A DNA stretch of 63,668 bases, counting the filler, from an uncultured archaeon (lineage in GTDB: Archaea; Nanobdellota; Nanobdellia; Woesearchaeales; CAIVOO01), in the NCBI GenBank assembly GCA_903842985.1. It is 8 parts of 8 records of this genome, joined end to end, with 100 filler letters (N's around TTAATTAATTAA, not from the genome) between each part and the next. Parts side by side here need not be neighbours in the genome. Positions count along the whole stretch, not along the records: positions 51,727 to 55,445 come from CAIMOB010000022.1; 7 more parts are not named here. One strand, written 5' to 3'. The notes under the pieces are model-generated. The model saw only the letters and a list, made by a program, of their open reading frames with translations. It ran no database searches and was not told where the DNA came from. The translations under genes and the position numbers were made by a program. The first letter of the stretch is position 1; the number at the start of each line of letters is the position of its first letter. This document shows positions 1 through 63,668 of the stretch, in pieces.

Positions 1-2
1 TG

Positions 3-401
3 CACAATATAGTTCCCCTCGTTTATTAATGTCGATTCAAGCAGACTCTTCGCAGGAATAATCTTCTTTTTATATTCGGAAACAGTCTTACTGATCATGA
101 CTTCTTCTTCTTTTTGAGGACTTTTGGTTTTAGCGCTAGGTATCACTGACATAAGCTCGTTAAAAATTGCTAGTTCATTCTTCAGTACGCCGCTTTTTTC
201 CACCTTATCAAATCCAGCCATGAATATTGCATTCAGGAGCTTGGTACCTCTTGAATACTTGTCAGAAAGAACGCGCGAAGTTATTTCAATCTCTTCCTTT
301 GTCAGATCCTTCGATTCAAACGGATTTATAAGCGGCGCAACTGACTTGTACAAAACCTCATCAAATGTCATTCCTTTTATTTTTTCTTCATACTCTGTCA
401 T
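3..401 (-). CDS. hypothetical protein, runs off window start
   Basis: Hand translation: ATG at 401 (MTEYEEKIKG...) stays open to position 1; starts 1 nt after the stop of the 403-1935 ORF. Confidence 0.6.
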   Translation of the reverse strand, partial: MTEYEEKIKGMTFDEVLYKSVAPLINPFESKDLTKEEIEITSRVLSDKYSRGTKLLNAIFMAGFDKVEKSGVLKNELAIFNELMSVIPSAKTKSPQKEEEVMISKTVSEYKKKIIPAKSLLESTLINEGNYIV

Positions 402-402
402 T

Positions 403-1935
403 TTAGCTCTTTATCAGTTCCTCAGGTATGTAATCCGGCTTTTCCCAAATATCTTTTATTAATCTTTCAAAGACAGCAAGATCCTGGCTGAAATTCACGT
501 CAATCTTGGGTTTTTTCAGGGTCCTTCTTCTCTCCTTGAACCAGCCAAGATATCTTTCGCCGTCTATCTTTGCAGGAGTCTGCTCAAGCTTGCTGAAGTC
601 CCTTGACTTTCTTTTCATGCGGTTGATTTCCTTGAGACTGTTGCTGACCATTATTTCTATTGTGTTGTAAAGCCTTGGTTTTGATTCCTTAAGCGCAGAG
701 AAATCATGGACATCTGCGTCATTTACCTTAATATTTTCCATTATGAATGCCTTTTCGTAGCCGAGAACGAGAAGGTTTTTCAAAAGTGTGTAAATTTGCT
801 TGTCTGGCTTGATACTCCTTGGCTGCTTTTCATTGGACATTACATTGAGCAAATTCTGTGCAGGGTTTTTTTCAAGCGGGGCGCAGACAATTTTTTTCAG
901 CTTACATGCCATTTTCTTGTCTCCGTTGCTTGTTTCTTCAACCAATGAAGTAAGATATTCCTTTTCAAAGATGTTCTTCCTTTTGTCCGGGAACATTGAA
1001 ACTGTGTTGTCATTCCTGTCAAGATTTTTCGTTGGGATACATTTTCTTATAATATCATCAAGAAGCACCTTGCCCGTGAAGTTGCTGATAATTTCATTCA
1101 GCAGGTTTATGTCAAATTTTATATTTTCATTCCTGTAAATGCCGCCAAGAAGCATGTAAAAGCTTTCAACGCTATTCACAATCAGCGTGTCATGGTCCTT
1201 TTCTATCATGTCCTTAATTTTATTTAGCTGGAGCAGCTGGTTTCCTGTTGCCTCCAGCTTCATCATCTGGATAGTGCCAATAAAATCCTCAAACTTGAAA
1301 ATTCCCTCTTTTGGATTGAACAGCCTGCGGACAGATTTGTCATAGGGCTCGTTTTCCCTCCTTAAATTTGCGCGCAATGCCTGGCCTATCTTGTAAATCT
1401 TGCTTTCAATAATCAAGGAAAAAGGCTCATCTTCTTTTTTCTCTATATTATAGACTTTTCTTGCATTTTTTCTCAGAATGTCAGTTATATCCCCGCACTT
1501 CAAATCAATTAATTTGTTATAGTCTTCTTTATTCCCTGCTTCACTTATCTGCTGGAACGCAGATTCTTCTCCGCCATCATGCCAGGAGATAACGCACCCT
1601 GTAACCAAGTCATAGCCAAGCCTAAGCGCTTCACGGTACATGTTTATGCAGTGCTTGACATAGAATCCGCCTGTAATTCTTCTTAGCAGTCCATGATACT
1701 TAATCATTGAAACTTGGTCGTCTCTCAGGAATTTTTCATCTTCCTCTTCCAATGGCTTTACTGAATTTTTTGTTATATAATGAATAAGAATATCGATTGA
1801 GGTTTGATGTAGTTCTTCATCAACCAATTCAATAAATTTCTGGTCAATCTTTTCTTTTACTGCATCAGGGTCTGAACCTATCAGTATATTTGCGATAGGA
1901 TAGTCTAGATACGGCTTAAAGTCAAAATCCCCCAT
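403..1935 (-). CDS. hypothetical protein with a possible degenerate RelA/SpoT/Mesh1-type HD domain
   Basis: 510-aa ORF; YHGLLRRITGGFYVKH...ISWHDGGEE resembles H-x-G-Q-x-R-x-x-G-x-P-Y-x-x-H...L-L-H-D-x-x-E-D. Confidence 0.5.
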   Translation of the reverse strand: MGDFDFKPYLDYPIANILIGSDPDAVKEKIDQKFIELVDEELHQTSIDILIHYITKNSVKPLEEEDEKFLRDDQVSMIKYHGLLRRITGGFYVKHCINMYREALRLGYDLVTGCVISWHDGGEESAFQQISEAGNKEDYNKLIDLKCGDITDILRKNARKVYNIEKKEDEPFSLIIESKIYKIGQALRANLRRENEPYDKSVRRLFNPKEGIFKFEDFIGTIQMMKLEATGNQLLQLNKIKDMIEKDHDTLIVNSVESFYMLLGGIYRNENIKFDINLLNEIISNFTGKVLLDDIIRKCIPTKNLDRNDNTVSMFPDKRKNIFEKEYLTSLVEETSNGDKKMACKLKKIVCAPLEKNPAQNLLNVMSNEKQPRSIKPDKQIYTLLKNLLVLGYEKAFIMENIKVNDADVHDFSALKESKPRLYNTIEIMVSNSLKEINRMKRKSRDFSKLEQTPAKIDGERYLGWFKERRRTLKKPKIDVNFSQDLAVFERLIKDIWEKPDYIPEELIKS

Positions 1936-2013
1936 TTTAAACTAAAAAATCTTTAAATTAGTATATAAATCTTTCTAAAAATACCACTCTGAAGTAATTA
2001 AGTTTTAAACAAT

Positions 2014-2712
2014 CTATAGAACGATTAAAAGCTGTTTTAAGCTGTTTATCCTGCAATCAACATAGCCAAATTTCTTGTTTTTTCTCTTCAATGCCCAGTC
2101 GCCTTTCACAATCCAGACTGTTTTCATGCCAAGCTTCTTTGCCAGCTTCAAATCCACTTCTGGCTTGTCACCAACCATGACACATTCTTCTGGCTTTACT
2201 TTCAGCTTTTTGCAGACAATATTGTAGAATTTCCTGCTTGGCTTGTTCTGCCCTGTGTCATCACTTGTGAGAATTATGTCAAATGAATTGTAGATTCCGA
2301 GTTTTTTCAGCCTTGCTGTTTTTATTTCCCTTGTTCCATCTGAATCAGTGATCATCGCTTTCTTCTGTTTTATTTTTTTCAGGACAGTTTTTGTCTCAGG
2401 ATAAAGCCTTGCATATTTTAATACAGCGCGCCAGTACATCTGCGTCAGCTTCTTTATCTCGCTTTCAGTTATTTTTATCCTGTTTTTTGCAAAATACCTG
2501 AACCACAGATCCCTGTCATAGGATTTTGGATTTTTTCCAATCCCTGCAAGCGTGAAATGATAGTCAATTGCATCAAATTCCTCTGCAAACTTTTCTTTTT
2601 TGACACCATACTTCTTTTCAATGTATTTTCCAACCTCAAGATGCGTCTTTCGCTTTGTTGTCCAGAAATCCTCCAATGTGTCGTCAAAGTCAAATATGAC
2701 GCATCGTATCAT
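2014..2712 (-). CDS. HAD-superfamily hydrolase
   Basis: FDFDDTL motif I, KP motif III, MVGDKPEVD motif IV. Confidence 0.9.
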   Translation of the reverse strand: MIRCVIFDFDDTLEDFWTTKRKTHLEVGKYIEKKYGVKKEKFAEEFDAIDYHFTLAGIGKNPKSYDRDLWFRYFAKNRIKITESEIKKLTQMYWRAVLKYARLYPETKTVLKKIKQKKAMITDSDGTREIKTARLKKLGIYNSFDIILTSDDTGQNKPSRKFYNIVCKKLKVKPEECVMVGDKPEVDLKLAKKLGMKTVWIVKGDWALKRKNKKFGYVDCRINSLKQLLIVL

Positions 2713-2765
2713 TTTAACGAACCTCGTGAGTTAAAATGCCCGCAAATCGCAATTTGTGTCATTTT
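2709..2765 (-). repeat. family-A junction palindromic element, copy A1
   Basis: mRNA sense AAAATGA-CACAAATTGCGATTTGCGGG-CATTTTAACTCACGAGGTTCGTT-AAAATGA; 7-bp direct repeats 50 nt apart. Confidence 0.9.
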
Positions 2766-3367
2766 TTAATCTTTAGAAGCTCTATTTCAAACACCATTGT
2801 TTTTCCTGCAAGCGGGGAGTTCATGTCAATGAAAACAGAATCATTTGTCTTGCTGATAATCCTTAAAATCCCGCTTGTCTTGGATACAAGCTGCATGCCT
2901 ACCTGAAGTTTTGAGACGTTAACGCCCTGCTTTTCAAGGTCGCTGTTCTTCACACCGACAATCTTTTTTGGGTCGTAATTGCCGTAGCCAAGCTCAGGAG
3001 GCACGGTTACTGTCTTTTTTTCACCTTCTTTCATTCCGTAAAGCGCATCCTCAAATCCTTTTATGAATTTGCCTGTGCCGACAGTAAGGTTCAGCGGCGC
3101 ATAACTGCTTTTCTTGAGCCCGCTCTGCTCTGCAATTTCCTTTATGTTTGTGTCAACAACTGTTCCGTTGACTTTTAAGGCATAGTTGACAAGAACAGTG
3201 TCGCCCTGCTTTACTGTTCCCGGCTTTGTTTCAACAAGATAGATTGCAAGCGCAACCACAGCGATTACTATAAAAGCAATAATAAGCCTTCTGTCAAACT
3301 TCAGGACAAACTCTTCCTCTTTCTTCACTTCTTCCTTTGCCTTTTTAGGCGCTTTTTCTTTTTTCAT
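2759..3367 (-). CDS. FKBP-type peptidyl-prolyl isomerase (SlyD-like) with N-terminal membrane anchor
   Basis: GDTVLVNY, IKGFEDAL, PPELGYG, DMNSPLAGK motifs; hydrophobic helix near residues 28-45. Confidence 0.9.
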   Translation of the reverse strand: MKKEKAPKKAKEEVKKEEEFVLKFDRRLIIAFIVIAVVALAIYLVETKPGTVKQGDTVLVNYALKVNGTVVDTNIKEIAEQSGLKKSSYAPLNLTVGTGKFIKGFEDALYGMKEGEKKTVTVPPELGYGNYDPKKIVGVKNSDLEKQGVNVSKLQVGMQLVSKTSGILRIISKTNDSVFIDMNSPLAGKTMVFEIELLKIKK

Positions 3368-3585
3368 TTGTTAAGCAAATCTTCAATCGGCTTCTTTTCC
3401 TTCTTTGTCTTTTCCATTTCTTTTGTCAGGTCAACGCCCAAATCCTGCAGCGCCTTGACATGCATCTGCATCAGCTGCTCTACGATACCCAAAATCTTCA
3501 TCATTTCCTGCCTTTCCTTTGCAAGCGTGCTGAGCGCGCCTTTGTGAAATCCGACTTGTTCGTCCTTGTTCATTTCATCTGCCAT
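3364..3585 (-). CDS. small conserved archaeal hypothetical protein
   Basis: 73-aa ORF with GGTGA SD; ATGA overlap with the FKBP gene. Confidence 0.7.
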   Translation of the reverse strand: MADEMNKDEQVGFHKGALSTLAKERQEMMKILGIVEQLMQMHVKALQDLGVDLTKEMEKTKKEKKPIEDLLNK

Positions 3586-3675
3586 ATTATCACCTTTGTA
3601 ATGTGTTTTAATCCTTATTTTTAAATCTTATGGATGATAGATAAATTTATATACTATCTATATATCCTTTTGCAT

Positions 3676-5793
3676 ATGAAAAAAGGGTTGCTGGTATTTC
3701 TGGCGGTTTTACTTGCTGTTCCTGTCGTGTTTGCTGCAACTTATACTGTTTGTCCTCATCTTAGCTGCGATTATCAAACAATAACTGCTTGCTTCAATGC
3801 CATCAACAACACAGCAGACAATACCTGCAACATTAATGAATCAGGCACTTACACAATCAGCGGGGCTTACACTTACCATTTTACCACACCAACTTGGGGA
3901 CCAATTGACTTATTGACAATTTCTGCAGATAATATTATACTCAATTGCAATGGCGCAACTTTTATAGGACAAGACACGTACGAAAGATTTCACATTACTT
4001 CAGAACCTTCGAGCCGTATTAAAGACGTTACGATTAAAAACTGCAATTTCAGGCATTTCTGGAACCCAATTAATGTTGATGGTGCTGACAACCCAACAAT
4101 AATCAATAACACGTTTGAGTTCTGCGGAAAATTAGGTGATACTAGTAGTGTTGTAACTGTGTGGGGCACTAATGGCGGGATAATAGAAAGCAACACTTTT
4201 CTTAACAACATAATCCCCTCTTTTTGGTTAGCATATGGTACAAACAACACAATCATTAAAAATAATTATATGAATGGCGGGAGTAATGGATTTTCACTTT
4301 CCGATGTTACTTCAAACATACATATTATAAATAATACAATAATCGGGATGAGTGGCAACGGCATTTCCTGCGCGAGCATCACAAACACAAAAGTCACAAT
4401 TATTGATAACACAATAAAGAATACCTATAGTGCCATACAGGTCTTAAATGCCACGGTAATTGGCAATAACATGGATAATTGTTCATTGGGCATTCTCGTT
4501 TCCGGGGCAGATAGTGTCGTTAGTGACAATTATATAACCAATTCAATAGCCCCCTTGGGTATTGGGATATGGCTGATGGGGGGGGTAAATAAGAATAATA
4601 ACATAACAGGCAATACAATCATAAACGCAACAGGTTATGGGTATGGGATTTTCGTATACTCAGATTCACAAGGCAATTTTATTTCTTCAAATATAATTGA
4701 AAGAATGAGTGCAGCTGGTCTTCTTGTTCTAAGTTCAAACAACACAATAACTTCAAACACCTTCAGCTATAACGGTGGTGCTATAGGAATAACTTCTTCA
4801 GGCAATATCCTTTGGGATAACGTGCTTAATTACAACAACAACATTCAATTATATGTGCCAGAAGGCGTCAATGTCACAATCAACTCATTGACAATCGGCT
4901 CTCCTATTGAAAACTACTATGTTTCAAAGGAAAACAACACATTAAACTTGTTTAACAGCAATTCTGCAATCAAATGGAGCAATTCAACTATTGATTTAAC
5001 TGGGAACTACGGATTGAATCTCTACCTTGGCAGCAAATTTGTAAGCCTGAACTCAGCAAATCTGCCAGAGCTGAACACAAAGGCAAATGTCACAATCGCA
5101 GGCATCTCCTGCAGCGAATTCAAATTATGGCACAGTTCTGGTTTTTACAATAGTTTGGCAGATATAATGGCGAACGGTATTATTGTCGCGACGCAGGCGA
5201 ATACTGGAGGAGACTGCACTAATACTACGATTTGCAAGAATGTTCAGTGTTCAGCAAATACTTTGACATTCGAAGCCCAGCACTTTGACGGATTTGGCGG
5301 TGAAGGTACCGGCTCAACCTCAGGCAACGTCTCCATTAATCTAACATCAGAAGTCTCAATCATGGTCAAGTACAACATCGCATACGGGGAAGGCAGGGTA
5401 AATCCTGACAAGCCATCTGCTGTGCTTGATTCTTCATTGACAAACGCAACCAATGGCACATGGACATATGGCCCGCAGTACATGTATGTTGAAAACGACG
5501 GGACAGTAAACATTTCTGTTAATATAACTTCAAGCAAGAACGCGTCCGCTTTCATTGGCGGAACAAATCCTGAATTAAAAGTCAAGGGAATTGTAACAGA
5601 AGCGGATTCATGCAAAGGAACATTCAAGATAACACCTTTTGAAATTTTTACAACATCAGAGAGCATCTGCTCCCTGTTCCAATTCGGAACTTCTTTTGAC
5701 TCATTCAATGTCTCGACAAGGCTTCTGATTCCGTCTGATGCGCCGGTGGGCCACAAGGAAAGCGTGCTGACATTCACTGCAAAGAAAGTTTAA
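3676..5793 (+). CDS. secreted parallel beta-helix (NosD/CASH-like) surface protein, paralogue 1
   Basis: Signal peptide MKKGLLVFLAVLLAVPVVFA (start at 3676 matches the paralogue); I-x-x-N-T-I repeats; many N-x-S/T sequons. Confidence 0.85.
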   Translation: MKKGLLVFLAVLLAVPVVFAATYTVCPHLSCDYQTITACFNAINNTADNTCNINESGTYTISGAYTYHFTTPTWGPIDLLTISADNIILNCNGATFIGQDTYERFHITSEPSSRIKDVTIKNCNFRHFWNPINVDGADNPTIINNTFEFCGKLGDTSSVVTVWGTNGGIIESNTFLNNIIPSFWLAYGTNNTIIKNNYMNGGSNGFSLSDVTSNIHIINNTIIGMSGNGISCASITNTKVTIIDNTIKNTYSAIQVLNATVIGNNMDNCSLGILVSGADSVVSDNYITNSIAPLGIGIWLMGGVNKNNNITGNTIINATGYGYGIFVYSDSQGNFISSNIIERMSAAGLLVLSSNNTITSNTFSYNGGAIGITSSGNILWDNVLNYNNNIQLYVPEGVNVTINSLTIGSPIENYYVSKENNTLNLFNSNSAIKWSNSTIDLTGNYGLNLYLGSKFVSLNSANLPELNTKANVTIAGISCSEFKLWHSSGFYNSLADIMANGIIVATQANTGGDCTNTTICKNVQCSANTLTFEAQHFDGFGGEGTGSTSGNVSINLTSEVSIMVKYNIAYGEGRVNPDKPSAVLDSSLTNATNGTWTYGPQYMYVENDGTVNISVNITSSKNASAFIGGTNPELKVKGIVTEADSCKGTFKITPFEIFTTSESICSLFQFGTSFDSFNVSTRLLIPSDAPVGHKESVLTFTAKKV

Positions 5794-5819
5794 TAAACCC
5801 GTTCTATTTTTATTGCAGC

Positions 5820-6299
5820 ATGAAGATAAAAACAATTGAACAGATAAGGAAAATCGCAGCTGAGTTGAAAAAGCAGGGCAAGAAGATAGTCACGACAAAC
5901 GGCTGCTTTGACGTGCTTCACATAGGGCATATCAGATATTTAAAAGACGCAAAGAAGCTTGGCGATGTTCTGATAATCGGGCTTAACACAGACTCCTCTG
6001 TAAAACAGTACAAGGGCGACAAAAGGCCGCTGATGCCGGAGGACGAAAGAGCTGAGATGCTCTCTGCGCTCGAGTTCGTTGATTACATTGTAAAGTTTTC
6101 TGAGAGGGACCCGAGAAATCTGCTTGACGCGATAAAGCCGGACATCCATGTAAAGGGCGGGGACTACAAAATGGAGCAGATAATTGAAAAGGATGTTGTT
6201 GAGAAGAACGGCGGGAAGGTTGTGCTGCTTCCGCTTGTGCACGGCAAGTCCACTACAAACATAATCAACAGGATTATTGAAGTCTATGGCAACAAATGA
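5820..6299 (+). CDS. rfaE2: RfaE/HldE domain II-like (heptose-1-phosphate) adenylyltransferase
   Basis: TNGCFDVLHIGH, GLNTD, KGGDY, STT motifs. Confidence 0.85.
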   Translation: MKIKTIEQIRKIAAELKKQGKKIVTTNGCFDVLHIGHIRYLKDAKKLGDVLIIGLNTDSSVKQYKGDKRPLMPEDERAEMLSALEFVDYIVKFSERDPRNLLDAIKPDIHVKGGDYKMEQIIEKDVVEKNGGKVVLLPLVHGKSTTNIINRIIEVYGNK

Positions 6300-7149
6300 G
6301 TTTTATATCAAATCAGGAAATCTTGTTTCTGAGAGCGAATGGATAAAGATAATAGAAAGTTTAAGAACAGATGAAGTCATTGAAGACAAGCAGAAAGCAA
6401 AATTTCTGGTTAAGGAAGCTGTTATCGAAGCAGTCAGGAAAAGGACTCCAGATGAAAGATTTGGCATCCTTTTCTCAGGCGGAATTGACTCTTCGTTAAT
6501 TGCGCTAATCTGCAAACAGCTTAAGGCAGATTTTACCTGCTATACTGTTGGATTGGAAAACGCATCTGATGTTGAGCAGGCGAATAAGGTTGCGGAATTC
6601 TTTGATTTCAAATTAAAGACAAGAATTCTAAGCTTGGAAGAGGCTGAAAAAATAATAAAGAAGGCAGTTGAGACTGTCGGGCCGAATGTCGTGAAAGTCG
6701 GAGTGGCTTCTGTTGTGATTGCTGCAAAAGAAATAGCAGACGAGAATATTTTTTTCTCAGGGCTTGGCTCAGAGGAGATTTTTGCAGGCTATGAAAGGCA
6801 TACGAAAGTAAAGGATGTGAATGAGGAGTGCTGGAACGGGCTGAAGCAGATGCGGGAGAGGGACTTGACAAGGGATGTTGCAGTTGCGAAGGAATTTGGG
6901 TTTGAATTGCGAACGCCTTTCCTTGACAAGGAATTGATTAAGCTGGCGATGCAGGTGCCTGGAAAGCTGAAGCTGAACAAAGACAATAAACTGATTCTTA
7001 GGGAAGTTGCAGAAGAGATTGGATTGGGCGATTTTGCCTGGAGAAAAAAGAAAGCAGCGCAGTACGGAAGCAGGTTCGACAAGGCGATTGAGAAGCTTGC
7101 TAAAAGAGAGAAGCTAAGCAAAAGCGAATATTTGAAAACTTTAGTTTAA
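6286..7149 (+). CDS. asparagine synthetase C-terminal (ATP-pyrophosphatase) domain protein
   Basis: SGGIDSS PP-loop, GLGSEEIFAGY, RTPFLD, RKKKAAQYGS; no N-terminal glutaminase domain. Confidence 0.85.
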   Translation: MATNEFYIKSGNLVSESEWIKIIESLRTDEVIEDKQKAKFLVKEAVIEAVRKRTPDERFGILFSGGIDSSLIALICKQLKADFTCYTVGLENASDVEQANKVAEFFDFKLKTRILSLEEAEKIIKKAVETVGPNVVKVGVASVVIAAKEIADENIFFSGLGSEEIFAGYERHTKVKDVNEECWNGLKQMRERDLTRDVAVAKEFGFELRTPFLDKELIKLAMQVPGKLKLNKDNKLILREVAEEIGLGDFAWRKKKAAQYGSRFDKAIEKLAKREKLSKSEYLKTLV

Positions 7150-8232
7150 ATGTATCTCAATTATATCCCTATCTTCCAGAACATGGTCAAGCATGAATCT
7201 CTGCCCCGGGAATTTGGCTGATTTTCCCCAGACGCGTGCGAATCTGAATTTTAAGACAAACTCGCGGTGCACTCTCTCGCAGACATCCCTTATGGTGCAC
7301 CCACCATTCATTATCAGCGGCTCATTTAGGTCAGGCGCCTTGCCTACGCGTTTCATGTAGATGCTGGCAAAGTTCAGCTTCTCAAATATTTTTTCCTTCA
7401 GGAAATCAAGGTTTGTTTTGCTGTCTGCTGAGATTGGGATGCAGTCAAGCTTTTTCGCCAGGTTATTCACTTCTTCTTCTGATATCAAATCTATTTTGTT
7501 TAAGATAATAATCCCGGGGATGTAAAGCCTGTTCCCTTCAACAGCGTCAATTAGCTGGTCCTGCGTAATATCCTCCCTTATCAGCACTTCTGCGTTGTTC
7601 ACCTTCAGCTCCTTGAGCATCGCCTTTATTGTTTCTATATTTGTTTTTGTCAATTTTACAGATGATGCAACCTGCAATCCGCCTTTTGGAAGTTTTTTTA
7701 TCCTTACATCTGGCTTTTTTTCATTAAGCCGCATGTTTGAATCATAAATCTCTTTTTTAATTGCGTCAAGCTGCTTTTCAGGGTTGGGTACGTCAATCAT
7801 TATGAGCAACAAGTCAGCAATCCTTATTGTTGAAAGAACTTCTTTTCCTTTTCCTGTCCCTGCTGCAGCGCCCGCTACAAGTCCGGGGACATCAACGAGC
7901 TGTATCTTTGCGTTCCTGTACTCAATGACACCCGGAATCGCGTCAAGCGTCGTGAAAGCGTATGCAGCAACCTTTGACTTTGCGCTTGTCAGCTGGTTAA
8001 GGAGCGTTGATTTGCCCGTGGAAGGATAGCCCACAAGAATGACAGTTGCGTCGCCGGTCTTCTTCACGCCAAATCCTTTCCCCTTTCCCTTTCCAGAACC
8101 TGCCGTCTCTACCTTTTCCTTCAGCTTTGCAATCTGCGCCTTGATAAGGCCGACGTGATGCTGGGTGCGCTTGTTATAGGAAGTCTTGTTTAACTCTGCT
8201 TCAAGCTCCTGTATTCTCTGCTCTGATGCCAT
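7141..8232 (-). CDS. drg: DRG/OBG-family GTPase with TGS domain
   Basis: GYPSTGKS, YAFTT, DVPG, NKID; likely start MASEQ at 8232. Confidence 0.92.
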   Translation of the reverse strand: MASEQRIQELEAELNKTSYNKRTQHHVGLIKAQIAKLKEKVETAGSGKGKGKGFGVKKTGDATVILVGYPSTGKSTLLNQLTSAKSKVAAYAFTTLDAIPGVIEYRNAKIQLVDVPGLVAGAAAGTGKGKEVLSTIRIADLLLIMIDVPNPEKQLDAIKKEIYDSNMRLNEKKPDVRIKKLPKGGLQVASSVKLTKTNIETIKAMLKELKVNNAEVLIREDITQDQLIDAVEGNRLYIPGIIILNKIDLISEEEVNNLAKKLDCIPISADSKTNLDFLKEKIFEKLNFASIYMKRVGKAPDLNEPLIMNGGCTIRDVCERVHREFVLKFRFARVWGKSAKFPGQRFMLDHVLEDRDIIEIHLN

Positions 8233-8316
8233 TACATTAAATTTTAAATAAGCATATATAAATTTAACTGCATTGAATTTCAAAAATCTTATAAATGAAC
8301 AGATATTCGACAGCCC

Positions 8317-8814
8317 ATGCTCTCGCAAATCGCTGATGTTGCATATGATGTAATGCTTGCTGTAATAACTTTCCTTATCTTCCTCATAGTCGGCAGGTTC
8401 GTGCAGATGATTGTAGTAAGAGTGCTTCAGGAGCTCAACCTTGACTATCTGCTTGAAAAGATTGGCGTTGAATTTTCAGGAAGCAAGATTGTAGGCACAA
8501 TTGCTGCATTTTTCTTCTATTTATGGGGAGTGCTCATTGCGCTGAGCCAGCTCAGACTGGAAAAAATTGCATTTTTTGCAGCGGCAATTGCAGCAGCAGT
8601 CCTAATCCTGCTGTCAATAACCTTGGGGTTCACAGACACAATAAGGAATTTCTTAATCGGAGCCTATTTAAGGAAAAAATACGCAAATAAAAAGGAGCTT
8701 AAAATTGGAAACATAAGCGGCAGGATAATAAGTGTCGGCAGAACCAAGATAAAGATAATGACGAGCAAAAAAGAGATCTTAGAAATACCTTACAAAGCGT
8801 TAAAGCGAGACTGA
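8317..8814 (+). CDS. MscS-like small mechanosensitive-channel family membrane protein
   Basis: Three TM helices followed by NFLIG...G.I...T...IP beta domain. Confidence 0.6.
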   Translation: MLSQIADVAYDVMLAVITFLIFLIVGRFVQMIVVRVLQELNLDYLLEKIGVEFSGSKIVGTIAAFFFYLWGVLIALSQLRLEKIAFFAAAIAAAVLILLSITLGFTDTIRNFLIGAYLRKKYANKKELKIGNISGRIISVGRTKIKIMTSKKEILEIPYKALKRD

Positions 8815-9066
8815 TTCCAGCGTGGAAATCAGGTTGTAAATCTGCGTCCTTGAGAACGGCTGAAGGTTCTTGTCCTCAACAACATCTTCAAGCTTCTGCA
8901 GGATTTTATGGATTCTCATGGAAATGTCAGCATCTTCTTTGAGAACTTCAATCATCTCTTCTATCTTCAGCTTGACATTCTTCGGCACTTCGCTGTCTTC
9001 TGAAAGCTCCTTCAACGCACCCATAACTCCAATAACATTCCCCTGCTCTCTCTGCATTTTAGTCAC
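8800..9066 (-). CDS. UPF0147 family protein
   Basis: DSEVPKNVK...D.NL..FSRTQIYN..S.LES signature. Confidence 0.85.
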   Translation of the reverse strand: MTKMQREQGNVIGVMGALKELSEDSEVPKNVKLKIEEMIEVLKEDADISMRIHKILQKLEDVVEDKNLQPFSRTQIYNLISTLESVSL

Positions 9067-9380
9067 TTCTTCTCTATTGTCTTTAGAACTTCCTGTCTCA
9101 GCCTCTTGACCTTTTCCTTTGTCGCCTCTTCCTGTTTTTCTATGTTCTTGATCCTTATATCAAGCATCTGCTTCTTTTCGCTGAGCTCTTTCTCAATATC
9201 AGCTTTTCTAGCCTTTATCAGAATGTTGCCTACTATTTTGTATATCTCTTCTGTTGATTTCGCGCCTTCCTGCGCAGACTCGGTTTCCATCAGCTGCGCC
9301 TGGAATGCCTGCTTCTGCATGAGAAGTTGCTGTAAACCCTGCTCAAGAATCTGAAGCTGCTGAAGTTTTTCATTACTCAT
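9063..9380 (-). CDS. pfdB: prefoldin beta subunit
   Basis: Coiled coil with YKIVGNILIK hairpin; conserved synteny. Confidence 0.9.
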   Translation of the reverse strand: MSNEKLQQLQILEQGLQQLLMQKQAFQAQLMETESAQEGAKSTEEIYKIVGNILIKARKADIEKELSEKKQMLDIRIKNIEKQEEATKEKVKRLRQEVLKTIEKK

Positions 9381-9601
9381 TTTATTTCCTTCATCTTTTC
9401 GAATATTGTAAGCATCTGGGTGATTGAGTTAAGCGTTGCCCTAAGCGCCACCGGGTCCTTAGCTTTTACTTTGAATGTGATTTTTCCCTTTGATTTCCTA
9501 ATTGTGTATTCAGAGCGGTCTTTTTTGATGAGTTCTGGCTTGAAGCATTTGTAAATCTTTTCAGCATCGCCGCCGACATCTATCGTTGCATCAAGCTTCA
9601 T
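9377..9601 (-). CDS. pcc1: KEOPS complex subunit Pcc1
   Basis: DRS...AKDPVALRATLNS; likely start MKLDA at 9601, since the upstream TTG extension comes from the repeat element. Confidence 0.88.
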   Translation of the reverse strand: MKLDATIDVGGDAEKIYKCFKPELIKKDRSEYTIRKSKGKITFKVKAKDPVALRATLNSITQMLTIFEKMKEIK

Positions 9602-9649
9602 TTTAACGAACTCGTGAGTTAAAATTTGCAAATCCGCTGATTTGCATTA
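9598..9649 (-). repeat. family-A junction element, copy A2 (rpoP/pcc1)
   Basis: TAATGCAAATCAGCGGATTTGCAAATTTTAACTCACGAGTTCGTTAAAATGA in mRNA sense. Confidence 0.88.
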
Positions 9650-9781
9650 TCTTGCCTTTATCTTTGTTGAAACTGCTCTAGGCTTGTAAAGTATCTTGTT
9701 GCCGCAGTAAGGGCATCTGATTTTCTTTCTTAAGTACTCATCGCTGACCTTTTTATCACAGTAAAAGCATTTGTATTCCAT
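9647..9781 (-). CDS. rpoP: RNA polymerase subunit P (Rpo12), not in the ORF track
   Basis: 44 aa MEYKCFYCDK...IRCPYCGNKILYKPR...KAR zinc ribbon; lies between rpl37ae and pcc1. Confidence 0.92.
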   Translation of the reverse strand: MEYKCFYCDKKVSDEYLRKKIRCPYCGNKILYKPRAVSTKIKAR

Positions 9782-9841
9782 TTTTTACGACCTCCATGAG
9801 TAAAAAATGCCAGCAAATCCATCAGATTTGCGCTGCATTTT
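9779..9841 (-). repeat. family-A junction element, copy A3 (rpl37ae/rpoP)
   Basis: AAAATG-CAGCGCAAATCTGATGGATTTGCTGG-CATTTTTTACTCATGGAGGTCGTAA-AAAATG in mRNA sense. Confidence 0.85.
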
Positions 9842-10139
9842 AGACTACCTCTTCAGATTTCTTGCTTTTCAGCACAACTGGCGTTTCTTTTTCCTCTGCA
9901 ACCGCTTTTGTTACTTTTTCCTCTAAGAAATATGCACCGCCTGCAAATTTTGCCCTGCATTTGCTGCACTGCCATATTCCTGCAGCAATTCTTTCAGCAG
10001 TTGGCTTCTTGCAGTAAGGGCATGTGTTCGGCATCTTCTGCTTCTGCTCGACTTTTGCAAGCTTATCCTTTATACGCTTGCCGTACCTTGGCCCGAATCT
10101 TTTTACAGAACCAAACTTCTTTTCAATGATTTCAGCCAT
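9840..10139 (-). CDS. rpl37ae: 50S ribosomal protein L37Ae (eL43)
   Basis: RFGPRYG, CPYC...GIWQCSKC..KFAGGAY. Confidence 0.95.
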   Translation of the reverse strand: MAEIIEKKFGSVKRFGPRYGKRIKDKLAKVEQKQKMPNTCPYCKKPTAERIAAGIWQCSKCRAKFAGGAYFLEEKVTKAVAEEKETPVVLKSKKSEEVV

Positions 10140-10260
10140 TATGCCCTCCAAAATATAAATCTGAATATCAGGATTAGGGGTTTATATTTAAAAGTTTCTA
10201 TTGTTTCCATATATGCTTAACCCTTAATATTTATAAATACCTTTGATTTTCAGTATACTT

Positions 10261-11352
10261 ATGGAACCTGAACACAGAAGAAAGCTGAAGAGAATAGTGG
10301 AAGAGCTTAAGCAATATAGAGGCAGGCATACTGAACTGGTTACTGTCTTTGTCCCGCAGGGATATGACATTGTAAAGGTTATAGGCCATCTTCAGCAGGA
10401 GCAGGGCACAGCAGAGAACATCAAGTCAGCTTCCACAAGAAAGAATGTAATTGCTGCGCTTGAAAGGATGATTCAGCATCTGAAGATTTACAAGAAAACA
10501 CCGCTGAATGGCTTGGCAGCTTTCTCTGGAAATATCTCTGATAAAGAAGGCCAGACAGATGTCCAGGTATGGTCAATTGAGCCGCCTATTCCGCTGAACA
10601 TACGAATCTATCGATGCGACAAAGAGTTTGTTCTCGCCCCGCTTGAAGAGATGCTTGAGCACAGAGAAACCTATGGTTTGGTTGTAATGGACAGGAGGGA
10701 AGGCGACATTGCACTGCTCAAGGGAAAGAAAATAGTTCCATTGGTTTCAACACATTCACATGTTCCTGGAAAGTTTAAAACAGGCGGCCAAAGCGCGCGC
10801 CGTTTCGAGGCGAACAGAGATTTGGCTGCAAAGGAATTTTACAGGAGGATAGCGGAATACATGAAAGAGCAGTTTCTTGGAATGAAAGAATTGAAAGGGA
10901 TAATTGTCGGCGGGCCGGGCCCGACAAAATTTGATTTCATAGAGAGCGGGCAGATAACAACCGAAGTCAAGAAAAAGATAATAGGCATAAAAGATTTGGG
11001 CTACACAGGCGAATTCGGACTGCAGGAGCTTGTGGAAAAAAGCCAGGACTTATTGGCTGCCGAGGAGATTTCAACTGAAAAGAAGCTTATGCAGAATTTT
11101 TTTGAACTGCTCGCAAAGAAGCCGGGAATGGTGACATACGGCCCGATAGAGGTTGAGAAGGATTTGGAGCAGGGCATTGTCGATAAAGTTTTGATTTCAG
11201 AGGATTTGTCGAACGAAGTGGCTGACAAATTTGAGGAGATTGCAGAGAGGAAGGGCTCAGCCATACATTTCATAAGCATAGATACAAGGGAAGGCGTCCA
11301 GCTTAGGGAGATGGGCGGGATTGCTGCTATTCTGAGGTATGAGGCGCATTGA
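10261..11352 (+). CDS. prf1: peptide chain release factor aRF1
   Basis: NIKS, YRCD, GGQS, GGIAAILRY motifs. Confidence 0.96.
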   Translation: MEPEHRRKLKRIVEELKQYRGRHTELVTVFVPQGYDIVKVIGHLQQEQGTAENIKSASTRKNVIAALERMIQHLKIYKKTPLNGLAAFSGNISDKEGQTDVQVWSIEPPIPLNIRIYRCDKEFVLAPLEEMLEHRETYGLVVMDRREGDIALLKGKKIVPLVSTHSHVPGKFKTGGQSARRFEANRDLAAKEFYRRIAEYMKEQFLGMKELKGIIVGGPGPTKFDFIESGQITTEVKKKIIGIKDLGYTGEFGLQELVEKSQDLLAAEEISTEKKLMQNFFELLAKKPGMVTYGPIEVEKDLEQGIVDKVLISEDLSNEVADKFEEIAERKGSAIHFISIDTREGVQLREMGGIAAILRYEAH

Positions 11353-11411
11353 TTTAAAATTAAACACACCTCTCCAAAAGGTATAAATAACAGGTCTCAT
11401 AAACAATAAAA

Positions 11412-12278
11412 ATGAATATCTCATTAGGAATTATTCTTGGTTTAATTGCAATGTTTGGATTTGGCATAGGCAACGCAATCATACAAGTGCCGGCAAGAGC
11501 TGTCGAAAATAGAAAAGTTATATTCTTTAGAACACTTTTTTCAACTCTGATGATATTCATAACATTGATATTCTTTTTACCAGAAACAACATTTTCATTA
11601 ACTTATATCTTAATTGCATTTGTTATCTCGTTTATCGGGTATATTCCGCTATTTACCTTCTACAAGGCATTAAAATCAGGAAAGGTGGGCATTATAACCA
11701 CAATCTCCTCTTCTTCGGTTATCTTTACTGTTCTGTTTTCAATTATTTTCTTCAAGGAATCATTAACCTTGCCTCAGGTATTTTCCATTGTTTTGATAAT
11801 CCTGGGAATTATGCTGATTTCAATAGATTTTAAAGATTTTAAAAATTCTTCTTTGTTCAGCCTGTCAAGTGGTGTACCTTTTGCCTTAATCACATGCTTG
11901 CTATGGGGGATTATGTATTTTCTAATGAAAATCCCTGTGAGTGTTCTAGGACCAATCCTGACGTCGCTTATCATAGAATCTGGTATTATGATTTTAAGCG
12001 GCATAAACCTTGCGATTTCAAAAACAGGCTTTAAAATTCATAAAAGAAAGATTTTATTTTATATATTTCTTTCGTCCCTTTTTGTATCAATCGGCAGCAT
12101 ATTCTTTAATTTGGGGATAAAATTATTTGATGTCAGCATTGTCGCAGCATTAACATTTTCAAGCCCATTGATAAGCACATTATATGGCAAATTTGTATAT
12201 AAAGAAAGGCTTCGCACATCGCAGTATCTTGCAATCTCCCTGATGATTATCGGAATAATTGTGATATCTTATTTTTAA
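11412..12278 (+). CDS. EamA/DMT family transporter
   Basis: About 10 TM helices in two EamA repeats (F-K-E...G). Confidence 0.85.
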   Translation: MNISLGIILGLIAMFGFGIGNAIIQVPARAVENRKVIFFRTLFSTLMIFITLIFFLPETTFSLTYILIAFVISFIGYIPLFTFYKALKSGKVGIITTISSSSVIFTVLFSIIFFKESLTLPQVFSIVLIILGIMLISIDFKDFKNSSLFSLSSGVPFALITCLLWGIMYFLMKIPVSVLGPILTSLIIESGIMILSGINLAISKTGFKIHKRKILFYIFLSSLFVSIGSIFFNLGIKLFDVSIVAALTFSSPLISTLYGKFVYKERLRTSQYLAISLMIIGIIVISYF

Positions 12279-12364
12279 GCGGATTTTAATTTAATATGTA
12301 ATATTAGCTTACTTATTTCCAATATTCAAAATAATTACCTTTATAAATAACCCCTCTCCCCAAA

Positions 12365-12406
12365 CATAAATCCGCTAACACTATCTATGATAGGAGGATA
12401 TTTATG
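12365..12406 (+). promoter_or_regulatory. candidate uL1-binding mRNA leader sequestering the rpl1 SD
   Basis: ATCC-GCTAACA-CTATC-TAT-GATAG-GA-GGAT hairpin with the asymmetric internal loop typical of L1 targets. Confidence 0.6.
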
Positions 12407-13057
12407 GATAAAGAACAAGTACTAAAGGCATTGAAGGAAATTAAGGCTGCTTCTAAGAAAAGGAATTTCAAGCAGACAGTTGACCTAATTATAAACCTAA
12501 AAGATCTTGATTTGAAGAAGCCTGAGCATCAGGTTGAGTTCTTTGCAACGCTTCGCCACGATGTCGGAAATAAGAGGAAAATCTGCGCATTGGTCGGGCC
12601 TGAACTGGCAGACGAGGCAAAAAAAGTCTGCGACGAGACAATCATGCAGGATGATTTTGACAAATACGCAAAGGACAAGAAGATTGCAAAAAAACTTGCA
12701 AGAACCCATGATTTCTTCATAGCGCAGGCAAACATAATGCCGAAGGTCGCAACAGCATTTGGAAAAGTGCTTGGCCCGAAGGGAAAGATGCCAAACCCAA
12801 AGGCAGGATGCGTTGTCCCGCCAAAGGCTGCATTAAAACCGCTTTATGACAAGCTTCAGCTGACGCAGAAAATCATAGCAAAGACGCAGCTAATAATCCA
12901 GTGCTGTGTTGGAAAAGAGGATTCAAAGGATGATGCTGTTGCTGAAAACATAATTGATGTAATCAATCAGCTTGAGGCAAAACTTATCCAGGGAAAGAAC
13001 AACTTGCATTCAATCTACATAAAGCTGACAATGGGCAAACCGGTGAAGCTACAATGA
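12404..13057 (+). CDS. rpl1: 50S ribosomal protein L1
   Basis: KRNFKQTVDLIINLK, LGPKGKMP motifs. Confidence 0.96.
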   Translation: MDKEQVLKALKEIKAASKKRNFKQTVDLIINLKDLDLKKPEHQVEFFATLRHDVGNKRKICALVGPELADEAKKVCDETIMQDDFDKYAKDKKIAKKLARTHDFFIAQANIMPKVATAFGKVLGPKGKMPNPKAGCVVPPKAALKPLYDKLQLTQKIIAKTQLIIQCCVGKEDSKDDAVAENIIDVINQLEAKLIQGKNNLHSIYIKLTMGKPVKLQ

Positions 13058-13836
13058 AACCAAAAGCGCACGTATCAGAAAAGAAGAAGAAGCAGACAAA
13101 AGAAATAGAGAAGCTTCTTATGGACTGGCCTGTAATAGCAATAGTAGACATGTCGGGCCTGCCGGGCGCTCAGCTCCAGAAGATAAGAAACAACACAAAG
13201 AATGATTTGAAGATTCTTGTGACAAAGAAGCGCCTGATGAAGCTTGCGATTGAGGCAATAAAAGAAAAGAAAAATAACATTTCTGAAATTGAGCAGTGCC
13301 TTACAGGAATTCCAGCATTGATATTCACAAAGCTAAATCCATTTAAGCTTTACCAGCTTATAATCAAAAATAAGTCATCTGCGTCAATCAAGCCGGGACA
13401 GCTTGCGCCGCATGACCTGATTATTCCTGCAGGGCCGACGCCGTTTACGCCGGGCCCAATGATTGGAGAGCTTACTTCAATGGGGATAAAGTCAGGAGTA
13501 GAAGGCGGGAAAATTGCAATAAAGCAGGATTTCACAGCTGCAAAGGCAGGCGAGCCAGTCAACATGAAAACGGCAAGCCTTCTCATGAAGCTTGGTGTTG
13601 AGCCGATTGAAATCGGGCTGAACCTGACAGCTGTTTATGAAGAAGGGATAATTTTCAAAAAAGATGTTTTGTCAATTGATATTAATTCAATGCTTTCAAA
13701 GGCAATATCCGAGGCAAGGGCATTGGCTTTGGAGCAGGGAATCATAACAAAAGAAATAATAGAGGAAATGATTTCAAGGGCAAATGCCTATGCATTGGCC
13801 TTGAAGACAGAGATTAATACGCAAAAAACTCCTTAG
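13054..13836 (+). CDS. rplP0: 50S ribosomal protein L10 / P0
   Basis: AGPTPFTPGP, LGVEPIEIGL; synteny; stop codon lies inside a family-B hairpin. Confidence 0.95.
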   Translation: MKPKAHVSEKKKKQTKEIEKLLMDWPVIAIVDMSGLPGAQLQKIRNNTKNDLKILVTKKRLMKLAIEAIKEKKNNISEIEQCLTGIPALIFTKLNPFKLYQLIIKNKSSASIKPGQLAPHDLIIPAGPTPFTPGPMIGELTSMGIKSGVEGGKIAIKQDFTAAKAGEPVNMKTASLLMKLGVEPIEIGLNLTAVYEEGIIFKKDVLSIDINSMLSKAISEARALALEQGIITKEIIEEMISRANAYALALKTEINTQKTP

Positions 13837-13871
13837 GAGTTTTTGCGCACAAAAATCCATAAGGATTTTTG
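13820..13871 (+). repeat. family-B double-hairpin element
   Basis: CGCAAAAAACTCC-TTA-GGAGTTTTTGCG followed by CAAAAATCC-ATAA-GGATTTTTG. Confidence 0.8.
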
Positions 13872-13891
13872 ATGTTTAGGAGGTAAACAAT

Positions 13892-14185
13892 ATGGAATAC
13901 GTCTATGCAGCAATGTTGCTTCACAAGGCGGGGAAAAAGATAGACGAGCCTTCTGTGAAGAAAGTGCTCGAGGCAGCAGGCATACATGTTGATGAGACAA
14001 GGATAAAAGCACTCGTTGCTTCCCTTGAAGGCGTCAACATAGACGAGGCTGTAAAGAAGGCAGCAGTTGCGCAGGTTGCAGCAGCTCCGGCAGCCAAGGA
14101 AGATAAGAAGCCTGAAGCTAAGAAGGAAGATGAAAAGAAATCAGCAGAAGAAGCAGCTGCAGGGCTAGGCTCCCTGTTTGGCTGA
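13892..14185 (+). CDS. rpl12p: 50S ribosomal stalk protein P1 (L12p)
   Basis: [11 protein letters not shown]...[10 protein letters not shown]. Confidence 0.97.
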
Positions 14186-14197
14186 ATATTTTTTATG

Positions 14198-14258
14198 TCA
14201 GAAATGGGACGCCCATTTCTGAGCACCCTAAAAATCCATAAATGATTTTTATGGATTT
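14198..14258 (+). repeat. double-hairpin element related to family B
   Basis: TCAGAAATGGG-ACG-CCCATTTCTGA, GCAC linker, AAATCCATAAA-TGATT-TTTATGGATTT. Confidence 0.7.
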
Positions 14259-14272
14259 AACCCGTGAGATGA

Positions 14273-15124
14273 ATGAAGCAATTGCTGAAAAAGAGCAAGG
14301 AGATAAATCAGGAAATATCTGAGCTTAGAAAAGCGCTGAATAGTGTCAACGAGCAGAAGGAGAAATTCTTCAGGGAAAAGGAAACGCTGAGGGCTAACCT
14401 GACAAAGTTCATCGAAGAGTTGAAGACTTCTAAGGAATCTAGGGACAAATTAACTTCAAATGTAAAACAGATGAAGATTAAGAGAGAGGAGCTCAACAAG
14501 AAGATAAAGGAAAACATAGAGAAAATCAAGAAAATAAACGCCAGTCTCGACGAAATGAAGAAGAAGCAGGACGTTAAAAACCTTTCTTTCATAAAAAAGC
14601 AGGTTGAACAGCTTGAGAGAAAAATTGAGACAGAGGTTCATTCGATAGATAAAGAGAAGATATTAATGAAGGAGATAAACGAAAAGAAGAAAATCCTCAA
14701 GAATGCCAAGGGCATGGTTGATATGATAAATGAAAAACGGGCGCTTTCAAAAGACACAGACTTGCTTAAGAACGAGGCTGATGCCCTGCACAAGCAGCTT
14801 CAGGCAGATGCGAAGGAAAGCCAGCTTAACCATGAGAAAGTCATCAAGCTTTCAAAAGATCTTGATTCTTTAAGGGACAATCTCAACAAGATTTCTGAAG
14901 AGCACCAGAAGCAGAGAGACCTGATGGGTGATGTCAATTCAAAGCTGAAGGAAAAGCTATTTGAATTGAAGGACGTGTCTGAAAAGATAGACGGCGAAGA
15001 GCCTGCAAGAAAGCAGCCGTCAAGAAGCCTTCTCGATGAGAAGAAGAGGCTTGTTGAAGAGAAGATATCTAAGGGAGAGAAATTAACAACAGAAGATTTG
15101 CTTGTTATGCAGAGCGGGGAGTAA
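14273..15124 (+). CDS. archaeal long coiled-coil protein (COG1340-like)
   Basis: Heptad-rich; C-terminal KGEKLTTEDLL motif. Confidence 0.75.
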   Translation: MKQLLKKSKEINQEISELRKALNSVNEQKEKFFREKETLRANLTKFIEELKTSKESRDKLTSNVKQMKIKREELNKKIKENIEKIKKINASLDEMKKKQDVKNLSFIKKQVEQLERKIETEVHSIDKEKILMKEINEKKKILKNAKGMVDMINEKRALSKDTDLLKNEADALHKQLQADAKESQLNHEKVIKLSKDLDSLRDNLNKISEEHQKQRDLMGDVNSKLKEKLFELKDVSEKIDGEEPARKQPSRSLLDEKKRLVEEKISKGEKLTTEDLLVMQSGE

Positions 15125-15156
15125 AATTTAAATAGTTCTAAATAAATAACTTGTTT

Positions 15157-15570
15157 ATGTCTGATGAATCATCCATTGACAATCTTATTGAAGATAATTT
15201 ACCAAAATCCATAACTCCTGAAAAAGGTGTGTTTAAAAAATTAATAAGTGATTATGGAGATCTTGTTTTAGCAATGGGTTGTGGTGCGGCTGTAGGCTAT
15301 CCCTATGTGTTGTTTGAAAACTTGTCGGAATTAGGCGTTGCGATATGGGAGTACTCAGCCATGGTTGCGCCGCTTGTTGCTCTTTTAGGTCCTAAAGACC
15401 AAAAAAAAGGCCTCAGGAATAGTTTTGCTTATTTTACTGGACTAAGCTACGCTTTAGGGAGTCACTGCGGCCCTGAATTTCAAGAATCAGTAACTTCAAT
15501 ATTTGCTTCAATAACCCTTCTTCTTGAATATGGCAGATTAAAACAAAATAAAGAAGAAGTTAAAGTATAA
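15157..15570 (+). CDS. hypothetical membrane protein
   Basis: ORF with hydrophobic segments; TATA-like TTTAAATA upstream. Confidence 0.55.
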   Translation: MSDESSIDNLIEDNLPKSITPEKGVFKKLISDYGDLVLAMGCGAAVGYPYVLFENLSELGVAIWEYSAMVAPLVALLGPKDQKKGLRNSFAYFTGLSYALGSHCGPEFQESVTSIFASITLLLEYGRLKQNKEEVKV

Positions 15571-15572
15571 TC

Positions 15573-15788
15573 CTATCTTTTCTTCATCTCAGTGTACCCG
15601 CACTTTCCGCAGTATACCCTGTCCTTGTGTTCTGCCAGGAATGTTCCGTCGCCGCATTTTGGGCAGAATTTTGATTTTCTTGATATCTTTCCTTCTTTTA
15701 TTTCATAGAATTTGTTAAGCTTGTACTGCTTCTTCGGCTTTCTCTTCATCTTTCCCTTTCGTTCCTTTGGTTTTCTTTTCTTGCCCAT
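15573..15788 (-). CDS. rps27ae: 30S ribosomal protein S27ae (eS31)
   Basis: [23 protein letters not shown]. Confidence 0.95.
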
Positions 15789-15790
15789 TC

Positions 15791-16270
15791 TTAGTTACCT
15801 TCCTTTGATTTTGCTTCTTTTTTCGGCTTCTCTGCCTTTGGTTTAGGAGCATCAGTTTTCGCTTCTGCTGGTTTTTTCTCAGTTTTCACTTCAGCAGGCT
15901 TTTCTTCGGCCTTTTTCTCCTCTTTTGCTTCAGTCTTGGCTTCTTCCTTAGGCGCCTCTGGCTGAGTTTCTGCGCCTTCTGCAGGCTTCTTCTCTTCTTT
16001 AACATGCTTCTTGATCATTACTTTCTCTTCAAAGCTATTAAGCTCATCCTCATTCTTGTAGACATTCGCAATTATCTTTGCGCCTGCTTTTCCGAATTTA
16101 GTGTAAATGTGCTTAATTATGATTAATTTTTCTTCCTTGCTGAGCTGCTTTGAGATATCCTTTCTTAGGGACTCCCTTGACGGAGTCGGACCCTGGAAGT
16201 CTGCCAGCAGCGTGACTCTTGTCCTCGACAGCAACGGCACTTCCTTTGTTTCCTTGATTTCAAGCTTCAT
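15791..16270 (-). CDS. rps24e: 30S ribosomal protein S24e with long charged tail
   Basis: PLLSR...TPSR...TKFG...VY; synteny. Confidence 0.92.
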
Positions 16271-16274
16271 AGAA

Positions 16275-16460
16275 TCACCTTACTTTTATTGCAAACTCCC
16301 CTTCTGTTTTGAATCCTGCCTTCTTTGCTATGAATGACTTTTTTGCGTCCAGGATAGCAACCCTGCCTTTCCAGTTTGCAACCAGGTCAGTGCTCTTGCA
16401 TATTGGGCATTCATTTGCTTCTGTCAGAATCTTGCAGTTCTTGCATGCTCTCTTTTTCAT
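16275..16460 (-). CDS. spt4: transcription elongation factor Spt4 (RpoE'')
   Basis: ACKNC...CPIC...WKG...S.IAKK...G.FAIKVR. Confidence 0.95.
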   Translation of the reverse strand: MKKRACKNCKILTEANECPICKSTDLVANWKGRVAILDAKKSFIAKKAGFKTEGEFAIKVR

Positions 16461-16513
16461 TTTAACGAACCTCGTGAGTTAAAATGCTGCAAATCGCAGA
16501 TTTGCATCATTTT
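16457..16513 (-). repeat. family-A junction element, copy A4 (rpoE1/spt4)
   Basis: AAAATGA-TGCAAATCTGCGATTTGCAG-CATTTTAACTCACGAGGTTCGTT-AAAATGA; 31 contiguous nt identical to A1. Confidence 0.92.
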
Positions 16514-17103
16514 TTCTCCTTATCCTTGCCTTTCTTTGCCGGTTTTTTCTCCAGTTTCTTTTCCTCTTTTTGGAAATCCTCGGCAATCCACTCAATTTTT
16601 CCCAGGCCAGGCTGTCTCATTGTAAGATTTATTTTTGGGCTTGCCGGGTCTTTCATGCTGATTGCAACAACCCTTGCCTTGCACAAGTCCCCAATCTTTA
16701 ACGTCCTTTTTGTCTCCCTTCCAACAAGAACCTTGTCCTTGCTGAAACTTACATAATCATCCATTGACTGGCTCACGTGAACCATGGCTTCAATCGGCCC
16801 AATTGTCATGAATGCGCCGAAATCAGCAATATCTTTTATCTTTCCGTAGATAACTTCGTGCAGTTCCGGCTTGTAAACCAGAAGCTCGAAATCAGTATCA
16901 TAAAAATACGAGCCGTCGCCAGGGAGTATCGAACCTTCGCCGACCTCCTTGACATTCAGAACATCTATCACAATGCCAAGCTCCTGCGAGACATGACCTT
17001 CAAATTTTTCCCTTATCTTCTTCGCAACTGCCTCTTCAATAGGCAGGGCAAATAATTCAGGAGTCACCCTTATGTGGTCTTTTACTTCTGTTTTGTAAAA
17101 CAT
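16507..17103 (-). CDS. rpoE1: RNA polymerase subunit E' (Rpo7)
   Basis: ILPGDG, S1 domain, LTMRQPGLGK.EW. Confidence 0.95.
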   Translation of the reverse strand: MFYKTEVKDHIRVTPELFALPIEEAVAKKIREKFEGHVSQELGIVIDVLNVKEVGEGSILPGDGSYFYDTDFELLVYKPELHEVIYGKIKDIADFGAFMTIGPIEAMVHVSQSMDDYVSFSKDKVLVGRETKRTLKIGDLCKARVVAISMKDPASPKINLTMRQPGLGKIEWIAEDFQKEEKKLEKKPAKKGKDKEKK

Positions 17104-17471
17104 TATATCAGCCTCAAATGCTTTTTTCCAACCATAACAATGCGCCTTGCTCCAAGCTTTCTTTTGAGCTCAGCGTCCTGGGTCGCGATTATACAGCCTT
17201 TTAGGCTTATAAGCGATTCGTCAACCCCTATTCCGGCTGGAGTTGGAAGGATTTTTAAACCTTTCCTTTTTAAGAGCTGAAGAGCCAGCTTTGCAGCTGC
17301 CTTATCCTTTCCTTTCTGCTTTTTAACAATGCTTTTAAGTTCATCTATGGTTTTATCCACTACGCAAAGCTGGTATTCGAAGTTGCATATTCTGTCTATT
17401 TCAGTGAAAATATCCAGCTTAAACTGCCCAGGTATGAGCAGGAAGTTCGTGTCCAATACTATCTTTTGCAT
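17103..17471 (-). CDS. PIN-domain nuclease (Fcf1/Utp24-like)
   Basis: VLDTNFL...EL...VD...ATQD.EL. Confidence 0.88.
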   Translation of the reverse strand: MQKIVLDTNFLLIPGQFKLDIFTEIDRICNFEYQLCVVDKTIDELKSIVKKQKGKDKAAAKLALQLLKRKGLKILPTPAGIGVDESLISLKGCIIATQDAELKRKLGARRIVMVGKKHLRLI

Positions 17472-17578
17472 ATCTTAAAAAGAATATATGGAGTTTAAAA
17501 AGGTTTTTGTTATGCAGTTTAGTCTGATTGTAGTGACGAACAGAAGGTTTAAATATTTTATTGCCTGTTTGTTAGGGC

Positions 17579-18046
17579 ATGGTCGAAAAGACAAAGAACC
17601 CTAAAGTTGCCAATTTAGCTTCAGATTTAGAAAAATTAACAAAACATCTTGTAGAGAGAGCAGATGACGCCTGCGATTTTGAAGATGTTCTAAACAAAGC
17701 AATACATTCATTGTTTCTGGCACAGCCAAGCGGCAAAAAGAATTATGAGTGTGATAAACTAAAAATTGGGCGGGTATTTTTGGAGAATGATTCTGTGGTT
17801 GGAGCTGTAAAAATTGAATATAAACCATCAATAAAAATTGGCAATGACATGTATCTTGCTAATGATTCAATTACAATTGGAGCAATAGATATAAGGAAAA
17901 GAACTTATTCACTAGAACAGGATATTAAAAAATATGACAAATCATTTCGCTTGCATCATAATATACCCTTGCATCATAAAATACCTATTGTCTTGAGAGA
18001 CACAGAAATGGTAATGAAAAGCTTAGGATTGACTAGTGAAAGATAA
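17579..18046 (+). CDS. hypothetical protein
   Basis: 155-aa ORF preceded by BRE/TATA-like GAAGGTTTAAATA. Confidence 0.6.
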   Translation: MVEKTKNPKVANLASDLEKLTKHLVERADDACDFEDVLNKAIHSLFLAQPSGKKNYECDKLKIGRVFLENDSVVGAVKIEYKPSIKIGNDMYLANDSITIGAIDIRKRTYSLEQDIKKYDKSFRLHHNIPLHHKIPIVLRDTEMVMKSLGLTSER

Positions 18047-18049
18047 TAC

Positions 18050-18814
18050 TCACAGCGCTTTCTTCATCTTCACAGCATCGCCGAATGGGTCAGGGCTTTC
18101 ATTCACAATATTGATGCTGACATTGTATTTCTTCAGATATTTGAAAAGCTCCTTTATCTCGCTTTCCTTTGTAAGCAGATGCCTTCTTTCGCCTTTCTCT
18201 GTCCACTCAATTCCTGAGAAATGACCTGTTTTGTGCTTTATCTTGTTCACTTTCTGCATCACTTCATCATAGTCTATTTTGCCGTTGTTCCTCGCCTTCA
18301 AATGCGCGAAATCAATGCAGACTGCGCAGCCGGTTTCATTTGAAAGCTTGACTAATTCGTCAATGTCGCCGAACTGGCTTCCCTTGCCTGTTGTCTCAGG
18401 CGCAAGCATGACATCCCATTTGAAGTGCTTCACCATCTTCTGCAGTTTCAGAATTTCATCCTTCACAATCTCATAGCATTCATCTTTTGTTCTTTTGCCG
18501 TAGAATGCCGCGTGAAAAACAACATATTTTGCGCCAAGGTAATGCGCCCGTTCGCAGCTTTCCAGTATTCTTCTTCTGGAAGCAGAAACCTTTGCCTTTT
18601 CAGCTGAGCATAGATTAATGTAATAAGGACCGTGGACGCTCAGCGCAATCCCGAGTTTTTTTGCAAGCTCGCCGACTCTTTTCGCCTCATCAATCCCCAT
18701 TCTGACGCCGTAGGTGAACTCAACCTCCAGGCACCCAAGCCCAAGCTCTTTGCAGTGGCTGACTCCCTCGTAATTGCCCAATCCAGAACTTCCCGCAGAC
18801 CCTACTTTTATCAT
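18050..18814 (-). CDS. nfo: endonuclease IV-like (AP endonuclease family 2)
   Basis: HGPYYINL, VFH, PETTGK, CIDFAH, HFSG, RHL, ESP; possible alternative start MRFVK at 18829 inside the repeat. Confidence 0.9.
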   Translation of the reverse strand: MIKVGSAGSSGLGNYEGVSHCKELGLGCLEVEFTYGVRMGIDEAKRVGELAKKLGIALSVHGPYYINLCSAEKAKVSASRRRILESCERAHYLGAKYVVFHAAFYGKRTKDECYEIVKDEILKLQKMVKHFKWDVMLAPETTGKGSQFGDIDELVKLSNETGCAVCIDFAHLKARNNGKIDYDEVMQKVNKIKHKTGHFSGIEWTEKGERRHLLTKESEIKELFKYLKKYNVSINIVNESPDPFGDAVKMKKAL

Positions 18815-18868
18815 TTTAACGAACCTCATTAATTAAAATGTCCGCAAATCGCAATTTGCGTCATTTTA
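18811..18868 (-). repeat. family-A junction element, copy A5 (antiporter/nfo)
   Basis: TAAAATGA-CGCAAATTGCGATTTGCGGA-CATTTTAATTAATGAGGTTCGT-TAAAATGA; 8-bp direct repeats 50 nt apart. Confidence 0.9.
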
Positions 18869-20026
18869 TTGTTTCCCGGCAAGCTGCTTCGTGAAAATCA
18901 TTGTTACTGAAGAAACAAACAGCGAATAAATCATCGCTATCAGCGCAGTGTCTCTTACAGCTGCAAAATTATCAAGCGCCATTGTTGAAAGAATGAGGAT
19001 GACAGCTGCGACAGCAACGCCTTTCGGCGCATTCAGAGTCATGAAAACAGCTTCCTTGTTGCTGACATCAGCAGTTGCCTTGATTGATATTATCCTGACA
19101 ACACAGACAATCAAGTAAATAACCAATGCATCCAGCATAACTTTCCAGCTCGGCGCGATGTTGACAATCAGGCCAGCCATGATAATTACAAGAATCATGA
19201 GCAGATGCGAGAACACAGCTGAGAATGACATCATTTCTTTCTTTTCCTTTATCTTCACGAGTCCGAAGAATATCCCTGTTGTCGCGACAGCCAGGACAGG
19301 GTTTCCGTTGATATTTTCCGCAAGAACATATGCAAGCAAGGCAGACACCACCAGGATAATCGGCGAGAGCCATTCATAATAATTCTTTTTTGCAATCCTG
19401 AATGTAATTAGGCCTACCAAAACACCTGCGCCAATGCCTATTGCAAGCTGCTGAAGAAGCGGAACAAGCTGGCTTGCAAGATTTTCAGCTGTAAATGCTC
19501 CTGTTGTCTGCTCAATGTTTAGCACAATCAGCGGAATTAACATGACAAGCAGGGTGTTTATGACAGCCTCTGCATTTAAAATGTGCAGCGCCCGATTTTT
19601 CGCCTTGTCAAGCGCAACATCAGCTGCAGTGCCTGCCATCAATGAAGCAAGGATAATTGAATAGAAAAGACCAAGCCCAATAAAATAATAACTTACTGCT
19701 GAGATTATCACTGTTGCAAACAAAAAGAATACAAATGCAAGCTCAAGCGCCCTTTTGTCGAGAGTGTCAAGCTCATTGAGCTTCAGCCTTGATGCAGAAT
19801 CAAAAACAATAATCGCGATTGCGATTACTGAAACTGCTGCAACCATCTCATTCGGGAAGTAGACAAGCGGTTTTCCATTGAAATTAATGCTATTCAGCAG
19901 AATCCCCACCACCAGAAGCAAAAGGATGTTTGGCAGCCTGAATTTTTTTGATACAATTGAGCACAAAATCCCAATAAGCAGAACAACAGCAAGAAAAGTT
20001 AAATATGTTATTGTTGCGCTTACCAT
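18866..20026 (-). CDS. cation:proton antiporter (CPA1, NhaP-like)
   Basis: About 12-13 TM helices; LNAEAVINT, PKGVAVAA motifs. Confidence 0.8.
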   Translation of the reverse strand: MVSATITYLTFLAVVLLIGILCSIVSKKFRLPNILLLLVVGILLNSINFNGKPLVYFPNEMVAAVSVIAIAIIVFDSASRLKLNELDTLDKRALELAFVFFLFATVIISAVSYYFIGLGLFYSIILASLMAGTAADVALDKAKNRALHILNAEAVINTLLVMLIPLIVLNIEQTTGAFTAENLASQLVPLLQQLAIGIGAGVLVGLITFRIAKKNYYEWLSPIILVVSALLAYVLAENINGNPVLAVATTGIFFGLVKIKEKKEMMSFSAVFSHLLMILVIIMAGLIVNIAPSWKVMLDALVIYLIVCVVRIISIKATADVSNKEAVFMTLNAPKGVAVAAVILILSTMALDNFAAVRDTALIAMIYSLFVSSVTMIFTKQLAGKQ

Positions 20027-20120
20027 TTTGCCTCTTTGTATGTGTTTTCTGGAGTTTTATTTATAATATTTTCGACTTTTATACGAAATATTTAAATACA
20101 AACTTCCTTTTTAAGTGTGT

Positions 20121-21353
20121 ATGGATTTAAAACAGGTAGCTGGAAAACTAAAGCCAAACGAGAAGGCAGTTCTGAAGGAAGTTGACTCATTTCTTGCTAA
20201 ATTGAATTCCGGGCTCAAAATGCATAAATTAAATGCAGAAGCAGCCACAGGCGGGTCAATTGCAAAGGGAACCTTCCTCAAAGGCGACCATGATGTTGAT
20301 TTGTTTGTCAAGTTCAGCAGGGAATACCCAAGCGATAAGCTTGCAGACTATCTGGAGAAGGCGCTGGATAAATTCAAGTTCAACAGGGTGCATGGCTCGC
20401 GTGATTATTTCCAGATAAAATCAAAAAATCTTATGTTTGAGATTATACCTGTCTATAATATTTCATTTTCGCATGAAATCGTTAACATAACCGATGCTTC
20501 CCCCCTGCATGTCAAGTGGGTAAAATTCCAGTTCGGAAAAAAGGAGGGGCTCGCTGACCAGATAAGGCTGGCAAAGGCATTCTGCAAGGCGCAGGGAGTT
20601 TACGGCGCAGAGTCATATGTAAAGGGATTTTCAGGGCATGTGCTTGACATACTTGTTATTTACTACGGCGGTTTCATGGAACTTTTGAATAATGCAGTAA
20701 AATGGAACCCGAAGCAGGTCATAGATTTCTACAATACTTACAAAGGAAGAGCAATTGAGATGCTCAATCCGTCAAAAACAGACAGCCCACTGGTTCTTGT
20801 TGATCCAGTCCAGTCAAACAGGAACGCTGCAGCATCGCTGTCAAATGAGAATTTTTATATTTTTATCGAGAAGGCAGAGGAATTCCTGAAAAATCCGTCT
20901 GCAAAATTCTTTGAAAGGAAAAAATTCTCGCTGGCTGAGATAAAGAAAAGGGCAAATGCAAAGCAGCTCATACTCCTAAATGTTCAGGCGCTTGAGGGAA
21001 AGGAAGACATTGTCGGCTCAAAGCTTCTGAAAGCATATTCATACATAAGAAACCAGCTTGTCATAAACAATTTCAAGCTTCATGATTCTGGCTGGAACTG
21101 GGACAAGAAGAAAAAGGCAGTTTTCTGGTACATAACAGACAAGAAAGACATTCCGAAGACATATAACTGGGAGGGTCCGCCTGCAAATTCAAATGATTTT
21201 GTCAAGCTGTTCAAGGCCAAACATAAGATAACATTTGAAAAGGACGGCAGGATTTACGCTGTTGTCGAGCGGAAATTCACAAAAGCAAAGGATTTGATTA
21301 AGAAAGTAATTAGCGACGAATATGTCAGGGAAAAGGTGAATGCCATAAAATGA
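20121..21353 (+). CDS. cca: archaeal class I CCA-adding enzyme
   Basis: GGSIAKGTFL..D.DVDLF, YGAE...GFSG, DPVQSNRNAAA. Confidence 0.93.
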   Translation: MDLKQVAGKLKPNEKAVLKEVDSFLAKLNSGLKMHKLNAEAATGGSIAKGTFLKGDHDVDLFVKFSREYPSDKLADYLEKALDKFKFNRVHGSRDYFQIKSKNLMFEIIPVYNISFSHEIVNITDASPLHVKWVKFQFGKKEGLADQIRLAKAFCKAQGVYGAESYVKGFSGHVLDILVIYYGGFMELLNNAVKWNPKQVIDFYNTYKGRAIEMLNPSKTDSPLVLVDPVQSNRNAAASLSNENFYIFIEKAEEFLKNPSAKFFERKKFSLAEIKKRANAKQLILLNVQALEGKEDIVGSKLLKAYSYIRNQLVINNFKLHDSGWNWDKKKKAVFWYITDKKDIPKTYNWEGPPANSNDFVKLFKAKHKITFEKDGRIYAVVERKFTKAKDLIKKVISDEYVREKVNAIK

Positions 21354-22078
21354 AGGCGCTGATTCTGGCAGCAGGATACGCAACAAGGCTTTATCCGCTC
21401 ACCCTTAATTTTCCAAAGCCGCTTCTAAAAGTCGGCGGAAGGCCGATTGTTGAGCACATAATTGCAAAGATAGCGGGGGCAGGCGCAGATGAAATTTTGA
21501 TAGTTACAAATGACAGGTATTACCCAAGCTTTCTTGAGTGGTCAAGAAGCTACAAGCCGAATGTCCCAGTCAAGATAATAAACGACGGCACCAAGTCGAA
21601 TGAAGACAGGTTGGGAGCTGTCGGGGACATTAATTTTGTGATTACAAATGAGAACATCAAAGAGGATTTGCTGATAATCGCAGGCGACAACCTGTTCGAG
21701 TTTGACATCAGGAATCTGGCTGCGCTGTCAATGAAGAAGAACAGCTCTGCGATAGCTGCCAGGGACATAAATGATCTGGAGGCGGCAAAAAGATTCGGCG
21801 TTCTTGCGCTGGGCAAGAGCAACAAAATTATTGAATTTGCAGAGAAGCCTGCGCAGCCGAAGTCGACGCTTGTGAGCACAGCCTGCTATATCCTTAAAAA
21901 AGAGGATGTCGAGGAGCTGAAAAAATGCTTCAGGGAGATGAAGCCCGACAACCTCGGCGACTTCATAACTTATCTTATAAGCAAGAAGGATGTTTACGCC
22001 TATGTTTTCAGCGAGCAGTGGTTTGACATCGGAAGCCATGAACAGTTAAAGGAGGCAGATATATTCTATTCAAAATGA
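21350..22078 (+). CDS. sugar-phosphate nucleotidyltransferase
   Basis: ILAAGYATRLYPLT...KPLL, EKP, WFDIG. Confidence 0.9.
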   Translation: MKALILAAGYATRLYPLTLNFPKPLLKVGGRPIVEHIIAKIAGAGADEILIVTNDRYYPSFLEWSRSYKPNVPVKIINDGTKSNEDRLGAVGDINFVITNENIKEDLLIIAGDNLFEFDIRNLAALSMKKNSSAIAARDINDLEAAKRFGVLALGKSNKIIEFAEKPAQPKSTLVSTACYILKKEDVEELKKCFREMKPDNLGDFITYLISKKDVYAYVFSEQWFDIGSHEQLKEADIFYSK

Positions 22079-22695
22079 GCCTGATAGAGCAGATAATTGG
22101 TTTGGTAAATTCAGTTGTTCTTGCAATGGGCTATCCTGGGATAATAATTCTCATGTTCCTTGAAAGCACAATGGTTCCAATCCCTTCTGAGGCAATAATG
22201 CCATTTGCAGGGTTTCTTGTTGCGCAGGGAAAATTAAATTTTATTCTTGTTGCCTTGCTTGCAGGCGTTGCTTCGCTTTTGGGAAGCTGGGTTTCTTACG
22301 CAATCGGCTATTACGGGGGAATTCCGCTGGTTAGGAAAGCAGGGCATTATGTTCTTTTGGATGAAGACAGGCTCAAATGGACAGAGAAATGGTTCAAAAG
22401 GCATGGGGCAAAGACAATATTTTTCTCAAGATTCATCCCTGTCGTGAGGCATTTGATTTCTTTGCCCGCAGGAATAGGCAAAATGAACCTGTTCAAGTTC
22501 TCAGTCTATACTTTTTCGGGCGCATTTATATGGGGCACGGTACTTTTGTATCTTGGATTTTACCTTGGCTCGAATTACATTTTAATCCACAAATACTCAA
22601 GCATTATTGACTGGATTGTTCTGGGGTTAATTGTTATTGCAGTAATCTATTATGTCTGGCATGTTGTCAAGCTAATGAAGACGAAGAAGAAATAA
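22075..22695 (+). CDS. dedA: DedA family membrane protein
   Basis: LES..PIPSE, RFIPVVRH..S.PAG. Confidence 0.92.
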   Translation: MSLIEQIIGLVNSVVLAMGYPGIIILMFLESTMVPIPSEAIMPFAGFLVAQGKLNFILVALLAGVASLLGSWVSYAIGYYGGIPLVRKAGHYVLLDEDRLKWTEKWFKRHGAKTIFFSRFIPVVRHLISLPAGIGKMNLFKFSVYTFSGAFIWGTVLLYLGFYLGSNYILIHKYSSIIDWIVLGLIVIAVIYYVWHVVKLMKTKKK

Positions 22696-22731
22696 GTGAA
22701 ACAATTATTTCTGAGGATTTTTATTAAATAA

Positions 22732-23901
22732 TCACTTCGCAAACCCAATCAGCAGATTTGCTACAATCACAATAAGCATTATCATTGAAATTGCTTTGAA
22801 ATACTTGTCGCCTTTCTTCTTTAAAATCTTCCTGAAAACAAGCTGGAGCATCCTTCCGCCGTCAATTGGGCCGACAGGAACTAAATTGAAAATTCCGATG
22901 CCCAGATTCAGCAGATAGAGCCAGTAGAGCAATCCGATAATCCAGATGGCAGCACTTGGAATAAATGTCCCTATTTTCTTGACAAGATTTTTATTGAACT
23001 CTGCCTTCTGTGACAGCGAAACACCCAGATAGCTCTGGTTGTTTTTCGGATTCTTTCCGAGCGCAATCTCATAATCCTTTTTGTCTGTTTTCAGCAGTAT
23101 TTTGTCGCCTGCTGACTTGTTTGACATTAAATTGATAAAATCCTCTGTGTAGGTCACATTTTTCCCGTCAACTCCAGTTATTGTTTCGTTTATCGAAACT
23201 CCGGCGTTGAACGCAGGGCTTGCGTTTGTCACATCCAGTACCTGCACTCCCTGGAAGTCGTAGATTCTCTCAACAATCGGCGGTGCAGCAAGTAAAAATA
23301 TCCCCAGTATTATCCCTCCTAAAATAAGGTTTGAGAAAGGGCCTGCCGCGAAAACAGCAAGCTGCTGCCTGCATGACTTTGTTTTCAGCTTTTTCTCGTC
23401 AGGCTCGACAAAGGCAGCAGGAATCACCGGAAGAAGTATTGCGAGAAACGCGAATCCGCTTGATTTGATTTTCAGCCCGATTTTTCTTGCGACAATGCCA
23501 TGCGAAAATTCGTGGACAGTTGCTATAACCAATATTGAGATTATCCAGTAGAAGAACGGCACAAAGAAAGTGCCCTTCACCTTTATGGGAAGGACAAGAC
23601 CGACTGCAGGCATTGCTGAAGGAGTTATTATCGCCTTGTATAAATTTGAGCATAGAAGAAACGAGATGGCAGCCATGCCTATGAACCCGACTATTATCCC
23701 AGCATAGCTCACATACTCTATTGTTTTCCTGTACTTGAGCGCAATCTTCTCCATTAAGCCTATGCCAATTTTTGTCTTGTAAAGTATGAAATAAAAAAGA
23801 GGAAATATTATTTTCTGTATTTCAACATTTTTCCTTTTGACAATAAGGAAAACACTCATTAGAAGAATAAAAACAATAAGTGCAATCAGCTCAGTGCTCA
23901 T
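22732..23901 (-). CDS. site-2 protease (M50) with PDZ domain
   Basis: HEFSH, AAGP, NLVP.GPIDGG. Confidence 0.92.
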   Translation of the reverse strand: MSTELIALIVFILLMSVFLIVKRKNVEIQKIIFPLFYFILYKTKIGIGLMEKIALKYRKTIEYVSYAGIIVGFIGMAAISFLLCSNLYKAIITPSAMPAVGLVLPIKVKGTFFVPFFYWIISILVIATVHEFSHGIVARKIGLKIKSSGFAFLAILLPVIPAAFVEPDEKKLKTKSCRQQLAVFAAGPFSNLILGGIILGIFLLAAPPIVERIYDFQGVQVLDVTNASPAFNAGVSINETITGVDGKNVTYTEDFINLMSNKSAGDKILLKTDKKDYEIALGKNPKNNQSYLGVSLSQKAEFNKNLVKKIGTFIPSAAIWIIGLLYWLYLLNLGIGIFNLVPVGPIDGGRMLQLVFRKILKKKGDKYFKAISMIMLIVIVANLLIGFAK

Positions 23902-24010
23902 TTTAACGAACCTCGTGAGTTAACAAAAAAAATCCCTTCAGGATTTTTGAGTGCAAAAAATCCTTTTGGATTTTTTTGCAAATGCTGCAAATCACAATTT
24001 GCATCATTTT
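23898..24010 (-). repeat. family-A element A6 (rpl40e/S2P) with a nested family-B element at 23924-23979
   Basis: AAAATGA direct repeats 106 nt apart (50+56); the 56-bp double hairpin interrupts the CATTTTAAC segment. Confidence 0.88.
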
Positions 24011-24165
24011 TTCTTGATAGGCCTCAGCACTTTATAACCGCATTTCCTGCATTTGACTTCGCCGTTGATGACCTTCATTGTCGTGCTTCTGATCTTGCTC
24101 TTGCATTTTCTGCAGACAAATACATTTTTGAACATCCTTTCTTCAGCTTCTGGAAATCTTACCAT
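24004..24165 (-). CDS. rpl40e: 50S ribosomal protein L40e, not in the ORF track
   Basis: 53 aa MVRFPEAEER...VCRKCKSK...CRKCGYKVLRPIKKK. Confidence 0.92.
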   Translation of the reverse strand: MVRFPEAEERMFKNVFVCRKCKSKIRSTTMKVINGEVKCRKCGYKVLRPIKKK

Positions 24166-24175
24166 TTTTATAACC

Positions 24176-24568
24176 TCATGCCTTAATCTGTTTCATTATC
24201 TTTTCATCCAATATCAGCCAGTACAGCACCTGGCAGCCCTCAACAACCTGGCCTTTCAGCTCCTCTGGAATGACAAGGTCAAATGTCTCGAATGTCTCTG
24301 CATCCATCACATTTGCCTTATTTCCTGTTATCGAAAGCACCTGTGCTGTCTTCTTTTCAATGATTGGAATCTCTATATTATCAGATGTCGGGAGAACCAG
24401 TTCCCTTTTTTTTTCATCAATCAGCCCGATTGCCTCAATTCTTGCTTTTGCATGGCCGTGCTTACCTGTTTTCGAAATCTGGATGCCGACAACCTTGCAT
24501 GCAACTCCATCAATTATTATGTAGCTGCCTTCCTTGGCAGTGCCTGCACCTGCGAATTTTATGGTCAT
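24176..24568 (-). CDS. eif5a: translation factor aIF-5A
   Basis: SKTGKHGHAK hypusine motif. Confidence 0.96.
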   Translation of the reverse strand: MTIKFAGAGTAKEGSYIIIDGVACKVVGIQISKTGKHGHAKARIEAIGLIDEKKRELVLPTSDNIEIPIIEKKTAQVLSITGNKANVMDAETFETFDLVIPEELKGQVVEGCQVLYWLILDEKIMKQIKA

Positions 24569-24629
24569 ATATAACACCTCAAAATTGGATATATGGGGTT
24601 TTATGGTTGTATATAAATGTTGCGCTGAC

Positions 24630-25262
24630 TTAAAATTTAAACCTCAGGAACCATTTTAGCTTATTCTCAACCTCTTCCTGGTTCTCAAACTGCCTTTCCT
24701 CATTCCTGAACTTTGATGTGTGGTAATATGTCTTGCTTCCTGATTTATTGAATTTGTTTTTCTTGTGCAGAACCTCATGATACATCACATAGTCCATAAG
24801 CTCCTGGTTTTTCTTCAAAATGCTTGAGATCTTTATTGTGTCTGTCTTGAAGTTATAGTTTCCCAATGTGCTTCTCGACCTTGGACCAATCATCAGATTC
24901 GGCATCTCAACCAGGCCGAAGAAATATTTGTCATTGACCCTGTCAAATGATTCCCTAAGCAGAGGGTCAACATTGTCCTTTGGAATCGCGATGTGAAGCT
25001 TCTTGATGAAGCTGTTGTACATGTCAATGTTGTCTGTATTGGCTTTGCCTTTGAACAGCTTCAGAAGCAGCTCCTGCACAAGCCCCATTTTAATATCATC
25101 TGAAACAGGCTTCCATTCCCTGCCCAGCCTGATTTCAACATAGCTCCCTGACCTGAAGGCATTTGCGCCATATGGCTTGAACCTGCCAGAGTATCTTAGC
25201 TTGGACTCTAGCTCCAATTCCCTGCCATACAGCCCTTTGAAAGCTTCTGATATGAGTGACAT
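24630..25262 (-). CDS. SprT/DUF45-like zinc metalloprotease
   Basis: DYVMYHEVLH...HTSKF. Confidence 0.75.
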   Translation of the reverse strand: MSLISEAFKGLYGRELELESKLRYSGRFKPYGANAFRSGSYVEIRLGREWKPVSDDIKMGLVQELLLKLFKGKANTDNIDMYNSFIKKLHIAIPKDNVDPLLRESFDRVNDKYFFGLVEMPNLMIGPRSRSTLGNYNFKTDTIKISSILKKNQELMDYVMYHEVLHKKNKFNKSGSKTYYHTSKFRNEERQFENQEEVENKLKWFLRFKF

Positions 25263-25355
25263 CGCTTCATATATGATTTGCTAATATATAATGCTTTTTT
25301 AGTCACTATTAAGTAACAAATAAACGAAAGATTTATATATAAGTAATGCTTCCGC

Positions 25356-26339
25356 ATGGGTATGGCATTACTCAAAGAGTTTATGGGAGCAATATTTGGA
25401 AATTCTGGCTCTTATGATACTAGGCTATGGCACCCTTGCGGCGGAACTAAACAAAGACATCTTGCCGTTGGCAAAAACAAGGACGGGTATATTGCAAGGC
25501 TGGCTGCAGAGTACGTATCCAAGGACCCTGTTCTCGCTAAAAAAGAGCATGCCAGAATTGAAGAAGACAAGAATACCAAACATAAAAATTTTGAGTATGA
25601 CAATTATGACTATGACAATCTAAGAGTAGAATCGATAGCGCAGATACCCCAGAGCGAGTTTGAACCGATTGCGTACTCAAAAAGAAAAAAAGTCTCTGAA
25701 TTAACTGACAATGAAAAAAAATGGATAGATTTCATTGAGGTAGGAAGGACTGACAATGGCACCACAGTAAAACAACTTAACACAAACAGGCCAAAATTAG
25801 ACTTAAAACCAGACTCAAAACCAGACAATAGCTATCTTAATATTTTCAAAAACAACAATGACTTGTTTGGTGCATATGTTTCTAGCGGAAGCCAGCTTCT
25901 TAGGGAAGCTCACCTGATACAGCCCGAAACATTAATTATTGGCGGGCGCTGGGAGAGAGCATCAAATCTTGAGGCAAATTTTAATCCTATCAGGCCAAAA
26001 AATGATGATGATTTAGTTAAAAAGATAAGGAAAGAATTTGAAAATGAATACAGCCACAATAAGGAAAAAGGCAAGCGCCTGTTCAATGAATGGCTGAAAG
26101 GATTCACGCTTAAATATACATTCAATGAGCCTTTGATGACAACAGAGGGTGATATAGAAATTGCGTCCCCGGAGCTTATCGGTCCGAAAGGAATCAAGAT
26201 TGAGCTGTCAAGCGGCGAGTTTAAGGTAGACCCAGATACAAAGGCATCGCGCAATTTCCTCGATAGCTACAGACCAATCTTTGAAAATCTTTCATTGCCA
26301 GGAAGCGATTTATTGAAGCTGTATTTTCTAGGTAAGTAG
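25356..26339 (+). CDS. hypothetical protein
   Basis: 327-aa ORF; BRE/TATA GAAAGATTTATATA about 25 nt upstream. Confidence 0.65.
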   Translation: MGMALLKEFMGAIFGNSGSYDTRLWHPCGGTKQRHLAVGKNKDGYIARLAAEYVSKDPVLAKKEHARIEEDKNTKHKNFEYDNYDYDNLRVESIAQIPQSEFEPIAYSKRKKVSELTDNEKKWIDFIEVGRTDNGTTVKQLNTNRPKLDLKPDSKPDNSYLNIFKNNNDLFGAYVSSGSQLLREAHLIQPETLIIGGRWERASNLEANFNPIRPKNDDDLVKKIRKEFENEYSHNKEKGKRLFNEWLKGFTLKYTFNEPLMTTEGDIEIASPELIGPKGIKIELSSGEFKVDPDTKASRNFLDSYRPIFENLSLPGSDLLKLYFLGK

Positions 26340-26375
26340 AAACCTTTTTAAATAATCATTTTCTCTTATTTAAAA

Positions 26376-27083
26376 ATGGAAGTGGGCAAAGTTCCTAAAC
26401 ACATAGCAATTATCATTGACGGCAATAGAAGGTTTGCCAAAAGGCTGATGATGAAGCCCTGGATGGGCCACGAATGGGGCTTCAAGAAGGTTGAAAAGCT
26501 TCTTGAATGGCTTTCTGAGCTGAAGTTTGTCAAAGAGCTTACTTTGTATGCATTTTCAATGCAGAACTTCAACAGGCCAAAGGATGAGTTCGACTATTTG
26601 ATGAAGATTTTCAAGGAGATGTGCGACAGATTCTCAGATGACCCGAAGATAATGGAAAACGGAATAAGAATAAATTTTATCGGAAGGACTCATTTGTTTC
26701 CAGCTGATTTGCAGGAGAAGATGAAGAAGGTTTCTGAGAAGACAAAAAACAACAGCAAATATCTGATTAATATTGCGCTTGCCTACGGCGGAAGGGAAGA
26801 AGTGATTGATGCAGTCAAGAAAGTCGGCGAGCAGATAAAGAAAGGAACGCTTGATGTTGACAAGATAAACGAAGAGGTTTTCTCAAAGAACCTTTACATG
26901 GAATCTGAGCCAGACATAATAATCAGGACTGGCGGAGACAAGAGAACATCAAATTTCCTGATATGGCAGAGCAATTATTCTGAATGGTTTTTCCTTGAGA
27001 AAACCTGGCCTGAGTTTGAGAAGGAAGATTTGCTTCAGGTGATTGAAGAATATAAGTTAAGAGAGAGACGGTTTGGGAAGTAG
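26376..27083 (+). CDS. uppS: cis-prenyltransferase (undecaprenyl diphosphate synthase family)
   Basis: PKHIAIIIDGNRR, FSMQNFNR, IRTGG..RTSNFL.WQ, RRFG. Confidence 0.95.
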   Translation: MEVGKVPKHIAIIIDGNRRFAKRLMMKPWMGHEWGFKKVEKLLEWLSELKFVKELTLYAFSMQNFNRPKDEFDYLMKIFKEMCDRFSDDPKIMENGIRINFIGRTHLFPADLQEKMKKVSEKTKNNSKYLINIALAYGGREEVIDAVKKVGEQIKKGTLDVDKINEEVFSKNLYMESEPDIIIRTGGDKRTSNFLIWQSNYSEWFFLEKTWPEFEKEDLLQVIEEYKLRERRFGK

Positions 27084-27497
27084 TTAAATTTCTTTTTCTG
27101 TTAAGACTTTTATCTTATTTTTCTTTAGAAGCTTTGCCAGGACACCGTCTCCTTCAACCAATTTCCCTGAAAAAGTCCCGTCAACAACCCAGCCAGAACC
27201 GCAGGAAGGCGACTTTGATTTAAGAATTGCTTCCTTGCATCCAGCCAGATTTGCAATCTTTAAAGCCTCTTCAGCGCCTTTTTCAAAAAAATCAGTTACA
27301 TCTTTTCCATCTTTTGCAAAGACTTTGTTTCCTTTTTGCTCGCAAGGCATTCTTGGGGTTGTTAAGCCCCCAAGCTGTTCAGGACAGACTGGAATTGCTT
27401 TCCCTTCTTTAACTAAATCAATAACTTTTTGGCAAGGCCTAGAATCCCCATCCCATCTGCATTTTATCCCTGCCAGGCATGCGCTTACTATTTTCAT
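27084..27497 (-). CDS. DUF523 family protein (2-thiouracil desulfurase-like)
   Basis: VSACL.G..CRWDG, CPE..GGL.TPR, KSPSCG. Confidence 0.9.
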   Translation of the reverse strand: MKIVSACLAGIKCRWDGDSRPCQKVIDLVKEGKAIPVCPEQLGGLTTPRMPCEQKGNKVFAKDGKDVTDFFEKGAEEALKIANLAGCKEAILKSKSPSCGSGWVVDGTFSGKLVEGDGVLAKLLKKNKIKVLTEKEI

Positions 27498-27866
27498 TTC
27501 TGCACAACCTTTCCGTTTTCTTCAGCAAATATCTGCGCATGGAATTTGTAGATTAGGCTTGTTTTCCACGCATCCATGGAAGCGCCGGCTTTCATGCACA
27601 GCTGTCTTAAGTATTTCTCAACATCCCAGTTGTATTCAAGAGGAACCTGCGGAAGCAGCAGTCCGGAATAAACCCCTGCCTTGAGTATTAACCCGTCCCT
27701 TCCGACAACTATTTTTTTGAAATATTCTTCATATCTTAACACTCTTATCAGTTCCGGCTTTGTAAGGATTGATATCTCAACTTCAATCTCGTTAAACTCT
27801 TCTTTTGTTAATGGCTTGAATCTTGTGTCTTCAAATGCAGCTGCCCTTGCAGCCCTTACAACTGCC
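27494..27866 (-). CDS. AMMECR1-domain protein, 5'-truncated by contig end
   Basis: AAF.D.RF.PL...E.EISILT.P, GRDGL, GLLLPQV, LCMKAG. Confidence 0.88.
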
Positions 27867-27966
27867 NNNNNNNNNNNNNNNNNNNNNNNNNNNNNNNNNN
27901 NNNNNNNNNNTTAATTAATTAANNNNNNNNNNNNNNNNNNNNNNNNNNNNNNNNNNNNNNNNNNNN
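27867..27966. other. artificial contig linker
   Basis: N44-TTAATTAATTAA-N44 (stops in all six frames); identical linkers at 45049, 51627, 55446, 57662, 59363, 61635. Confidence 0.98.
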
Positions 27967-28168
27967 AGAGACGAAATTAAAGGAGAAGGCAATAGAATGT
28001 CTAGAGATGGCGAAGCGCTACCATGAGGATGCGAAGCATTTCAGGAAGAAAGGTGATTACGCCTCAGCATTCGGCGCGCTGAACTACGCATTCGGCTGGC
28101 TTGACGCAGGCGCTGTCCTCGGCGTTTTTGAAGTTGACAGCAGCTCTGGATTGTTTGTGGTTGATTAG
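27967..28168 (+). CDS. DUF357 domain protein, 5'-truncated
   Basis: MAKRYHEDAKHF..KGD...AFGALNYAFGWLDAG..LG. Confidence 0.85.
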
Positions 28169-29076
28169 TCTCTTAAAACCTGTTTAAGATAGTTCTCTAT
28201 TGGCATAGACCTTGCAATCATCCCTTCAAGCATCTGCAGGTAAATATCGCTCACATTCTTGCTGTGGATTATTGTGCCTGGCGTAGCCCCTTCGTGTATC
28301 ATCGAAAGAAACACTGTGTTTTCATTCACGAATATCTGTATTGGCAGATATTCGTTAAGCAGATATATCTTTATTTTGTATTTCTTGATTCTTTCTTTTA
28401 GGTCCCTTACAATATTGAAAAGAAATTCTTTTCCTATTTTTTTTCTGGCAATATCAAAATGAAAATCAAGGCTCTCCTTGGAGACTATTGCAATCAATGA
28501 TTTGCCGCTTTTGTATGCGTCGATGTACGCTTTATTTACCATTGCAGTAGTTTCAGGCGAGGAGTGAGCCAGAGTTGGCCTTGACTGGCCAATTATCTTT
28601 CTAAACTTTATGAAATCCTCGTACTTTGCAGGATATATCATAAAAGGTATTGAGCCGTATCTTGACAGGGTATAGAATTTTTTGCTGACACCAAGCATCT
28701 TAAGCTGGGTGTACATAAATTCTTCTTTTGTCTTTGTTATCTCAATGTAATCGCTTTCCTCTTTTTTCTGCATCATATCAGTGATTACTTTTTCGTTCTC
28801 TATGACCTCATCAAACCTTTTTTTCATGAAATCCCTTATTTTCTCGTTCATGTTTTCTATGCTGTAAACGCAGGGCTTCTTACCCTTTTTTTCGATAAGA
28901 CCGTAGGAAAGAAGTTCATTGACATATTGATACAATCTACCTAGAGGTATCCCTGATTTTGATGCCAGCTTCTTTGCAGGTAAATCCTCCTCTCTAAGAG
29001 ATTTAAGCACAGTTGCCTGCTTTTCAGTAAGCCCGCATCTTCGCTTCAATTCCTCAAAGACTTTGTTGTTTAACAT
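28165..29076 (-). CDS. TrmB-family transcriptional regulator
   Basis: GLTEKQA.V...L...A..LA..SGIP..RLY...L...GLI N-terminal wHTH. Confidence 0.8.
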   Translation of the reverse strand: MLNNKVFEELKRRCGLTEKQATVLKSLREEDLPAKKLASKSGIPLGRLYQYVNELLSYGLIEKKGKKPCVYSIENMNEKIRDFMKKRFDEVIENEKVITDMMQKKEESDYIEITKTKEEFMYTQLKMLGVSKKFYTLSRYGSIPFMIYPAKYEDFIKFRKIIGQSRPTLAHSSPETTAMVNKAYIDAYKSGKSLIAIVSKESLDFHFDIARKKIGKEFLFNIVRDLKERIKKYKIKIYLLNEYLPIQIFVNENTVFLSMIHEGATPGTIIHSKNVSDIYLQMLEGMIARSMPIENYLKQVLRD

Positions 29077-29268
29077 CCCCGTTTTTATTATGTTTTTAAA
29101 CTATTTAAACCTTTCTTTTTAACACATTTAAACGTTTTTTTGTTGGAAACGTATTTATAGGTTTAAAGCTATTATGACTCGTTATAAGGGGTTTTTAGAT
29201 TTTTGAAGCCGTAGAAATTACGGCAAAACGCAAAATGTTTTCGGTTATCAACTGTAGCGAGAGCCACA

Positions 29269-29490
29269 ATGGAAAACGACCCATTTGAAGTGTACGAGCA
29301 CCACAAGCAGGTTGCAGTTATGGAGTATTACAGGCACATGCTTTCCCAGGAAAGGGGGCAGGAACTTACAAGAAACGAAGCAGCGTTCGAATGGGTTGAG
29401 TCAGGCAATGCAGAGAAATGGAGAGTTGATCCAAATTTCAGGAAAGAGATGTTCAAGAAAATGGAGGACTATGTCTGGAATAAAAAATGA
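29269..29490 (+). CDS. small hypothetical protein (DUF4032-like motif)
   Basis: LSQERGQELTRNEAAFEWV motif; ATGA overlap with the next gene. Confidence 0.55.
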   Translation: MENDPFEVYEHHKQVAVMEYYRHMLSQERGQELTRNEAAFEWVESGNAEKWRVDPNFRKEMFKKMEDYVWNKK

Positions 29491-29966
29491 CAGAGCACAA
29501 CATTGAAGAAAGAATTGCATCTTTTGTAAGGCTGCCGACACCTTCACCTAGCCATAGCATTTCTTGCAGTGGTGAAAACAAAACACTTTCAAACGCCTTG
29601 GGGAAGGACATCTTTGATGTGATTCAGTCGCTAAACTCAAAAGAGGGTTGGACAGTCGCGGAGTTCTGCGGAAAGCTGTGCCTGTCAATAAAGAAAAGAG
29701 GCAGCATTAAAAAATATATTCTTGCGGGGGTCGAAGAGGGCAGCGGAGTGATATCAAATAATTTCCAGGATTCAAAAAGATATTCAGGCATAGCGCTTCT
29801 TGAAGGAAACGGCCAGCAGATTGATTCAGGAGCCCAGGATTACGCGGAAAGGCACAAGGCAGTAGCCGACGAAATAAGCAGCATTCTGCATGAGGAGCTT
29901 TACGCGAAATTCGAAAGGGAAGTTCGCGATGGTGAGGAAAGGTACAGGATTATTGGAGGCGGATAA
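29487..29966 (+). CDS. hypothetical protein
   Basis: 159-aa ORF with tight operon spacing. Confidence 0.6.
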   Translation: MTEHNIEERIASFVRLPTPSPSHSISCSGENKTLSNALGKDIFDVIQSLNSKEGWTVAEFCGKLCLSIKKRGSIKKYILAGVEEGSGVISNNFQDSKRYSGIALLEGNGQQIDSGAQDYAERHKAVADEISSILHEELYAKFEREVRDGEERYRIIGGG

Positions 29967-29967
29967 A

Positions 29968-31356
29968 ATGAATCTTGAAAAAATACTGAGGACATTCGTT
30001 GCAGGCGCATCTCTGTGCGTGGCGATTGCCGGCTGCGAGAAGCCGATAGGAATGCAAACTCCAAATACCATGTATGTGGATCAGCTAGGAGAAGCTACAT
30101 TAAACCTGAACAATCTTGTTACCAATGCGAAAAATAAGAAGGTTAATTTCACTCTAGGCTCTGAACCCCAAAGTTTTGATGTACATATCAGTGAAGAAGG
30201 AATCCTCACAGCAAAACCAAAATATGGAAAATTAGAGCTTGAATGCGTTAAAGTTTGCGCATCCTCTAGTTTAAAAAACAAAGTATGCAAGGGGGCTTGT
30301 TTTTGGAGCGTTCCCTGTAAAAGCCCGGATGGAAAAATAATGAAGAGGGGGGAATTAAATGTTACATTAGATACAAATAAAGAAGCTGAATTAAACTTAT
30401 CCGATCTTCTTTGCTCTCCTAATGGTGAAATGAATTTTTTAATTACAAAAAATGACCCAAATCTGATTTCAGAGATAGATAACAATAGTTACCCAAGAAT
30501 TATGAAGATTAAACCTAAAAAAAATTTTGAAGAAGGAAATTTAGAAATAAGTATTGTGGGATATGATGACAGCAGGTATAAAAATGACATTGTAAAAGTA
30601 AGGGCATTTCGTAAGTACAATGCCGAAATTTCGGATTTCCCAATGGAGTTTTGGGTAAGTCAACAAGGTTCCACAATAATAAATTTAAACAAATATATTC
30701 ATGGCATAAAACCTGATAAAACATATTGGACCGCAGCAGAATATGATAGAGAGCGTCTAAATATTAAAATAAAAAATGGTCGAGCAATAATCTCTCATAA
30801 AAATTATGATTTTAAAGAAACAGAGGTAGAGTTTCGTGCATTCTTAAAACACGCGGGAATGGATGGAAGAACTTTACTTTTTTATCAACCAGTTATTATC
30901 AAACCTTCTTATGGCTGCCTAGCAAAGGACAATTTTTTCAAACAGACTTCTGAAAATCTTTGGGAAGGTGCCTGTTTAAGAAGATGCCCCGAAACAGGTG
31001 AAATTCCAGTAAATAAAGGTGACGTTATTGAAATAAGTTTAAGAGGAAATGTTTGTCAAGAAAAGACAATACAAAATCAAAGACATAAGGGTTGCGTATG
31101 TACTGAAGAAGGAATGTATGTCATGGTTTATTGTGAAGAGCCTGTAGAAGAGATAGTCTCTACAGATGGAATAGGTACTTCATATGTGAATAGTCTTATT
31201 AATAATATCCATGTCGGACCAGGTGGAAAAACCCACACATTTTATTACCTTCCCGAAAATAGAAAGTGTAAACTTAGAATGGTTCGCCCAGTCGAAGGAT
31301 CTGAATCTTGTCCTAATAATGTTTTGAATGTCGGTGTTAAGTTTTTGAATAAATAG
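29968..31356 (+). CDS. putative Cys-rich lipoprotein with Ig/cadherin-like repeats
   Basis: Start MNLEK with GGAGG SD; IAGC lipobox; repeated L-N-L-x-x beta modules. Confidence 0.6.
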   Translation: MNLEKILRTFVAGASLCVAIAGCEKPIGMQTPNTMYVDQLGEATLNLNNLVTNAKNKKVNFTLGSEPQSFDVHISEEGILTAKPKYGKLELECVKVCASSSLKNKVCKGACFWSVPCKSPDGKIMKRGELNVTLDTNKEAELNLSDLLCSPNGEMNFLITKNDPNLISEIDNNSYPRIMKIKPKKNFEEGNLEISIVGYDDSRYKNDIVKVRAFRKYNAEISDFPMEFWVSQQGSTIINLNKYIHGIKPDKTYWTAAEYDRERLNIKIKNGRAIISHKNYDFKETEVEFRAFLKHAGMDGRTLLFYQPVIIKPSYGCLAKDNFFKQTSENLWEGACLRRCPETGEIPVNKGDVIEISLRGNVCQEKTIQNQRHKGCVCTEEGMYVMVYCEEPVEEIVSTDGIGTSYVNSLINNIHVGPGGKTHTFYYLPENRKCKLRMVRPVEGSESCPNNVLNVGVKFLNK

Positions 31357-31375
31357 GTTAAGGAGCTGAACCAAA

Positions 31376-31819
31376 ATGCTCAAGGAAAAAGATTTCAGGA
31401 TAATTCCTCATTTGAGAAGCAACTCAAGGAAAAAGATAACGCAGATGTCGAAAGAGCTTGGAATCCCCGTTACAACCATCTACGACCGAATCAAGGCGCA
31501 GGAGAAAAAGCTCATAAGAAAATACACTGCACTGATGAACTTCGGCGCGCTGGGCTACCACACAAAGGCGCTCATTGCGCTAAAAATCAGCAGCAGCAGG
31601 GAGGAGTTTGAGAAATTCATCAGAAGCCACCCAAGCACAAATTCATTCTACAAAATCAACTATGACTATGATTACCTGGTTGAGGCGGTCTTCAAAGACA
31701 TGAAGGAGGCAAACGAGTTCACAGAGCAGCTTAGGTGCAATTTCGGCGTCCTGTACTTCAAGACATTCTTTATTCTGGACGACATCGAAAGGGAGGTTTT
31801 TCTGCCGAAAAATGAATAA
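31376..31819 (+). CDS. Lrp/AsnC family transcriptional regulator
   Basis: KD.RII..LR.NSR...T.MSKELGIP.TTIYDRI HTH plus RAM domain. Confidence 0.88.
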   Translation: MLKEKDFRIIPHLRSNSRKKITQMSKELGIPVTTIYDRIKAQEKKLIRKYTALMNFGALGYHTKALIALKISSSREEFEKFIRSHPSTNSFYKINYDYDYLVEAVFKDMKEANEFTEQLRCNFGVLYFKTFFILDDIEREVFLPKNE

Positions 31820-32381
31820 GCTGAAAGAAGCGGATGAGGCGCTGGAGCGCGGCTGGCTGACGACTGCGCAGATCATTTACTCCCAATCCGGAAAACGAAT
31901 CCCAAAAGAAAAGCTGATTAAATGCGGGGGCGTGTGTGTTGAACAATGGTTTTACACAAATTTTTTGAGGGAAGGATATTCAGATGACTGGCTCGAGTCT
32001 GCTTTGCGCTCTTACAGGCTTGCAAAGTATGAAGATGGAATCGCCAAGGTGGCGGACTGCTTCATCAGCAAAGATAAATGGAACAGGGCATTTGACATTT
32101 TTATGGGCCTGAAAGACAAGAAAAAAATCAGGGAATACTCCTATTTTTTTTACCAGAATGGCATGGACAAACTTGTGGTATATGGGTACCCAGGTGTAAC
32201 AATGCCTGAAACAGACTTTTATGAAAAGCATTTTGTTGCAGGAAAAGACAGGGAAGGCAGAACAATTTGGAAATCAATCTCAGCAGACAGCATACTTGGG
32301 GCGGTTGATTCGGAGCTTGAAGAGATGATTGACAGCATTAAGGGAAAAATCATCTCAGATTTTTTAGGAGTGTTCATTTAA
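31812..32381 (+). CDS. hypothetical helical protein
   Basis: 189-aa ORF overlapping the lrp stop. Confidence 0.55.
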   Translation: MNKLKEADEALERGWLTTAQIIYSQSGKRIPKEKLIKCGGVCVEQWFYTNFLREGYSDDWLESALRSYRLAKYEDGIAKVADCFISKDKWNRAFDIFMGLKDKKKIREYSYFFYQNGMDKLVVYGYPGVTMPETDFYEKHFVAGKDREGRTIWKSISADSILGAVDSELEEMIDSIKGKIISDFLGVFI

Positions 32382-32422
32382 TTACAGAAAAACTTAAAAA
32401 TTTACTAGACACACTGATTAAA

Positions 32423-33121
32423 ATGGTAGAAATAGTACCTTCGCTGCTCGGGGCATACGACAAGATAAAAAGCAGCGGAAAAATGGTGGAGCTCAAGCTG
32501 CCGGAGGAGATAGATAGGGCAATAGCTGCAGGAGTGGAACGGCTTGAAGTGGATTTGATGAGAAGAAAGTTCGTGCCTAATACGCGCAATTTGCCGCTGG
32601 GGCTTATCTTCAAAGCAGTAAAAGAGAGGGCTAAGCTTGACATCCATTTCATGGGATATATTAATGAGCAGGCAATTGACAATTTGATGAACATTAACGG
32701 CGTCCCGGACAGAAAAATTGACACTTTTTCGTTCCATTACGAAGCAACACCTGACCCGAGAAGGATTGCAATGTACATAAAAGAAAAGGGGATGAATGCC
32801 AGCGTTGCGCTGAACCCCTGGACGCCTGTTTCTTCTCTTGAGGACGCGCTTGAAGAGAAGCTGGTTGATGAGGTGCTTGTGATGAGTGTCTGCCCAGGCA
32901 AAGGCAGCCAGAAGTTCAGGGAAGAAACATACAGAAAGCTTGAAAGGCTGAAGAAAATGACCGGGCCGAATATCAGGATTAAGGTTGACGGCGGAGTAAA
33001 CGAAGAGAATGCCCAGGGACTTTACAAGTCAGGCGCAGACATCCTTGTCATCGGCTCTGCGTTCTTCAATTCAGGGGACTACAAGGGATTTGTTGACAGG
33101 ATAAGAAACAAATGCAGTTAA
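32423..33121 (+). CDS. rpe: ribulose-phosphate 3-epimerase (divergent)
   Basis: PSLL, FVPN, DIHFM, ALNP.TP, MSV.PG..SQ.F, VDGG, GAD..V.GSA. Confidence 0.85.
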   Translation: MVEIVPSLLGAYDKIKSSGKMVELKLPEEIDRAIAAGVERLEVDLMRRKFVPNTRNLPLGLIFKAVKERAKLDIHFMGYINEQAIDNLMNINGVPDRKIDTFSFHYEATPDPRRIAMYIKEKGMNASVALNPWTPVSSLEDALEEKLVDEVLVMSVCPGKGSQKFREETYRKLERLKKMTGPNIRIKVDGGVNEENAQGLYKSGADILVIGSAFFNSGDYKGFVDRIRNKCS

Positions 33122-33142
33122 ACTCCCAAACACAAAACTTTT

Positions 33143-34096
33143 CTAAGAATTAATCTTGATTTTTGGATAGATTCCCGGCTCCATGAAAACCCTTATTGTC
33201 TTGACAGCCAGACCCATTTCTTTTTCCAGCATTTCCCTTGATGTCATCTCTGCATTCCCGATTGCAACCAGTTCGTCTTTCAATGACATCACTGCAACCA
33301 GCTGGTTTTTCTCTATTTTATTATCAAACTTTGAAATACCCGGGACTTTCAGCTGCGCGCCGTGGCAGACAGAATCAATTGTCGTGTCAAAAACATAAAT
33401 CTTCGATAGATTGCCAACTGCCTTTTCCATCGGCTGTATCATCTTTTTTAATTGAGAATCGTTACCTTCTTTCCAGAAAACAAATGCATCCTGCAAATCT
33501 TGCAGACTCACTGCAGTTGATTCATCAAAAGGGCCGAGCTTTGTCCTTCTCAGCTCAGCCATGTGCGCGCCTGTTCCAAGCTCTTTGCCTATGTCGTGGC
33601 ACAGCTTCCTTATGTAAGTGCCTGCCTGACATCCGACCTTGAACAAGACATCCTTGCCTTGAATCTCAATTATTTCAAAATAATAAATCTCCCTTGTCCT
33701 TTCAACCCTCTTGACAGCGCTCTTTATCGGCGGAAGCTGTCTTATCTTTCCTGTGAATTTTATAAATGCTTTTCTTACTTCCTCTTCAGAAACATCCTTG
33801 TGAATGTGCATTACCCCGACATATTCTTTCATCGAGCCCAGAAGCGTCTGCACAATCTTTGTGTTATTCCCAAGCCCGACAACAACAACGCCGGTTACAG
33901 CTGGGTCAAGGCTGCCGCAATGCCCTGCCTTGTCCAGATGAAGAATCCTCTTGACATAGTCAGCAACCTGGTGGGTTGTCGGCCCTTTCGGCTTGTCAAT
34001 GTTAATCACTCCTTTTTCCAGAAGCTCATCTACATCCCTCTCTTCAGGCCTTTTGCCGTATTTCTCATCTGTTTTTGCTTCCTTTTTGACAATCAT
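33143..34096 (-). CDS. cbf5: H/ACA pseudouridine synthase Cbf5 (TruB family)
   Basis: DKPKGPT, GHCGSLDP, Q.PP.KSAVKR, GTYIRKLCHD, PUA domain. Confidence 0.95.
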   Translation of the reverse strand: MIVKKEAKTDEKYGKRPEERDVDELLEKGVINIDKPKGPTTHQVADYVKRILHLDKAGHCGSLDPAVTGVVVVGLGNNTKIVQTLLGSMKEYVGVMHIHKDVSEEEVRKAFIKFTGKIRQLPPIKSAVKRVERTREIYYFEIIEIQGKDVLFKVGCQAGTYIRKLCHDIGKELGTGAHMAELRRTKLGPFDESTAVSLQDLQDAFVFWKEGNDSQLKKMIQPMEKAVGNLSKIYVFDTTIDSVCHGAQLKVPGISKFDNKIEKNQLVAVMSLKDELVAIGNAEMTSREMLEKEMGLAVKTIRVFMEPGIYPKIKINS

Positions 34097-34143
34097 CTAT
34101 AGAATTAATCTGGATAATTATTTAAAGCTATTGATTAGAATAA

Positions 34144-36402
34144 TCAAACTTTCTTTGCAGAGAATGTCAGCACGCTTTCCTTATGACCTGTAGGAGCGTC
34201 AGACGGAATCAGAAGCCTTGTCGAGACATTGAATGAGTCGAAAGAAGTTCCGAACTGGAACAGGGAGCAGATGCTCTGTGATGTTGTAAAAATTTCAAAA
34301 GGCGTTGTCTTGAATGTTCCTTTGCATGAGTCTGTTTCTGTTACAATCCCCTTGACTTTTAATTCAGGATTTGTTCCGCCAATGAAAGAAGATGCGTTCT
34401 TGCTTGAAGTTATGTTGACGGAAATGTTTACTGTTCCGTCGTTTTCAACATAGAGGTACTGTGGATTGTATGCCCAGGTGCCGTTTGTTGCATTTGTCAA
34501 TGAAGAATCGAGCACAGCAAAAGTTTTGTCCGGGTCAACCCTGCCAGAGCCATAGTTGATGTTGTACTTTACCATGATTGAGACTTCTGATGTTAGATTA
34601 ATGGAGACGTTGCCCGTGCTTGAGCTACTGGCGTTAGAGCCGCCTCCCAGACCTCCACTTCCGAATCCGTCGAAGTGCTGGGCTTCAAACGTCAAAGTGC
34701 TGTCTGAGCACTTGACATATTTGCAGATGCTGTTGTCTGTGCAGTCTCCTCCGATGTTTGCCTGTGTTGCCACAATCGCGCCGTTTGCTTCAATGGCAGC
34801 CAGGCTTGTGTAAAATCCGGAAGTATGCCATAAATTAAAATTATCGCAGTCAATGCCTGCGAGCGTGACATTTGCTGTTTTGTTTAAATAAGGCATTGCA
34901 GTGGAGTTGATGCTTATGAAACCGGCGCCGTGCCTGAAGTTGTTTCCTGTTTCAGCCGGTGTTGTAAGATTCCCAGTTGCGCTCACTTCGCTGTATTTGA
35001 CATACGCAGTGTTTTTTGTGCCAAGGATGAAATTTGAAATATTTACTTTTTGCATCCAATAAAATTTGGCAATTGTCATGTTAAAAATCCTGTTTCCCGA
35101 CCCCCCTGCGTCCATGTACACGTCGTATATGCTGTTTGAATTTACTGTGTTGTTGATAAGTGTGTTGTTTGAAGAGCCTGATATTAAATAAAAGCCATAG
35201 TTATTTGAATTTGCAATATTGTTTTTTAGCCTGGCTCCTGAAACCCCCCAAAGCAGAAAGCCGCGTCCATAACTGCTGCCTGCATTTGAATTTGCAGTGT
35301 TATTCTCTATAATGCAGCCCGGACTTTGGGTGCTGATGTATATGCCATACATATCGTTAAAATTTGCAGTGTTGCCTGCCACTGTGATATTCGCGCTGTA
35401 GGAAACCTCAATTCCGGTGCTGTCCGAATTTGCAATGTTGTTTATCAGCTTGTTTTTTTTGCCGCGATACAGCTCAAAGCCGACATAGGTATTGCTCACG
35501 TTTGAATTTTTTACTACAGAATCAGTTGTATTGTAGAGCAGAATCATGTCTGTCGCTGCCGTGTTCTGCAGTGTTATATTTTCGCAGTTGCTGAAAGCTA
35601 TGAAGGAATAATTGCTGCCGTAGCCCAAAACTTGGTTATTTGGGCATGGCTTGTATGTCCCGTCAAAAAACAGGACGGGCTTGCCATTAATTGTGTTTGA
35701 AGTGTCAATGTCCTTTGGAGACACATGAGCAGCGCCCCCTGTCATGTACAGCCCATGCCCTCCTCTGCCAGTTGCTTTTGTTATGGAGTTGTTCCTTAAA
35801 GTTATGTTTGAAGTTTGGCCAATCATAATGCCGTGGGAATTGATGGTTAGTTTGTTGTTTGTCAATTTGTTATCTGTACCTGCCCATATAGATATTCCCC
35901 AGCTGGTTGAACTTGAATATATTGTGTTGTTGTCCACAGTATTTCCATTGCACTTCATATAAATCAGTATTCCGTCGCCAGTAGCGGGGCTTGAGGAATT
36001 AATCACATTGTTAATGATTTTATTATTGTTTGAGCTAGTAGGGGGGTAGCCAGAATAGAGAAATATTCCAATAAAAACATCTTTAATCCTGCAGTTCTTG
36101 ATTGTGTTACCGCTGTTGTTAACCAGATAAAAGCCGTAACCATTTAGGGAGTCATTTCCGTCAATCAAATGGTTCTGGCAGTTAAATGTCTTGTTGTTAA
36201 ATGCAGAGGAATTAATGCATACTGGATTTGTGTAATTAAATGGGTAGTCAGTTATGTCTGCTGTCAGCGCAATTGTGTCGCCTGCAGCCGCTGCTGTGAT
36301 ATTGGCATTGCAGCTTTCGCAGGAGTTGCAGTAATGAGTGGTTGCGAACGCGACAGGAACAGCAAGCAGAACAGCCAGAAACACCAACAGCCCTTTTTTC
36401 AT
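34144..36402 (-). CDS. secreted parallel beta-helix surface protein, paralogue 2
   Basis: Same signal peptide and near-identical C-terminal 156 aa as 3676-5793; NosD-like repeats. Confidence 0.85.
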   Translation of the reverse strand: MKKGLLVFLAVLLAVPVAFATTHYCNSCESCNANITAAAAGDTIALTADITDYPFNYTNPVCINSSAFNNKTFNCQNHLIDGNDSLNGYGFYLVNNSGNTIKNCRIKDVFIGIFLYSGYPPTSSNNNKIINNVINSSSPATGDGILIYMKCNGNTVDNNTIYSSSTSWGISIWAGTDNKLTNNKLTINSHGIMIGQTSNITLRNNSITKATGRGGHGLYMTGGAAHVSPKDIDTSNTINGKPVLFFDGTYKPCPNNQVLGYGSNYSFIAFSNCENITLQNTAATDMILLYNTTDSVVKNSNVSNTYVGFELYRGKKNKLINNIANSDSTGIEVSYSANITVAGNTANFNDMYGIYISTQSPGCIIENNTANSNAGSSYGRGFLLWGVSGARLKNNIANSNNYGFYLISGSSNNTLINNTVNSNSIYDVYMDAGGSGNRIFNMTIAKFYWMQKVNISNFILGTKNTAYVKYSEVSATGNLTTPAETGNNFRHGAGFISINSTAMPYLNKTANVTLAGIDCDNFNLWHTSGFYTSLAAIEANGAIVATQANIGGDCTDNSICKYVKCSDSTLTFEAQHFDGFGSGGLGGGSNASSSSTGNVSINLTSEVSIMVKYNINYGSGRVDPDKTFAVLDSSLTNATNGTWAYNPQYLYVENDGTVNISVNITSSKNASSFIGGTNPELKVKGIVTETDSCKGTFKTTPFEIFTTSQSICSLFQFGTSFDSFNVSTRLLIPSDAPTGHKESVLTFSAKKV

Positions 36403-36446
36403 TAATTGTGGTTAATATATGATTATATATAAATTTTGTTATTTAT

Positions 36447-37025
36447 TCAGAAATTGTCATCCAGCACTTCGTAATAAGCCTGCGGATGCTTGCATGCAGG
36501 GCATTCTTTTGGAGCTTCCTTTCCTTCGTGGATGTAGCCGCAGTTCATGCACTTCCATTTCACAACCTTGTCCTTGCTGAAGACTTTATTGTTTTTGATG
36601 TTTTCAAGCAGTTTCCTGTACCTTTCCTCATGATGCTTCTCAACTTCCCCGATTTCCTTGAATGAAGTTGCAACATCTTCAAACCCTTCTTTCCTTGCTG
36701 TTTTCTCAAACATAGGGTACAGCGTTCCCCATTCCATTTTTTCGCCGTTAGCTGCCTCAAGAAGGTTCTCGCTAGTTTTGCCTATTTTTCCTGCTGGGTA
36801 GGATGCTGTTATCTCGCAGTCCCCTCCCTCAAGATATTTGAAGAAAACCTTTGCATGCTCTTTTTCATTGTCAGCTGTCTCTTGGAATATTGCAGATATC
36901 TGCTGGAAGCCCTCTTTAAATGCAGCAGACGAGAAGAATGTGTACCTATTCCTTGCCTGGCTTTCGCCTGCGAACGCCTTCAGAAGATTCTTTTCTGTTT
37001 CTGTCCCCTTTATTTTTTTTGGCAT
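36447..37025 (-). CDS. rbr: rubrerythrin
   Basis: AFAGESQARNRY, E.EH, WKC.NCGY...CPAC.HP. Confidence 0.96.
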   Translation of the reverse strand: MPKKIKGTETEKNLLKAFAGESQARNRYTFFSSAAFKEGFQQISAIFQETADNEKEHAKVFFKYLEGGDCEITASYPAGKIGKTSENLLEAANGEKMEWGTLYPMFEKTARKEGFEDVATSFKEIGEVEKHHEERYRKLLENIKNNKVFSKDKVVKWKCMNCGYIHEGKEAPKECPACKHPQAYYEVLDDNF

Positions 37026-37062
37026 AATATGTTATTTTGATTATCCTTTTATAAATTTTTCC

Positions 37063-37653
37063 TTACTTCAGCGCATCCACAATCGCTGTCCCGAATTTTC
37101 TTGCAGCAGCCGGGCCGTTTGCTGTTATTATGTTTCCGTCTACTGAAAGGTCTTTTCCTGTGTAGTTCGCGCCCTTTGCTATAAGATTGCCTTTTTCAGA
37201 AGGGAAAGCTGTTGCTTCAATCCCCTCAAGCACGCCTGCATTCGCAAGTATCGAAGGCGCAATGCAGATTGCAGCCAGAACCTTCCCCTGCACAACAGCG
37301 TCTCTTGCGATTTTCATTGCAGCTGAATTGTTGAAATAGACAGTTGCGCCTGGCCCGCCGATGAATATGACTGCGTCATATTCAGAAACATCAACCTCAG
37401 AAATATCAATGTCAACAGGCAGCGAAGCGCCCATTGAACCCTTTGCTGTCTTTGTGCCCTTTGAAGCGACTGTCACATTTATTTTTTCGTTTTCAAGTAT
37501 CTTCTTCGGCTCCAGGCACTCTTCGTCCCTGAAATTCACCGGAGCAACTATAATCAAAGCTTTTTTTGCCATTATCTCACCCCTCTTTTCCTCCATATGA
37601 ACTTTTGCGCATCCCGCTAACACCAGCAAAAGCACTAAAAGTAATGCCCTCAT
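37063..37653 (-). CDS. DJ-1/PfpI family protein with lipoprotein-like N-terminus
   Basis: FRDEE, GG.G, AAICIAP, ITANGP; LVLAGC lipobox; alternative internal start at 37572. Confidence 0.9.
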   Translation of the reverse strand: MRALLLVLLLVLAGCAKVHMEEKRGEIMAKKALIIVAPVNFRDEECLEPKKILENEKINVTVASKGTKTAKGSMGASLPVDIDISEVDVSEYDAVIFIGGPGATVYFNNSAAMKIARDAVVQGKVLAAICIAPSILANAGVLEGIEATAFPSEKGNLIAKGANYTGKDLSVDGNIITANGPAAARKFGTAIVDALK

Positions 37654-37687
37654 AAAATATATAAAAAAGAATAAGTGTTAATAAATC

Positions 37688-38203
37688 TTACCTGTTCGGA
37701 GACTCAAGGCGCCCGACTTTTTCTTCCCTTGGATTCTTCTCTTTCCCTTTCTTATGCTCAAGTTTCTTGGCAACCTTTTCTTCTGCCTTCTCGAGCTTAT
37801 CCAGCTTTTTCTCCTTCTCAGCGCCCTTCACAGATTTCTCTTTCTTGGCTTCCTCTGTTTTCTTCTCAAGCTTCTCTTCCTTTGTCTCTTCTTTTTTCTC
37901 AGTCTTTCCTTCCTTCTCTTCCTTTATCTCAACAGCTTTCTCGTATTTGAAGCCGAACAATTCAGCGTAAACCTTGCCGTCGTCTTCCTTGACAACATTG
38001 ATTTTGACATGATGAGGCGGAGCCCTTATTCCGCTCTGCCAGATGAATTCGTTTAATCTTTTGCCTATTAGAACATCCTGCGATTTCATGTGCCTTGACA
38101 GGAATCTTTTTAGCGCGAAAATCGCCTTCTTTGCCCTCTTGTACTTTGGAACCTTCAGCCATTCCCTTCTCAGGGGAACATTATAAATTCTTTCAATTGC
38201 CAT
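37688..38203 (-). CDS. rpl31e: 50S ribosomal protein L31e with charged tail
   Basis: ERIYNVPLR...RA.KA...RHMK...LNE.IW..G...PP. Confidence 0.95.
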   Translation of the reverse strand: MAIERIYNVPLRREWLKVPKYKRAKKAIFALKRFLSRHMKSQDVLIGKRLNEFIWQSGIRAPPHHVKINVVKEDDGKVYAELFGFKYEKAVEIKEEKEGKTEKKEETKEEKLEKKTEEAKKEKSVKGAEKEKKLDKLEKAEEKVAKKLEHKKGKEKNPREEKVGRLESPNR

Positions 38204-38204
38204 T

Positions 38205-38378
38205 TTAAGCTTTTATTTTCCTCCTTCTCCATGCTCTCTTAATTACTGTAAGCCTTCCAGGATGAATCTTTCTTCCTTTGCCGAAAACCTTTGGTATCAG
38301 CCAGAAAGGAGCCCACTTTGTTTGCCTTCCTTTCTTTGCCAGTCTCTGTTTTCTGCTCGGATGCTTGAATCTTGCCAT
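38205..38378 (-). CDS. rpl39e: 50S ribosomal protein L39e, not in the ORF track
   Basis: 57 aa MARFKH...RLAK..RQTKWAPFW...KRAWRRRKIKA; lies between PDCD5-like gene and rpl31e. Confidence 0.88.
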   Translation of the reverse strand: MARFKHPSRKQRLAKKGRQTKWAPFWLIPKVFGKGRKIHPGRLTVIKRAWRRRKIKA

Positions 38379-38379
38379 A

Positions 38380-38682
38380 TTATACCTTTCTTATTTTTGT
38401 CTCCCTTTTTTCAGGGCTCATCTGCATAAGTATTTCCTTGAGCATATCATCGCTGATCTGCCCGTGCTGTTCGGCAATCTGCGCCAAAACAGTCAGCAGC
38501 TGGATTGCCTTTTCAGGATGCGCAGCCTTCAGGTTGCTGTACCTTTCAACCGCCTCCCTTGTCAGCCTCTGCTTGATTGCAGTTTCAAGCAGGTCTACCT
38601 GCTGCTGAAATTTTAATTGATTGTTGAATTGTTTTTTGTAAGCGTCAATCTTTCTTTGTTTAAGCTCTTCAAGCTCATCCAT
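38380..38682 (-). CDS. PDCD5-like DNA-binding protein
   Basis: MDELEELK...LT.EA.ER..NLK...PE; conserved synteny. Confidence 0.88.
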   Translation of the reverse strand: MDELEELKQRKIDAYKKQFNNQLKFQQQVDLLETAIKQRLTREAVERYSNLKAAHPEKAIQLLTVLAQIAEQHGQISDDMLKEILMQMSPEKRETKIRKV

Positions 38683-38685
38683 TTT

Positions 38686-39285
38686 TTAGGCTGGCTGTGC
38701 AGCTGGCTTCTGTGCAACTGCCGCTTTTGTCTTTTTCGGCTTTGCCTCTTTCTTCTCTTCTGGCTTCGCTTCAATTTTCTGTTCAATCTGCGTTGGTTTC
38801 TCTTCAACCTTTTTCTCAATAGCCATTGGCTTCTCAACTTTCTGCTCAGGCTTCTTCCCTGTCAAAACAATCTTTGAAGCAATCTTGTCCATGAATGCCT
38901 TGCCCTTTGCAGACATCATTCTTCCTTTATTCCCTTTTTTGCTGACCTGCTCAACCAAGCCAGCTTTTTCGAGCTGCTGGAGCGCTTTCCTCAATATCGC
39001 GCCAGATGCCCTGAAAAAATGATCAGGTCTGTGCCCCATGTTCTTTTTTCCGCCGTACTTTGTCCTTAATTTTGATGTGCCGACAGGCCCTCGGGTATAG
39101 ACAGAACGAAGAACAGCTGCACACCTTGTGTGCCACCAGTCTTTTTTTATAGGAGGCCTCTCCTTATGCATGCCTGTTTTTACGAAACTGGCCCAGCTAG
39201 GCGCCTTTATCTCATTCACACTTTTCAGCTCCTCTGCTGCCTTTTCAATCAGTTCAGAGGCGTCAACATCATATACAGTTGTCAT
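38686..39285 (-). CDS. rps19e: 30S ribosomal protein S19e
   Basis: P.WA.FVKTG..KERPP...WW..R.A, LRTKYGG, LQQLE.AG. Confidence 0.96.
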   Translation of the reverse strand: MTTVYDVDASELIEKAAEELKSVNEIKAPSWASFVKTGMHKERPPIKKDWWHTRCAAVLRSVYTRGPVGTSKLRTKYGGKKNMGHRPDHFFRASGAILRKALQQLEKAGLVEQVSKKGNKGRMMSAKGKAFMDKIASKIVLTGKKPEQKVEKPMAIEKKVEEKPTQIEQKIEAKPEEKKEAKPKKTKAAVAQKPAAQPA

Positions 39286-39420
39286 ATTTCAAACGTATTT
39301 TGGGCTTATTTTTAAATCTATCGCCAAGAAACCTCAACCAGGAGTATATGAAATAACAGGCACTATATAAATATTCCTAAAGGGTAACTTATTTATATAC
39401 TCCTAACTTATTATTTTAGT

Positions 39421-39966
39421 ATGGATCCCATTAAAACAATTCAAAAATATTACAAGGCAGACTCTAATACTTATAGACTTTTAATTGAACATAGCAAGGC
39501 AGTTACAAAAAAAGCAATTAAAATCGCCAAAAAAGTTCCGCAGTTTAATCCAGATTTAAAATTCATAGAGGAAGCTGCAATGCTGCATGATATCGGGATT
39601 TTCTTGACCGACGCCCCTGAACTTGAATGCTTCGGGAAAAAACCATACATCTGCCACGGTTATCTGGGCAGAGAAATTTTAGAAAAAGAGGGCCTACTGA
39701 AACACGCGCTTGTTTGTGAAAGACATATTGGAGTGGGGCTGTCGATTCAGGACATAGAAAACGAAAAATTACCCTTGCCAAAAAGAAATATGTTGCCGGT
39801 TTCAATCGAGGAAAAGATAATTTGTCTTGCAGACAAATTTTTTTCTAAAACTAAAAAGGACTTATCAAAAGAAAAGAACGTTGATGTTATCAGGGAAGAA
39901 TTATTGAAATTAGGCAGCGATAAAGTGAAGAAATTTGATAAATTGATTAAAGAATTTAATATCTAA
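39421..39966 (+). CDS. HD (HDIG) domain phosphohydrolase
   Basis: HS..V, AMLHDIG, HG..G, ERH.G, ADKF. Confidence 0.9.
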   Translation: MDPIKTIQKYYKADSNTYRLLIEHSKAVTKKAIKIAKKVPQFNPDLKFIEEAAMLHDIGIFLTDAPELECFGKKPYICHGYLGREILEKEGLLKHALVCERHIGVGLSIQDIENEKLPLPKRNMLPVSIEEKIICLADKFFSKTKKDLSKEKNVDVIREELLKLGSDKVKKFDKLIKEFNI

Positions 39967-40003
39967 TGCATTTCTGCACCATTAAGTGCATAAACAAAGC
40001 AGA

Positions 40004-40999
40004 TCAAAAAAGAAGCTTCATTATATCAACCATTCTGCAGCTGTATGCCCATTCGTTGTCATACCAGCCGACAACATTCACAAGCGTCTTATCTATTACT
40101 CTGGTGGCTGACGGGTCAAAAACGCACGAATTTAGATTGTGTATGACATCTGATGATACAATCGGGTCTTCTGTGTATTCGAGCACACCCTTCATGTGAT
40201 AGTTTGCCACACTCTTGAACAGGTTATTGACTTCCTGCACGCTTGTCGGCTTCTCAACCTCAACAATGACATTTGCAATTGAGCCGTCTGCAACAGGAAC
40301 CCTTATTGCAAAGCCGTCAAACTTCCCCTTGATGTCAGGGATAACTTCAGCAACTGTCTCTGCTGCGCCAGTCGTAGACAAAACTAAATTAACAGCAGCG
40401 TTCCTTCCCCTTCTCAAATCCTTTGGGTCAGGCGAATCAACAAGCTTCTGCGTTGCAGTGTAAGCATGCGTCGTTGTCATGAACCCTCTCTTTATTTTGT
40501 AATTGTCATTCAGCACTTTTACCATCGGCGCAACGCAGTTTGTCGTGCATGAGCCGTTTGAGATTATGTTGTGCTTTTTCTTGTCATACAGATGCTCATT
40601 CACGCCTTTTATGACTGTAAAATCAACTTCCTTTCCCGGCGCTGAAATCAATACCTTCTTGGCGCCTGCCTGGATATGCTTCATTGCATCAGGGCCTTTT
40701 GTGAAGAAGCCGGTGCATTCGGCAACAACATCAACATTCTGCTTTTTCCACGGAAGATTAAGCGGGTCCTTCTCAGCGAAAACCGGAACCTCTTTTCCAT
40801 TGACAACAATCGAGTTCTCTTTTGCCTCGACAGTTCCCTTGAATTTGCCGTGAATGGAATCATATTTCAGGAGATAAGCAAGCGTCTTTGTGTCTGTCAG
40901 GTCATTTATTCCGACCCATTCGATTGCAGGGTCATTTATGCCTGCCTGAAAAACCTGCCTGCCGATTCTTCCAAATCCATTTATTGCCACTCTTATCAT
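40004..40999 (-). CDS. gap: type I (bacterial-type) glyceraldehyde-3-phosphate dehydrogenase
   Basis: INGFGRIGR, SCTTNC, WYDNE. Confidence 0.96.
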   Translation of the reverse strand: MIRVAINGFGRIGRQVFQAGINDPAIEWVGINDLTDTKTLAYLLKYDSIHGKFKGTVEAKENSIVVNGKEVPVFAEKDPLNLPWKKQNVDVVAECTGFFTKGPDAMKHIQAGAKKVLISAPGKEVDFTVIKGVNEHLYDKKKHNIISNGSCTTNCVAPMVKVLNDNYKIKRGFMTTTHAYTATQKLVDSPDPKDLRRGRNAAVNLVLSTTGAAETVAEVIPDIKGKFDGFAIRVPVADGSIANVIVEVEKPTSVQEVNNLFKSVANYHMKGVLEYTEDPIVSSDVIHNLNSCVFDPSATRVIDKTLVNVVGWYDNEWAYSCRMVDIMKLLF

Positions 41000-41002
41000 T
41001 TT

Positions 41003-43405
41003 TTATCTCCCCAGTTTTTTTTCTTTTTCAGCGATTGAAAGCGTTGTCTTGATAACCGCATCCGGGCTCAATGAAATCGAGTCAATCCCGCACTCAACAA
41101 GGAACTGCGCAAACTCTGGATATGTCGAAGGCGCGTCCCCGCAGATGCCGATTTTCCTGTGGTTTGCCTTTGCGTGCTGTATCACATGTCTCACAAGCGA
41201 TTTTACAGCAGGGTTTCTCTCGTCATAAATATGCGCGACAAGCTCAGAATCCCTGTCAAGTCCAAGTGTCAGCTGTGTCAAATCATTTGTGCCTATTGAG
41301 AATCCGTCAAATATCTGCGAGAATTGGTCAGCGAGGATTACATTTGAAGGGATTTCGCACATGACATACACCTGCAGCCCGTTCTTTCCCCTTTCCAATC
41401 CATTTTTCTTCATCTCTGCAATGACACTTTTTCCTTCTTCCACTGTCCTGCAGAAAGGAATCATTAATTTCAGGTTCACAAGACCCATTTCTTCCCTAAC
41501 CTTTTTCATTGCCTTGCACTCAAGTGCAAATCCGTCCTTGTAATCAGTATAATATCTTGAAGCGCCCCTCCAGCCAATCATCGGGTTGTCCTCCTTTGGC
41601 TCGTACGCCTTTCCGCCCACAAGATTTGCGTATTCGTTTGTCTTGAAATCAGAGAATCTCAGGATAACATCTTTTGGGTAATATGCAGCGCAAATCATTG
41701 CAACGCCCTGCGCAAGCTTGTCTACGAAGAAATCTGTCTTGTTTGCATAGCCATAGGTCAGCTTTTCTATTTGCTCCTTTAGCTCAGGCTCCAGCTTGTC
41801 GAAATTAATCAGCGCCTTCGGGTGTATGTTTATGTAGCTGTTGACTATGAATTCCTCCCTTGCAAGCCCGACGCCGTCATTTGGTATGAAACTCAATTCA
41901 AACGCCTCGTCCGGGTTGCCGACATTCATCATTACTTTTGTCTTCGGCCTTGGCAGGTTCTGCAGGTTAGTTGTCTTGACTTCAAACTTTAGAATGCCTT
42001 CGTAAACGCGTCCGTCATCCCCTTCTGCGCAGGAGACAGTTACTTTCTGCCCATGCTTTATCTTTTCTGTGCCGTCAATTGTTCCGACGACACAGGGGAT
42101 TCCAAGCTCCCTTGAGATAATTGCGGCATGGCAGGTCCTTCCGCCCCTGTTTGTAACAATTGCAGCTGCAATCTTCATTATCGGCTCCCAGTCCGGGTCT
42201 GTCATCTCTGTCACAAGCACCTGCCCTTTCTTGAATTTGCTGATGTCCTTGACATCTCTTATTACATTAACCTCGCCCTGCCCGATTTTTGAGCCGACGC
42301 TCCTTCCGGAGACTATTAGCTTTCCCTTTTCCTTAAGCTCATATTCCTCAAGAATATTCTTGTTCTTCTGGCTCTGCACTGTCTCGGGCCTCGCCTGGAC
42401 AATGAAAAGCTGGTTTGATTTTCCGTCCTTTGCCCATTCTGTGTCCATCGGCGTGTATTTGCCGTGAACTTCTGAGTAATGGTCCTCAATTATGCATGCC
42501 CATTTAGCCAGCGCCAGTATTTCATCATCAGTAAGCACAAATTTTTTCTGGTCTGCAGGGTCAACCCTTACATTTTTTGTTGTCTTATTGCCCTGCGTAT
42601 CATAAATCATCCTGAGTTCTTTTGTCCCGATTTTTTTTGATATTATCGGCCTGAAGCCCTGCTTTAGCGTTGGCTTGAAAATATAATATTCATCGGGGTT
42701 AACTGCGCCCTGAACAACATTCTCCCCAAGACCATAGGCGGCGTTGATAAGAACAGCGTTCTGGAATCCTGTTTCAGTGTCGATTGTGAACATAACTCCT
42801 GAGCATGCCAAATCAGACCTTACCATTTTCTGGATTCCGATTGACAATGCAACCTTAAAATGGTCAAATCCCTTGTCAACCCTGTAGGAGATTGCCCTGT
42901 TTGTGAACAAAGAAGCATAGCATTTCCTGCATGCGTCCAGCAGCTGCGTGATTCCCCTGATGTTCAAGTAAGTTTCCTGCTGTCCTGCAAAGCTTGCAGT
43001 CGGCAAATCCTCTGCAGTTGCAGAGCTTCTTACAGCGACGTCTGTGTTTGCGCCGTAAGTCGCGCATAATTTTTGATAGGCTGCTGCAATTGCATTCTTC
43101 AAGTCAGCAGGCATTTCAGCTTCAAGAATCGCGTGCCTTGCCTCGTGCCCTCTTTTTGCAAGGTCTTCAACATCTGATGTGTTAAGTCCTGTCAGTATCT
43201 TTCTTATCTTGTCTTTTATCCCTGCCTTTTCAACAAAATATACATAGGCATGCGCTGTTGTCGCGAACCCGTTCGGGATATTCACGCCTTTCTTTGTAAG
43301 ATTCTGGTACATCTCGCCCAGAGAAGCGTTTTTTCCTCCTGCAATTCCGACATCATCTATTCCCAGCTGTTCGAACCATAGAACTAATTCATTTGACTTG
43401 TCCAT
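41003..43405 (-). CDS. ppsA: phosphoenolpyruvate synthase
   Basis: GGKNASLGEM, RSSATAED, GGRTCHAAI, SIGTNDLTQ. Confidence 0.96.
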   Translation of the reverse strand: MDKSNELVLWFEQLGIDDVGIAGGKNASLGEMYQNLTKKGVNIPNGFATTAHAYVYFVEKAGIKDKIRKILTGLNTSDVEDLAKRGHEARHAILEAEMPADLKNAIAAAYQKLCATYGANTDVAVRSSATAEDLPTASFAGQQETYLNIRGITQLLDACRKCYASLFTNRAISYRVDKGFDHFKVALSIGIQKMVRSDLACSGVMFTIDTETGFQNAVLINAAYGLGENVVQGAVNPDEYYIFKPTLKQGFRPIISKKIGTKELRMIYDTQGNKTTKNVRVDPADQKKFVLTDDEILALAKWACIIEDHYSEVHGKYTPMDTEWAKDGKSNQLFIVQARPETVQSQKNKNILEEYELKEKGKLIVSGRSVGSKIGQGEVNVIRDVKDISKFKKGQVLVTEMTDPDWEPIMKIAAAIVTNRGGRTCHAAIISRELGIPCVVGTIDGTEKIKHGQKVTVSCAEGDDGRVYEGILKFEVKTTNLQNLPRPKTKVMMNVGNPDEAFELSFIPNDGVGLAREEFIVNSYINIHPKALINFDKLEPELKEQIEKLTYGYANKTDFFVDKLAQGVAMICAAYYPKDVILRFSDFKTNEYANLVGGKAYEPKEDNPMIGWRGASRYYTDYKDGFALECKAMKKVREEMGLVNLKLMIPFCRTVEEGKSVIAEMKKNGLERGKNGLQVYVMCEIPSNVILADQFSQIFDGFSIGTNDLTQLTLGLDRDSELVAHIYDERNPAVKSLVRHVIQHAKANHRKIGICGDAPSTYPEFAQFLVECGIDSISLSPDAVIKTTLSIAEKEKKLGR

Positions 43406-43654
43406 TTCGCCTCTTTTACCTAACAAACTTATACTGGCTATGAATTGAACTTTATAAATATTTATTGCTATTCTTTGAGGGTAATGAACTCAACTTAACA
43501 ATCTGTACAGATAGCTGTTTAAAACCGCAACCTTTATAAATGGGCGATTTTTTATATATCACAGGGGGTAAATATGGGGCATAGAGCAAAAGCTTTTTAA
43601 ATAATCCCATTTTACTTAAAATTTCGTTTAAAATATTGACCACGGAGGGAGAAT

Positions 43655-44947
43655 ATGGCAAAGCAAAAAGAACACATCAACCTTGTATTTATCGGTCACG
43701 TTGACCACGGAAAGTCAACTACAGTAGGCAGATTGCTGTACGATACAAAGAATATCGACGAGCAGACAATGAGAAAGCTCAAGGACAGAGCAAAGGAAAT
43801 CGGAAAAGTCGGCTTCGAGTTCGCTTTCGTTATGGATACATTAAAAGAGGAGCAGGAAAGAGGAGTCACAATAGATCTTACACACAAGAGGTTTGACACT
43901 GCGAAATATTACTTCACAGTAATCGACGCACCCGGACACAGGGATTTCATCAAGAACATGATTACGGGAGCGTCACAGGCAGATGCCGGTGTTCTAGTTG
44001 TTTCTGCAAACCCAGGAGACGGTGTTCAGGCTCAGACAAAGGAGCATGTCTATCTGGCAAGAACAATGGGAGTAAACCAGCTGATAATTGCAGTCAATAA
44101 GATGGACATGGCAAAGTACGAGCAGAAGAGATTCGAGGAAGTCAAGAAAGAAGTTGAAGGTTTGCTGAAATCCATTGGCTACGACCCAAGCAAGGTTCAG
44201 TTCATTGCAATTGCATCTTACCCAGGCGAAAATATCGCAAAGAAATCAGATAAGATGCCATGGTACACAGGACCTACACTGCTTGAGGCAATCGACAAGC
44301 TTAATGCGCCGGAAAAGCCAAGTACTTTACCGCTAAGGCTTCCAATCCAGGATGTCTATCAGATATCAGGAATTGGAACAGTCCCAGTCGGAAAGGTAAT
44401 TACGGGCGTGATGAAAGTTGGTGACAAAGTCATAGTTGTTCCTGCAAGAGACGGCAAAGGAAGAACAGGAGAAGTAAAATCAATTGAAATGCACCATGAG
44501 GCGCTTACAAGTGCAGAGCCTGGCGACAACATAGGATTTGTAGTCAGGGGCCTTGAAAAGAAGGAAATCCAAAGAGGAGATGTGCTTGGTCACACTAACA
44601 ATGTACCGAGTGTTGCAGAGGAATTCACAGCGCAGCTGGTTGTATTAAACCACCCAACTGTATTGACTGTCGGATACACTCCAGTATTCCACCTGCACAC
44701 AGCTCAGGTTGCATGCAGAATAACAGAAATTACCAAGAAAATAAATCCTGCGACAGGAGAAACGTTGCAGGCGAATCCGGACTTCGTTAAGAACGGAGAT
44801 GTAGCAATTGTGAAGATCAAGCCTACGCAGCTGCTTTGCATAGAAACCCAGAAGGATATCCCGCAGATGGCAAGATTCGCTGTCAGGGACATGGGCGCAA
44901 CAGTTGCAGTGGGAATGTGCACAGAAATAAAGAAGAAACAAATTTAA
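43655..44947 (+). CDS. tuf: elongation factor 1-alpha
   Basis: [31 protein letters not shown]. Confidence 0.98.
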
Positions 44948-44962
44948 TTTTGCTTTCATCTC

Positions 44963-44985
44963 CATAATGAATCGGATTCATTATG
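44963..44985. repeat. perfect 11-bp inverted repeat between tuf and rps10
   Basis: CATAATGAATC-G-GATTCATTATG. Confidence 0.75.
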
Positions 44986-45005
44986 ACGGTAAACCCAGGT
45001 GAATT

Positions 45006-45048
45006 ATGCCAAAAGCAAGGATAAAACTAGCAAGCAGCGACATAAACA
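45006..45048 (+). CDS. rps10p: 30S ribosomal protein S10, N-terminal fragment at contig end
   Basis: MPKARIKLASSDIN with AGGTGA SD, directly after tuf. Confidence 0.8.
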
Positions 45049-45148
45049 NNNNNNNNNNNNNNNNNNNNNNNNNNNNNNNNNNNNNNNNNNNNTTAATTAA
45101 TTAANNNNNNNNNNNNNNNNNNNNNNNNNNNNNNNNNNNNNNNNNNNN

Positions 45149-45637
45149 AAGCTTGTCCAAATTATGTAGGGGCATTCTTGTTGGATTTTCTATTATTTTT
45201 CCATTTTCTCTGTATATCAAGCTAAGAATATTATTAAAATGGTCTCCTCTGCAAAGCTCCAGCATCGGCTCTTCTCCTTCAAATTTGATAGCAAAATCAG
45301 CAGAAGTTTCTTGAAGGATTTTTGATCCAATTGTTGACACATGATAACCGCCAAGCAAAACATTGTAGCCTTTTTTCTTTACTGCTTTAGCAACATTGTA
45401 TGCTTCAATGTGACCGTAGCTAAAAGTCAGCACTGCAACTAAATCAGGCTTATGTTCATCAAGATATTTTTTAACGTAATCCAAGTTATATCCTAATCTC
45501 ATATCGAGAACTTTATTTTGTATTTTGTTGTCAAGCAAATATTGAGAAATATAACCAATGCCCAAAAGCAAACTTCGATTATCTTGATTGTTTCCTGGAA
45601 AAGGAGGTATAATAAATAAAGGCTTACTAAATCTCAT
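45149..45637 (-). CDS. cobalamin-binding radical SAM protein, N-terminal part
   Basis: LGIGYI..YL, LGGYH, FEGE, NLD.L; truncated by linker. Confidence 0.8.
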
Positions 45638-45828
45638 TTGATCTCCAACACTTTTAAATAGACAAAATAGGACATTTAAATATCTTTTGGAAAACTAAAC
45701 TTATAAATACATTGTGTTGCATTCATAAAAAATGGATTTAAAATAACAATACTGCAAATATATTAATTTATTTTTTATAATATTCTAAATAATTACCTTT
45801 ATATACAACCGCCCTTCCTTTTAATATA

Positions 45829-45910
45829 TTGCCAACACCTTTGGCTATCGGAAACGGGTCAAGGGCATTGCTTGCTGAGGCAACAAAAACGCAAGAAATT
45901 GGATTCTTGC
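45829..45910 (+). promoter_or_regulatory. structured 5' leader of rps2 (candidate r-protein leader)
   Basis: TTGCC/GGCAA outer stem, CCTTTGGC/GTCAAGGG stem, CG-GAAA-CG tetraloop, then GCAAGAA/TTCTTGC hairpin; TATA at about 45798. Confidence 0.5.
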
Positions 45911-45917
45911 TTATAAT

Positions 45918-46514
45918 ATGACAGAACCGCAATTGATAGTTGAAATGGACCAGTACCTAAAGTCAGGAATACACATAGGCACAAAGTTCAAGACAAAGTA
46001 CATGGAGAACTTCATCTACAAGATAAAGCCAGACGGGCTAGTAGTAATGAACCTGCAGAAGATCGACGAGAGATTAAGGGTTGCAGCTGACTTCATCTCA
46101 AGATTTGCGCCAAGTGAAATTGTCGTCATAAGCAAAAGGGAAAACGGCTGGAAGCCATTGAAATTATTCAGCAAAATAACAGGAATAAATGTCATGCCCG
46201 GCAGATACACGCCAGGAACAATGACAAATCTCACTCTTAAGGAATTCTCGGAATTCAAGCTTTTGGTTGTTGTTGATGCATGGCTTGATAAGAATGCTGT
46301 GCATGATGCAAAAAAGTCAGGAATGGTGATAGTTGGTTTGTGCGACACAAACAACCAGTCAAATGACCTTGACCTAATAATTCCCTGCAACAACAAGGGA
46401 AGAAAGGCTTTGGGCCTTGTTTTCTGGATACTGGCAAATGAATATATGCATAAAAGAGGCATGCCTTCAAGCCAGCAGATAGAGCATACAATTGATGATT
46501 TCTCAGAGGACTAA
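45918..46514 (+). CDS. rps2: 30S ribosomal protein S2
   Basis: YL.SGIHIGT, GRYTPGT.TN, CDTNN, PCNNKG. Confidence 0.96.
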   Translation: MTEPQLIVEMDQYLKSGIHIGTKFKTKYMENFIYKIKPDGLVVMNLQKIDERLRVAADFISRFAPSEIVVISKRENGWKPLKLFSKITGINVMPGRYTPGTMTNLTLKEFSEFKLLVVVDAWLDKNAVHDAKKSGMVIVGLCDTNNQSNDLDLIIPCNNKGRKALGLVFWILANEYMHKRGMPSSQQIEHTIDDFSED

Positions 46515-46573
46515 ACTATACCAGTATACAAAAACGTAAACTTTATATACTGCTTGATACTAATAAACTGCCA

Positions 46574-49054
46574 ATGGTACCCCCAAAAAGAGGCATTTAC
46601 CTGCTAGTACTATTGATTTTATCTGTTTCTGTTTCAGCTGCTCACACTGCAACTGTAAGCTCAAACTATTTGCAGATTTATGAAACAAGAACAGCGAACA
46701 TAACATTATCAGTTGAAAACAGCTTCTTCAGCACAAGCTCGATAAACAATCTAACAATTATTCCAGCAGGGTTCCACATTTTGACAGCAATCTCGCCGAC
46801 TGACTGGACACTGACAGCAGGGAACATAATAAATTATTTCACAACAACATCCGCAATCTCAAGTTGGGGAACGCAGAACTTTGGCCTTGAATTAAAAGCA
46901 GACAAGGTTGATGCTGACCAAACACACACCTGGACTTTTGTGACAACAGATTATGCAAAAGCATCAACAATAAATACGCTTCAATTTCAAGTGTTAAATG
47001 ATAATACCCCGCCATTGCTTCTTAACATAGTCCCTCAAAATAATTCATTCTTGAAAGAAGGCGCTTTGCAGTTATTCTCTGTGGAGGCAACAGACCCAGA
47101 AACAGGCGTTGAATCAGTGTCTCTGGTCTATGGGCTATGCAGCAACGTAACAAGCGTCGCATCATTGACAAAAAATGTGAATACATATTCTGACCAATTA
47201 TCACTTCCTTATCCTGACTCTACAATTGTTTGCTATAAGTTTAGCGCGCAGAACAACGGCGGCGCAATAGTAAATTATCCAGGCCAGCTTACAATTGACG
47301 GAAAACCTCCTGTAGTTGCGCTGGTTGCGCCGAAGGAAAATGCAATGATGAGCAACAATTCAAGGTTCTCATTTATCGCGGCAGACAATCTAGCTCCAAC
47401 CCTGAACTGCATATTGAATGTTGACGGAAGAAACGAAGCAAACACAACTGCAAACAATAATGAAACAACTGCAATTGCAGCTTCAGAAGCGCCAGAAGGA
47501 ACACATAAATGGTCTGTAAAATGCGCGGATTTGGTTGGCTGGGAAGCAACAAGCTCAGAAAGAACATTCACATTGGATAAGACCCCGCCAAACATAACAA
47601 CAAGCCTAAGAAATGGCGTGATAATGAAGGCAGGAACCCCAATAAATACAGGAGTGACAGATAATTATGGAGTTGACAAAGTTTGGTATGAGTATCAGGG
47701 CCAGACAGTACAGGCTTCTGAATCATTCTCAATAGACACAGCAAACGGCACAGACGGCGAAAACACAGTCATGATTTACGCAAATGACAGCGTTGGAAAC
47801 CTAAGGACACTTGAATTCAAATTCATAATAGACAAGCTGCCTCCGGAAATAGATCTGGTAGCGCCTCCAGATGCAACAACAGTCGATGTTCATACAACAT
47901 ACTTTTTCACTGCAACTGATAACTATGACCCTGTGCTTGACTGCAAATTGCACATTGGAAACGCAACTGCAGATATTTCAGTAAACAATTCAGTGACAGC
48001 AGAGATTTCAAGAATATCAGATGTCGGTGAGTTTAACTGGTATGTCGAATGCAAAGATGACGCAGATAACATTGGTGAAAGCGAGAGACGCGCCATTAAA
48101 GTTATAGATATCTCAGGCCCAGACATAACCCTTGCAAGCATAAGAACACTGCCAAGAGGGCAGACAGCAAAAATCTCTGCATTGGCAACAGACTACAGCG
48201 GCGTTGCAGATGTTTACGCATTTATAATTGACCCTAATAGAAATAACCAGACAATAAATCTTGTAAAAAATGTAAATACTTATTCCGCTGATTACCCCAC
48301 AACGATAAATTATTCAGTTGGAACCTACCAGCTGACAGTGTATGCAACAGACACAGTTGGCAACAGGGCGCATGCCTCAGAACCATTTGATTTGATTAAC
48401 TCATATGTTCTTACAATGCAGGTTTCAAGCCCAGTGAATGCAAACAGCGATACCACAGTAACCGGGAAGGTTGCAAGGGACGACGGCACAGGAAGTCATC
48501 TAACAATATCATTGAAAACTCCTTCTGGAACCCACGATGTAGAAACAACAAACTCAGGCAATTTCAGTTATGTATTTAAGGCGCCTTCTTCAGCAGGAAC
48601 ATATGATGTAAGCGCGACACTAAGCATAAATAACTTCACATTTTCAGCAACCAAACAGTTCAATGTCAAAACATCAAGCAAAAGTTCTGGAGGAAGTCAC
48701 AGCGGGCATTCAGGAATAATGACTCCAACACCAAATCCCAGCAGGTCAGGAATTGTGGTGCGGCCAGAAGAAGAAAAGAAAACAGAACCAGATGATTCAG
48801 GAATTGTAGCGCAGCAACAGCCGGAGACTGAGCCAGAAACACCCGTTGTTGTGAATGAAACCAAAGGAAATGTTCCTATAGGCAAGGCGTCAGGAATATT
48901 CTCGCTGGACACGCTTAAATCAAGCAAGCTGATTTGGATTTTGCTGCTTGTCGCATTGCTTGCGCTTATCCTCATGCTTGGTTCTGGAAGGAAAAAAGAC
49001 AGTTTTGGCCTCGACAGCTATTTGGGCAGGATAAAAAGAGAAAATGGTCTTTGA
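46574..49054 (+). CDS. membrane-anchored surface protein with tandem Ig-like domains
   Basis: Signal peptide; repeated D-x-T-P-P and W-x-V-x-C-x-D-x-x-G-N modules; S/G/P/E-rich linker; C-terminal TM. Confidence 0.82.
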   Translation: MVPPKRGIYLLVLLILSVSVSAAHTATVSSNYLQIYETRTANITLSVENSFFSTSSINNLTIIPAGFHILTAISPTDWTLTAGNIINYFTTTSAISSWGTQNFGLELKADKVDADQTHTWTFVTTDYAKASTINTLQFQVLNDNTPPLLLNIVPQNNSFLKEGALQLFSVEATDPETGVESVSLVYGLCSNVTSVASLTKNVNTYSDQLSLPYPDSTIVCYKFSAQNNGGAIVNYPGQLTIDGKPPVVALVAPKENAMMSNNSRFSFIAADNLAPTLNCILNVDGRNEANTTANNNETTAIAASEAPEGTHKWSVKCADLVGWEATSSERTFTLDKTPPNITTSLRNGVIMKAGTPINTGVTDNYGVDKVWYEYQGQTVQASESFSIDTANGTDGENTVMIYANDSVGNLRTLEFKFIIDKLPPEIDLVAPPDATTVDVHTTYFFTATDNYDPVLDCKLHIGNATADISVNNSVTAEISRISDVGEFNWYVECKDDADNIGESERRAIKVIDISGPDITLASIRTLPRGQTAKISALATDYSGVADVYAFIIDPNRNNQTINLVKNVNTYSADYPTTINYSVGTYQLTVYATDTVGNRAHASEPFDLINSYVLTMQVSSPVNANSDTTVTGKVARDDGTGSHLTISLKTPSGTHDVETTNSGNFSYVFKAPSSAGTYDVSATLSINNFTFSATKQFNVKTSSKSSGGSHSGHSGIMTPTPNPSRSGIVVRPEEEKKTEPDDSGIVAQQQPETEPETPVVVNETKGNVPIGKASGIFSLDTLKSSKLIWILLLVALLALILMLGSGRKKDSFGLDSYLGRIKRENGL

Positions 49055-49874
49055 ACAGTTTCTCAAAATAAAAACAATTGAGAGAAGGCCGTATTATGCA
49101 TTTTTTTTAGGTCTTTTGTATGTTTTTATTGCTTATTTTACATCTAAAGTATTCTTTAAAGAATCCATTTCTTTGGCAGCAATGTTTCTGGTAACCCTGC
49201 TGCTGGTGCCGACAGTTTTTAAGCTTCTGGCAATTGAAGAGAGAAGAGAAAGAAAAGACGGCCTAAGAAGATTTTTTTATGACCATAGGGACATTTTTGA
49301 AGTTTACTTGTTTATTTTTTTGGGCATATTGGCAGGATGTTTTTTGCTCGGGCTTTTATTGGGTGTAAATATCTTTGATTACCAGCTTAACCTGCTAAAA
49401 AGCCAGGAAGGGCTTAGCAGCGAGCTTGTCCAAAACAAGCTTGTGCAGGGAATAGGCTCAAGCTTCCAGGGATTTTTGGGTCTTCTTGAAAATAATCTGG
49501 CAGTTGTTCTGCTTTGCTTTATACTCTCATTCTTTTACGGCGCAGGCGCAATGTTCCTTATTGTGCTGAATGCAAGCGTATTCTCAACATTTATTTTATT
49601 TGTAATAAATAATCTGACAACAACATTAAACAAAACAGCCATCTTCGGGATATTCCTTGTGCACCTGCTTCCAGAGCTTTTTGGCTTTATGCTTGCGGCA
49701 ATAGCAGGCGGAGTTGTTTCAAAGGCGCTGATGAAGGAGAAGTTCAGAAGTGAGCCATTCAAAAACATAATGACAGATGCTTCAGTTATATTTTTGCTTT
49801 CAGTGGCATTCATAACTCTGGCAGCATTCCTGGAAACTTATGTCAGCACAGCGCTTTTTAACGCACTTCTTTAG
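49044..49874 (+). CDS. SpoIIM-like (DUF95) membrane protein
   Basis: NN..V, NA, H.LPE..G...A..AG, AAFLE motifs. Confidence 0.8.
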   Translation: MVFEQFLKIKTIERRPYYAFFLGLLYVFIAYFTSKVFFKESISLAAMFLVTLLLVPTVFKLLAIEERRERKDGLRRFFYDHRDIFEVYLFIFLGILAGCFLLGLLLGVNIFDYQLNLLKSQEGLSSELVQNKLVQGIGSSFQGFLGLLENNLAVVLLCFILSFFYGAGAMFLIVLNASVFSTFILFVINNLTTTLNKTAIFGIFLVHLLPELFGFMLAAIAGGVVSKALMKEKFRSEPFKNIMTDASVIFLLSVAFITLAAFLETYVSTALFNALL

Positions 49875-49909
49875 AAACATTTTTAAAACCGCCTGAAGCA
49901 ATAATCTGC

Positions 49910-51626
49910 ATGAGGAAATTAATACTTGTAATGTTATTATTGCTCCTTGCTCCATTGGCAAGCGCCAAGCAGGGTTCAATAAAGCTTCTTGCAGTAGCTG
50001 AAAATGAAGGAAAACTCCAAGGAAGCATTGCAGATCTTGATTTGGAGATAGCCGATGGCAAAGGACGTGTTTTTATCGAATCATTCCCGCTTTCAAAGCT
50101 TGATACTCAAATAGCCACAAGGTTTGCAAAGCAGGTTGCCTGCCATTACATTGAAACAGACTGCAGCAGATATGATTTTTTCTATACAATCAGGGCAAGC
50201 TCCGCGCTTGTCGGAGGTCCGAGCGCAGGCGCAGCAACAACCTTATTGACAATAGCGCTGCTGAACAATCTTGAGCTTGACAAGTCAACAGCAATAACCG
50301 GCACAATAGATTCGGGAAATCTCATAGGGCCTGTTGGCGGACTTAAGCAGAAGATTGACGCGGCATCTTCTGCAGGCATAAAAAAGGTTCTGATTCCTAC
50401 AGGAGAAAGCCTAAGCTCAGATGAAAATGAGACAATAGACTTCATGAAATATGCAGAATCAAAGAACATAACATTGATTGAGGTTTCCAACATTGACGAA
50501 GCGCTTTATGAGTTTACAGGCAAGAATTTCAGGAAAAATATTTCATTTGAAGTTAACAAGGGCTACGAATCCACAATGAAATCAATCGCTTCAAATCTTT
50601 GCGAAAGAAGCAGCACTATTCTTACCGAAACCCTGAATTATATATATAAATCAGGGAAACCAATGTCAAACAATTCACTTGCGTTCGAAACAAGTTCACT
50701 TAATCTCACAAGGGATGCCGAAGCAGCGCTCGAGAAGAGAGCTTACTATTCAGCAGCAAGCTTCTGCTACGGCGCAGCCGTTATGTTTGATCAGCTTTAC
50801 CTGTCAGAAAGAAATTTCACATTCGAAGAGCTGAACAATTCATTGTCAGAAGCAAGGGGAGCTCTAAATAAATTTAGGAGTAATGTGGAAAAAAAGAAAA
50901 TAGAGACAATAACTGACTTGGAAGCTTACATGATTGTAAATGAAAGGATTGCAGAATCAGAAGAGAATCTGAATGAGCTTGAAAAGTCAATTATTGAAAA
51001 AAACAGCAAAGAAGCAAATTTTAATCTGGCAAACTCCATCGAGAGGCTAAACAGCGCAAAGTCGTGGAGCATATTTTTTGGAAAGCCGGGAGTGCCAATC
51101 AAGCTAGACAAAGAGGCGCTCAAGAATTCGTGCATCGAGAAGATTTCTGAAGCTGAGGAAAGATACGAATACATCTCGTTATTTTTTAATGACCTTAAAA
51201 ATATAAAATCAGACTTAATGCAGGCGCAGGGCGAGCTGAACAGCAAGAGATACGAGCGCTGCCTGTTCAAGGCGAGCATTGCAAAGGCAGATGCGGATAT
51301 AATACTCAGCACAATGAATGTCGCGCCTGAAAAAATACTGCTTTTATTGACCCAAAAGCTAAATTCTGCAAAAATGGTGATTGCAGAGCAGGCGCAGAAA
51401 GGCATATTCCCAATATTTGGCTACAGTTATTATGAATATGCAAATTCGCTTAAGACAAATAGCAACCAGAATGCATTGGTTTACGCAGAATATGCAATAG
51501 AGCTCAGCAATCTTGACATTTATTTTGAAAAAAGCAAGAATGGATTCACAATTCATATGAACTACGAGCTGATCTGGTTTCTGTTTCTCGGATTTGTTCT
51601 AGGAGTCGTTTTTTCGAAATTTTTTC
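49910..51626 (+). CDS. secreted Lon-like (S16) serine protease, 3'-truncated
   Basis: Signal peptide; GGPSAG, TGTI..G..IGPVGG...K Ser-Lys dyad; C-terminal TM. Confidence 0.87.
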
Positions 51627-51726
51627 NNNNNNNNNNNNNNNNNNNNNNNNNNNNNNNNNNNNNNNNNNNNTTAATTAATTAANNNNNNNNNNNNNNNNNN
51701 NNNNNNNNNNNNNNNNNNNNNNNNNN

Positions 51727-51904
51727 CAGCAAGGCAGCTGCAAAAGCTGTCGAGGCGCTTGACAAATACCTTAATCTTAGTATTGATTACAAGCCATTGC
51801 TGAAGCAGGCAGAGAAATTTGAAGATAAATTAAAGCACATTATGGAGCAGAAGGAGCAGACAGTTTCAGAGCAGGAGAAAAAGAAATTGAGCTACATTTC
51901 TTAA
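51727..51904 (+). CDS. proteasome assembly chaperone (PAC2) family, C-terminal fragment
   Basis: SKAAAKAVEALDKYLNL.ID.KPLLKQAE.FE...SYIS. Confidence 0.7.
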
Positions 51905-51946
51905 GGGCAAAACTTTATAAACAAAAACCTTTAGTTCTAATTTTAT

Positions 51947-52021
51947 GGGCCTGTAGCGCAGCTTGGATAGCGCGGCAGCCTTCTAAGCTGTAGGTCGAGG
52001 GTTCGAATCCCTCCAGGCCCG
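51947..52021 (+). tRNA. tRNA-Arg(TCT)
   Basis: GGGCCTG/CAGGCCC acceptor stem, GCAGC-CTTCTAA-GCTGT anticodon arm, TTCGAAT T-loop; CCA not encoded. Confidence 0.96.
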
Positions 52022-52072
52022 TTAGGACTGGAGACCAGCAAATCTCTGATTTGCGCTGCCTCCAGGCCCGTT
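52010..52072 (+). repeat. family-A core inserted at the tRNA-Arg 3' end with a 14-bp duplication (copy A7)
   Basis: CCTCCAGGCCCGTT at 52010 and 52059, enclosing GGACTGGAG (inverted copy) and CCAGCAAATC-TCT-GATTTGCGCTG. Confidence 0.88.
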
Positions 52073-52120
52073 TATTTTGCGCTATATTTATATATAAAAT
52101 AAGATAACTTACAAACTAGC

Positions 52121-52230
52121 GCGGGGGTAGCCAAGCGGCTAAGGCGATCGCCTGCAGAACGACGTGTTTAGGCGCAAGCCAATGACATGCTGATAGCGAT
52201 TATTCGGGGGTTCGAGTCCCCCTCCCCGCT
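52121..52230 (+). tRNA. tRNA-Cys(GCA) with 37-nt intron at 37/38 (52158-52194)
   Basis: GCGGGGG/TCCCCGC acceptor stem, ATCGC-CTGCAG[intron]A-GCGAT, U73 discriminator. Confidence 0.9.
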
Positions 52231-52267
52231 TAGTTCCATTTAAAATTCAGTCAAAAAAGGTGAAACA

Positions 52268-52702
52268 ATGCACTGCGAACTATGTGGAAGGGAAGCTGAA
52301 CTTGTTAACGCAATTGTTGAAGGAGTTGAACTAAATGTTTGCAGCGACTGCGCAAGGCACGGAAAGCTTTTGGTTAGGCCAAAGCTGATTATTTCTAAAT
52401 CAAGGATTCAAGAAGATGAACAGGTGTTTGGCTACGTTGAAAACTATAATGATTTAATCAGGAAAAAAAGAGAAGCGCTTGGCTTAAAGCAGGAGGAACT
52501 CGCATTTAAAATAAATGAGAAGGCATCTTTCATACAAAAGATTGAAAGCGGGCACCTGAAGCCGAGCCTGAACACTGCAAAAAAACTTCAGAGATTCCTC
52601 AAGATTAAAATCATTCAGGAGCTTAAAGAGGAAAAAGTTGACCTGAAGCCGGCAAAGACAAAGGAATTCACAATCGGCGATTTCATCAAGCTCAAGAAGT
52701 AA
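52268..52702 (+). CDS. mbf1: archaeal multiprotein bridging factor aMBF1
   Basis: CELCG...VEG..L.VC..CA..G zinc ribbon plus HTH; TIGD C-terminus. Confidence 0.92.
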   Translation: MHCELCGREAELVNAIVEGVELNVCSDCARHGKLLVRPKLIISKSRIQEDEQVFGYVENYNDLIRKKREALGLKQEELAFKINEKASFIQKIESGHLKPSLNTAKKLQRFLKIKIIQELKEEKVDLKPAKTKEFTIGDFIKLKK

Positions 52703-53390
52703 TCTTACATTCTTCAGTAGGCTCGCTGTAGAGCGAGCATATTTCCTTAAGGATTGCGTCATTCTCTACAAATCCGCTGAAAACCTTATCTTCAATAACA
52801 AGAGAGGGATATTTTGTTATATTATACGTTTCTTTCAGGATATTTACCATCGGCTCTATGTCCAATGTTTCATCTATTGCGAAAACAAGCAGTTTGTCAT
52901 TAAATTTTTGCTTGAGATAGGATAATACAAAAGACTGCTTTTCACAGTCTGCGCAGAGAGTGTCTGCTGAATAAAAATACAGGACACCCACAACATCTTT
53001 TTTGCATATCTCCTTCACCTTTTTTGAAAGCAGCCAGAAATTAAGCTCTGCCTGGGTGTAATCCTGCTTGATAAGCCTGAACTCGTTCCTGTCAAGTTTA
53101 GCATCCTTCTCATACTCCTCAAGCCTGTTCTGTGCCTTGACAAGTGTTCCCATGTATTTTTCAAAAGTTGCAAGGACTGCGGGGCAGTTCTTTTCCTGCC
53201 CAAGCTCAGTTATGTACTGGTACTGCAGCTGCAGGCTTCCGTATTCAAGTTTTTGCTGGTCTGCAAAAGACTGCATGTAACCAACGCGCTTTCCTTCTAT
53301 GACAAGCCCCAATAGCATGCCCAGCAGGAATATTGCTACTGTAATAAATGCTGCAAGCAGGTATTTTCCTTTGCTTATTCCTCTGTTCAT
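52692..53390 (-). CDS. membrane-anchored thioredoxin-fold-like hypothetical protein
   Basis: N-terminal TM; YFYS...CADC; YP.LVI; TAATG overlap with the GT2 gene. Confidence 0.65.
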   Translation of the reverse strand: MNRGISKGKYLLAAFITVAIFLLGMLLGLVIEGKRVGYMQSFADQQKLEYGSLQLQYQYITELGQEKNCPAVLATFEKYMGTLVKAQNRLEEYEKDAKLDRNEFRLIKQDYTQAELNFWLLSKKVKEICKKDVVGVLYFYSADTLCADCEKQSFVLSYLKQKFNDKLLVFAIDETLDIEPMVNILKETYNITKYPSLVIEDKVFSGFVENDAILKEICSLYSEPTEECKITS

Positions 53391-54634
53391 TACCATTTTT
53401 GAATTCTTTTTGTTAATAAATCTATCGTTACGCCGAACCAGGCAATGCCCATTATGAGATAATAGTAAACAAAAAAGAAAAGAAAAGGCAGAATGCCGTT
53501 CTCAAGGAGTTTTTCATTGCTGTGCTTGTGTGATTTATAGACTATAATAACTGAAAACAGAAGCATGAAAATACTGGACATTATCAGCGCATAATTCAGG
53601 TCAAATAGGTTGAAGTTCAATGAAAAATTTTTAAGCAAAGTCCAGAAGTCAAAGTTTATTGTGCTTAGGTTTGCTAAAAAATCAAGCCTCGGCTGTATTG
53701 CGTAATACGCTGATACAAAAAGCAGAGTCATCGCAAGCAAGCCGGAGATAATAACTACTGGGAGCTGTATCATCGCAAAATCGCCGTATTTTCTGTTAAA
53801 TATCATTTTCCTGTACTGGATTGTTGTCAGGAATGCACCCTTGAACCACCTGTTTCTCTGCTTGTACAGCTCCTTAAATGTCGCAGGTGATTTTGTGTGG
53901 ACCTGAGTGTCCAAAAGCTGGATTATTCTGTATTGGTTTTTCTGAAGCTTGTATGTTATCTCCAAGTCTTCTGTCAGATTTTTCTCATCATAGCCGCCGA
54001 CCCTTCTCAGCGCAGCTGTCCGGTAAACAGAGAAAGGGCCGGGCGCAACATGGATGCAGTTCAGGTTTGTCATCAGTTTTTTGTAGAACATGTTGACAAG
54101 ATACTCTGTCCACTGCGCCTTCTGCCAGAAGCTTTTTGGATTGTCAACCTTCATCGACGGAAGAACGCAGGCAACATCCCTATCAGAGAAATGTGGAAGA
54201 ATCTTGAGCAGCGCGTCTTTTTCAGGGATTGAGTCAGCATCCAGGCAGACAAAGAACTCGCCTTTCGCCAGTTTCAATGCCGCATTCATTGGCGCGCCTT
54301 TTCTTTCATCACCCTTTCTTTCTATGCTTATAACCTTTATTTTTTCTCCATATTTGTTCATTATGCTCAGTGTCTTGTCTGTTGAGCCGTGGCTTACTGC
54401 AATTATTTCAATCCTGTCTTTTGGGTATTTCAATTCCAGCGCAGATTTTATCGTGCTTTCTATAACCTTTTCTTCATTATATGCAGGTATGGCGATTGTT
54501 ACAAATGGAAACCTGTTTAATTTTTTATTTTCCTTTGTAACTCCACTGTCAACCAACACCAAAAACCAGAATACTGCAAAGTATAAGGAAAGCACGTACA
54601 CGCACCACAAAACAATGTTAACGACCGGGTTCAT
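53390..54634 (-). CDS. processive family-2 glycosyltransferase
   Basis: IPAYNEE, DAD, TED, QRNRW motifs. Confidence 0.92.
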   Translation of the reverse strand: MNPVVNIVLWCVYVLSLYFAVFWFLVLVDSGVTKENKKLNRFPFVTIAIPAYNEEKVIESTIKSALELKYPKDRIEIIAVSHGSTDKTLSIMNKYGEKIKVISIERKGDERKGAPMNAALKLAKGEFFVCLDADSIPEKDALLKILPHFSDRDVACVLPSMKVDNPKSFWQKAQWTEYLVNMFYKKLMTNLNCIHVAPGPFSVYRTAALRRVGGYDEKNLTEDLEITYKLQKNQYRIIQLLDTQVHTKSPATFKELYKQRNRWFKGAFLTTIQYRKMIFNRKYGDFAMIQLPVVIISGLLAMTLLFVSAYYAIQPRLDFLANLSTINFDFWTLLKNFSLNFNLFDLNYALIMSSIFMLLFSVIIVYKSHKHSNEKLLENGILPFLFFFVYYYLIMGIAWFGVTIDLLTKRIQKW

Positions 54635-55445
54635 TTTTTGTATCTCCAGATTTCCACATTTTTGCTCGAATAGATTTTTTCAAAAACCTGTTGGTTTGTC
54701 AGCAAAAACAACAAGCCGCCCTCTTCACCTTTCCATATGTTTTCTTTCATTACTTTATCTATCAATATATAGCTAATCTCATACTTTTTAAAAATTTTGT
54801 CTGTAATCTCGAGATTTCTTGAGTTTAGCACAGTGTCTGAATCATTAAGCAGTTCATTGAATTTTGGCTCATATCTTGACATTGAATCCATCAAAACTTT
54901 TTTATCCCCAAGCGTTTCAATGATGAATCCGTTTGAATAGTGCGTAAAAACAACGCCCTGCCTGTTCCTGCTGAGCCAGCCCATAGCATCCTTAGACTCC
55001 TTGTCAGGCAGAGAGGAGCTCAGATTTTTAACATAGGAAACTGCAGAGAACATAATCCCGCATACCAGCATAACAACAATCAAATCCCTGATAAGCTCAA
55101 CTTTCCATTTCATTTTCGCAAGCCTGAACAGGCCGATACCTGCGAAAAAAGAAACAAGGAAATTTGAGTAGACCGCAGTTTCAGATTTTATGAAAAACAT
55201 TATTATGAAAAATAAGAAAAGTGGGTATGAGTAAAGCTTTTTCCTGCTGTGGGAAACAAAGCCAACTGCAAAAAGAACCAGCGCAAACACGCTGAACCCC
55301 AGAATCCCTCCAAAGTCAGATAAAAGCAGTGCAACAAAACTTGTTTTTCCTGGAATTTCATAGCTTACCAAGAAAGGGTTCATAAAAATGACGTTGATTG
55401 CCACAATAACTGCAACAGTCATTGCCATCAGGCGTATTTTTTCTA
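54631..55445 (-). CDS. multi-TM membrane protein (GT-C/STT3-like C-terminus), 5'-truncated
   Basis: TM helices then WL...V.THYSNG...KY.I.YI soluble domain. Confidence 0.55.
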
Positions 55446-55545
55446 NNNNNNNNNNNNNNNNNNNNNNNNNNNNNNNNNNNNNNNNNNNNTTAATTAATTA
55501 ANNNNNNNNNNNNNNNNNNNNNNNNNNNNNNNNNNNNNNNNNNNN

Positions 55546-56161
55546 GTCCAGGCAGCCCGTCAGGTTTTCCTGCTGCGATTTTTAAATAAAAATCCTGCCT
55601 TAACCTTACTACATGAGCACCGAGGTCTGAGGTTATCCTGTTCCAGATAGTGACCTGCCATTCCTCGGTCACTTCTTCAGGGCATCCAGCAAAAAACCGT
55701 TTTCCGATATCCCAGCCTAGAATGATTTCAGGCCTGAAGACAAGGTACTGATCAAATGCATCCGCTATCTGCCGGGATAGCTGGACAAGTTTGAGACAGC
55801 TTTTATCATCGGAAATATATTTTCTTACTTGTACGAACAAGGCGTCTTCCACCATGGTCTCGATAATGCCCATGATCCTGAATGTCAGACATTCAGGTGA
55901 ATATCCTTTGTCAGGTCTCAATCCTAGCGAGCGCTCGAAAAGCTCATGTATAAATGTATTAGGGAAGGGGAAGCGGCAGTTGGAGATCACACCCAGCTTT
56001 TCCGCTATGCGCATGGATACCCAGCGCTGCATGCCTCGGCTCTGAACAAGTATTGTCTCTGGCTCAAAAGGATTCCCGGTACGGTTTTCTTTAATGAGAC
56101 AGGCCAGTCTTTCTGCCAGCCTATTTAAACTGTTTCCTGTATGCAGATAAAGTCCCGGCAT
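55546..56161 (-). CDS. recC: bacterial exodeoxyribonuclease V gamma subunit, N-terminal fragment
   Basis: N.L..LA..L...PF..E.ILVQS.GM.RW, IAD.FDQYL.FRP, WQ..IW. Confidence 0.9.
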
Positions 56162-56163
56162 GC

Positions 56164-57099
56164 TCAGTCCTTTTTCATAAAGGTGTCATTCACAATTGTT
56201 ATCCTGCCCATATCGGCAAGCCTAAGAAGATGTTTGGAGATCATATTTGTTTCTCCATAAAAGAGGATTTCATCCATCTTGGTTTTATAATCGCACCCGT
56301 AAATGGGGGAAATCCAGGTGATATCCGCTGGCCTGACAGGTCTTTCCAGCTGCATTAAATCAAGAATGAGACAATCTCTGAAATCGATCACTGATTCATA
56401 GATCTCAAGGCGCCTTAGCGCATGCGCCCTGTTGACGGGTCTTGCATGTGATGAAATGTATGTCTCGAACGGTAATGCCTTTATTTTAGCAATTGATTTT
56501 ATGAACAGGCCAATATCGCTTTCAGGGTTTCCATACCAGGGACCGAACGGGCTCAGGTCGACATCAAAACCGAATATGAGCTTTTTCTCAGGCTCCCACA
56601 GACAGTAGTGGTCATTTGTATGCCCGGGGGTTGAAATAGCTTTGAGCTTGAGTTTTCCTGTGCTGAATTCATGGCCGTCAGAGAATGTCCCAGCAAAGGT
56701 AAAATCCCTATACCCTGTTGCCGGCAGGTACTCCTTTTTCCATGTTTCAGACAGTTCGCTTTCCACCATCCGGTTTGCAAGTTTGTCAGTATTTCCGATT
56801 GAGTCAGCATTTTCACACGGCACGATAAGAAAGATTCCCGCCTGGTTTAAAACCCATGAGCTAGAGGTGTGGTCAGGATGGGAATGCGAAAGGACTGCCA
56901 GATCAATGTTGATGTTTTCAAGGATAGTTTCAATAATGCTTATACCGCAGCCAACATCAAGCAAAAGATTGATTTCGTCTGTTATGAGAAATGAATTGGA
57001 AAAAGGCGACCGGCTCCTGTTCAGCCCGTGAATAATATGTACCTGTTCATCAATATCCGTAATTTTGATTCCATGTGACCTGAGCTTTTCAATAGGCAT
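56164..57099 (-). CDS. MBL-fold metallo-hydrolase
   Basis: SHSHPDH, TPGHT, D, SH motifs. Confidence 0.88.
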   Translation of the reverse strand: MPIEKLRSHGIKITDIDEQVHIIHGLNRSRSPFSNSFLITDEINLLLDVGCGISIIETILENINIDLAVLSHSHPDHTSSSWVLNQAGIFLIVPCENADSIGNTDKLANRMVESELSETWKKEYLPATGYRDFTFAGTFSDGHEFSTGKLKLKAISTPGHTNDHYCLWEPEKKLIFGFDVDLSPFGPWYGNPESDIGLFIKSIAKIKALPFETYISSHARPVNRAHALRRLEIYESVIDFRDCLILDLMQLERPVRPADITWISPIYGCDYKTKMDEILFYGETNMISKHLLRLADMGRITIVNDTFMKKD

Positions 57100-57124
57100 T
57101 GTTTCTCATGGTTTTTATAAATAT

Positions 57125-57160
57125 GCACGGCCATTCCCGTGAATGGAAGTGGCCGTGATT
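57125..57160 (-). terminator. GC-rich hairpin, possible bacterial intrinsic terminator
   Basis: CACGGCCA...TGGCCGTG stem. Confidence 0.4.
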
Positions 57161-57202
57161 TATGCGAATTTGAACTTGCCGGTAATCCCGGCTGGAAATA
57201 AT

Positions 57203-57457
57203 TTATAATCCCAGCATCCCGAGGACTTTTTTGCGTCTTTCTTCGTTGCTGAAAACAAATGCTGCTGCTCCGCCAAGCCCTAAGATCAGGACTATCGGAT
57301 TTGAAAAGAGTTTTAAAAGCTTAAAAATGAGTTTCGTAAAACAACCGAGCCCCTTGAAGACCATCTTGACAATCTTAAACGGGAGGGTGATGACAAGTAA
57401 AACCAGTTTTACAGGCAGAAGAATAAGACTTTTTATCAGTGTGAAAATTCCTTTCAT
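57203..57457 (-). CDS. small hydrophobic hypothetical protein
   Basis: 84 aa, AGGAGG SD, LP-x-K repeats. Confidence 0.6.
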   Translation of the reverse strand: MKGIFTLIKSLILLPVKLVLLVITLPFKIVKMVFKGLGCFTKLIFKLLKLFSNPIVLILGLGGAAAFVFSNEERRKKVLGMLGL

Positions 57458-57766
57458 TTAAAATACCTCCTGAAAAATATTTTTATTATTAAGATTATAA
57501 ACCGTTCGCGGATTCACTTCAATCTTTTTCATCTGTTTTCATGAGCAGGGAAAGCCTGAAGAGTGAAGGGAGTACATTTACGTTTTCAACCCTGACATGC
57601 ATAGGGACCTTGAGCGCAACGGTCGTGAAGTTCCAGATTCCCTTTATGTTTGATGCAGAAANNNNNNNNNNNNNNNNNNNNNNNNNNNNNNNNNNNNNNN
57701 NNNNNTTAATTAATTAANNNNNNNNNNNNNNNNNNNNNNNNNNNNNNNNNNNNNNNNNNNNCGTCA

Positions 57767-58363
57767 TTACTTCTTTCTCAATCCGATGACATATGTTTCG
57801 GGGGAATTTTTCTGTGATGACTGAGGCTTGAATGTATAAACCTGGGCAAAAACTTTCTTTACTTCCCTGACGAAGCGCTGGAATTCGCTGCTCTGGAATG
57901 TTTTGCATACAAAATTCCCTCCCTTCTTCAGAATTTTCTTTGCCAAATCAAGAACTACGAGATTCAAGTCGTGGGCTTTTCCCATGTCCAGAGTTTTTAT
58001 ACCTGAAAATTCGGGCGCAGCATCTGAAATTACAACATCAATACTTTTTGAAACGCTAATTATTTTTTTAGGCATCTCCTCGTCTGTCAAATCGCCCTGA
58101 ATAAAAGTAAACCTGTTTGTAAGTTTTGCAACAGGCAGAACATCTATTCCTATTACCAATCCGTCAGAGCCTGCAAATTCCAATGCGACCTGGGACCAGC
58201 TTCCTGGCGCTGCACCACAGTCTACAATAACATCGCTTTTCTTGATAATATGAAACTTTTCCTGCAGCTCAATTAGTTTGTATGCTGAACGCGCCCTGTA
58301 ATTCTCTGCCTTTGCTTTCCTGTAAAAAACATCTGCCTTGCGCTTTTCTACATAATTCTTCAT
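57767..58363 (-). CDS. rlmE: 23S rRNA 2'-O-methyltransferase RlmE/FtsJ
   Basis: YRARSAYKL, DCGAAPGSWSQ, SDAAP, K, S.E.Y. Confidence 0.94.
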   Translation of the reverse strand: MKNYVEKRKADVFYRKAKAENYRARSAYKLIELQEKFHIIKKSDVIVDCGAAPGSWSQVALEFAGSDGLVIGIDVLPVAKLTNRFTFIQGDLTDEEMPKKIISVSKSIDVVISDAAPEFSGIKTLDMGKAHDLNLVVLDLAKKILKKGGNFVCKTFQSSEFQRFVREVKKVFAQVYTFKPQSSQKNSPETYVIGLRKK

Positions 58364-58980
58364 GCTCTCAAATCTTCGCGTACCAAGTTTATAACTTGTT
58401 CTAAAACTTGGTCCTGCGGCTTATTAGCATCAATAAATTCTATCCGCTCATCTGGAAAAGCATCTGGCAGCCAGTTATAATATCTGGCGACTTCCTTCAG
58501 AAATTTTTCTTTTTCAAATCTGGATGTTTCGCTTCTATAATTTAATCTTTTTAGAACTGTATCAACCTTTACGTCAAAAACAAATGTTATGTCTGGTACG
58601 CGCGCAAATTTGTTAATAAGCTTGCCATACTCATAGTCTGCGCCGCCCACGACTTGATAAATCATTGAATGATAATACCTGTCTGAAATTACGTGCCTGC
58701 CCATATCAAGATGCGGGGCAATTTCAGCATCAATATGCAATTTTCTGTCGGCAGCAAACACCAGCAGTTCAGCAGTCGGGTCTTTTATCAGTGCGCCCTC
58801 TGAAGTAAAAAGCGCCTCTATGATATTTCTCAGTCCAAGTTTGTAGGGTTCTTCCGTCAGGACGCAGTTTTCATTGCGCAATGTAAAATAATCGTGAAGC
58901 CCGCGGGCGCACGTTGACTTTCCAGAGCCGTCAATTCCTTCGAAAACGTAAAACTTTCCTTTTTTTACCACGCAAGCCAA
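58360..58980 (-). CDS. tmk: thymidylate kinase
   Basis: FEGIDGSGKST, EP, FAADR..H, SDRY..S..YQ. Confidence 0.93.
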   Translation of the reverse strand: MACVVKKGKFYVFEGIDGSGKSTCARGLHDYFTLRNENCVLTEEPYKLGLRNIIEALFTSEGALIKDPTAELLVFAADRKLHIDAEIAPHLDMGRHVISDRYYHSMIYQVVGGADYEYGKLINKFARVPDITFVFDVKVDTVLKRLNYRSETSRFEKEKFLKEVARYYNWLPDAFPDERIEFIDANKPQDQVLEQVINLVREDLRA

Positions 58981-59021
58981 AATAAAGAAAGCTTTAATTA
59001 TGTTTCCCCCCCGAGCGCGTT

Positions 59022-59362
59022 ATGAAAGCAGTAATTCCTGCAGCAGGAAAAGGGACAAGATTTGGCAGATGGACTAAAAGCAATGCAAAAGAACTGATTA
59101 CTGTGCCGGACCCTGCAAATACCAATAAAATTGTTGGTGTTATCGACCTTGTTATCAGGGAAGCGTGCGAAGCGGGATGCAATGACATCTGCTTAATCAG
59201 CGCCATGGAAAAGCTTTCCCTTGAAAATTATCTGAGCGCGCAGCAAAGGTGCGGCTTGATGTCTGAAAATGTCAGGTTATTTTATGCCCACCAGAAAAAA
59301 GCTATGGGGCTTGGGCACGCAGTTTATCTTGCAAAAGAACATGTCGGACTTGAAGATTTTGC
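59022..59362 (+). CDS. GalU-like sugar-phosphate nucleotidyltransferase, 3'-truncated
   Basis: KAVIPAAG.GTRF, KE, Q....GLGHAV. Confidence 0.82.
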
Positions 59363-59462
59363 NNNNNNNNNNNNNNNNNNNNNNNNNNNNNNNNNNNNNN
59401 NNNNNNTTAATTAATTAANNNNNNNNNNNNNNNNNNNNNNNNNNNNNNNNNNNNNNNNNNNN

Positions 59463-60112
59463 GCGCCTTTCGGAAGCTGGGCAGCAAGCCTCGTAAAAGT
59501 GAAGTTCGGTATCACATCTGGCCTGAAAATAAGCTCGTAGATTTCTCTTTCCCCGAATCTGTAGGACGGAAGCTCTTTTCCAAGCGCCTTTATCAGTTTC
59601 AGGTTCGACATCATGCTGTAAAAATTTTCAAGTGTCCTGATGTAAACATTTCGGTCATATCGGTTTTGTTCGTCAAGCGATTCCAATGATGCCTTTTCAG
59701 CTGTAAGGACATTATCCAGATAAGCATAGCAGGCAAGCGGGTCTGATTTGAGCAGCATAAGCAGATAATTCACAATGTCATATCTTCTGGGCAAGTCGTA
59801 AGGATTATTGAACGAAAGTTTGTTTGGTGAAAGTACTTTTTCTTGCCTTGTTAGGTAAGAATAAAGTTCAGCGATGTCCGTGAGCATAGATACTTGGGAA
59901 AAATCATAGGAGTAATTCCTTTGCTGGACAAAAACAATTCTGGCTATGTTCGGAGTCTTCAGCAAATAATCGATGGTTCTTGAAAAAACATCGGGCGAAT
60001 CTGCTAAGCTAGGCACGAATGGCGCGCCAAGATAATTGATATACATCACGTCCTGGTCAGCTTCGCTCTCTACCTCGAATGCATAAATCGGTGTCCCTGG
60101 CTTGAATAGCAT
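59463..60112 (-). CDS. probable type II/IV secretion (pilus) ATPase, N-terminal fragment, DPANN-type
   Basis: N-terminal region recalled as typical of DPANN VirB11-like ATPases; ATPase motifs would lie beyond the contig end. Confidence 0.5.
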
Positions 60113-60242
60113 GTTTTACCTGTTTTTTTACAATGATTAAGGTTAAAAATAGGTTAAATAGTTTTTCATGCTTGACTATCCAAGTCTTTTACAGCAAGAA
60201 TAAGTATTTTAAACCCCTCATTCGTATATAAATCAATAAAAG

Positions 60243-60608
60243 ATGGCCGACGAACAACAATATAATCCTTCAGACGCATTGCTTGCAGAAGTCAGTATTA
60301 AGCTCAGAGATATAGAAGAAAAGCAGAATATAATCAAGGACCGTGTTCTTCTGATAGGCGAAAATCTCATCGCAGAAAAAGAAGATAGCGACAGCCAAAT
60401 AACTGAGTTAAAAAGCTCCATTGCGGGGCTTAATGATGAGATTAAAAGAGTAAAACTAGCTTTAGAAAGAATAATTGATGATTCAAATAACTATGTCAGA
60501 AAAAACGAGTTTCAAGTACTCCAAAGGCAGTTTGAGATGTTCCAGCCTCTTGAGCTTGCCAGGATGAAAGATGTTGAAAGCATGATTAATAAAGCACTTA
60601 AAAAATGA
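60243..60608 (+). CDS. coiled-coil hypothetical protein
   Basis: 121-aa ORF with upstream TATA. Confidence 0.65.
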   Translation: MADEQQYNPSDALLAEVSIKLRDIEEKQNIIKDRVLLIGENLIAEKEDSDSQITELKSSIAGLNDEIKRVKLALERIIDDSNNYVRKNEFQVLQRQFEMFQPLELARMKDVESMINKALKK

Positions 60609-60678
60609 GAATTACAATAGGATTAAAAACCTTGATGAACAATAATACTTATAAAAAACCGGTCGGGGAAACTAACAA

Positions 60679-61590
60679 ATGGCACTTTTAGAGCGTGTTA
60701 ATCTGCTCAAACAGCAAGGTCTTCAGGATGCGCAAATAGTAAACACTCTAAGAGAAGAAGGCAATTCTCCAGTTGACATAAATGAGGCCATGTCCCAATC
60801 GAGAATAAAGGCAGAGGTCGCAAACGAGTATGCTCAGGCGGGAGAAATGCAGCCGAGCGTAATGGCTTCTAATTCAAGCGAAGCCCAGTTTATGTCTGTT
60901 CCAGAGGCCGCAAGAAATCCCAATCAGGCAACAAATCAGGTTCCGGCCTATTCTCAGATGTATACGCAAGAACTGCCGCAGCAAGCTCAGGCTCAACAGC
61001 AAGTTCAGCAGCAGTTTCAGGCGCCTGCTCAACAACAGGCATATCAAGACCAATCTCAAGCCTATGCTCAATATCCGGACCAATCTCAAGCCTATGGCTA
61101 TGATGCTTCGCAACAGGGATATTATCAGCAGGTTCTAGACTTAGAAACAGTAAAAGATATTTCACGGCAGCAGATTGATGAAGCGCTCAAAAAATTACGG
61201 GTCGAAATTGACGCGCTTTCTAAGATGAAGACTGAAATGAAATTCCAGATGACAGACATGCAAAACCGGCTTTCTCAAGTAGAAGGAATTATTCATGAGT
61301 TGCAATCCGCAGTCCTGAGAAAGATGGGCGAATATGGCGAAGCAATAGCAGGAATCTCAAAAGAAGTTCAAGCAACCCAGAATTCGTTCGCAAAAGTGAT
61401 TAATCCATTATTTGATAAGAAAAGGGGAGTGAAAGCCCAGGCTTCCCACCAGAAGAAGACAAAAACACAAAATCCCTATTTTAGTTTTCATATTCTCCTC
61501 CTAAGGGTTCATCATAAATATGTTTGTCGCCGGCGTCAAGCACAAATGACGCTGACCGGGGGGCTGCTTTACCGGCACTGGCGGATTTGA
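60679..61590 (+). CDS. Gln-rich coiled-coil protein; C-terminus after about 61430 probably chimeric
   Basis: N-terminal helical module, Q/A/Y-rich low-complexity tract, coiled coil. Confidence 0.6.
   Translation: MALLERVNLLKQQGLQDAQIVNTLREEGNSPVDINEAMSQSRIKAEVANEYAQAGEMQPSVMASNSSEAQFMSVPEAARNPNQATNQVPAYSQMYTQELPQQAQAQQQVQQQFQAPAQQQAYQDQSQAYAQYPDQSQAYGYDASQQGYYQQVLDLETVKDISRQQIDEALKKLRVEIDALSKMKTEMKFQMTDMQNRLSQVEGIIHELQSAVLRKMGEYGEAIAGISKEVQATQNSFAKVINPLFDKKRGVKAQASHQKKTKTQNPYFSFHILLLRVHHKYVCRRRQAQMTLTGGLLYRHWRI
61489..61539 (-). promoter_or_regulatory. bacterial sigma70-type promoter, SD and start codon
   Basis: TTGACG-17 nt-TATGAT, AGGAGG, ATG at 61491 leading into signal-peptide-like MKTKIGILCFCLLLVGSLG. 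Confidence 0.7.
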
Positions 61591-61734
61591 AGGCGAAATC
61601 CGACCTGTTTTTTCCGTACAAGTTGCCCGGAAGANNNNNNNNNNNNNNNNNNNNNNNNNNNNNNNNNNNNNNNNNNNNTTAATTAATTAANNNNNNNNNN
61701 NNNNNNNNNNNNNNNNNNNNNNNNNNNNNNNNNN

Positions 61735-61830
61735 CCTTTCATCCAGGCCTATTACAAACACATAGGATTTGACGAAAATGGTACGCCAAAACCTGAGACA
61801 GTTGAAAGGCTGGGTATAGCAAGTAAATAA
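61735..61830 (+). CDS. aldehyde:ferredoxin oxidoreductase, C-terminal fragment
   Basis: YYKHIGFDENGTPKPETVERLGI matches the AOR C-terminal YY..RGWD..G.P..ETL..LG motif. Confidence 0.7.
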   Translation, partial: PFIQAYYKHIGFDENGTPKPETVERLGIASK

Positions 61831-61895
61831 TAATATATGCAAAGATAACGAGATTTGTCTAAAAATGAAGCAGTAATAAACAAAGGAGGAATGAC

Positions 61896-62177
61896 ATGTT
61901 CAGAACAAAAGGTTTCTGGTATTTCTTGATGTCGTTTGCGATTGCTGGATGGGTATTTTCCGTTGTGAGCCTCTCCGCAATAAGAAAGAATACCACCGTG
62001 AAAAAGATCGGATTGGGTATTTTGAGCTCCTGGACTATTTTGCATACACTCGAACTCATTATCTCTCTTGGGATTGGGAAGGCGCATGGGCTTTCGCGTA
62101 CCCGGACAATTATAAAAACCATTTTCTTGGGTTTAACATGGTGGATCCCTCTCGAACTCGGCGTGTTTAAGAAATAG
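61896..62177 (+). CDS. small membrane protein
   Basis: 93 aa, GGAGG SD, hydrophobic. Confidence 0.6.
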   Translation: MFRTKGFWYFLMSFAIAGWVFSVVSLSAIRKNTTVKKIGLGILSSWTILHTLELIISLGIGKAHGLSRTRTIIKTIFLGLTWWIPLELGVFKK

Positions 62178-62280
62178 AATAAGATTTATCCTAGGGAAAC
62201 ACTAGGGAACGAAGAAACTTATATAGTATACACCTTTCGTTAGCATTTGTTATTCAGGTCTGGTGCCAAGAAAATCTTGG

Positions 62281-63360
62281 CTATTTCAACAAAGTGAAAT
62301 CCACACCACGGTTTTTGCCACGCTCTTCGAACCAATCATTTTCAGTCAGCGGCGGAACAATAATTTCCGACTCAGGTTTACGGACAAGTCTTATTGCTGA
62401 GACCGGGCAGGTTGATACGCACAGCCCACAGCCAATGCAGCGTTCCTTGATAACCCTGTAAACATCACCTGGCTCGATGGCCCTCACCTGGCAGCGCTCT
62501 TCGGCGCAGATGCCGCAGCCGGTGCAGGCGTTTACGTCAATATCTGCATAGTATTGCGAGTTGACCACATTAGAGGCAGGAATGCCATATTTTTCAATCG
62601 ACCTTAAAACCCCGCAGCAGCATGAGCAGCAGTTGCAGATGTAAACCTGTCCGAATTGTGTGTTGCCTGTCAGATGGACAAGAGCTTCTTCTTCAGATTT
62701 TTTCAATATGGAATATGCCTCTTCTCGTGTGATTACACGGCCCTGCTTATCGTCTTCAAAAATATCAGGGACAGGGGCAATAGCCATGCATACCCTGACA
62801 GTCCTGTTGCAGGGCTTGCCGAGAAGTTCATTTTTCTTCTTGCAGATGCAGTCCATGATCCTGAATGACTGGCCATGTTCAATTATAAAAGAAACTTTTT
62901 CCCAGGGCAGGGCCGTCTGAACCGGTGAAACCTCTTCTTCCACTGGAAGCACCTGCATCAGCTGAGGCTTTAAGGAGAAGAAATTCTTTGAATATCCCTC
63001 GTACTCTTCTGCAAGCTCGGCCATTTCTTTATCAAGTCTGTGAAGCTGAAATTCAAATATTCCAAAAACCCAGGGCATCATTTTGTACCAGCGTGTGTCG
63101 CCAAACTTAACTGAAAAGACCTGTCCGTCTTCTCTCATGGTTTCAAGAAGTGCACTTGTCTGGACAGGGTCGCGTCCTGTACGCGCAGCAATTTCTTCAG
63201 ATGTCTCCATGGTAAGCCTTAGCTCGCAAAACATTTCCGCCTGTTCGGGTTTGAATATCTTTTTAAGCAATCTTATCTCAACCCCGTTTTCAGTTTCAGG
63301 AAAACCATTGGGAAGCGTATCAAGTATACGGGCAAGTTTTTTATATACTTCGTTTCTCAT
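62281..63360 (-). CDS. 4Fe-4S dicluster protein (anaerobic bacterial type)
   Basis: C.C, ICNCCSCCC, CTGCGIC...C, CIGCGLC...CP motifs. Confidence 0.88.
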   Translation of the reverse strand: MRNEVYKKLARILDTLPNGFPETENGVEIRLLKKIFKPEQAEMFCELRLTMETSEEIAARTGRDPVQTSALLETMREDGQVFSVKFGDTRWYKMMPWVFGIFEFQLHRLDKEMAELAEEYEGYSKNFFSLKPQLMQVLPVEEEVSPVQTALPWEKVSFIIEHGQSFRIMDCICKKKNELLGKPCNRTVRVCMAIAPVPDIFEDDKQGRVITREEAYSILKKSEEEALVHLTGNTQFGQVYICNCCSCCCGVLRSIEKYGIPASNVVNSQYYADIDVNACTGCGICAEERCQVRAIEPGDVYRVIKERCIGCGLCVSTCPVSAIRLVRKPESEIIVPPLTENDWFEERGKNRGVDFTLLK

Positions 63361-63596
63361 TAATCCCTCTTCCATGAAATCTCGATGCCATCAGTTTTCC
63401 CGATAGCCGATCTCAGCAGATTTACAAGTTCTGGACTTGCCTTGCTGTCTTCAATCAGATCAACTGTGTCAGGATTTATAAAGTAATCAGTATCGGTGTC
63501 GGATTCTTCAACAAGAATATTTTCAAGCAGTTTAAGGTCTTCTTCTTTTATTGTTCCGATAAAGGAGTTGTTATCCTTATTATAAATTTTGATCAT
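63360..63596 (-). CDS. small acidic hypothetical protein
   Basis: 78 aa with EES..D.DYFI motif; AGGAGG SD; TAATG overlap. Confidence 0.7.
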   Translation of the reverse strand: MIKIYNKDNNSFIGTIKEEDLKLLENILVEESDTDTDYFINPDTVDLIEDSKASPELVNLLRSAIGKTDGIEISWKRD

Positions 63597-63668
63597 TTTC
63601 GCCTCCTGATAAATGGGATAGAAAACATATCGGGATTTGTTAATACAGGCTTAAATAAAAATTGTTTA

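What the first reader, a model, noticed from the sequence alone, without database searches (positions are those of the whole stretch)
2709..24010. Family of ~50-bp palindromic elements inserted exactly at stop/start junctions, duplicating AAAATG(A)
Seen: six copies (2709, 9598, 9779, 16457, 18811, 23898) fill the entire intergenic space of co-transcribed genes, all in the same orientation relative to transcription. Consensus in mRNA sense: AAAATGA-[GCAAATY-N3-5-GATTTGC hairpin]-CATTTTAACTCACGAGGTTCGTT-AAAATG(A). In A1, A4 and A6 the left AAAATGA contains the upstream TGA and the right one contains the downstream ATG. The direct repeats are exactly 50 nt apart in A1, A4 and A5. Deleting one unit regenerates an ordinary ATGA or TAAAATG junction, and such empty junctions occur in this window (9377, 21350, 22075, 29487, 38203, 54631). 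Five of six copies carry GAGGT about 8 nt before the ATG (GAGTT in A2). Inference: a non-autonomous, REP/MITE-like element that targets translational-coupling sites and stays harmless by supplying its own ribosome-binding site. No transposase is visible in the window, and I do not recognise this as a described archaeal element.
Basis: partly seen in the sequence, partly recalled or inferred. Interest (0 to 1): 0.88.

Follow-up and report, generated by a model that had tools for sequence, protein, structure and literature searches.

The report
Mobile double-hairpin insert at gene junctions
A 50-base, gene-less DNA element has recently spread into the stop/start junctions of core genes in a tiny archaeon, copying the junction so both genes stay intact; relatives of it also sit inside tRNA genes as introns, which points to one way archaeal introns arise.

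Summary
Real and mobile. All six copies are as described. The genome holds 22, including a seventh in this window beside tRNA-Arg. Relatives show precise empty alleles for 5 of the 6 copies. Of 13 sites comparable in a same-genus genome, 8 are empty.

The layout is target, fixed hairpin, inverted target copy, second hairpin, target. One unit closes into a paired rod. In 55 non-redundant copies of the ancestral form, duplication and inverted copy are site-specific (38 and 34 of 55; shuffled 11.1 and 5.5). Targets include SD sites, tRNA ends, tRNA loops (as introns) and an RT gene, so AAAATG(A) with an SD loop is a genus-level subfamily.

It fails tested REP, MITE and IS200 criteria. No transposase was found in this genome. 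An IS200-type TnpA riddled with sister hairpins is an unproven candidate.

The scan had noted similar DPANN elements on other DNA (unchecked). I found no published description.

The parts
2709..2765 (-). Copy A1 (derived GAC-type core) between an FKBP-type PPIase and a HAD hydrolase; AAAATGA repeats 50 nt apart; empty allele not tested (no orthologue found)
9598..9653 (-). Copy A2 between rpoP and pcc1; left repeat decayed; a relative's contigs skip 49 nt here
9779..9841 (-). Copy A3 (ancestral CAGC-type core) between rpl37ae and rpoP; a relative's contig skips 56 nt here
16457..16513 (-). Copy A4 between rpoE1 and spt4. Left AAAATGA with the stop 16513-16507; core hairpin 16506-16488; inverted target copy CATTTT 16486-16481; second hairpin to 16458 with GAGGT at 16473-16469; right AAAATGA with the start 16463-16457. 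Empty (-50 nt) in G001, present beside rpoE1 in run X5
18811..18867 (-). Copy A5 between a Na+/H+ antiporter and an AP-endonuclease-2-fold gene; filled in G001, 50 nt skipped in a contig of run X5
23898..24010 (-). Copy A6, composite with two extra AAAAATC..GATTTTT hairpins, between rpl40e and an M50 protease; empty (-106 nt) in G001
52010..52072 (-). Seventh, core-only copy (contig C22): duplicates 13 nt that include the tRNA-Arg(TCT) 3' end and carries an imperfect inverted copy of it; also present in G001
51946..52022 (+). tRNA-Arg(TCT), target of the seventh copy
24160..24180 (-). Empty eIF5A/rpl40e junction (native GAGGT then AAAAATG); filled by the element in G001
13820..13871 (.). Pair of sister hairpins (one AAAAATC..GATTTTT) in front of the rpl12-like gene's SD; 55 nt skipped in a contig of run X5
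14198..14251 (.). Sister hairpin doublet of the kind found inside IS200-type tnpA genes; also in G001

Best explanation
A non-autonomous, about 50-nt mobile DNA element that works as folded single-stranded DNA. SHOWN: it inserts precisely and duplicates its target. The filled site reads target, core hairpin, inverted target copy, second hairpin, target. The core is fixed across the order, while the inverted copy and the duplication change with the site. One unit folds as a closed, almost fully paired rod with target and inverted target in its middle. INFERRED: an enzyme supplied in trans (leading candidate, an IS200-type HUH transposase) recognises the AAATC-loop-GATTT hairpin and joins the core's 5' end to a target strand ending in G. 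If the donor's tail already matches the target, it anneals there and gives a short duplication. This is the AAAATG(A) subfamily of this genus, which therefore lands on Lys-codon/ATGA overlaps, leaving the stop in the left copy and the start in the right. If the tail does not match, the free end folds back and copies the target, which makes a new inverted copy, a longer duplication and a new target preference. Selection then keeps copies that spare the gene: those with an SD in the loop before an ATG, in-frame copies in genes, and copies in tRNA loops that can be spliced as introns.
For: Empty alleles: 8 of 13 comparable sites in G001, plus two G001 copies missing here, and skips of 49, 56 and 50 nt at A2, A3 and A5 in run X5. 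Near-complete family-level genomes G003 and G006 have their core matches elsewhere and G005 has none, so empty is the likely ancestral state. Site-specific duplication of 5 nt or more in 38 of 55 copies and inverted copy of 6/8 or better in 34 of 55, against 11.1 (max 20) and 5.5 (max 13) in 1000 shuffled pairings. Tandem 49-50-nt arrays (L048, L054). Circular fold to a rod. The second hairpin covaries (inner pairs AC/GT, GC/GC, CC/GG, GT/AC, AG/CT) inside a TC..TC frame; that frame reads GA..GA on the non-mRNA strand, a stable tandem mismatch in DNA hairpins (own knowledge). Copies at tRNA 3' ends lie antisense to the tRNA. Sister hairpins lie inside IS200-type tnpA genes: 13 in 16.0 kb of gene against 3 in 67.7 kb of flank, in 5 of 29 loci from 4 genomes. 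REP insertion into cognate tnpA genes is reported for one bacterial subclass (PMC6006769 passages). HUH strand-transfer chemistry and guide-directed retargeting are described in PMC8266576 (passages).
Against: No Y1 transposase was found in G000, G001, G003 or G006. Among 13 checked carriers only 3 have one, against 103 of 301 in the order (p=0.55). The tnpA genes hold sister hairpins, not this core, and a dispensable IS gene is also just a neutral landing pad. The link between that tnpA and high hairpin load is weak (6 of 18 vs 33 of 283, p=0.018, threshold chosen after seeing the data, kin included). IS200/IS605 insertion makes no target duplication (own knowledge). No circle or intermediate was observed. 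A4 and A5 are filled crosswise in G001 and X5, so some empties may be precise losses by slippage. The inverted copies are imperfect, which fresh copying would not give.
Confidence: 0.5

Rival explanations
1. Enzyme-free spread by replication template switching. A stalled nascent strand ending in AAAATG(A) jumps to another copy by microhomology, copies it and returns. Hairpin-driven fold-back corrects the inverted copy, and slippage makes losses and tandem arrays.
For: No mobiliser tracks the element. Duplication length varies from about 4 to 46 nt or more. Direct terminal repeats equal the target. The crosswise A4/A5 pattern fits easy loss.
Against: It does not explain a core of fixed sequence and fixed bulge geometry in many families of the order, nor the preference for GG at the left junction (46 of 55; the last G was partly fixed by my search pattern), nor 8 gains against one sister genome.
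Confidence: 0.25
2. RNA route. The unit is a small circular archaeal intron, excised by EndA and ligated, that reverse-splices or is reverse-transcribed (for example by the DGR-type RT) and recombines back into highly transcribed loci.
For: The core lies in tRNA anticodon, T-loop and D-loop inserts; removal restores a called tRNA in 8 of 12 tested, with a 4/4 central helix in tRNA-His, -Gln and -Asn. EndA was found in 5 of 5 genomes. Eleven of 20 ATG-type copies adjoin ribosomal-protein or transcription genes. G000 has a DGR-type RT, and two RT genes elsewhere carry the element in frame.
Against: Only 2 of 13 checked carriers have an RT, against 72 of 301 (p=0.74). Copies at tRNA 3' ends are antisense. 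Reverse splicing gives no target duplication (own knowledge). The mRNA-junction copies need no splicing and, by eye, lack exon-exon pairing. The TC..TC frame favours the non-transcribed strand.
Confidence: 0.15
3. A fixed or domesticated cis-regulator: a two-state RNA switch in which CAUUUU pairs with either the upstream stop region or the downstream start codon, tuning expression of the downstream gene.
For: Both pairings are predicted, and the ATG is paired with probability 0.09-0.97. The SD sits in the loop. Five sites are shared with G001, and similar copies recur at the same junctions in other loci (L044, L234, L263).
Against: Eight of 13 sites are empty in a same-genus genome, and three more in another relative. 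The same core sits in tRNA genes and inside coding frames. A regulatory side effect at old sites remains possible.
Confidence: 0.06

Closest known systems
Bacterial REP/BIME/REPIN repeats with TnpA-REP (RAYT) (PMC3733652, PMC3116915, PMC8266576; passages read)
   Same: Short imperfect hairpins, many copies, mostly between co-directional genes, modular clusters (A6, C51), occasional in-frame copies, proposed single-strand mobilisation in trans.
   Different: No GTAG or 5' CGTC tag; no tnpA flanked by the element found; archaeal; carries a site-specific inverted copy of the target and duplicates the target over a variable length.
Prokaryotic MITEs (PMC10969869, sections 2 and 3 read)
   Same: Non-coding, under 500 bp, flanked by direct repeats, intergenic, folds into stem-loops.
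   Different: No fixed terminal inverted repeats; duplication length is not fixed; one orientation before ATG; no autonomous parent shares its ends.
IS200/IS605 single-strand transposition (IS608 model; PMC8266576 and PMC6006769 passages)
   Same: Bulged hairpin as likely recognition site, strand asymmetry, possible circular single-stranded intermediate, target chosen by base pairing.
   Different: This element duplicates its target. Its sequence does not occur at the ends of the Woesearchaeota IS200-type element examined.
Transposed BHB tRNA introns of Thermoproteales (Fujishima 2010, seen only as summarised in PMC4090602)
   Same: [quoted passage not shown]
   Different: Most copies here are outside tRNA genes and carry duplications, which gives a visible DNA-level donor; the review says the transposition mechanism is unknown.
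Rickettsia palindromic elements (mentioned in PMC3733652 passages)
   Same: In-frame insertion into protein genes: 48 nt in two RT genes.
   Different: Different host and layout; in-frame copies are the minority here. Sequence likeness to RPEs was not tested.

Membership tests
REP / REPIN / REPtron | 20-40-nt imperfect palindrome, multicopy, mainly extragenic | tested here: met
   About 25-nt bulged hairpin, 22 copies, none wholly inside a called protein gene of G000
REP / REPIN / REPtron | GTAG or CGTC tag at the 5' foot of the stem | tested here: not met
   No GTAG; CGTC occurs only within one arm of the derived core, not as a 5' tag (definition)
REP / REPIN / REPtron | A tnpA-REP gene flanked by the repeats | tested here: not met
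   No Y1_Tnp in G000. None of 4 Y1 loci of carriers nor 19 other Y1 loci has the core as flank; sister hairpins lie inside some IS200-type genes. Assemblies are incomplete.
MITE | Fixed terminal inverted repeats | tested here: not met
   The unit defined by empty alleles has no inverted ends; its inverted segment is internal and changes with the target
MITE | Target-site duplication | tested here: met
   About 6-9 nt here by comparison with empty alleles; up to 46 nt exact elsewhere
MITE | Related autonomous IS sharing the ends | tested here: inconclusive
   None found. The ends of 14 copies of the candidate IS200-type element lack the core. DDE transposase families were not searched.
IS200/IS605 non-autonomous derivative | Insertion without target duplication | tested here: not met
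   Duplication is the rule; the feature itself is from own knowledge
IS200/IS605 non-autonomous derivative | Cleavage by TnpA at hairpin-defined sites on one strand | not testable with these tools
   Needs purified protein
Archaeal BHB intron (tRNA-internal copies) | Removal restores the tRNA and the junctions form a bulge-helix-bulge | tested here: inconclusive
   8 of 12 restored in silico; central helix 4/4 in His, Gln, Asn and at hand-set tRNA-Pro junctions, 2-3/4 in Met and Val. Junctions were picked by best score among filtered candidates. Splicing itself is not shown.
Archaeal BHB intron (mRNA-junction copies, this window) | BHB motif at both ends of the unit | tested here: inconclusive
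   Looked at by eye only; no exon-exon helix seen, and no RNA run was listed
Any Rfam 15 family | Covariance-model match | tested here: not met
   One chance hit (E 0.69) outside the copies in window 1-27000

The most novel reading that the evidence does not exclude
A new class of minimal, self-retargeting mobile DNA. A roughly 50-nt single-stranded dumbbell is moved in trans by a passing IS200-type HUH transposase. It writes an inverted copy of each new target into itself and so gains a new guide. The duplicated or inverted target bases supply the splice helix when it lands in a tRNA loop, which makes it a working source of new archaeal tRNA introns. In this genus one lineage became a specialist of ATGA overlaps with a built-in ribosome-binding site.
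Probability: 0.3. Interest if true: 0.9.

Novelty: new variant of a known kind. Interest (0 to 1): 0.76.

Why it matters
How archaeal tRNA introns arrive is stated as open in a 2014 review (PMC4090602) and a 2026 preprint (10.64898/2026.10.13.758758). Here one sequence family appears both as fresh, duplication-flanked insertions with known empty alleles and as tRNA introns, so a donor and a route can be tested. The layout (target, hairpin, inverted target, hairpin, target) fits none of the REP, MITE or IS200 definitions tested and suggests a way for a tiny element to retarget itself. The window's subfamily is also a natural experiment: it breaks translational coupling in ribosomal-protein and RNA-polymerase operons and replaces it with SD-led initiation. 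A candidate enzyme family is named for a direct biochemical test.

Tried and rejected
Rfam: no real match. IMG/VR scan for the ancestral core: 0 loci. One search used too loose a pattern and returned about 118 scattered matches, nearly all bacterial among the 80 listed; discarded unread. Y1_Tnp, GIY-YIG and Phage_integrase not found in G000. GIY-YIG in 3 of 13 selected genomes, not flanked by the core. The phmmer part used wrong-frame queries for several loci and is not used; its HUH-motif scan printed nothing. RT and Y1 presence do not track carriers. Integron attC: AAC/GTT occurs in the common subtype but is not kept in others, and no integrase was found; rejected. K-turn reading: the GA..GA frame is on the non-mRNA strand; rejected. 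No RNA holder listed. No joint at A1 in the laid contigs, so A1 is untested. Nine G000 sites had no G001 orthologue; about 11 kb of G001's listed contigs was not fetched. tRNA splicing was not resolved for L251 and L271, and ARAGORN gave no clean call for L008 and L011. Sequence look-ups in earlier findings were blank. No covariance model was built; nhmmer and patterns were used instead. The single G002 and G004 pattern matches were not inspected.
Full report
1. Observation. Spacing of the AAAATG repeats is 50, decayed, 57, 50, 50 and 106 nt. A profile from five copies finds 19 full copies in the 879-kb assembly, two of them composites with extra hairpins. Three more carry the core hairpin with different flanks: before rps28e, before the 5' end of a tRNA, and after the 3' end of tRNA-Arg, the last inside this window at about 52010-52072. 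A full-element pattern gives 16 matches against 0 in each of 20 shuffles.

2. Anatomy. In A4 the order is left AAAATGA, core hairpin, CATTTT, then AAC-TC-AC-GAG-GT-TC-GTT, then right AAAATGA. CATTTT can pair with either AAAATG, and one unit folded as a circle is an almost fully paired rod in both RNA and DNA parameters (4 copies tested). In the three odd copies the duplicated and inverted segments are those of the local target, not AAAATG. The general layout is therefore target, core, inverted target, optional second hairpin, target. I tested this on 55 non-redundant copies of the ancestral core, dereplicated from 74 rows after copies near locus ends or Ns were dropped. An exact duplication of 5 nt or more was found in 38 of 55 and an inverted copy of 6/8 or better in 34 of 55. 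Shuffled pairings of left and right flanks gave means of 11.1 and 5.5 (maxima 20 and 13 in 1000 rounds). The two bases before the core are GG in 46 of 55; the last G was demanded by the patterns. The second hairpin keeps a TC..TC frame with compensatory inner pairs. That script favoured TC in choosing rows, so the pair changes, not the count of 33 of 42, are the evidence.

3. Mobility. G001 (same genus; 676 kb read) has orthologues for 13 of 22 sites: 8 empty with a single target, 5 filled; 9 were not found. Conversely G001 has a full copy at eIF5A/rpl40e and a partial one at another junction that are empty here. Contigs of a relative in run X5, laid at 80% likeness, skip 49 nt at A2 (2 contigs), 56 nt at A3 (1 contig) and 50 nt at A5 (1 contig, letters between not known); they carry A4 next to rpoE1. 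So 5 of 6 copies have an empty allele. A4 and A5 are filled crosswise in G001 and X5, so loss, recurrence or recombination also happens. G003 and G006 (98-99% complete) have their core matches at other places and G005 has none, which makes empty the likely ancestral state.

4. Range and targets. The exact ancestral core occurs in 35 GTDB loci: 21 titled Woesearchaeota, Nanoarchaeota or Nanobdellota, 4 unnamed archaea, 9 titled uncultured Methanosarcinales and 1 Verrucomicrobia. It occurs in 28 metagenome loci and 0 viral contigs. A shorter pattern hits 37 of 301 genomes of the order against 8 for the reversed control (control counted from its table). The wider AAATC..GATTT hairpin class is over-represented in many genomes (255 of 301 with a match, up to 52 per genome, controls 0-7). 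Targets seen: SD sites (GGAG/G), the first codons of genes with exact duplications up to 46 nt, tRNA 5' and 3' ends, tRNA anticodon, T- and D-loops, tandem arrays, larger branched elements (L224, L225), and the same Lys/Gly-Met-Pro-Leu-Gly-Asn site of two RT genes as an in-frame 48-nt insert. The order-wide tallies draw on a sample that includes eight unpublished genomes (G117, G126, G137, G188, G210, G212, G214, G249); no other claim rests on them.

5. The window's subfamily. The derived core sits at ATG-A in 13 of 15 copies, against 107 of 196 AAAATG starts (p=0.01), so AAAATGA is the preferred target. On an ATGA overlap this leaves the stop in the left copy and the start in the right. Eleven of 20 ATG-type copies adjoin ribosomal-protein or transcription genes; I did not compute the background. 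The 16S 3' end is GATCACCTCC, and 18 of 20 ATG-type loops are SD-like against 1 of 13 others (three of the 13 are tandem copies, and the ATG-type copies are kin). The abstract of PMC10666635 reports that about 20 nt of spacing abolishes coupling, so the SD is probably needed. Whether it suffices is open, since the ATG is often predicted paired. The SD may have been captured from a target: the empty eIF5A/rpl40e junction has GAGGT before AAAAATG (inference).

6. tRNA introns. Of 12 tRNA-internal copies tested, in-silico removal restored a called tRNA in 7 and an eighth at a lowered threshold. In tRNA-His (L275) the intron starts at the core's first base and an imperfect inverted copy of the target forms a 4/4 central helix. 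In tRNA-Gln and -Asn (L235, L236) the duplicated T-loop bases do so. Junctions were chosen by score among filtered candidates, so this is a fit, not proof of splicing.

7. The enzyme. G000 (92.65% complete) shows no Y1_Tnp, GIY-YIG or tyrosine recombinase; it has EndA and a DGR-like RT (DGR label from own reading of the repeat upstream). Among 13 carriers whose copies I inspected, 2 have an RT and 3 a Y1 gene, no more than the order at large (72 and 103 of 301). One lead emerged. An IS200-type TnpA family (NF033573; 18 of 301 genomes, not G000) carries sister hairpin modules inside its gene, at several separate positions. There are 13 hairpins in 16.0 kb of gene against 3 in 67.7 kb of flank, in 5 of 29 loci from 4 genomes. 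Similar modules and linkers build the extra hairpins of A6 and C51. This may be cis-preference or merely a neutral landing pad. I put about 0.3 on this family being the mover.

8. Mechanism and rivals. Mobility with target duplication is shown (my confidence about 0.93). The route is inferred: single-stranded DNA with an enzyme in trans 0.5, enzyme-free template switching 0.25, RNA/intron route 0.15, fixed regulator 0.06. Evidence for and against each is in the fields above.

9. Known systems. It works like a REP or MITE but fails the GTAG/CGTC tag, REPtron, terminal-inverted-repeat and no-duplication tests. Papers seen: passages of PMC3733652 (its consensus figures are not held), PMC12306157, PMC3116915, PMC4090602, PMC6006769, PMC8266576 and preprint 10.64898/2026.10.13.758758; abstract of PMC10666635; outline and two sections of PMC10969869. 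Searches that turned up no description by their listings: 0 papers; 0 papers. No supplements were read. The MITE catalogue of PMC11602168 (listing only) and the supplements of PMC6006769 could hold this family.

10. Earlier notes of this scan. Word searches returned notes on similar hairpin inserts with long duplications and tRNA introns in at least 18 other DPANN genomes. They are unchecked AI notes and I saw them after forming my reading. I could not test whether they are the same sequence family (blank). They did not report this locus.

11. Verdict. A real, recently active, apparently unpublished hairpin element; a new variant of non-autonomous palindromic repeats with an unusual, testable layout. 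Interest 0.76.

Noticed in passing
window 27867-61734: Seven N44-TTAATTAATTAA-N44 linkers are artificial joins; the window is the end of C14 followed by C20, C21, C22, C25, C26, C30 and C44.
   Followed up: yes
window 5312-5794 and 34143-34625; 3676-3744 and 36334-36402: A 483-nt inverted repeat at 88% and a 69-nt one at 83%, overlapping the 719-aa gene at 3634-5793; probably paralogous genes on different contigs.
   Followed up: no
G000:C54:26940-29278 (L214): Reverse transcriptase with an upstream template-like repeat rich in AAC codons and a matching variable region: DGR-like.
   Followed up: partly
L276, L277, L278, L279, L280, L281: The IS200-type tnpA lies one gene away from a DGR-like RT in six genomes, a possible vehicle for DGR spread. 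Its left end is conserved over about 170 nt while the right end diverges just after the stop codon.
   Followed up: partly
L241 and L259: In-frame 48-nt element in two RT genes at the same site before MPLGN; reading frames stay open.
   Followed up: partly
L037 and L250: Duplicated starts of a GAPDH-like gene (name recalled from sequence) differ mostly at third codon positions, and the inverted copy tracks the right-hand copy, as noted on other DNA in e1-3551627.
   Followed up: partly
L022, L034, L042, L045, L047, L053; L224, L225: A larger branched, MITE-like element of about 150-250 nt with target-variable outer inverted ends carries the same core.
   Followed up: partly
L021, L031, L040, L264, L269, L272: Copies at a conserved non-coding site with a diverged long duplication; the target looks like an rRNA 3' end (recalled, not tested).
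   Followed up: no
G000:C27:13375-13621 (L329): Element between a short ORF and an 11-codon ORF, both conserved in G001 at about 93%; no Pfam match for the upstream one.
   Followed up: no
G000:C33:11318-11572 (L246): The EndA catalytic-domain match contains one TAA stop inside: a split or broken gene, or the match runs past the gene end.
   Followed up: no
window 9386: A contig of run X5 has 8 extra bases near the pcc1/prefoldin junction.
   Followed up: no
G000:C46:8440-8520, C40:2664, C58:24092: Further hairpins of the same classes in intergenic DNA.
   Followed up: no

Follow-up and report, generated by a model that had tools for sequence, protein, structure and literature searches.

REP/BIME repeats with TnpA-REP (RAYT), and IS200/IS605, involve small bulged hairpins without genes that have a conserved foot, and the REP/BIME hairpins have many intergenic copies, some in frame within genes, with the structure on one DNA strand (PMC8266576, PMC3733652). 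Both the bulge and a tetranucleotide matter for TnpA-REP, and IS608 has been retargeted through a change of its guide (PMC8266576). The element found behind a tRNA-Arg(TCT) gene of an uncultured archaeon shares these traits; its hairpin, core A, is a short imperfect palindrome with a bulge, and its multiple copies are mostly extragenic. It differs from REP/BIME, as these appear in the portions of the two sources cited here, in several respects: its foot lacks the GTAG or CGTC tag, a Y1 transposase is missing from five draft carrier genomes, the target duplication varies in length, and across 6 to 14 nt a second arm mirrors whichever target it adjoins.

The 3' ends of tRNA genes, tRNA-Arg included, are classic att sites, and the attL and attR of archaeal tRNA-integrating elements present the tRNA 3' end twice as a direct repeat (PMC3293823). 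The same direct repeat is seen here, but without an integrase, with the copies 49 nt apart, with an inverted copy, and with the same core at sites that are not tRNA genes. Archaeal bulge-helix-bulge (BHB) introns also occur as related sequences in different tRNA genes and positions, and part of them pairs with the host (bioRxiv 10.64898/2026.10.13.758758), whereas the present element is mostly found away from RNA genes or in the direction antisense to that of an intron.

Template-switch mutations likewise generate a reverse-complement copy of nearby sequence and multi-base compensatory change in one event, but as described in the cited part of PMC8794818 they are local, whereas here a constant foreign module of core and loop is found at many loci. 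Insertions with long target duplication resemble the present case in their variable direct duplication, in having no mobile gene, and in repeats that often span start or stop sites and keep genes intact (PMC2853133). They differ in their kilobase restriction-modification cargo, against a 35-nt hairpin here, and the cited portions of that source mention no target-mirroring arm. The layout is absent from the catalogues searched and is best filed as closest in kind to the small gene-less hairpin repeats; no description of it was found in the literature, most subscription journals and supplements lying outside the coverage.

The insert behind tRNA-Arg(TCT)

The window, meaning the whole stretch of DNA that was analysed (63,668 nt, filler included), comes from an 879-kb draft genome (G000), in which the tRNA-Arg site is on contig C22. 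An initial annotation of the window had reported that the tRNA 3' end is repeated 49 nt on, that an inverted copy with one mismatch lies between the two, and that the adjoining palindromic core is identical, except for its loop, to a copy at 9810-9836 on another contig. All of this was borne out. The features are:

51947..52021, + strand: tRNA-Arg(TCT) gene, host of the insertion (ARAGORN; Rfam RF00005, 70.8 bits)
52010..52023, + strand: X1, the left direct copy and working tRNA 3' end (repeat match; cloverleaf pairing)
52020..52027, + strand: likely left junction and relic of the family GA-loop-GA mini-hairpin (inferred reading of the junction)
52025..52033, + strand: X', inverted copy of the start of X, able to pair with X1 or X2
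52034..52058, + strand: core A hairpin with a 7-bp stem, variable loop, 2-nt bulge and 2-bp foot (covariation)
52059..52072, + strand: X2, the second direct copy, on the right; probably the original tRNA end, displaced together with its T-rich trailer
52121..52230, + strand: tRNA-Cys(GCA), a neighbour with a 37-nt intron, not part of the insert
X1 9779-9788, X' 9800-9809, core 9810-9835, X2 9836-9841, listed on the + strand: second core A copy of the window, at a minus-strand start codon (contig C14)
9599..9650, + strand: copy of the start-codon subfamily with a variant core foot (converted from positions on contig C14)

The two 14-mer copies are 100% identical at an offset of 49 nt, and X' pairs with X at 8 of 9 bases, the exception being a single G.A mismatch. 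The order of the unit on one DNA strand is X1, loop, X', core, X2. It forms a double hairpin, contains no gene, and belongs to a repeat family of Woesearchaeota-type archaea. X1 spans the 3' strand of the T-stem, the acceptor strand, the discriminator and the first trailer bases, and the reading of X2 as the displaced original end comes from relatives with an empty site (L021, L006), which run on into a similar T-rich trailer. More copies of the start-codon subfamily lie near window positions 2742, 16489, 18844 and 23987. No Rfam 15 family reaches its gathering score for the insert; only the two tRNAs do, and matches below that score were disregarded.

An assembly artefact is unlikely because the sister species G001 has the same trailer and because a 151-nt contig, from one study and possibly the assembly's own source, spans both copies with 0 differences. 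The contigs of four runs contain no 49-nt joint of an excised allele, but at a depth of 2 to 3 and from one study they have no bearing on excision. Elsewhere in this neighbourhood, the tRNA-Cys(GCA) orthologue of G001 (L002) has an extra 23-nt insertion near the 5' end of the gene, and one contig in one run, probably from another organism, skips the 37-nt tRNA-Cys intron. An open reading frame at 52268-52702 has an N-terminal cysteine pair motif and a helix-turn-helix-like part, and presumably resembles archaeal MBF1.

The core A family

The exact core pattern has six matches in G000, with none for the reversed control, and is carried by 4 of the 7 genomes of the family. About 20 looser copies are present in G000, mostly at start codons. 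Across the order, a looser pattern matched in 23 of 301 genomes (control 0), two of which, being unpublished, were excluded from every subsequent count. The stretches collected numbered 59, of which 38 are archaeal; the other 21 are bacterial, lack the layout, and were dropped before being counted as chance. The archaeal loci gave 68 copies distinct in their flanks, and 14 metagenome loci chosen by arm sequence were kept out of the statistics. Among named records that share the core and layout, most labels read Woesearchaeota, Nanoarchaeota or uncultured archaeon.

The core stem covaries. Over 23 distinct rows, 98.6% of cells are paired and three pairs have two-sided changes, a score reached by none of 500 shuffles, although it is inflated by kinship and by the foot fixed in the search pattern. 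That foot is CCAG, which the pattern itself specified, and it varies in the start-codon subfamily. Without the core, the bare layout (a repeat of at least 12 nt at 30 to 130 nt spacing with an inverted match between) occurs three times in G000, twice at tRNA ends, against 0 to 2 times in each of 15 shuffles. This is just modestly above chance, and the core family and the orthologue evidence carry the case. A loose de novo scan for the layout, with 83 matches against 22 to 33 in three shuffles, was too noisy for defining members.

Core A is found at tRNA 3' ends, tRNA 5' ends, start codons and SD sites, and inside tRNA genes. In the copies read by eye the gene is on the X1 side and the core is directed away from it, and the 3'-end and 5'-end copies are therefore opposite in transcript orientation. 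The target duplication is from a few nt to 46 nt long, X2 begins with CC in 60 of the 68 copies, and some copies (L033, L013, L089) have an AT-rich spacer of about 45 nt between X1 and X'. Tandem arrays of the unit are present at L046, L130 and L208; a long repeat at L158 was rejected as a target duplication, being a tandem copy of the whole unit.

Other structured repeats were noted in these genomes. Upstream of tRNA-Leu(TAA) in G001 (L062) there is a variant of the core, in which a stem change has been compensated, together with the relic of a partial tandem copy; a further hairpin, resembling the core B described below, follows the 3' end of that tRNA. Other stacked-hairpin families in G000 (C14:92720-93140, C38:8127-8170, C41:21878-21920, C46:1595-1640, C51:6108-6170) pile up in intergenic gaps, and some are nested within core A units. 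A near-perfect, operator-like palindrome of 20 nt occurs six times at fixed spacing in AT-rich intergenic DNA of G000 (C2:3655, C6:987, C9:15382, C51:1200, C54:24528, C57:4769).

The inverted arm and its local target

The layout recurs with many unrelated X sequences, as had been suggested from two copies, and X' is site-specific. Over stem positions 4-12, leaving aside the three initial pairs that copies have in common, the number of Watson-Crick pairs between X' and its own X2 is 4.1, and 2.5 with permuted flanks (maximum 3.07 in 5000 permutations); the test used 68 copies with 52 different X2 heptamers, among which those from kin and from orthologous sites are mutually dependent. Target-derived inverted flanks are indeed found at other, non-junction copies when the core is followed genome-wide, with arms of their own on the 5' side of tRNA-Leu(CAA) (G000, G001), at tRNA-Ala (G006), at tRNA-Thr and tRNA-Arg (G010), and at other tRNA-Leu and tRNA-Cys ends. 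The tRNA-Arg(TCT) gene of G010 has core A with a different X', which makes 12 of 12 pairs with that allele.

The arms overall have 65 non-Watson-Crick positions (29 of them G.T) beside 548 pairs, and at L209 the duplication is exact over 46 nt, yet the arm has one G.T. Faithful copying at the time of insertion therefore does not account for every arm. Of the 68 copies, 47 have an X' that pairs better on the left, 10 have one that pairs better on the right, and 11 show no difference, although the left partner was picked by a search that works in its favour (null mean 4.9 versus 7.7). Better pairing on the left fits travelling units better than fresh copying.

The arm at tRNA-Arg looks like a known family unit in which three bases have been rewritten to pair with the target. 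In the stretch 52020-52038, 16 of 20 alignment columns are identical to family units (L034, L046 in G003); one base has been deleted and three neighbouring ones substituted, the substitutions being precisely those that pair with this tRNA end, the ancestral state of the arm being taken from these relatives. The donor is not fixed, because units with the same score have their differences elsewhere. The tRNA end and the family loop have in common the four bases that open this stretch, which would fit a junction by microhomology. One GA-loop-GA module bears eight different X' arms.

In 19 of 68 copies the element strand can form tandem G.A pairs, against 0 copies for the opposite strand, irrespective of transcript direction, which points to a structure on one DNA strand and not in the transcript. 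A crude strand test on GNA triloops (15 versus 14) gave no strand discrimination. The mismatch in X' at tRNA-Arg sits at the motif position, six pairs from the core. It is present as annotated, and probably represents the G.A motif of the family, not decay.

Filled and empty alleles

Of the ten site pairs between G000 and G001, eight have a clean filled and a clean empty allele, with seven filled in G000 and one in G001; the remaining two aligned too poorly for scoring. Many start-codon copies share one X1-loop-X', and clean empty orthologues are present. Recent copies move as ready-made units onto matching sites. The tRNA-Arg(TCT) sites of the same-family genomes G004, G005 and G006 are empty, so gain in this genus is the simplest reading, and precise loss between X1 and X2 is possible.

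Unrelated cores with the same layout

A second core, core B, is unrelated to core A and has the same layout at six sites in G000: three lie behind tRNAs, one at the end of a protein gene, one close to the start of a gene and in its reading frame, and one in an orphan cluster. Across the order it matches in 4 of 141 genomes, and the three matches outside G000 have no clear X layout. One core B unit is behind tRNA-Ile(GAT) in G001, whereas in G000 it follows a paralogous tRNA whose 3' end is the same, each genome's filled site being empty in the other. Another unit brings a tRNA-Glu-type end to a site in G000 that is not a tRNA gene and is empty in G001.

Several of these places have further peculiarities. 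At C43:5550-5720 in G000 (L124) a cluster of core B relics lies with an orphan tRNA-Glu-type 3' fragment, and the site is empty in G001. The in-frame units near gene starts at C39:4720-4800 and C24:7340-7420 (L123) have a nearly identical X-X' arm, and the N-termini of these genes resemble class III signal peptides. The unit at a protein gene 3' end (L122, C38:4470-4560) lies between two possible stop-codon endings. Behind tRNA-Arg in G010 (L013) are two successive cassettes, of which the second has a third, unrelated core and its own inverted arm. Two other tRNA-Arg trailers (L014 in G025, L018 in G009) have direct copies of the tRNA end around different hairpins and no core A.

How the units may be copied

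On balance, the units are probably copied in by polymerase template switching at short matches, with fold-back rewriting of the arm. The nascent strand would leave its template at a short match to the element loop (4 nt at tRNA-Arg), copy loop, arm and core from another copy, and return upstream at a short C-rich match to the core foot, so that the target would be duplicated by a variable length and the gene left intact. Hairpin-primed fold-back synthesis, at insertion or later, would overwrite the arm with the complement of its new neighbour, at tRNA-Arg by changing three bases, and the retuned unit could spread to sites resembling its new X. Slippage between X1 and X2 would account for the arrays of tandem units, and precise excision could come about in the same way. 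Copies in tRNA genes, in an orientation able to form a BHB, would persist as introns.

Both the creation and the repair of stems by template switching are documented (PMC8794818). The three adjacent, target-fitting substitutions at tRNA-Arg would be a multi-base change of the kind that a template switch makes, given an ancestral state drawn from relatives and not from a tree. This mechanism is favoured by the site specificity of X', the filled and empty alleles, the eight arms on one GA-loop-GA module, the variable duplication with X2 mostly starting in CC, the one-strand G.A pairs, the tandem arrays, the same layout around core B, and the absence of the enzymes sought in the carriers. The layout, specificity, allelic polymorphism and strand bias are observed, the switches and their timing inferred, and no intermediate was seen. 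Several points tell against this mechanism: the repeated spread of one core within genomes is more typical of enzyme-driven elements, many arms are imperfect, X' more often pairs better with the left copy, and neutral persistence leaves unexplained the 45 nt at tRNA-Arg that are unchanged in G001. The initial annotation had suggested a basal stem built from the target itself, through insertion with template switching or selection for self-complementary sites. The arm does track the target and template switching remains the best mechanism, but the stem is not made anew at each insertion, given the ready-made X1-loop-X' shared by start-codon copies with clean empty orthologues and the reuse of units on matching sites.

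A wider view can be offered tentatively, in which these are a new class of minimal mobile elements with a rewritable guide and no need of a gene of their own. X' would pick targets by base pairing, each landing would reprogram X' from the new neighbour, and landings in tRNA genes would be a source of new archaeal introns.

It is also conceivable, if rather doubtful, that an as yet unrecognised, trans-acting single-strand DNA transposase or nuclease (TnpA/RAYT-like), perhaps viral or plasmid-borne, binds the bulged core and uses X' as its target guide, with guides drifting or being retuned after insertion. The REP-like anatomy of bulged stem and conserved foot, the restriction of the G.A motif to one strand, the landing of ready-made units on matching sites and the wobble tolerated in the arms would all agree with such an enzyme. 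Searches of draft carrier genomes, 64-99% complete, gave none of the families sought. The Y1 transposase (PF01797; control 6/14) and GIY-YIG (PF01541) were each found in 0 of 5 carriers, and in a second set of five so were the IS110 DEDD recombinase (PF02371; control 6/14), TnpB (PF07282) and a Y-family polymerase; the controls for the four Pfam families were positive. None of the four core-pattern matches on viral contigs has the layout, and plasmids gave no match. The length of the duplication varies, and to our knowledge IS200/IS605 elements make no target duplication. Two named classes do not fit: a MITE of DDE origin, since the inverted arm changes by site and the duplication runs from a few nt to 46 nt and is not fixed, and an IS110/IS1111 bridge-RNA element, since the five carriers have no DEDD recombinase.

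Copies inside tRNA genes

The reversed core was examined at 12 loci inside tRNA genes. A BHB helix of 4 bp is found at a plausible boundary in two (Gly L173, Pro L044), three of the four pairs are found in another 3/12, and seven have no convincing BHB in what was a crude scan. These in-gene copies are predicted introns. The copy at tRNA-Arg was rejected as a BHB intron; it lies behind an intact tRNA and in the opposite orientation to the intron copies.

These loci could suggest that the element began as an archaeal intron, excised by EndA, re-ligated into other RNAs and written back to DNA by a reverse transcriptase, the inverted arm being a consequence of having to base-pair with host RNA. 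Intron transposition has been proposed for Thermoproteales, and the same October 2026 preprint states that the route of intron DNA into archaeal tRNA genes is open (bioRxiv 10.64898/2026.10.13.758758). An intron origin would draw on the reversed core in tRNA genes, the BHB helix in some of them, and the single reverse transcriptase of G000. It is nevertheless unlikely, because the copies at tRNA 3' ends, tRNA-Arg included, and the intron copies point in opposite directions, the strand that forms the G.A motif is antisense to the intron copies, a reverse transcriptase is present in only one of five carriers (G000), and 7 of the 12 loci lack a convincing BHB in the crude scan. Given that the majority of copies are antisense or not in RNA genes at all, the intron seems to be one fate of an element that acts at the level of DNA. 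Archaeal tRNA introns and their transposition are reportedly the subject of Fujishima 2010, as cited in that October 2026 preprint.

The sole reverse transcriptase of G000 (PF00078; L142, C54:27908-28519, minus strand) is near a contig end and is, we presume, of the diversity-generating-retroelement type. A tRNA at C57:4545-4650 in G000 has an apparent T-loop insertion and is mis-called by ARAGORN.

Folding and conservation of the tRNA-Arg trailer

With the D and anticodon arms fixed, the lowest-energy fold is the cloverleaf with X' paired to X2, at -52.8 kcal/mol against -49.9 kcal/mol for X1 paired to X'. The second copy had been thought to absorb X' and so let the acceptor stem fold, but the pairing probability of that stem, with the same arms fixed, is 0.99 without X2 and 0.97 with it. 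X2 is therefore unneeded as a rescue, and this part of the earlier interpretation is withdrawn. In the unconstrained fold X1 pairs with X' and the 5' strand of the acceptor with X2, and the D and anticodon arms are misfolded too.

The 45 nt at 52024-52068 are unchanged in G001, while four-fold sites differ at 10,925 of 34,056 (32%). G001 keeps 10 nt of X2, exact over the part that pairs with X', and gains one more pair. The other four copies common to G000 and G001 have changed. The 45-nt identity could reflect selection on the fold or recent gene conversion.

It may be asked whether a host RNA function made the structure and keeps it, as a 3'-trailer fold for tRNA processing or termination and as a bistable translation switch at start codons. 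The unchanged trailer, the retention of X2 only where it pairs with X', the extra pair in G001, and the orthologous SD copies that last across genomes with compensated arms (L110/L158, L160/L174) would be expected of such a function. As the origin of the structure it is very unlikely, since sister species differ in which sites are occupied, the cloverleaf can form in the absence of X2, orientations in transcripts are opposite, and the four other shared copies have changed; gene conversion also accounts for the identity, and selection may retain a copy without having made it.

Extremely unlikely is an attL/attR scar of an integrative element that decayed to 49 nt, with X' as an attP remnant: it would explain the direct repeat of the tRNA 3' end, the AT-rich spacer of some copies and the integrase-like open reading frame that adjoins tRNA-Arg in G020 (L024), but tRNA 5' ends, SD sites and start codons harbour this core as well, a PF00589 integrase is missing from G000 although 4 of the 5 carriers searched possess one, core A is absent from L024 and from the 1.5 kb around four integrase loci, it occurs in 2 of the 13 different trailers of tRNA-Arg(TCT) type, each time within a short cassette, and we know of no att recombination that makes an inverted copy. 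The initial view that a simple att scar does not explain the site is upheld, and among the tRNA-Arg trailers of relatives, with flanks to about 1.5 kb, there is no full integrative element with core A.

Conclusions

A 24-nt core that lies outside genes, at their ends and within tRNA genes, with filled and empty alleles between sister species, makes the intron route directly testable. The hairpin shared with copies in tRNA genes may show how archaeal introns arrive. Short repeats at tRNA ends in DPANN genomes should not be taken as prophage scars by default. An element of 50 nt that leaves its host gene intact, has its arm retuned for each target and uses no transposase would widen what is understood as mobile DNA in reduced genomes.
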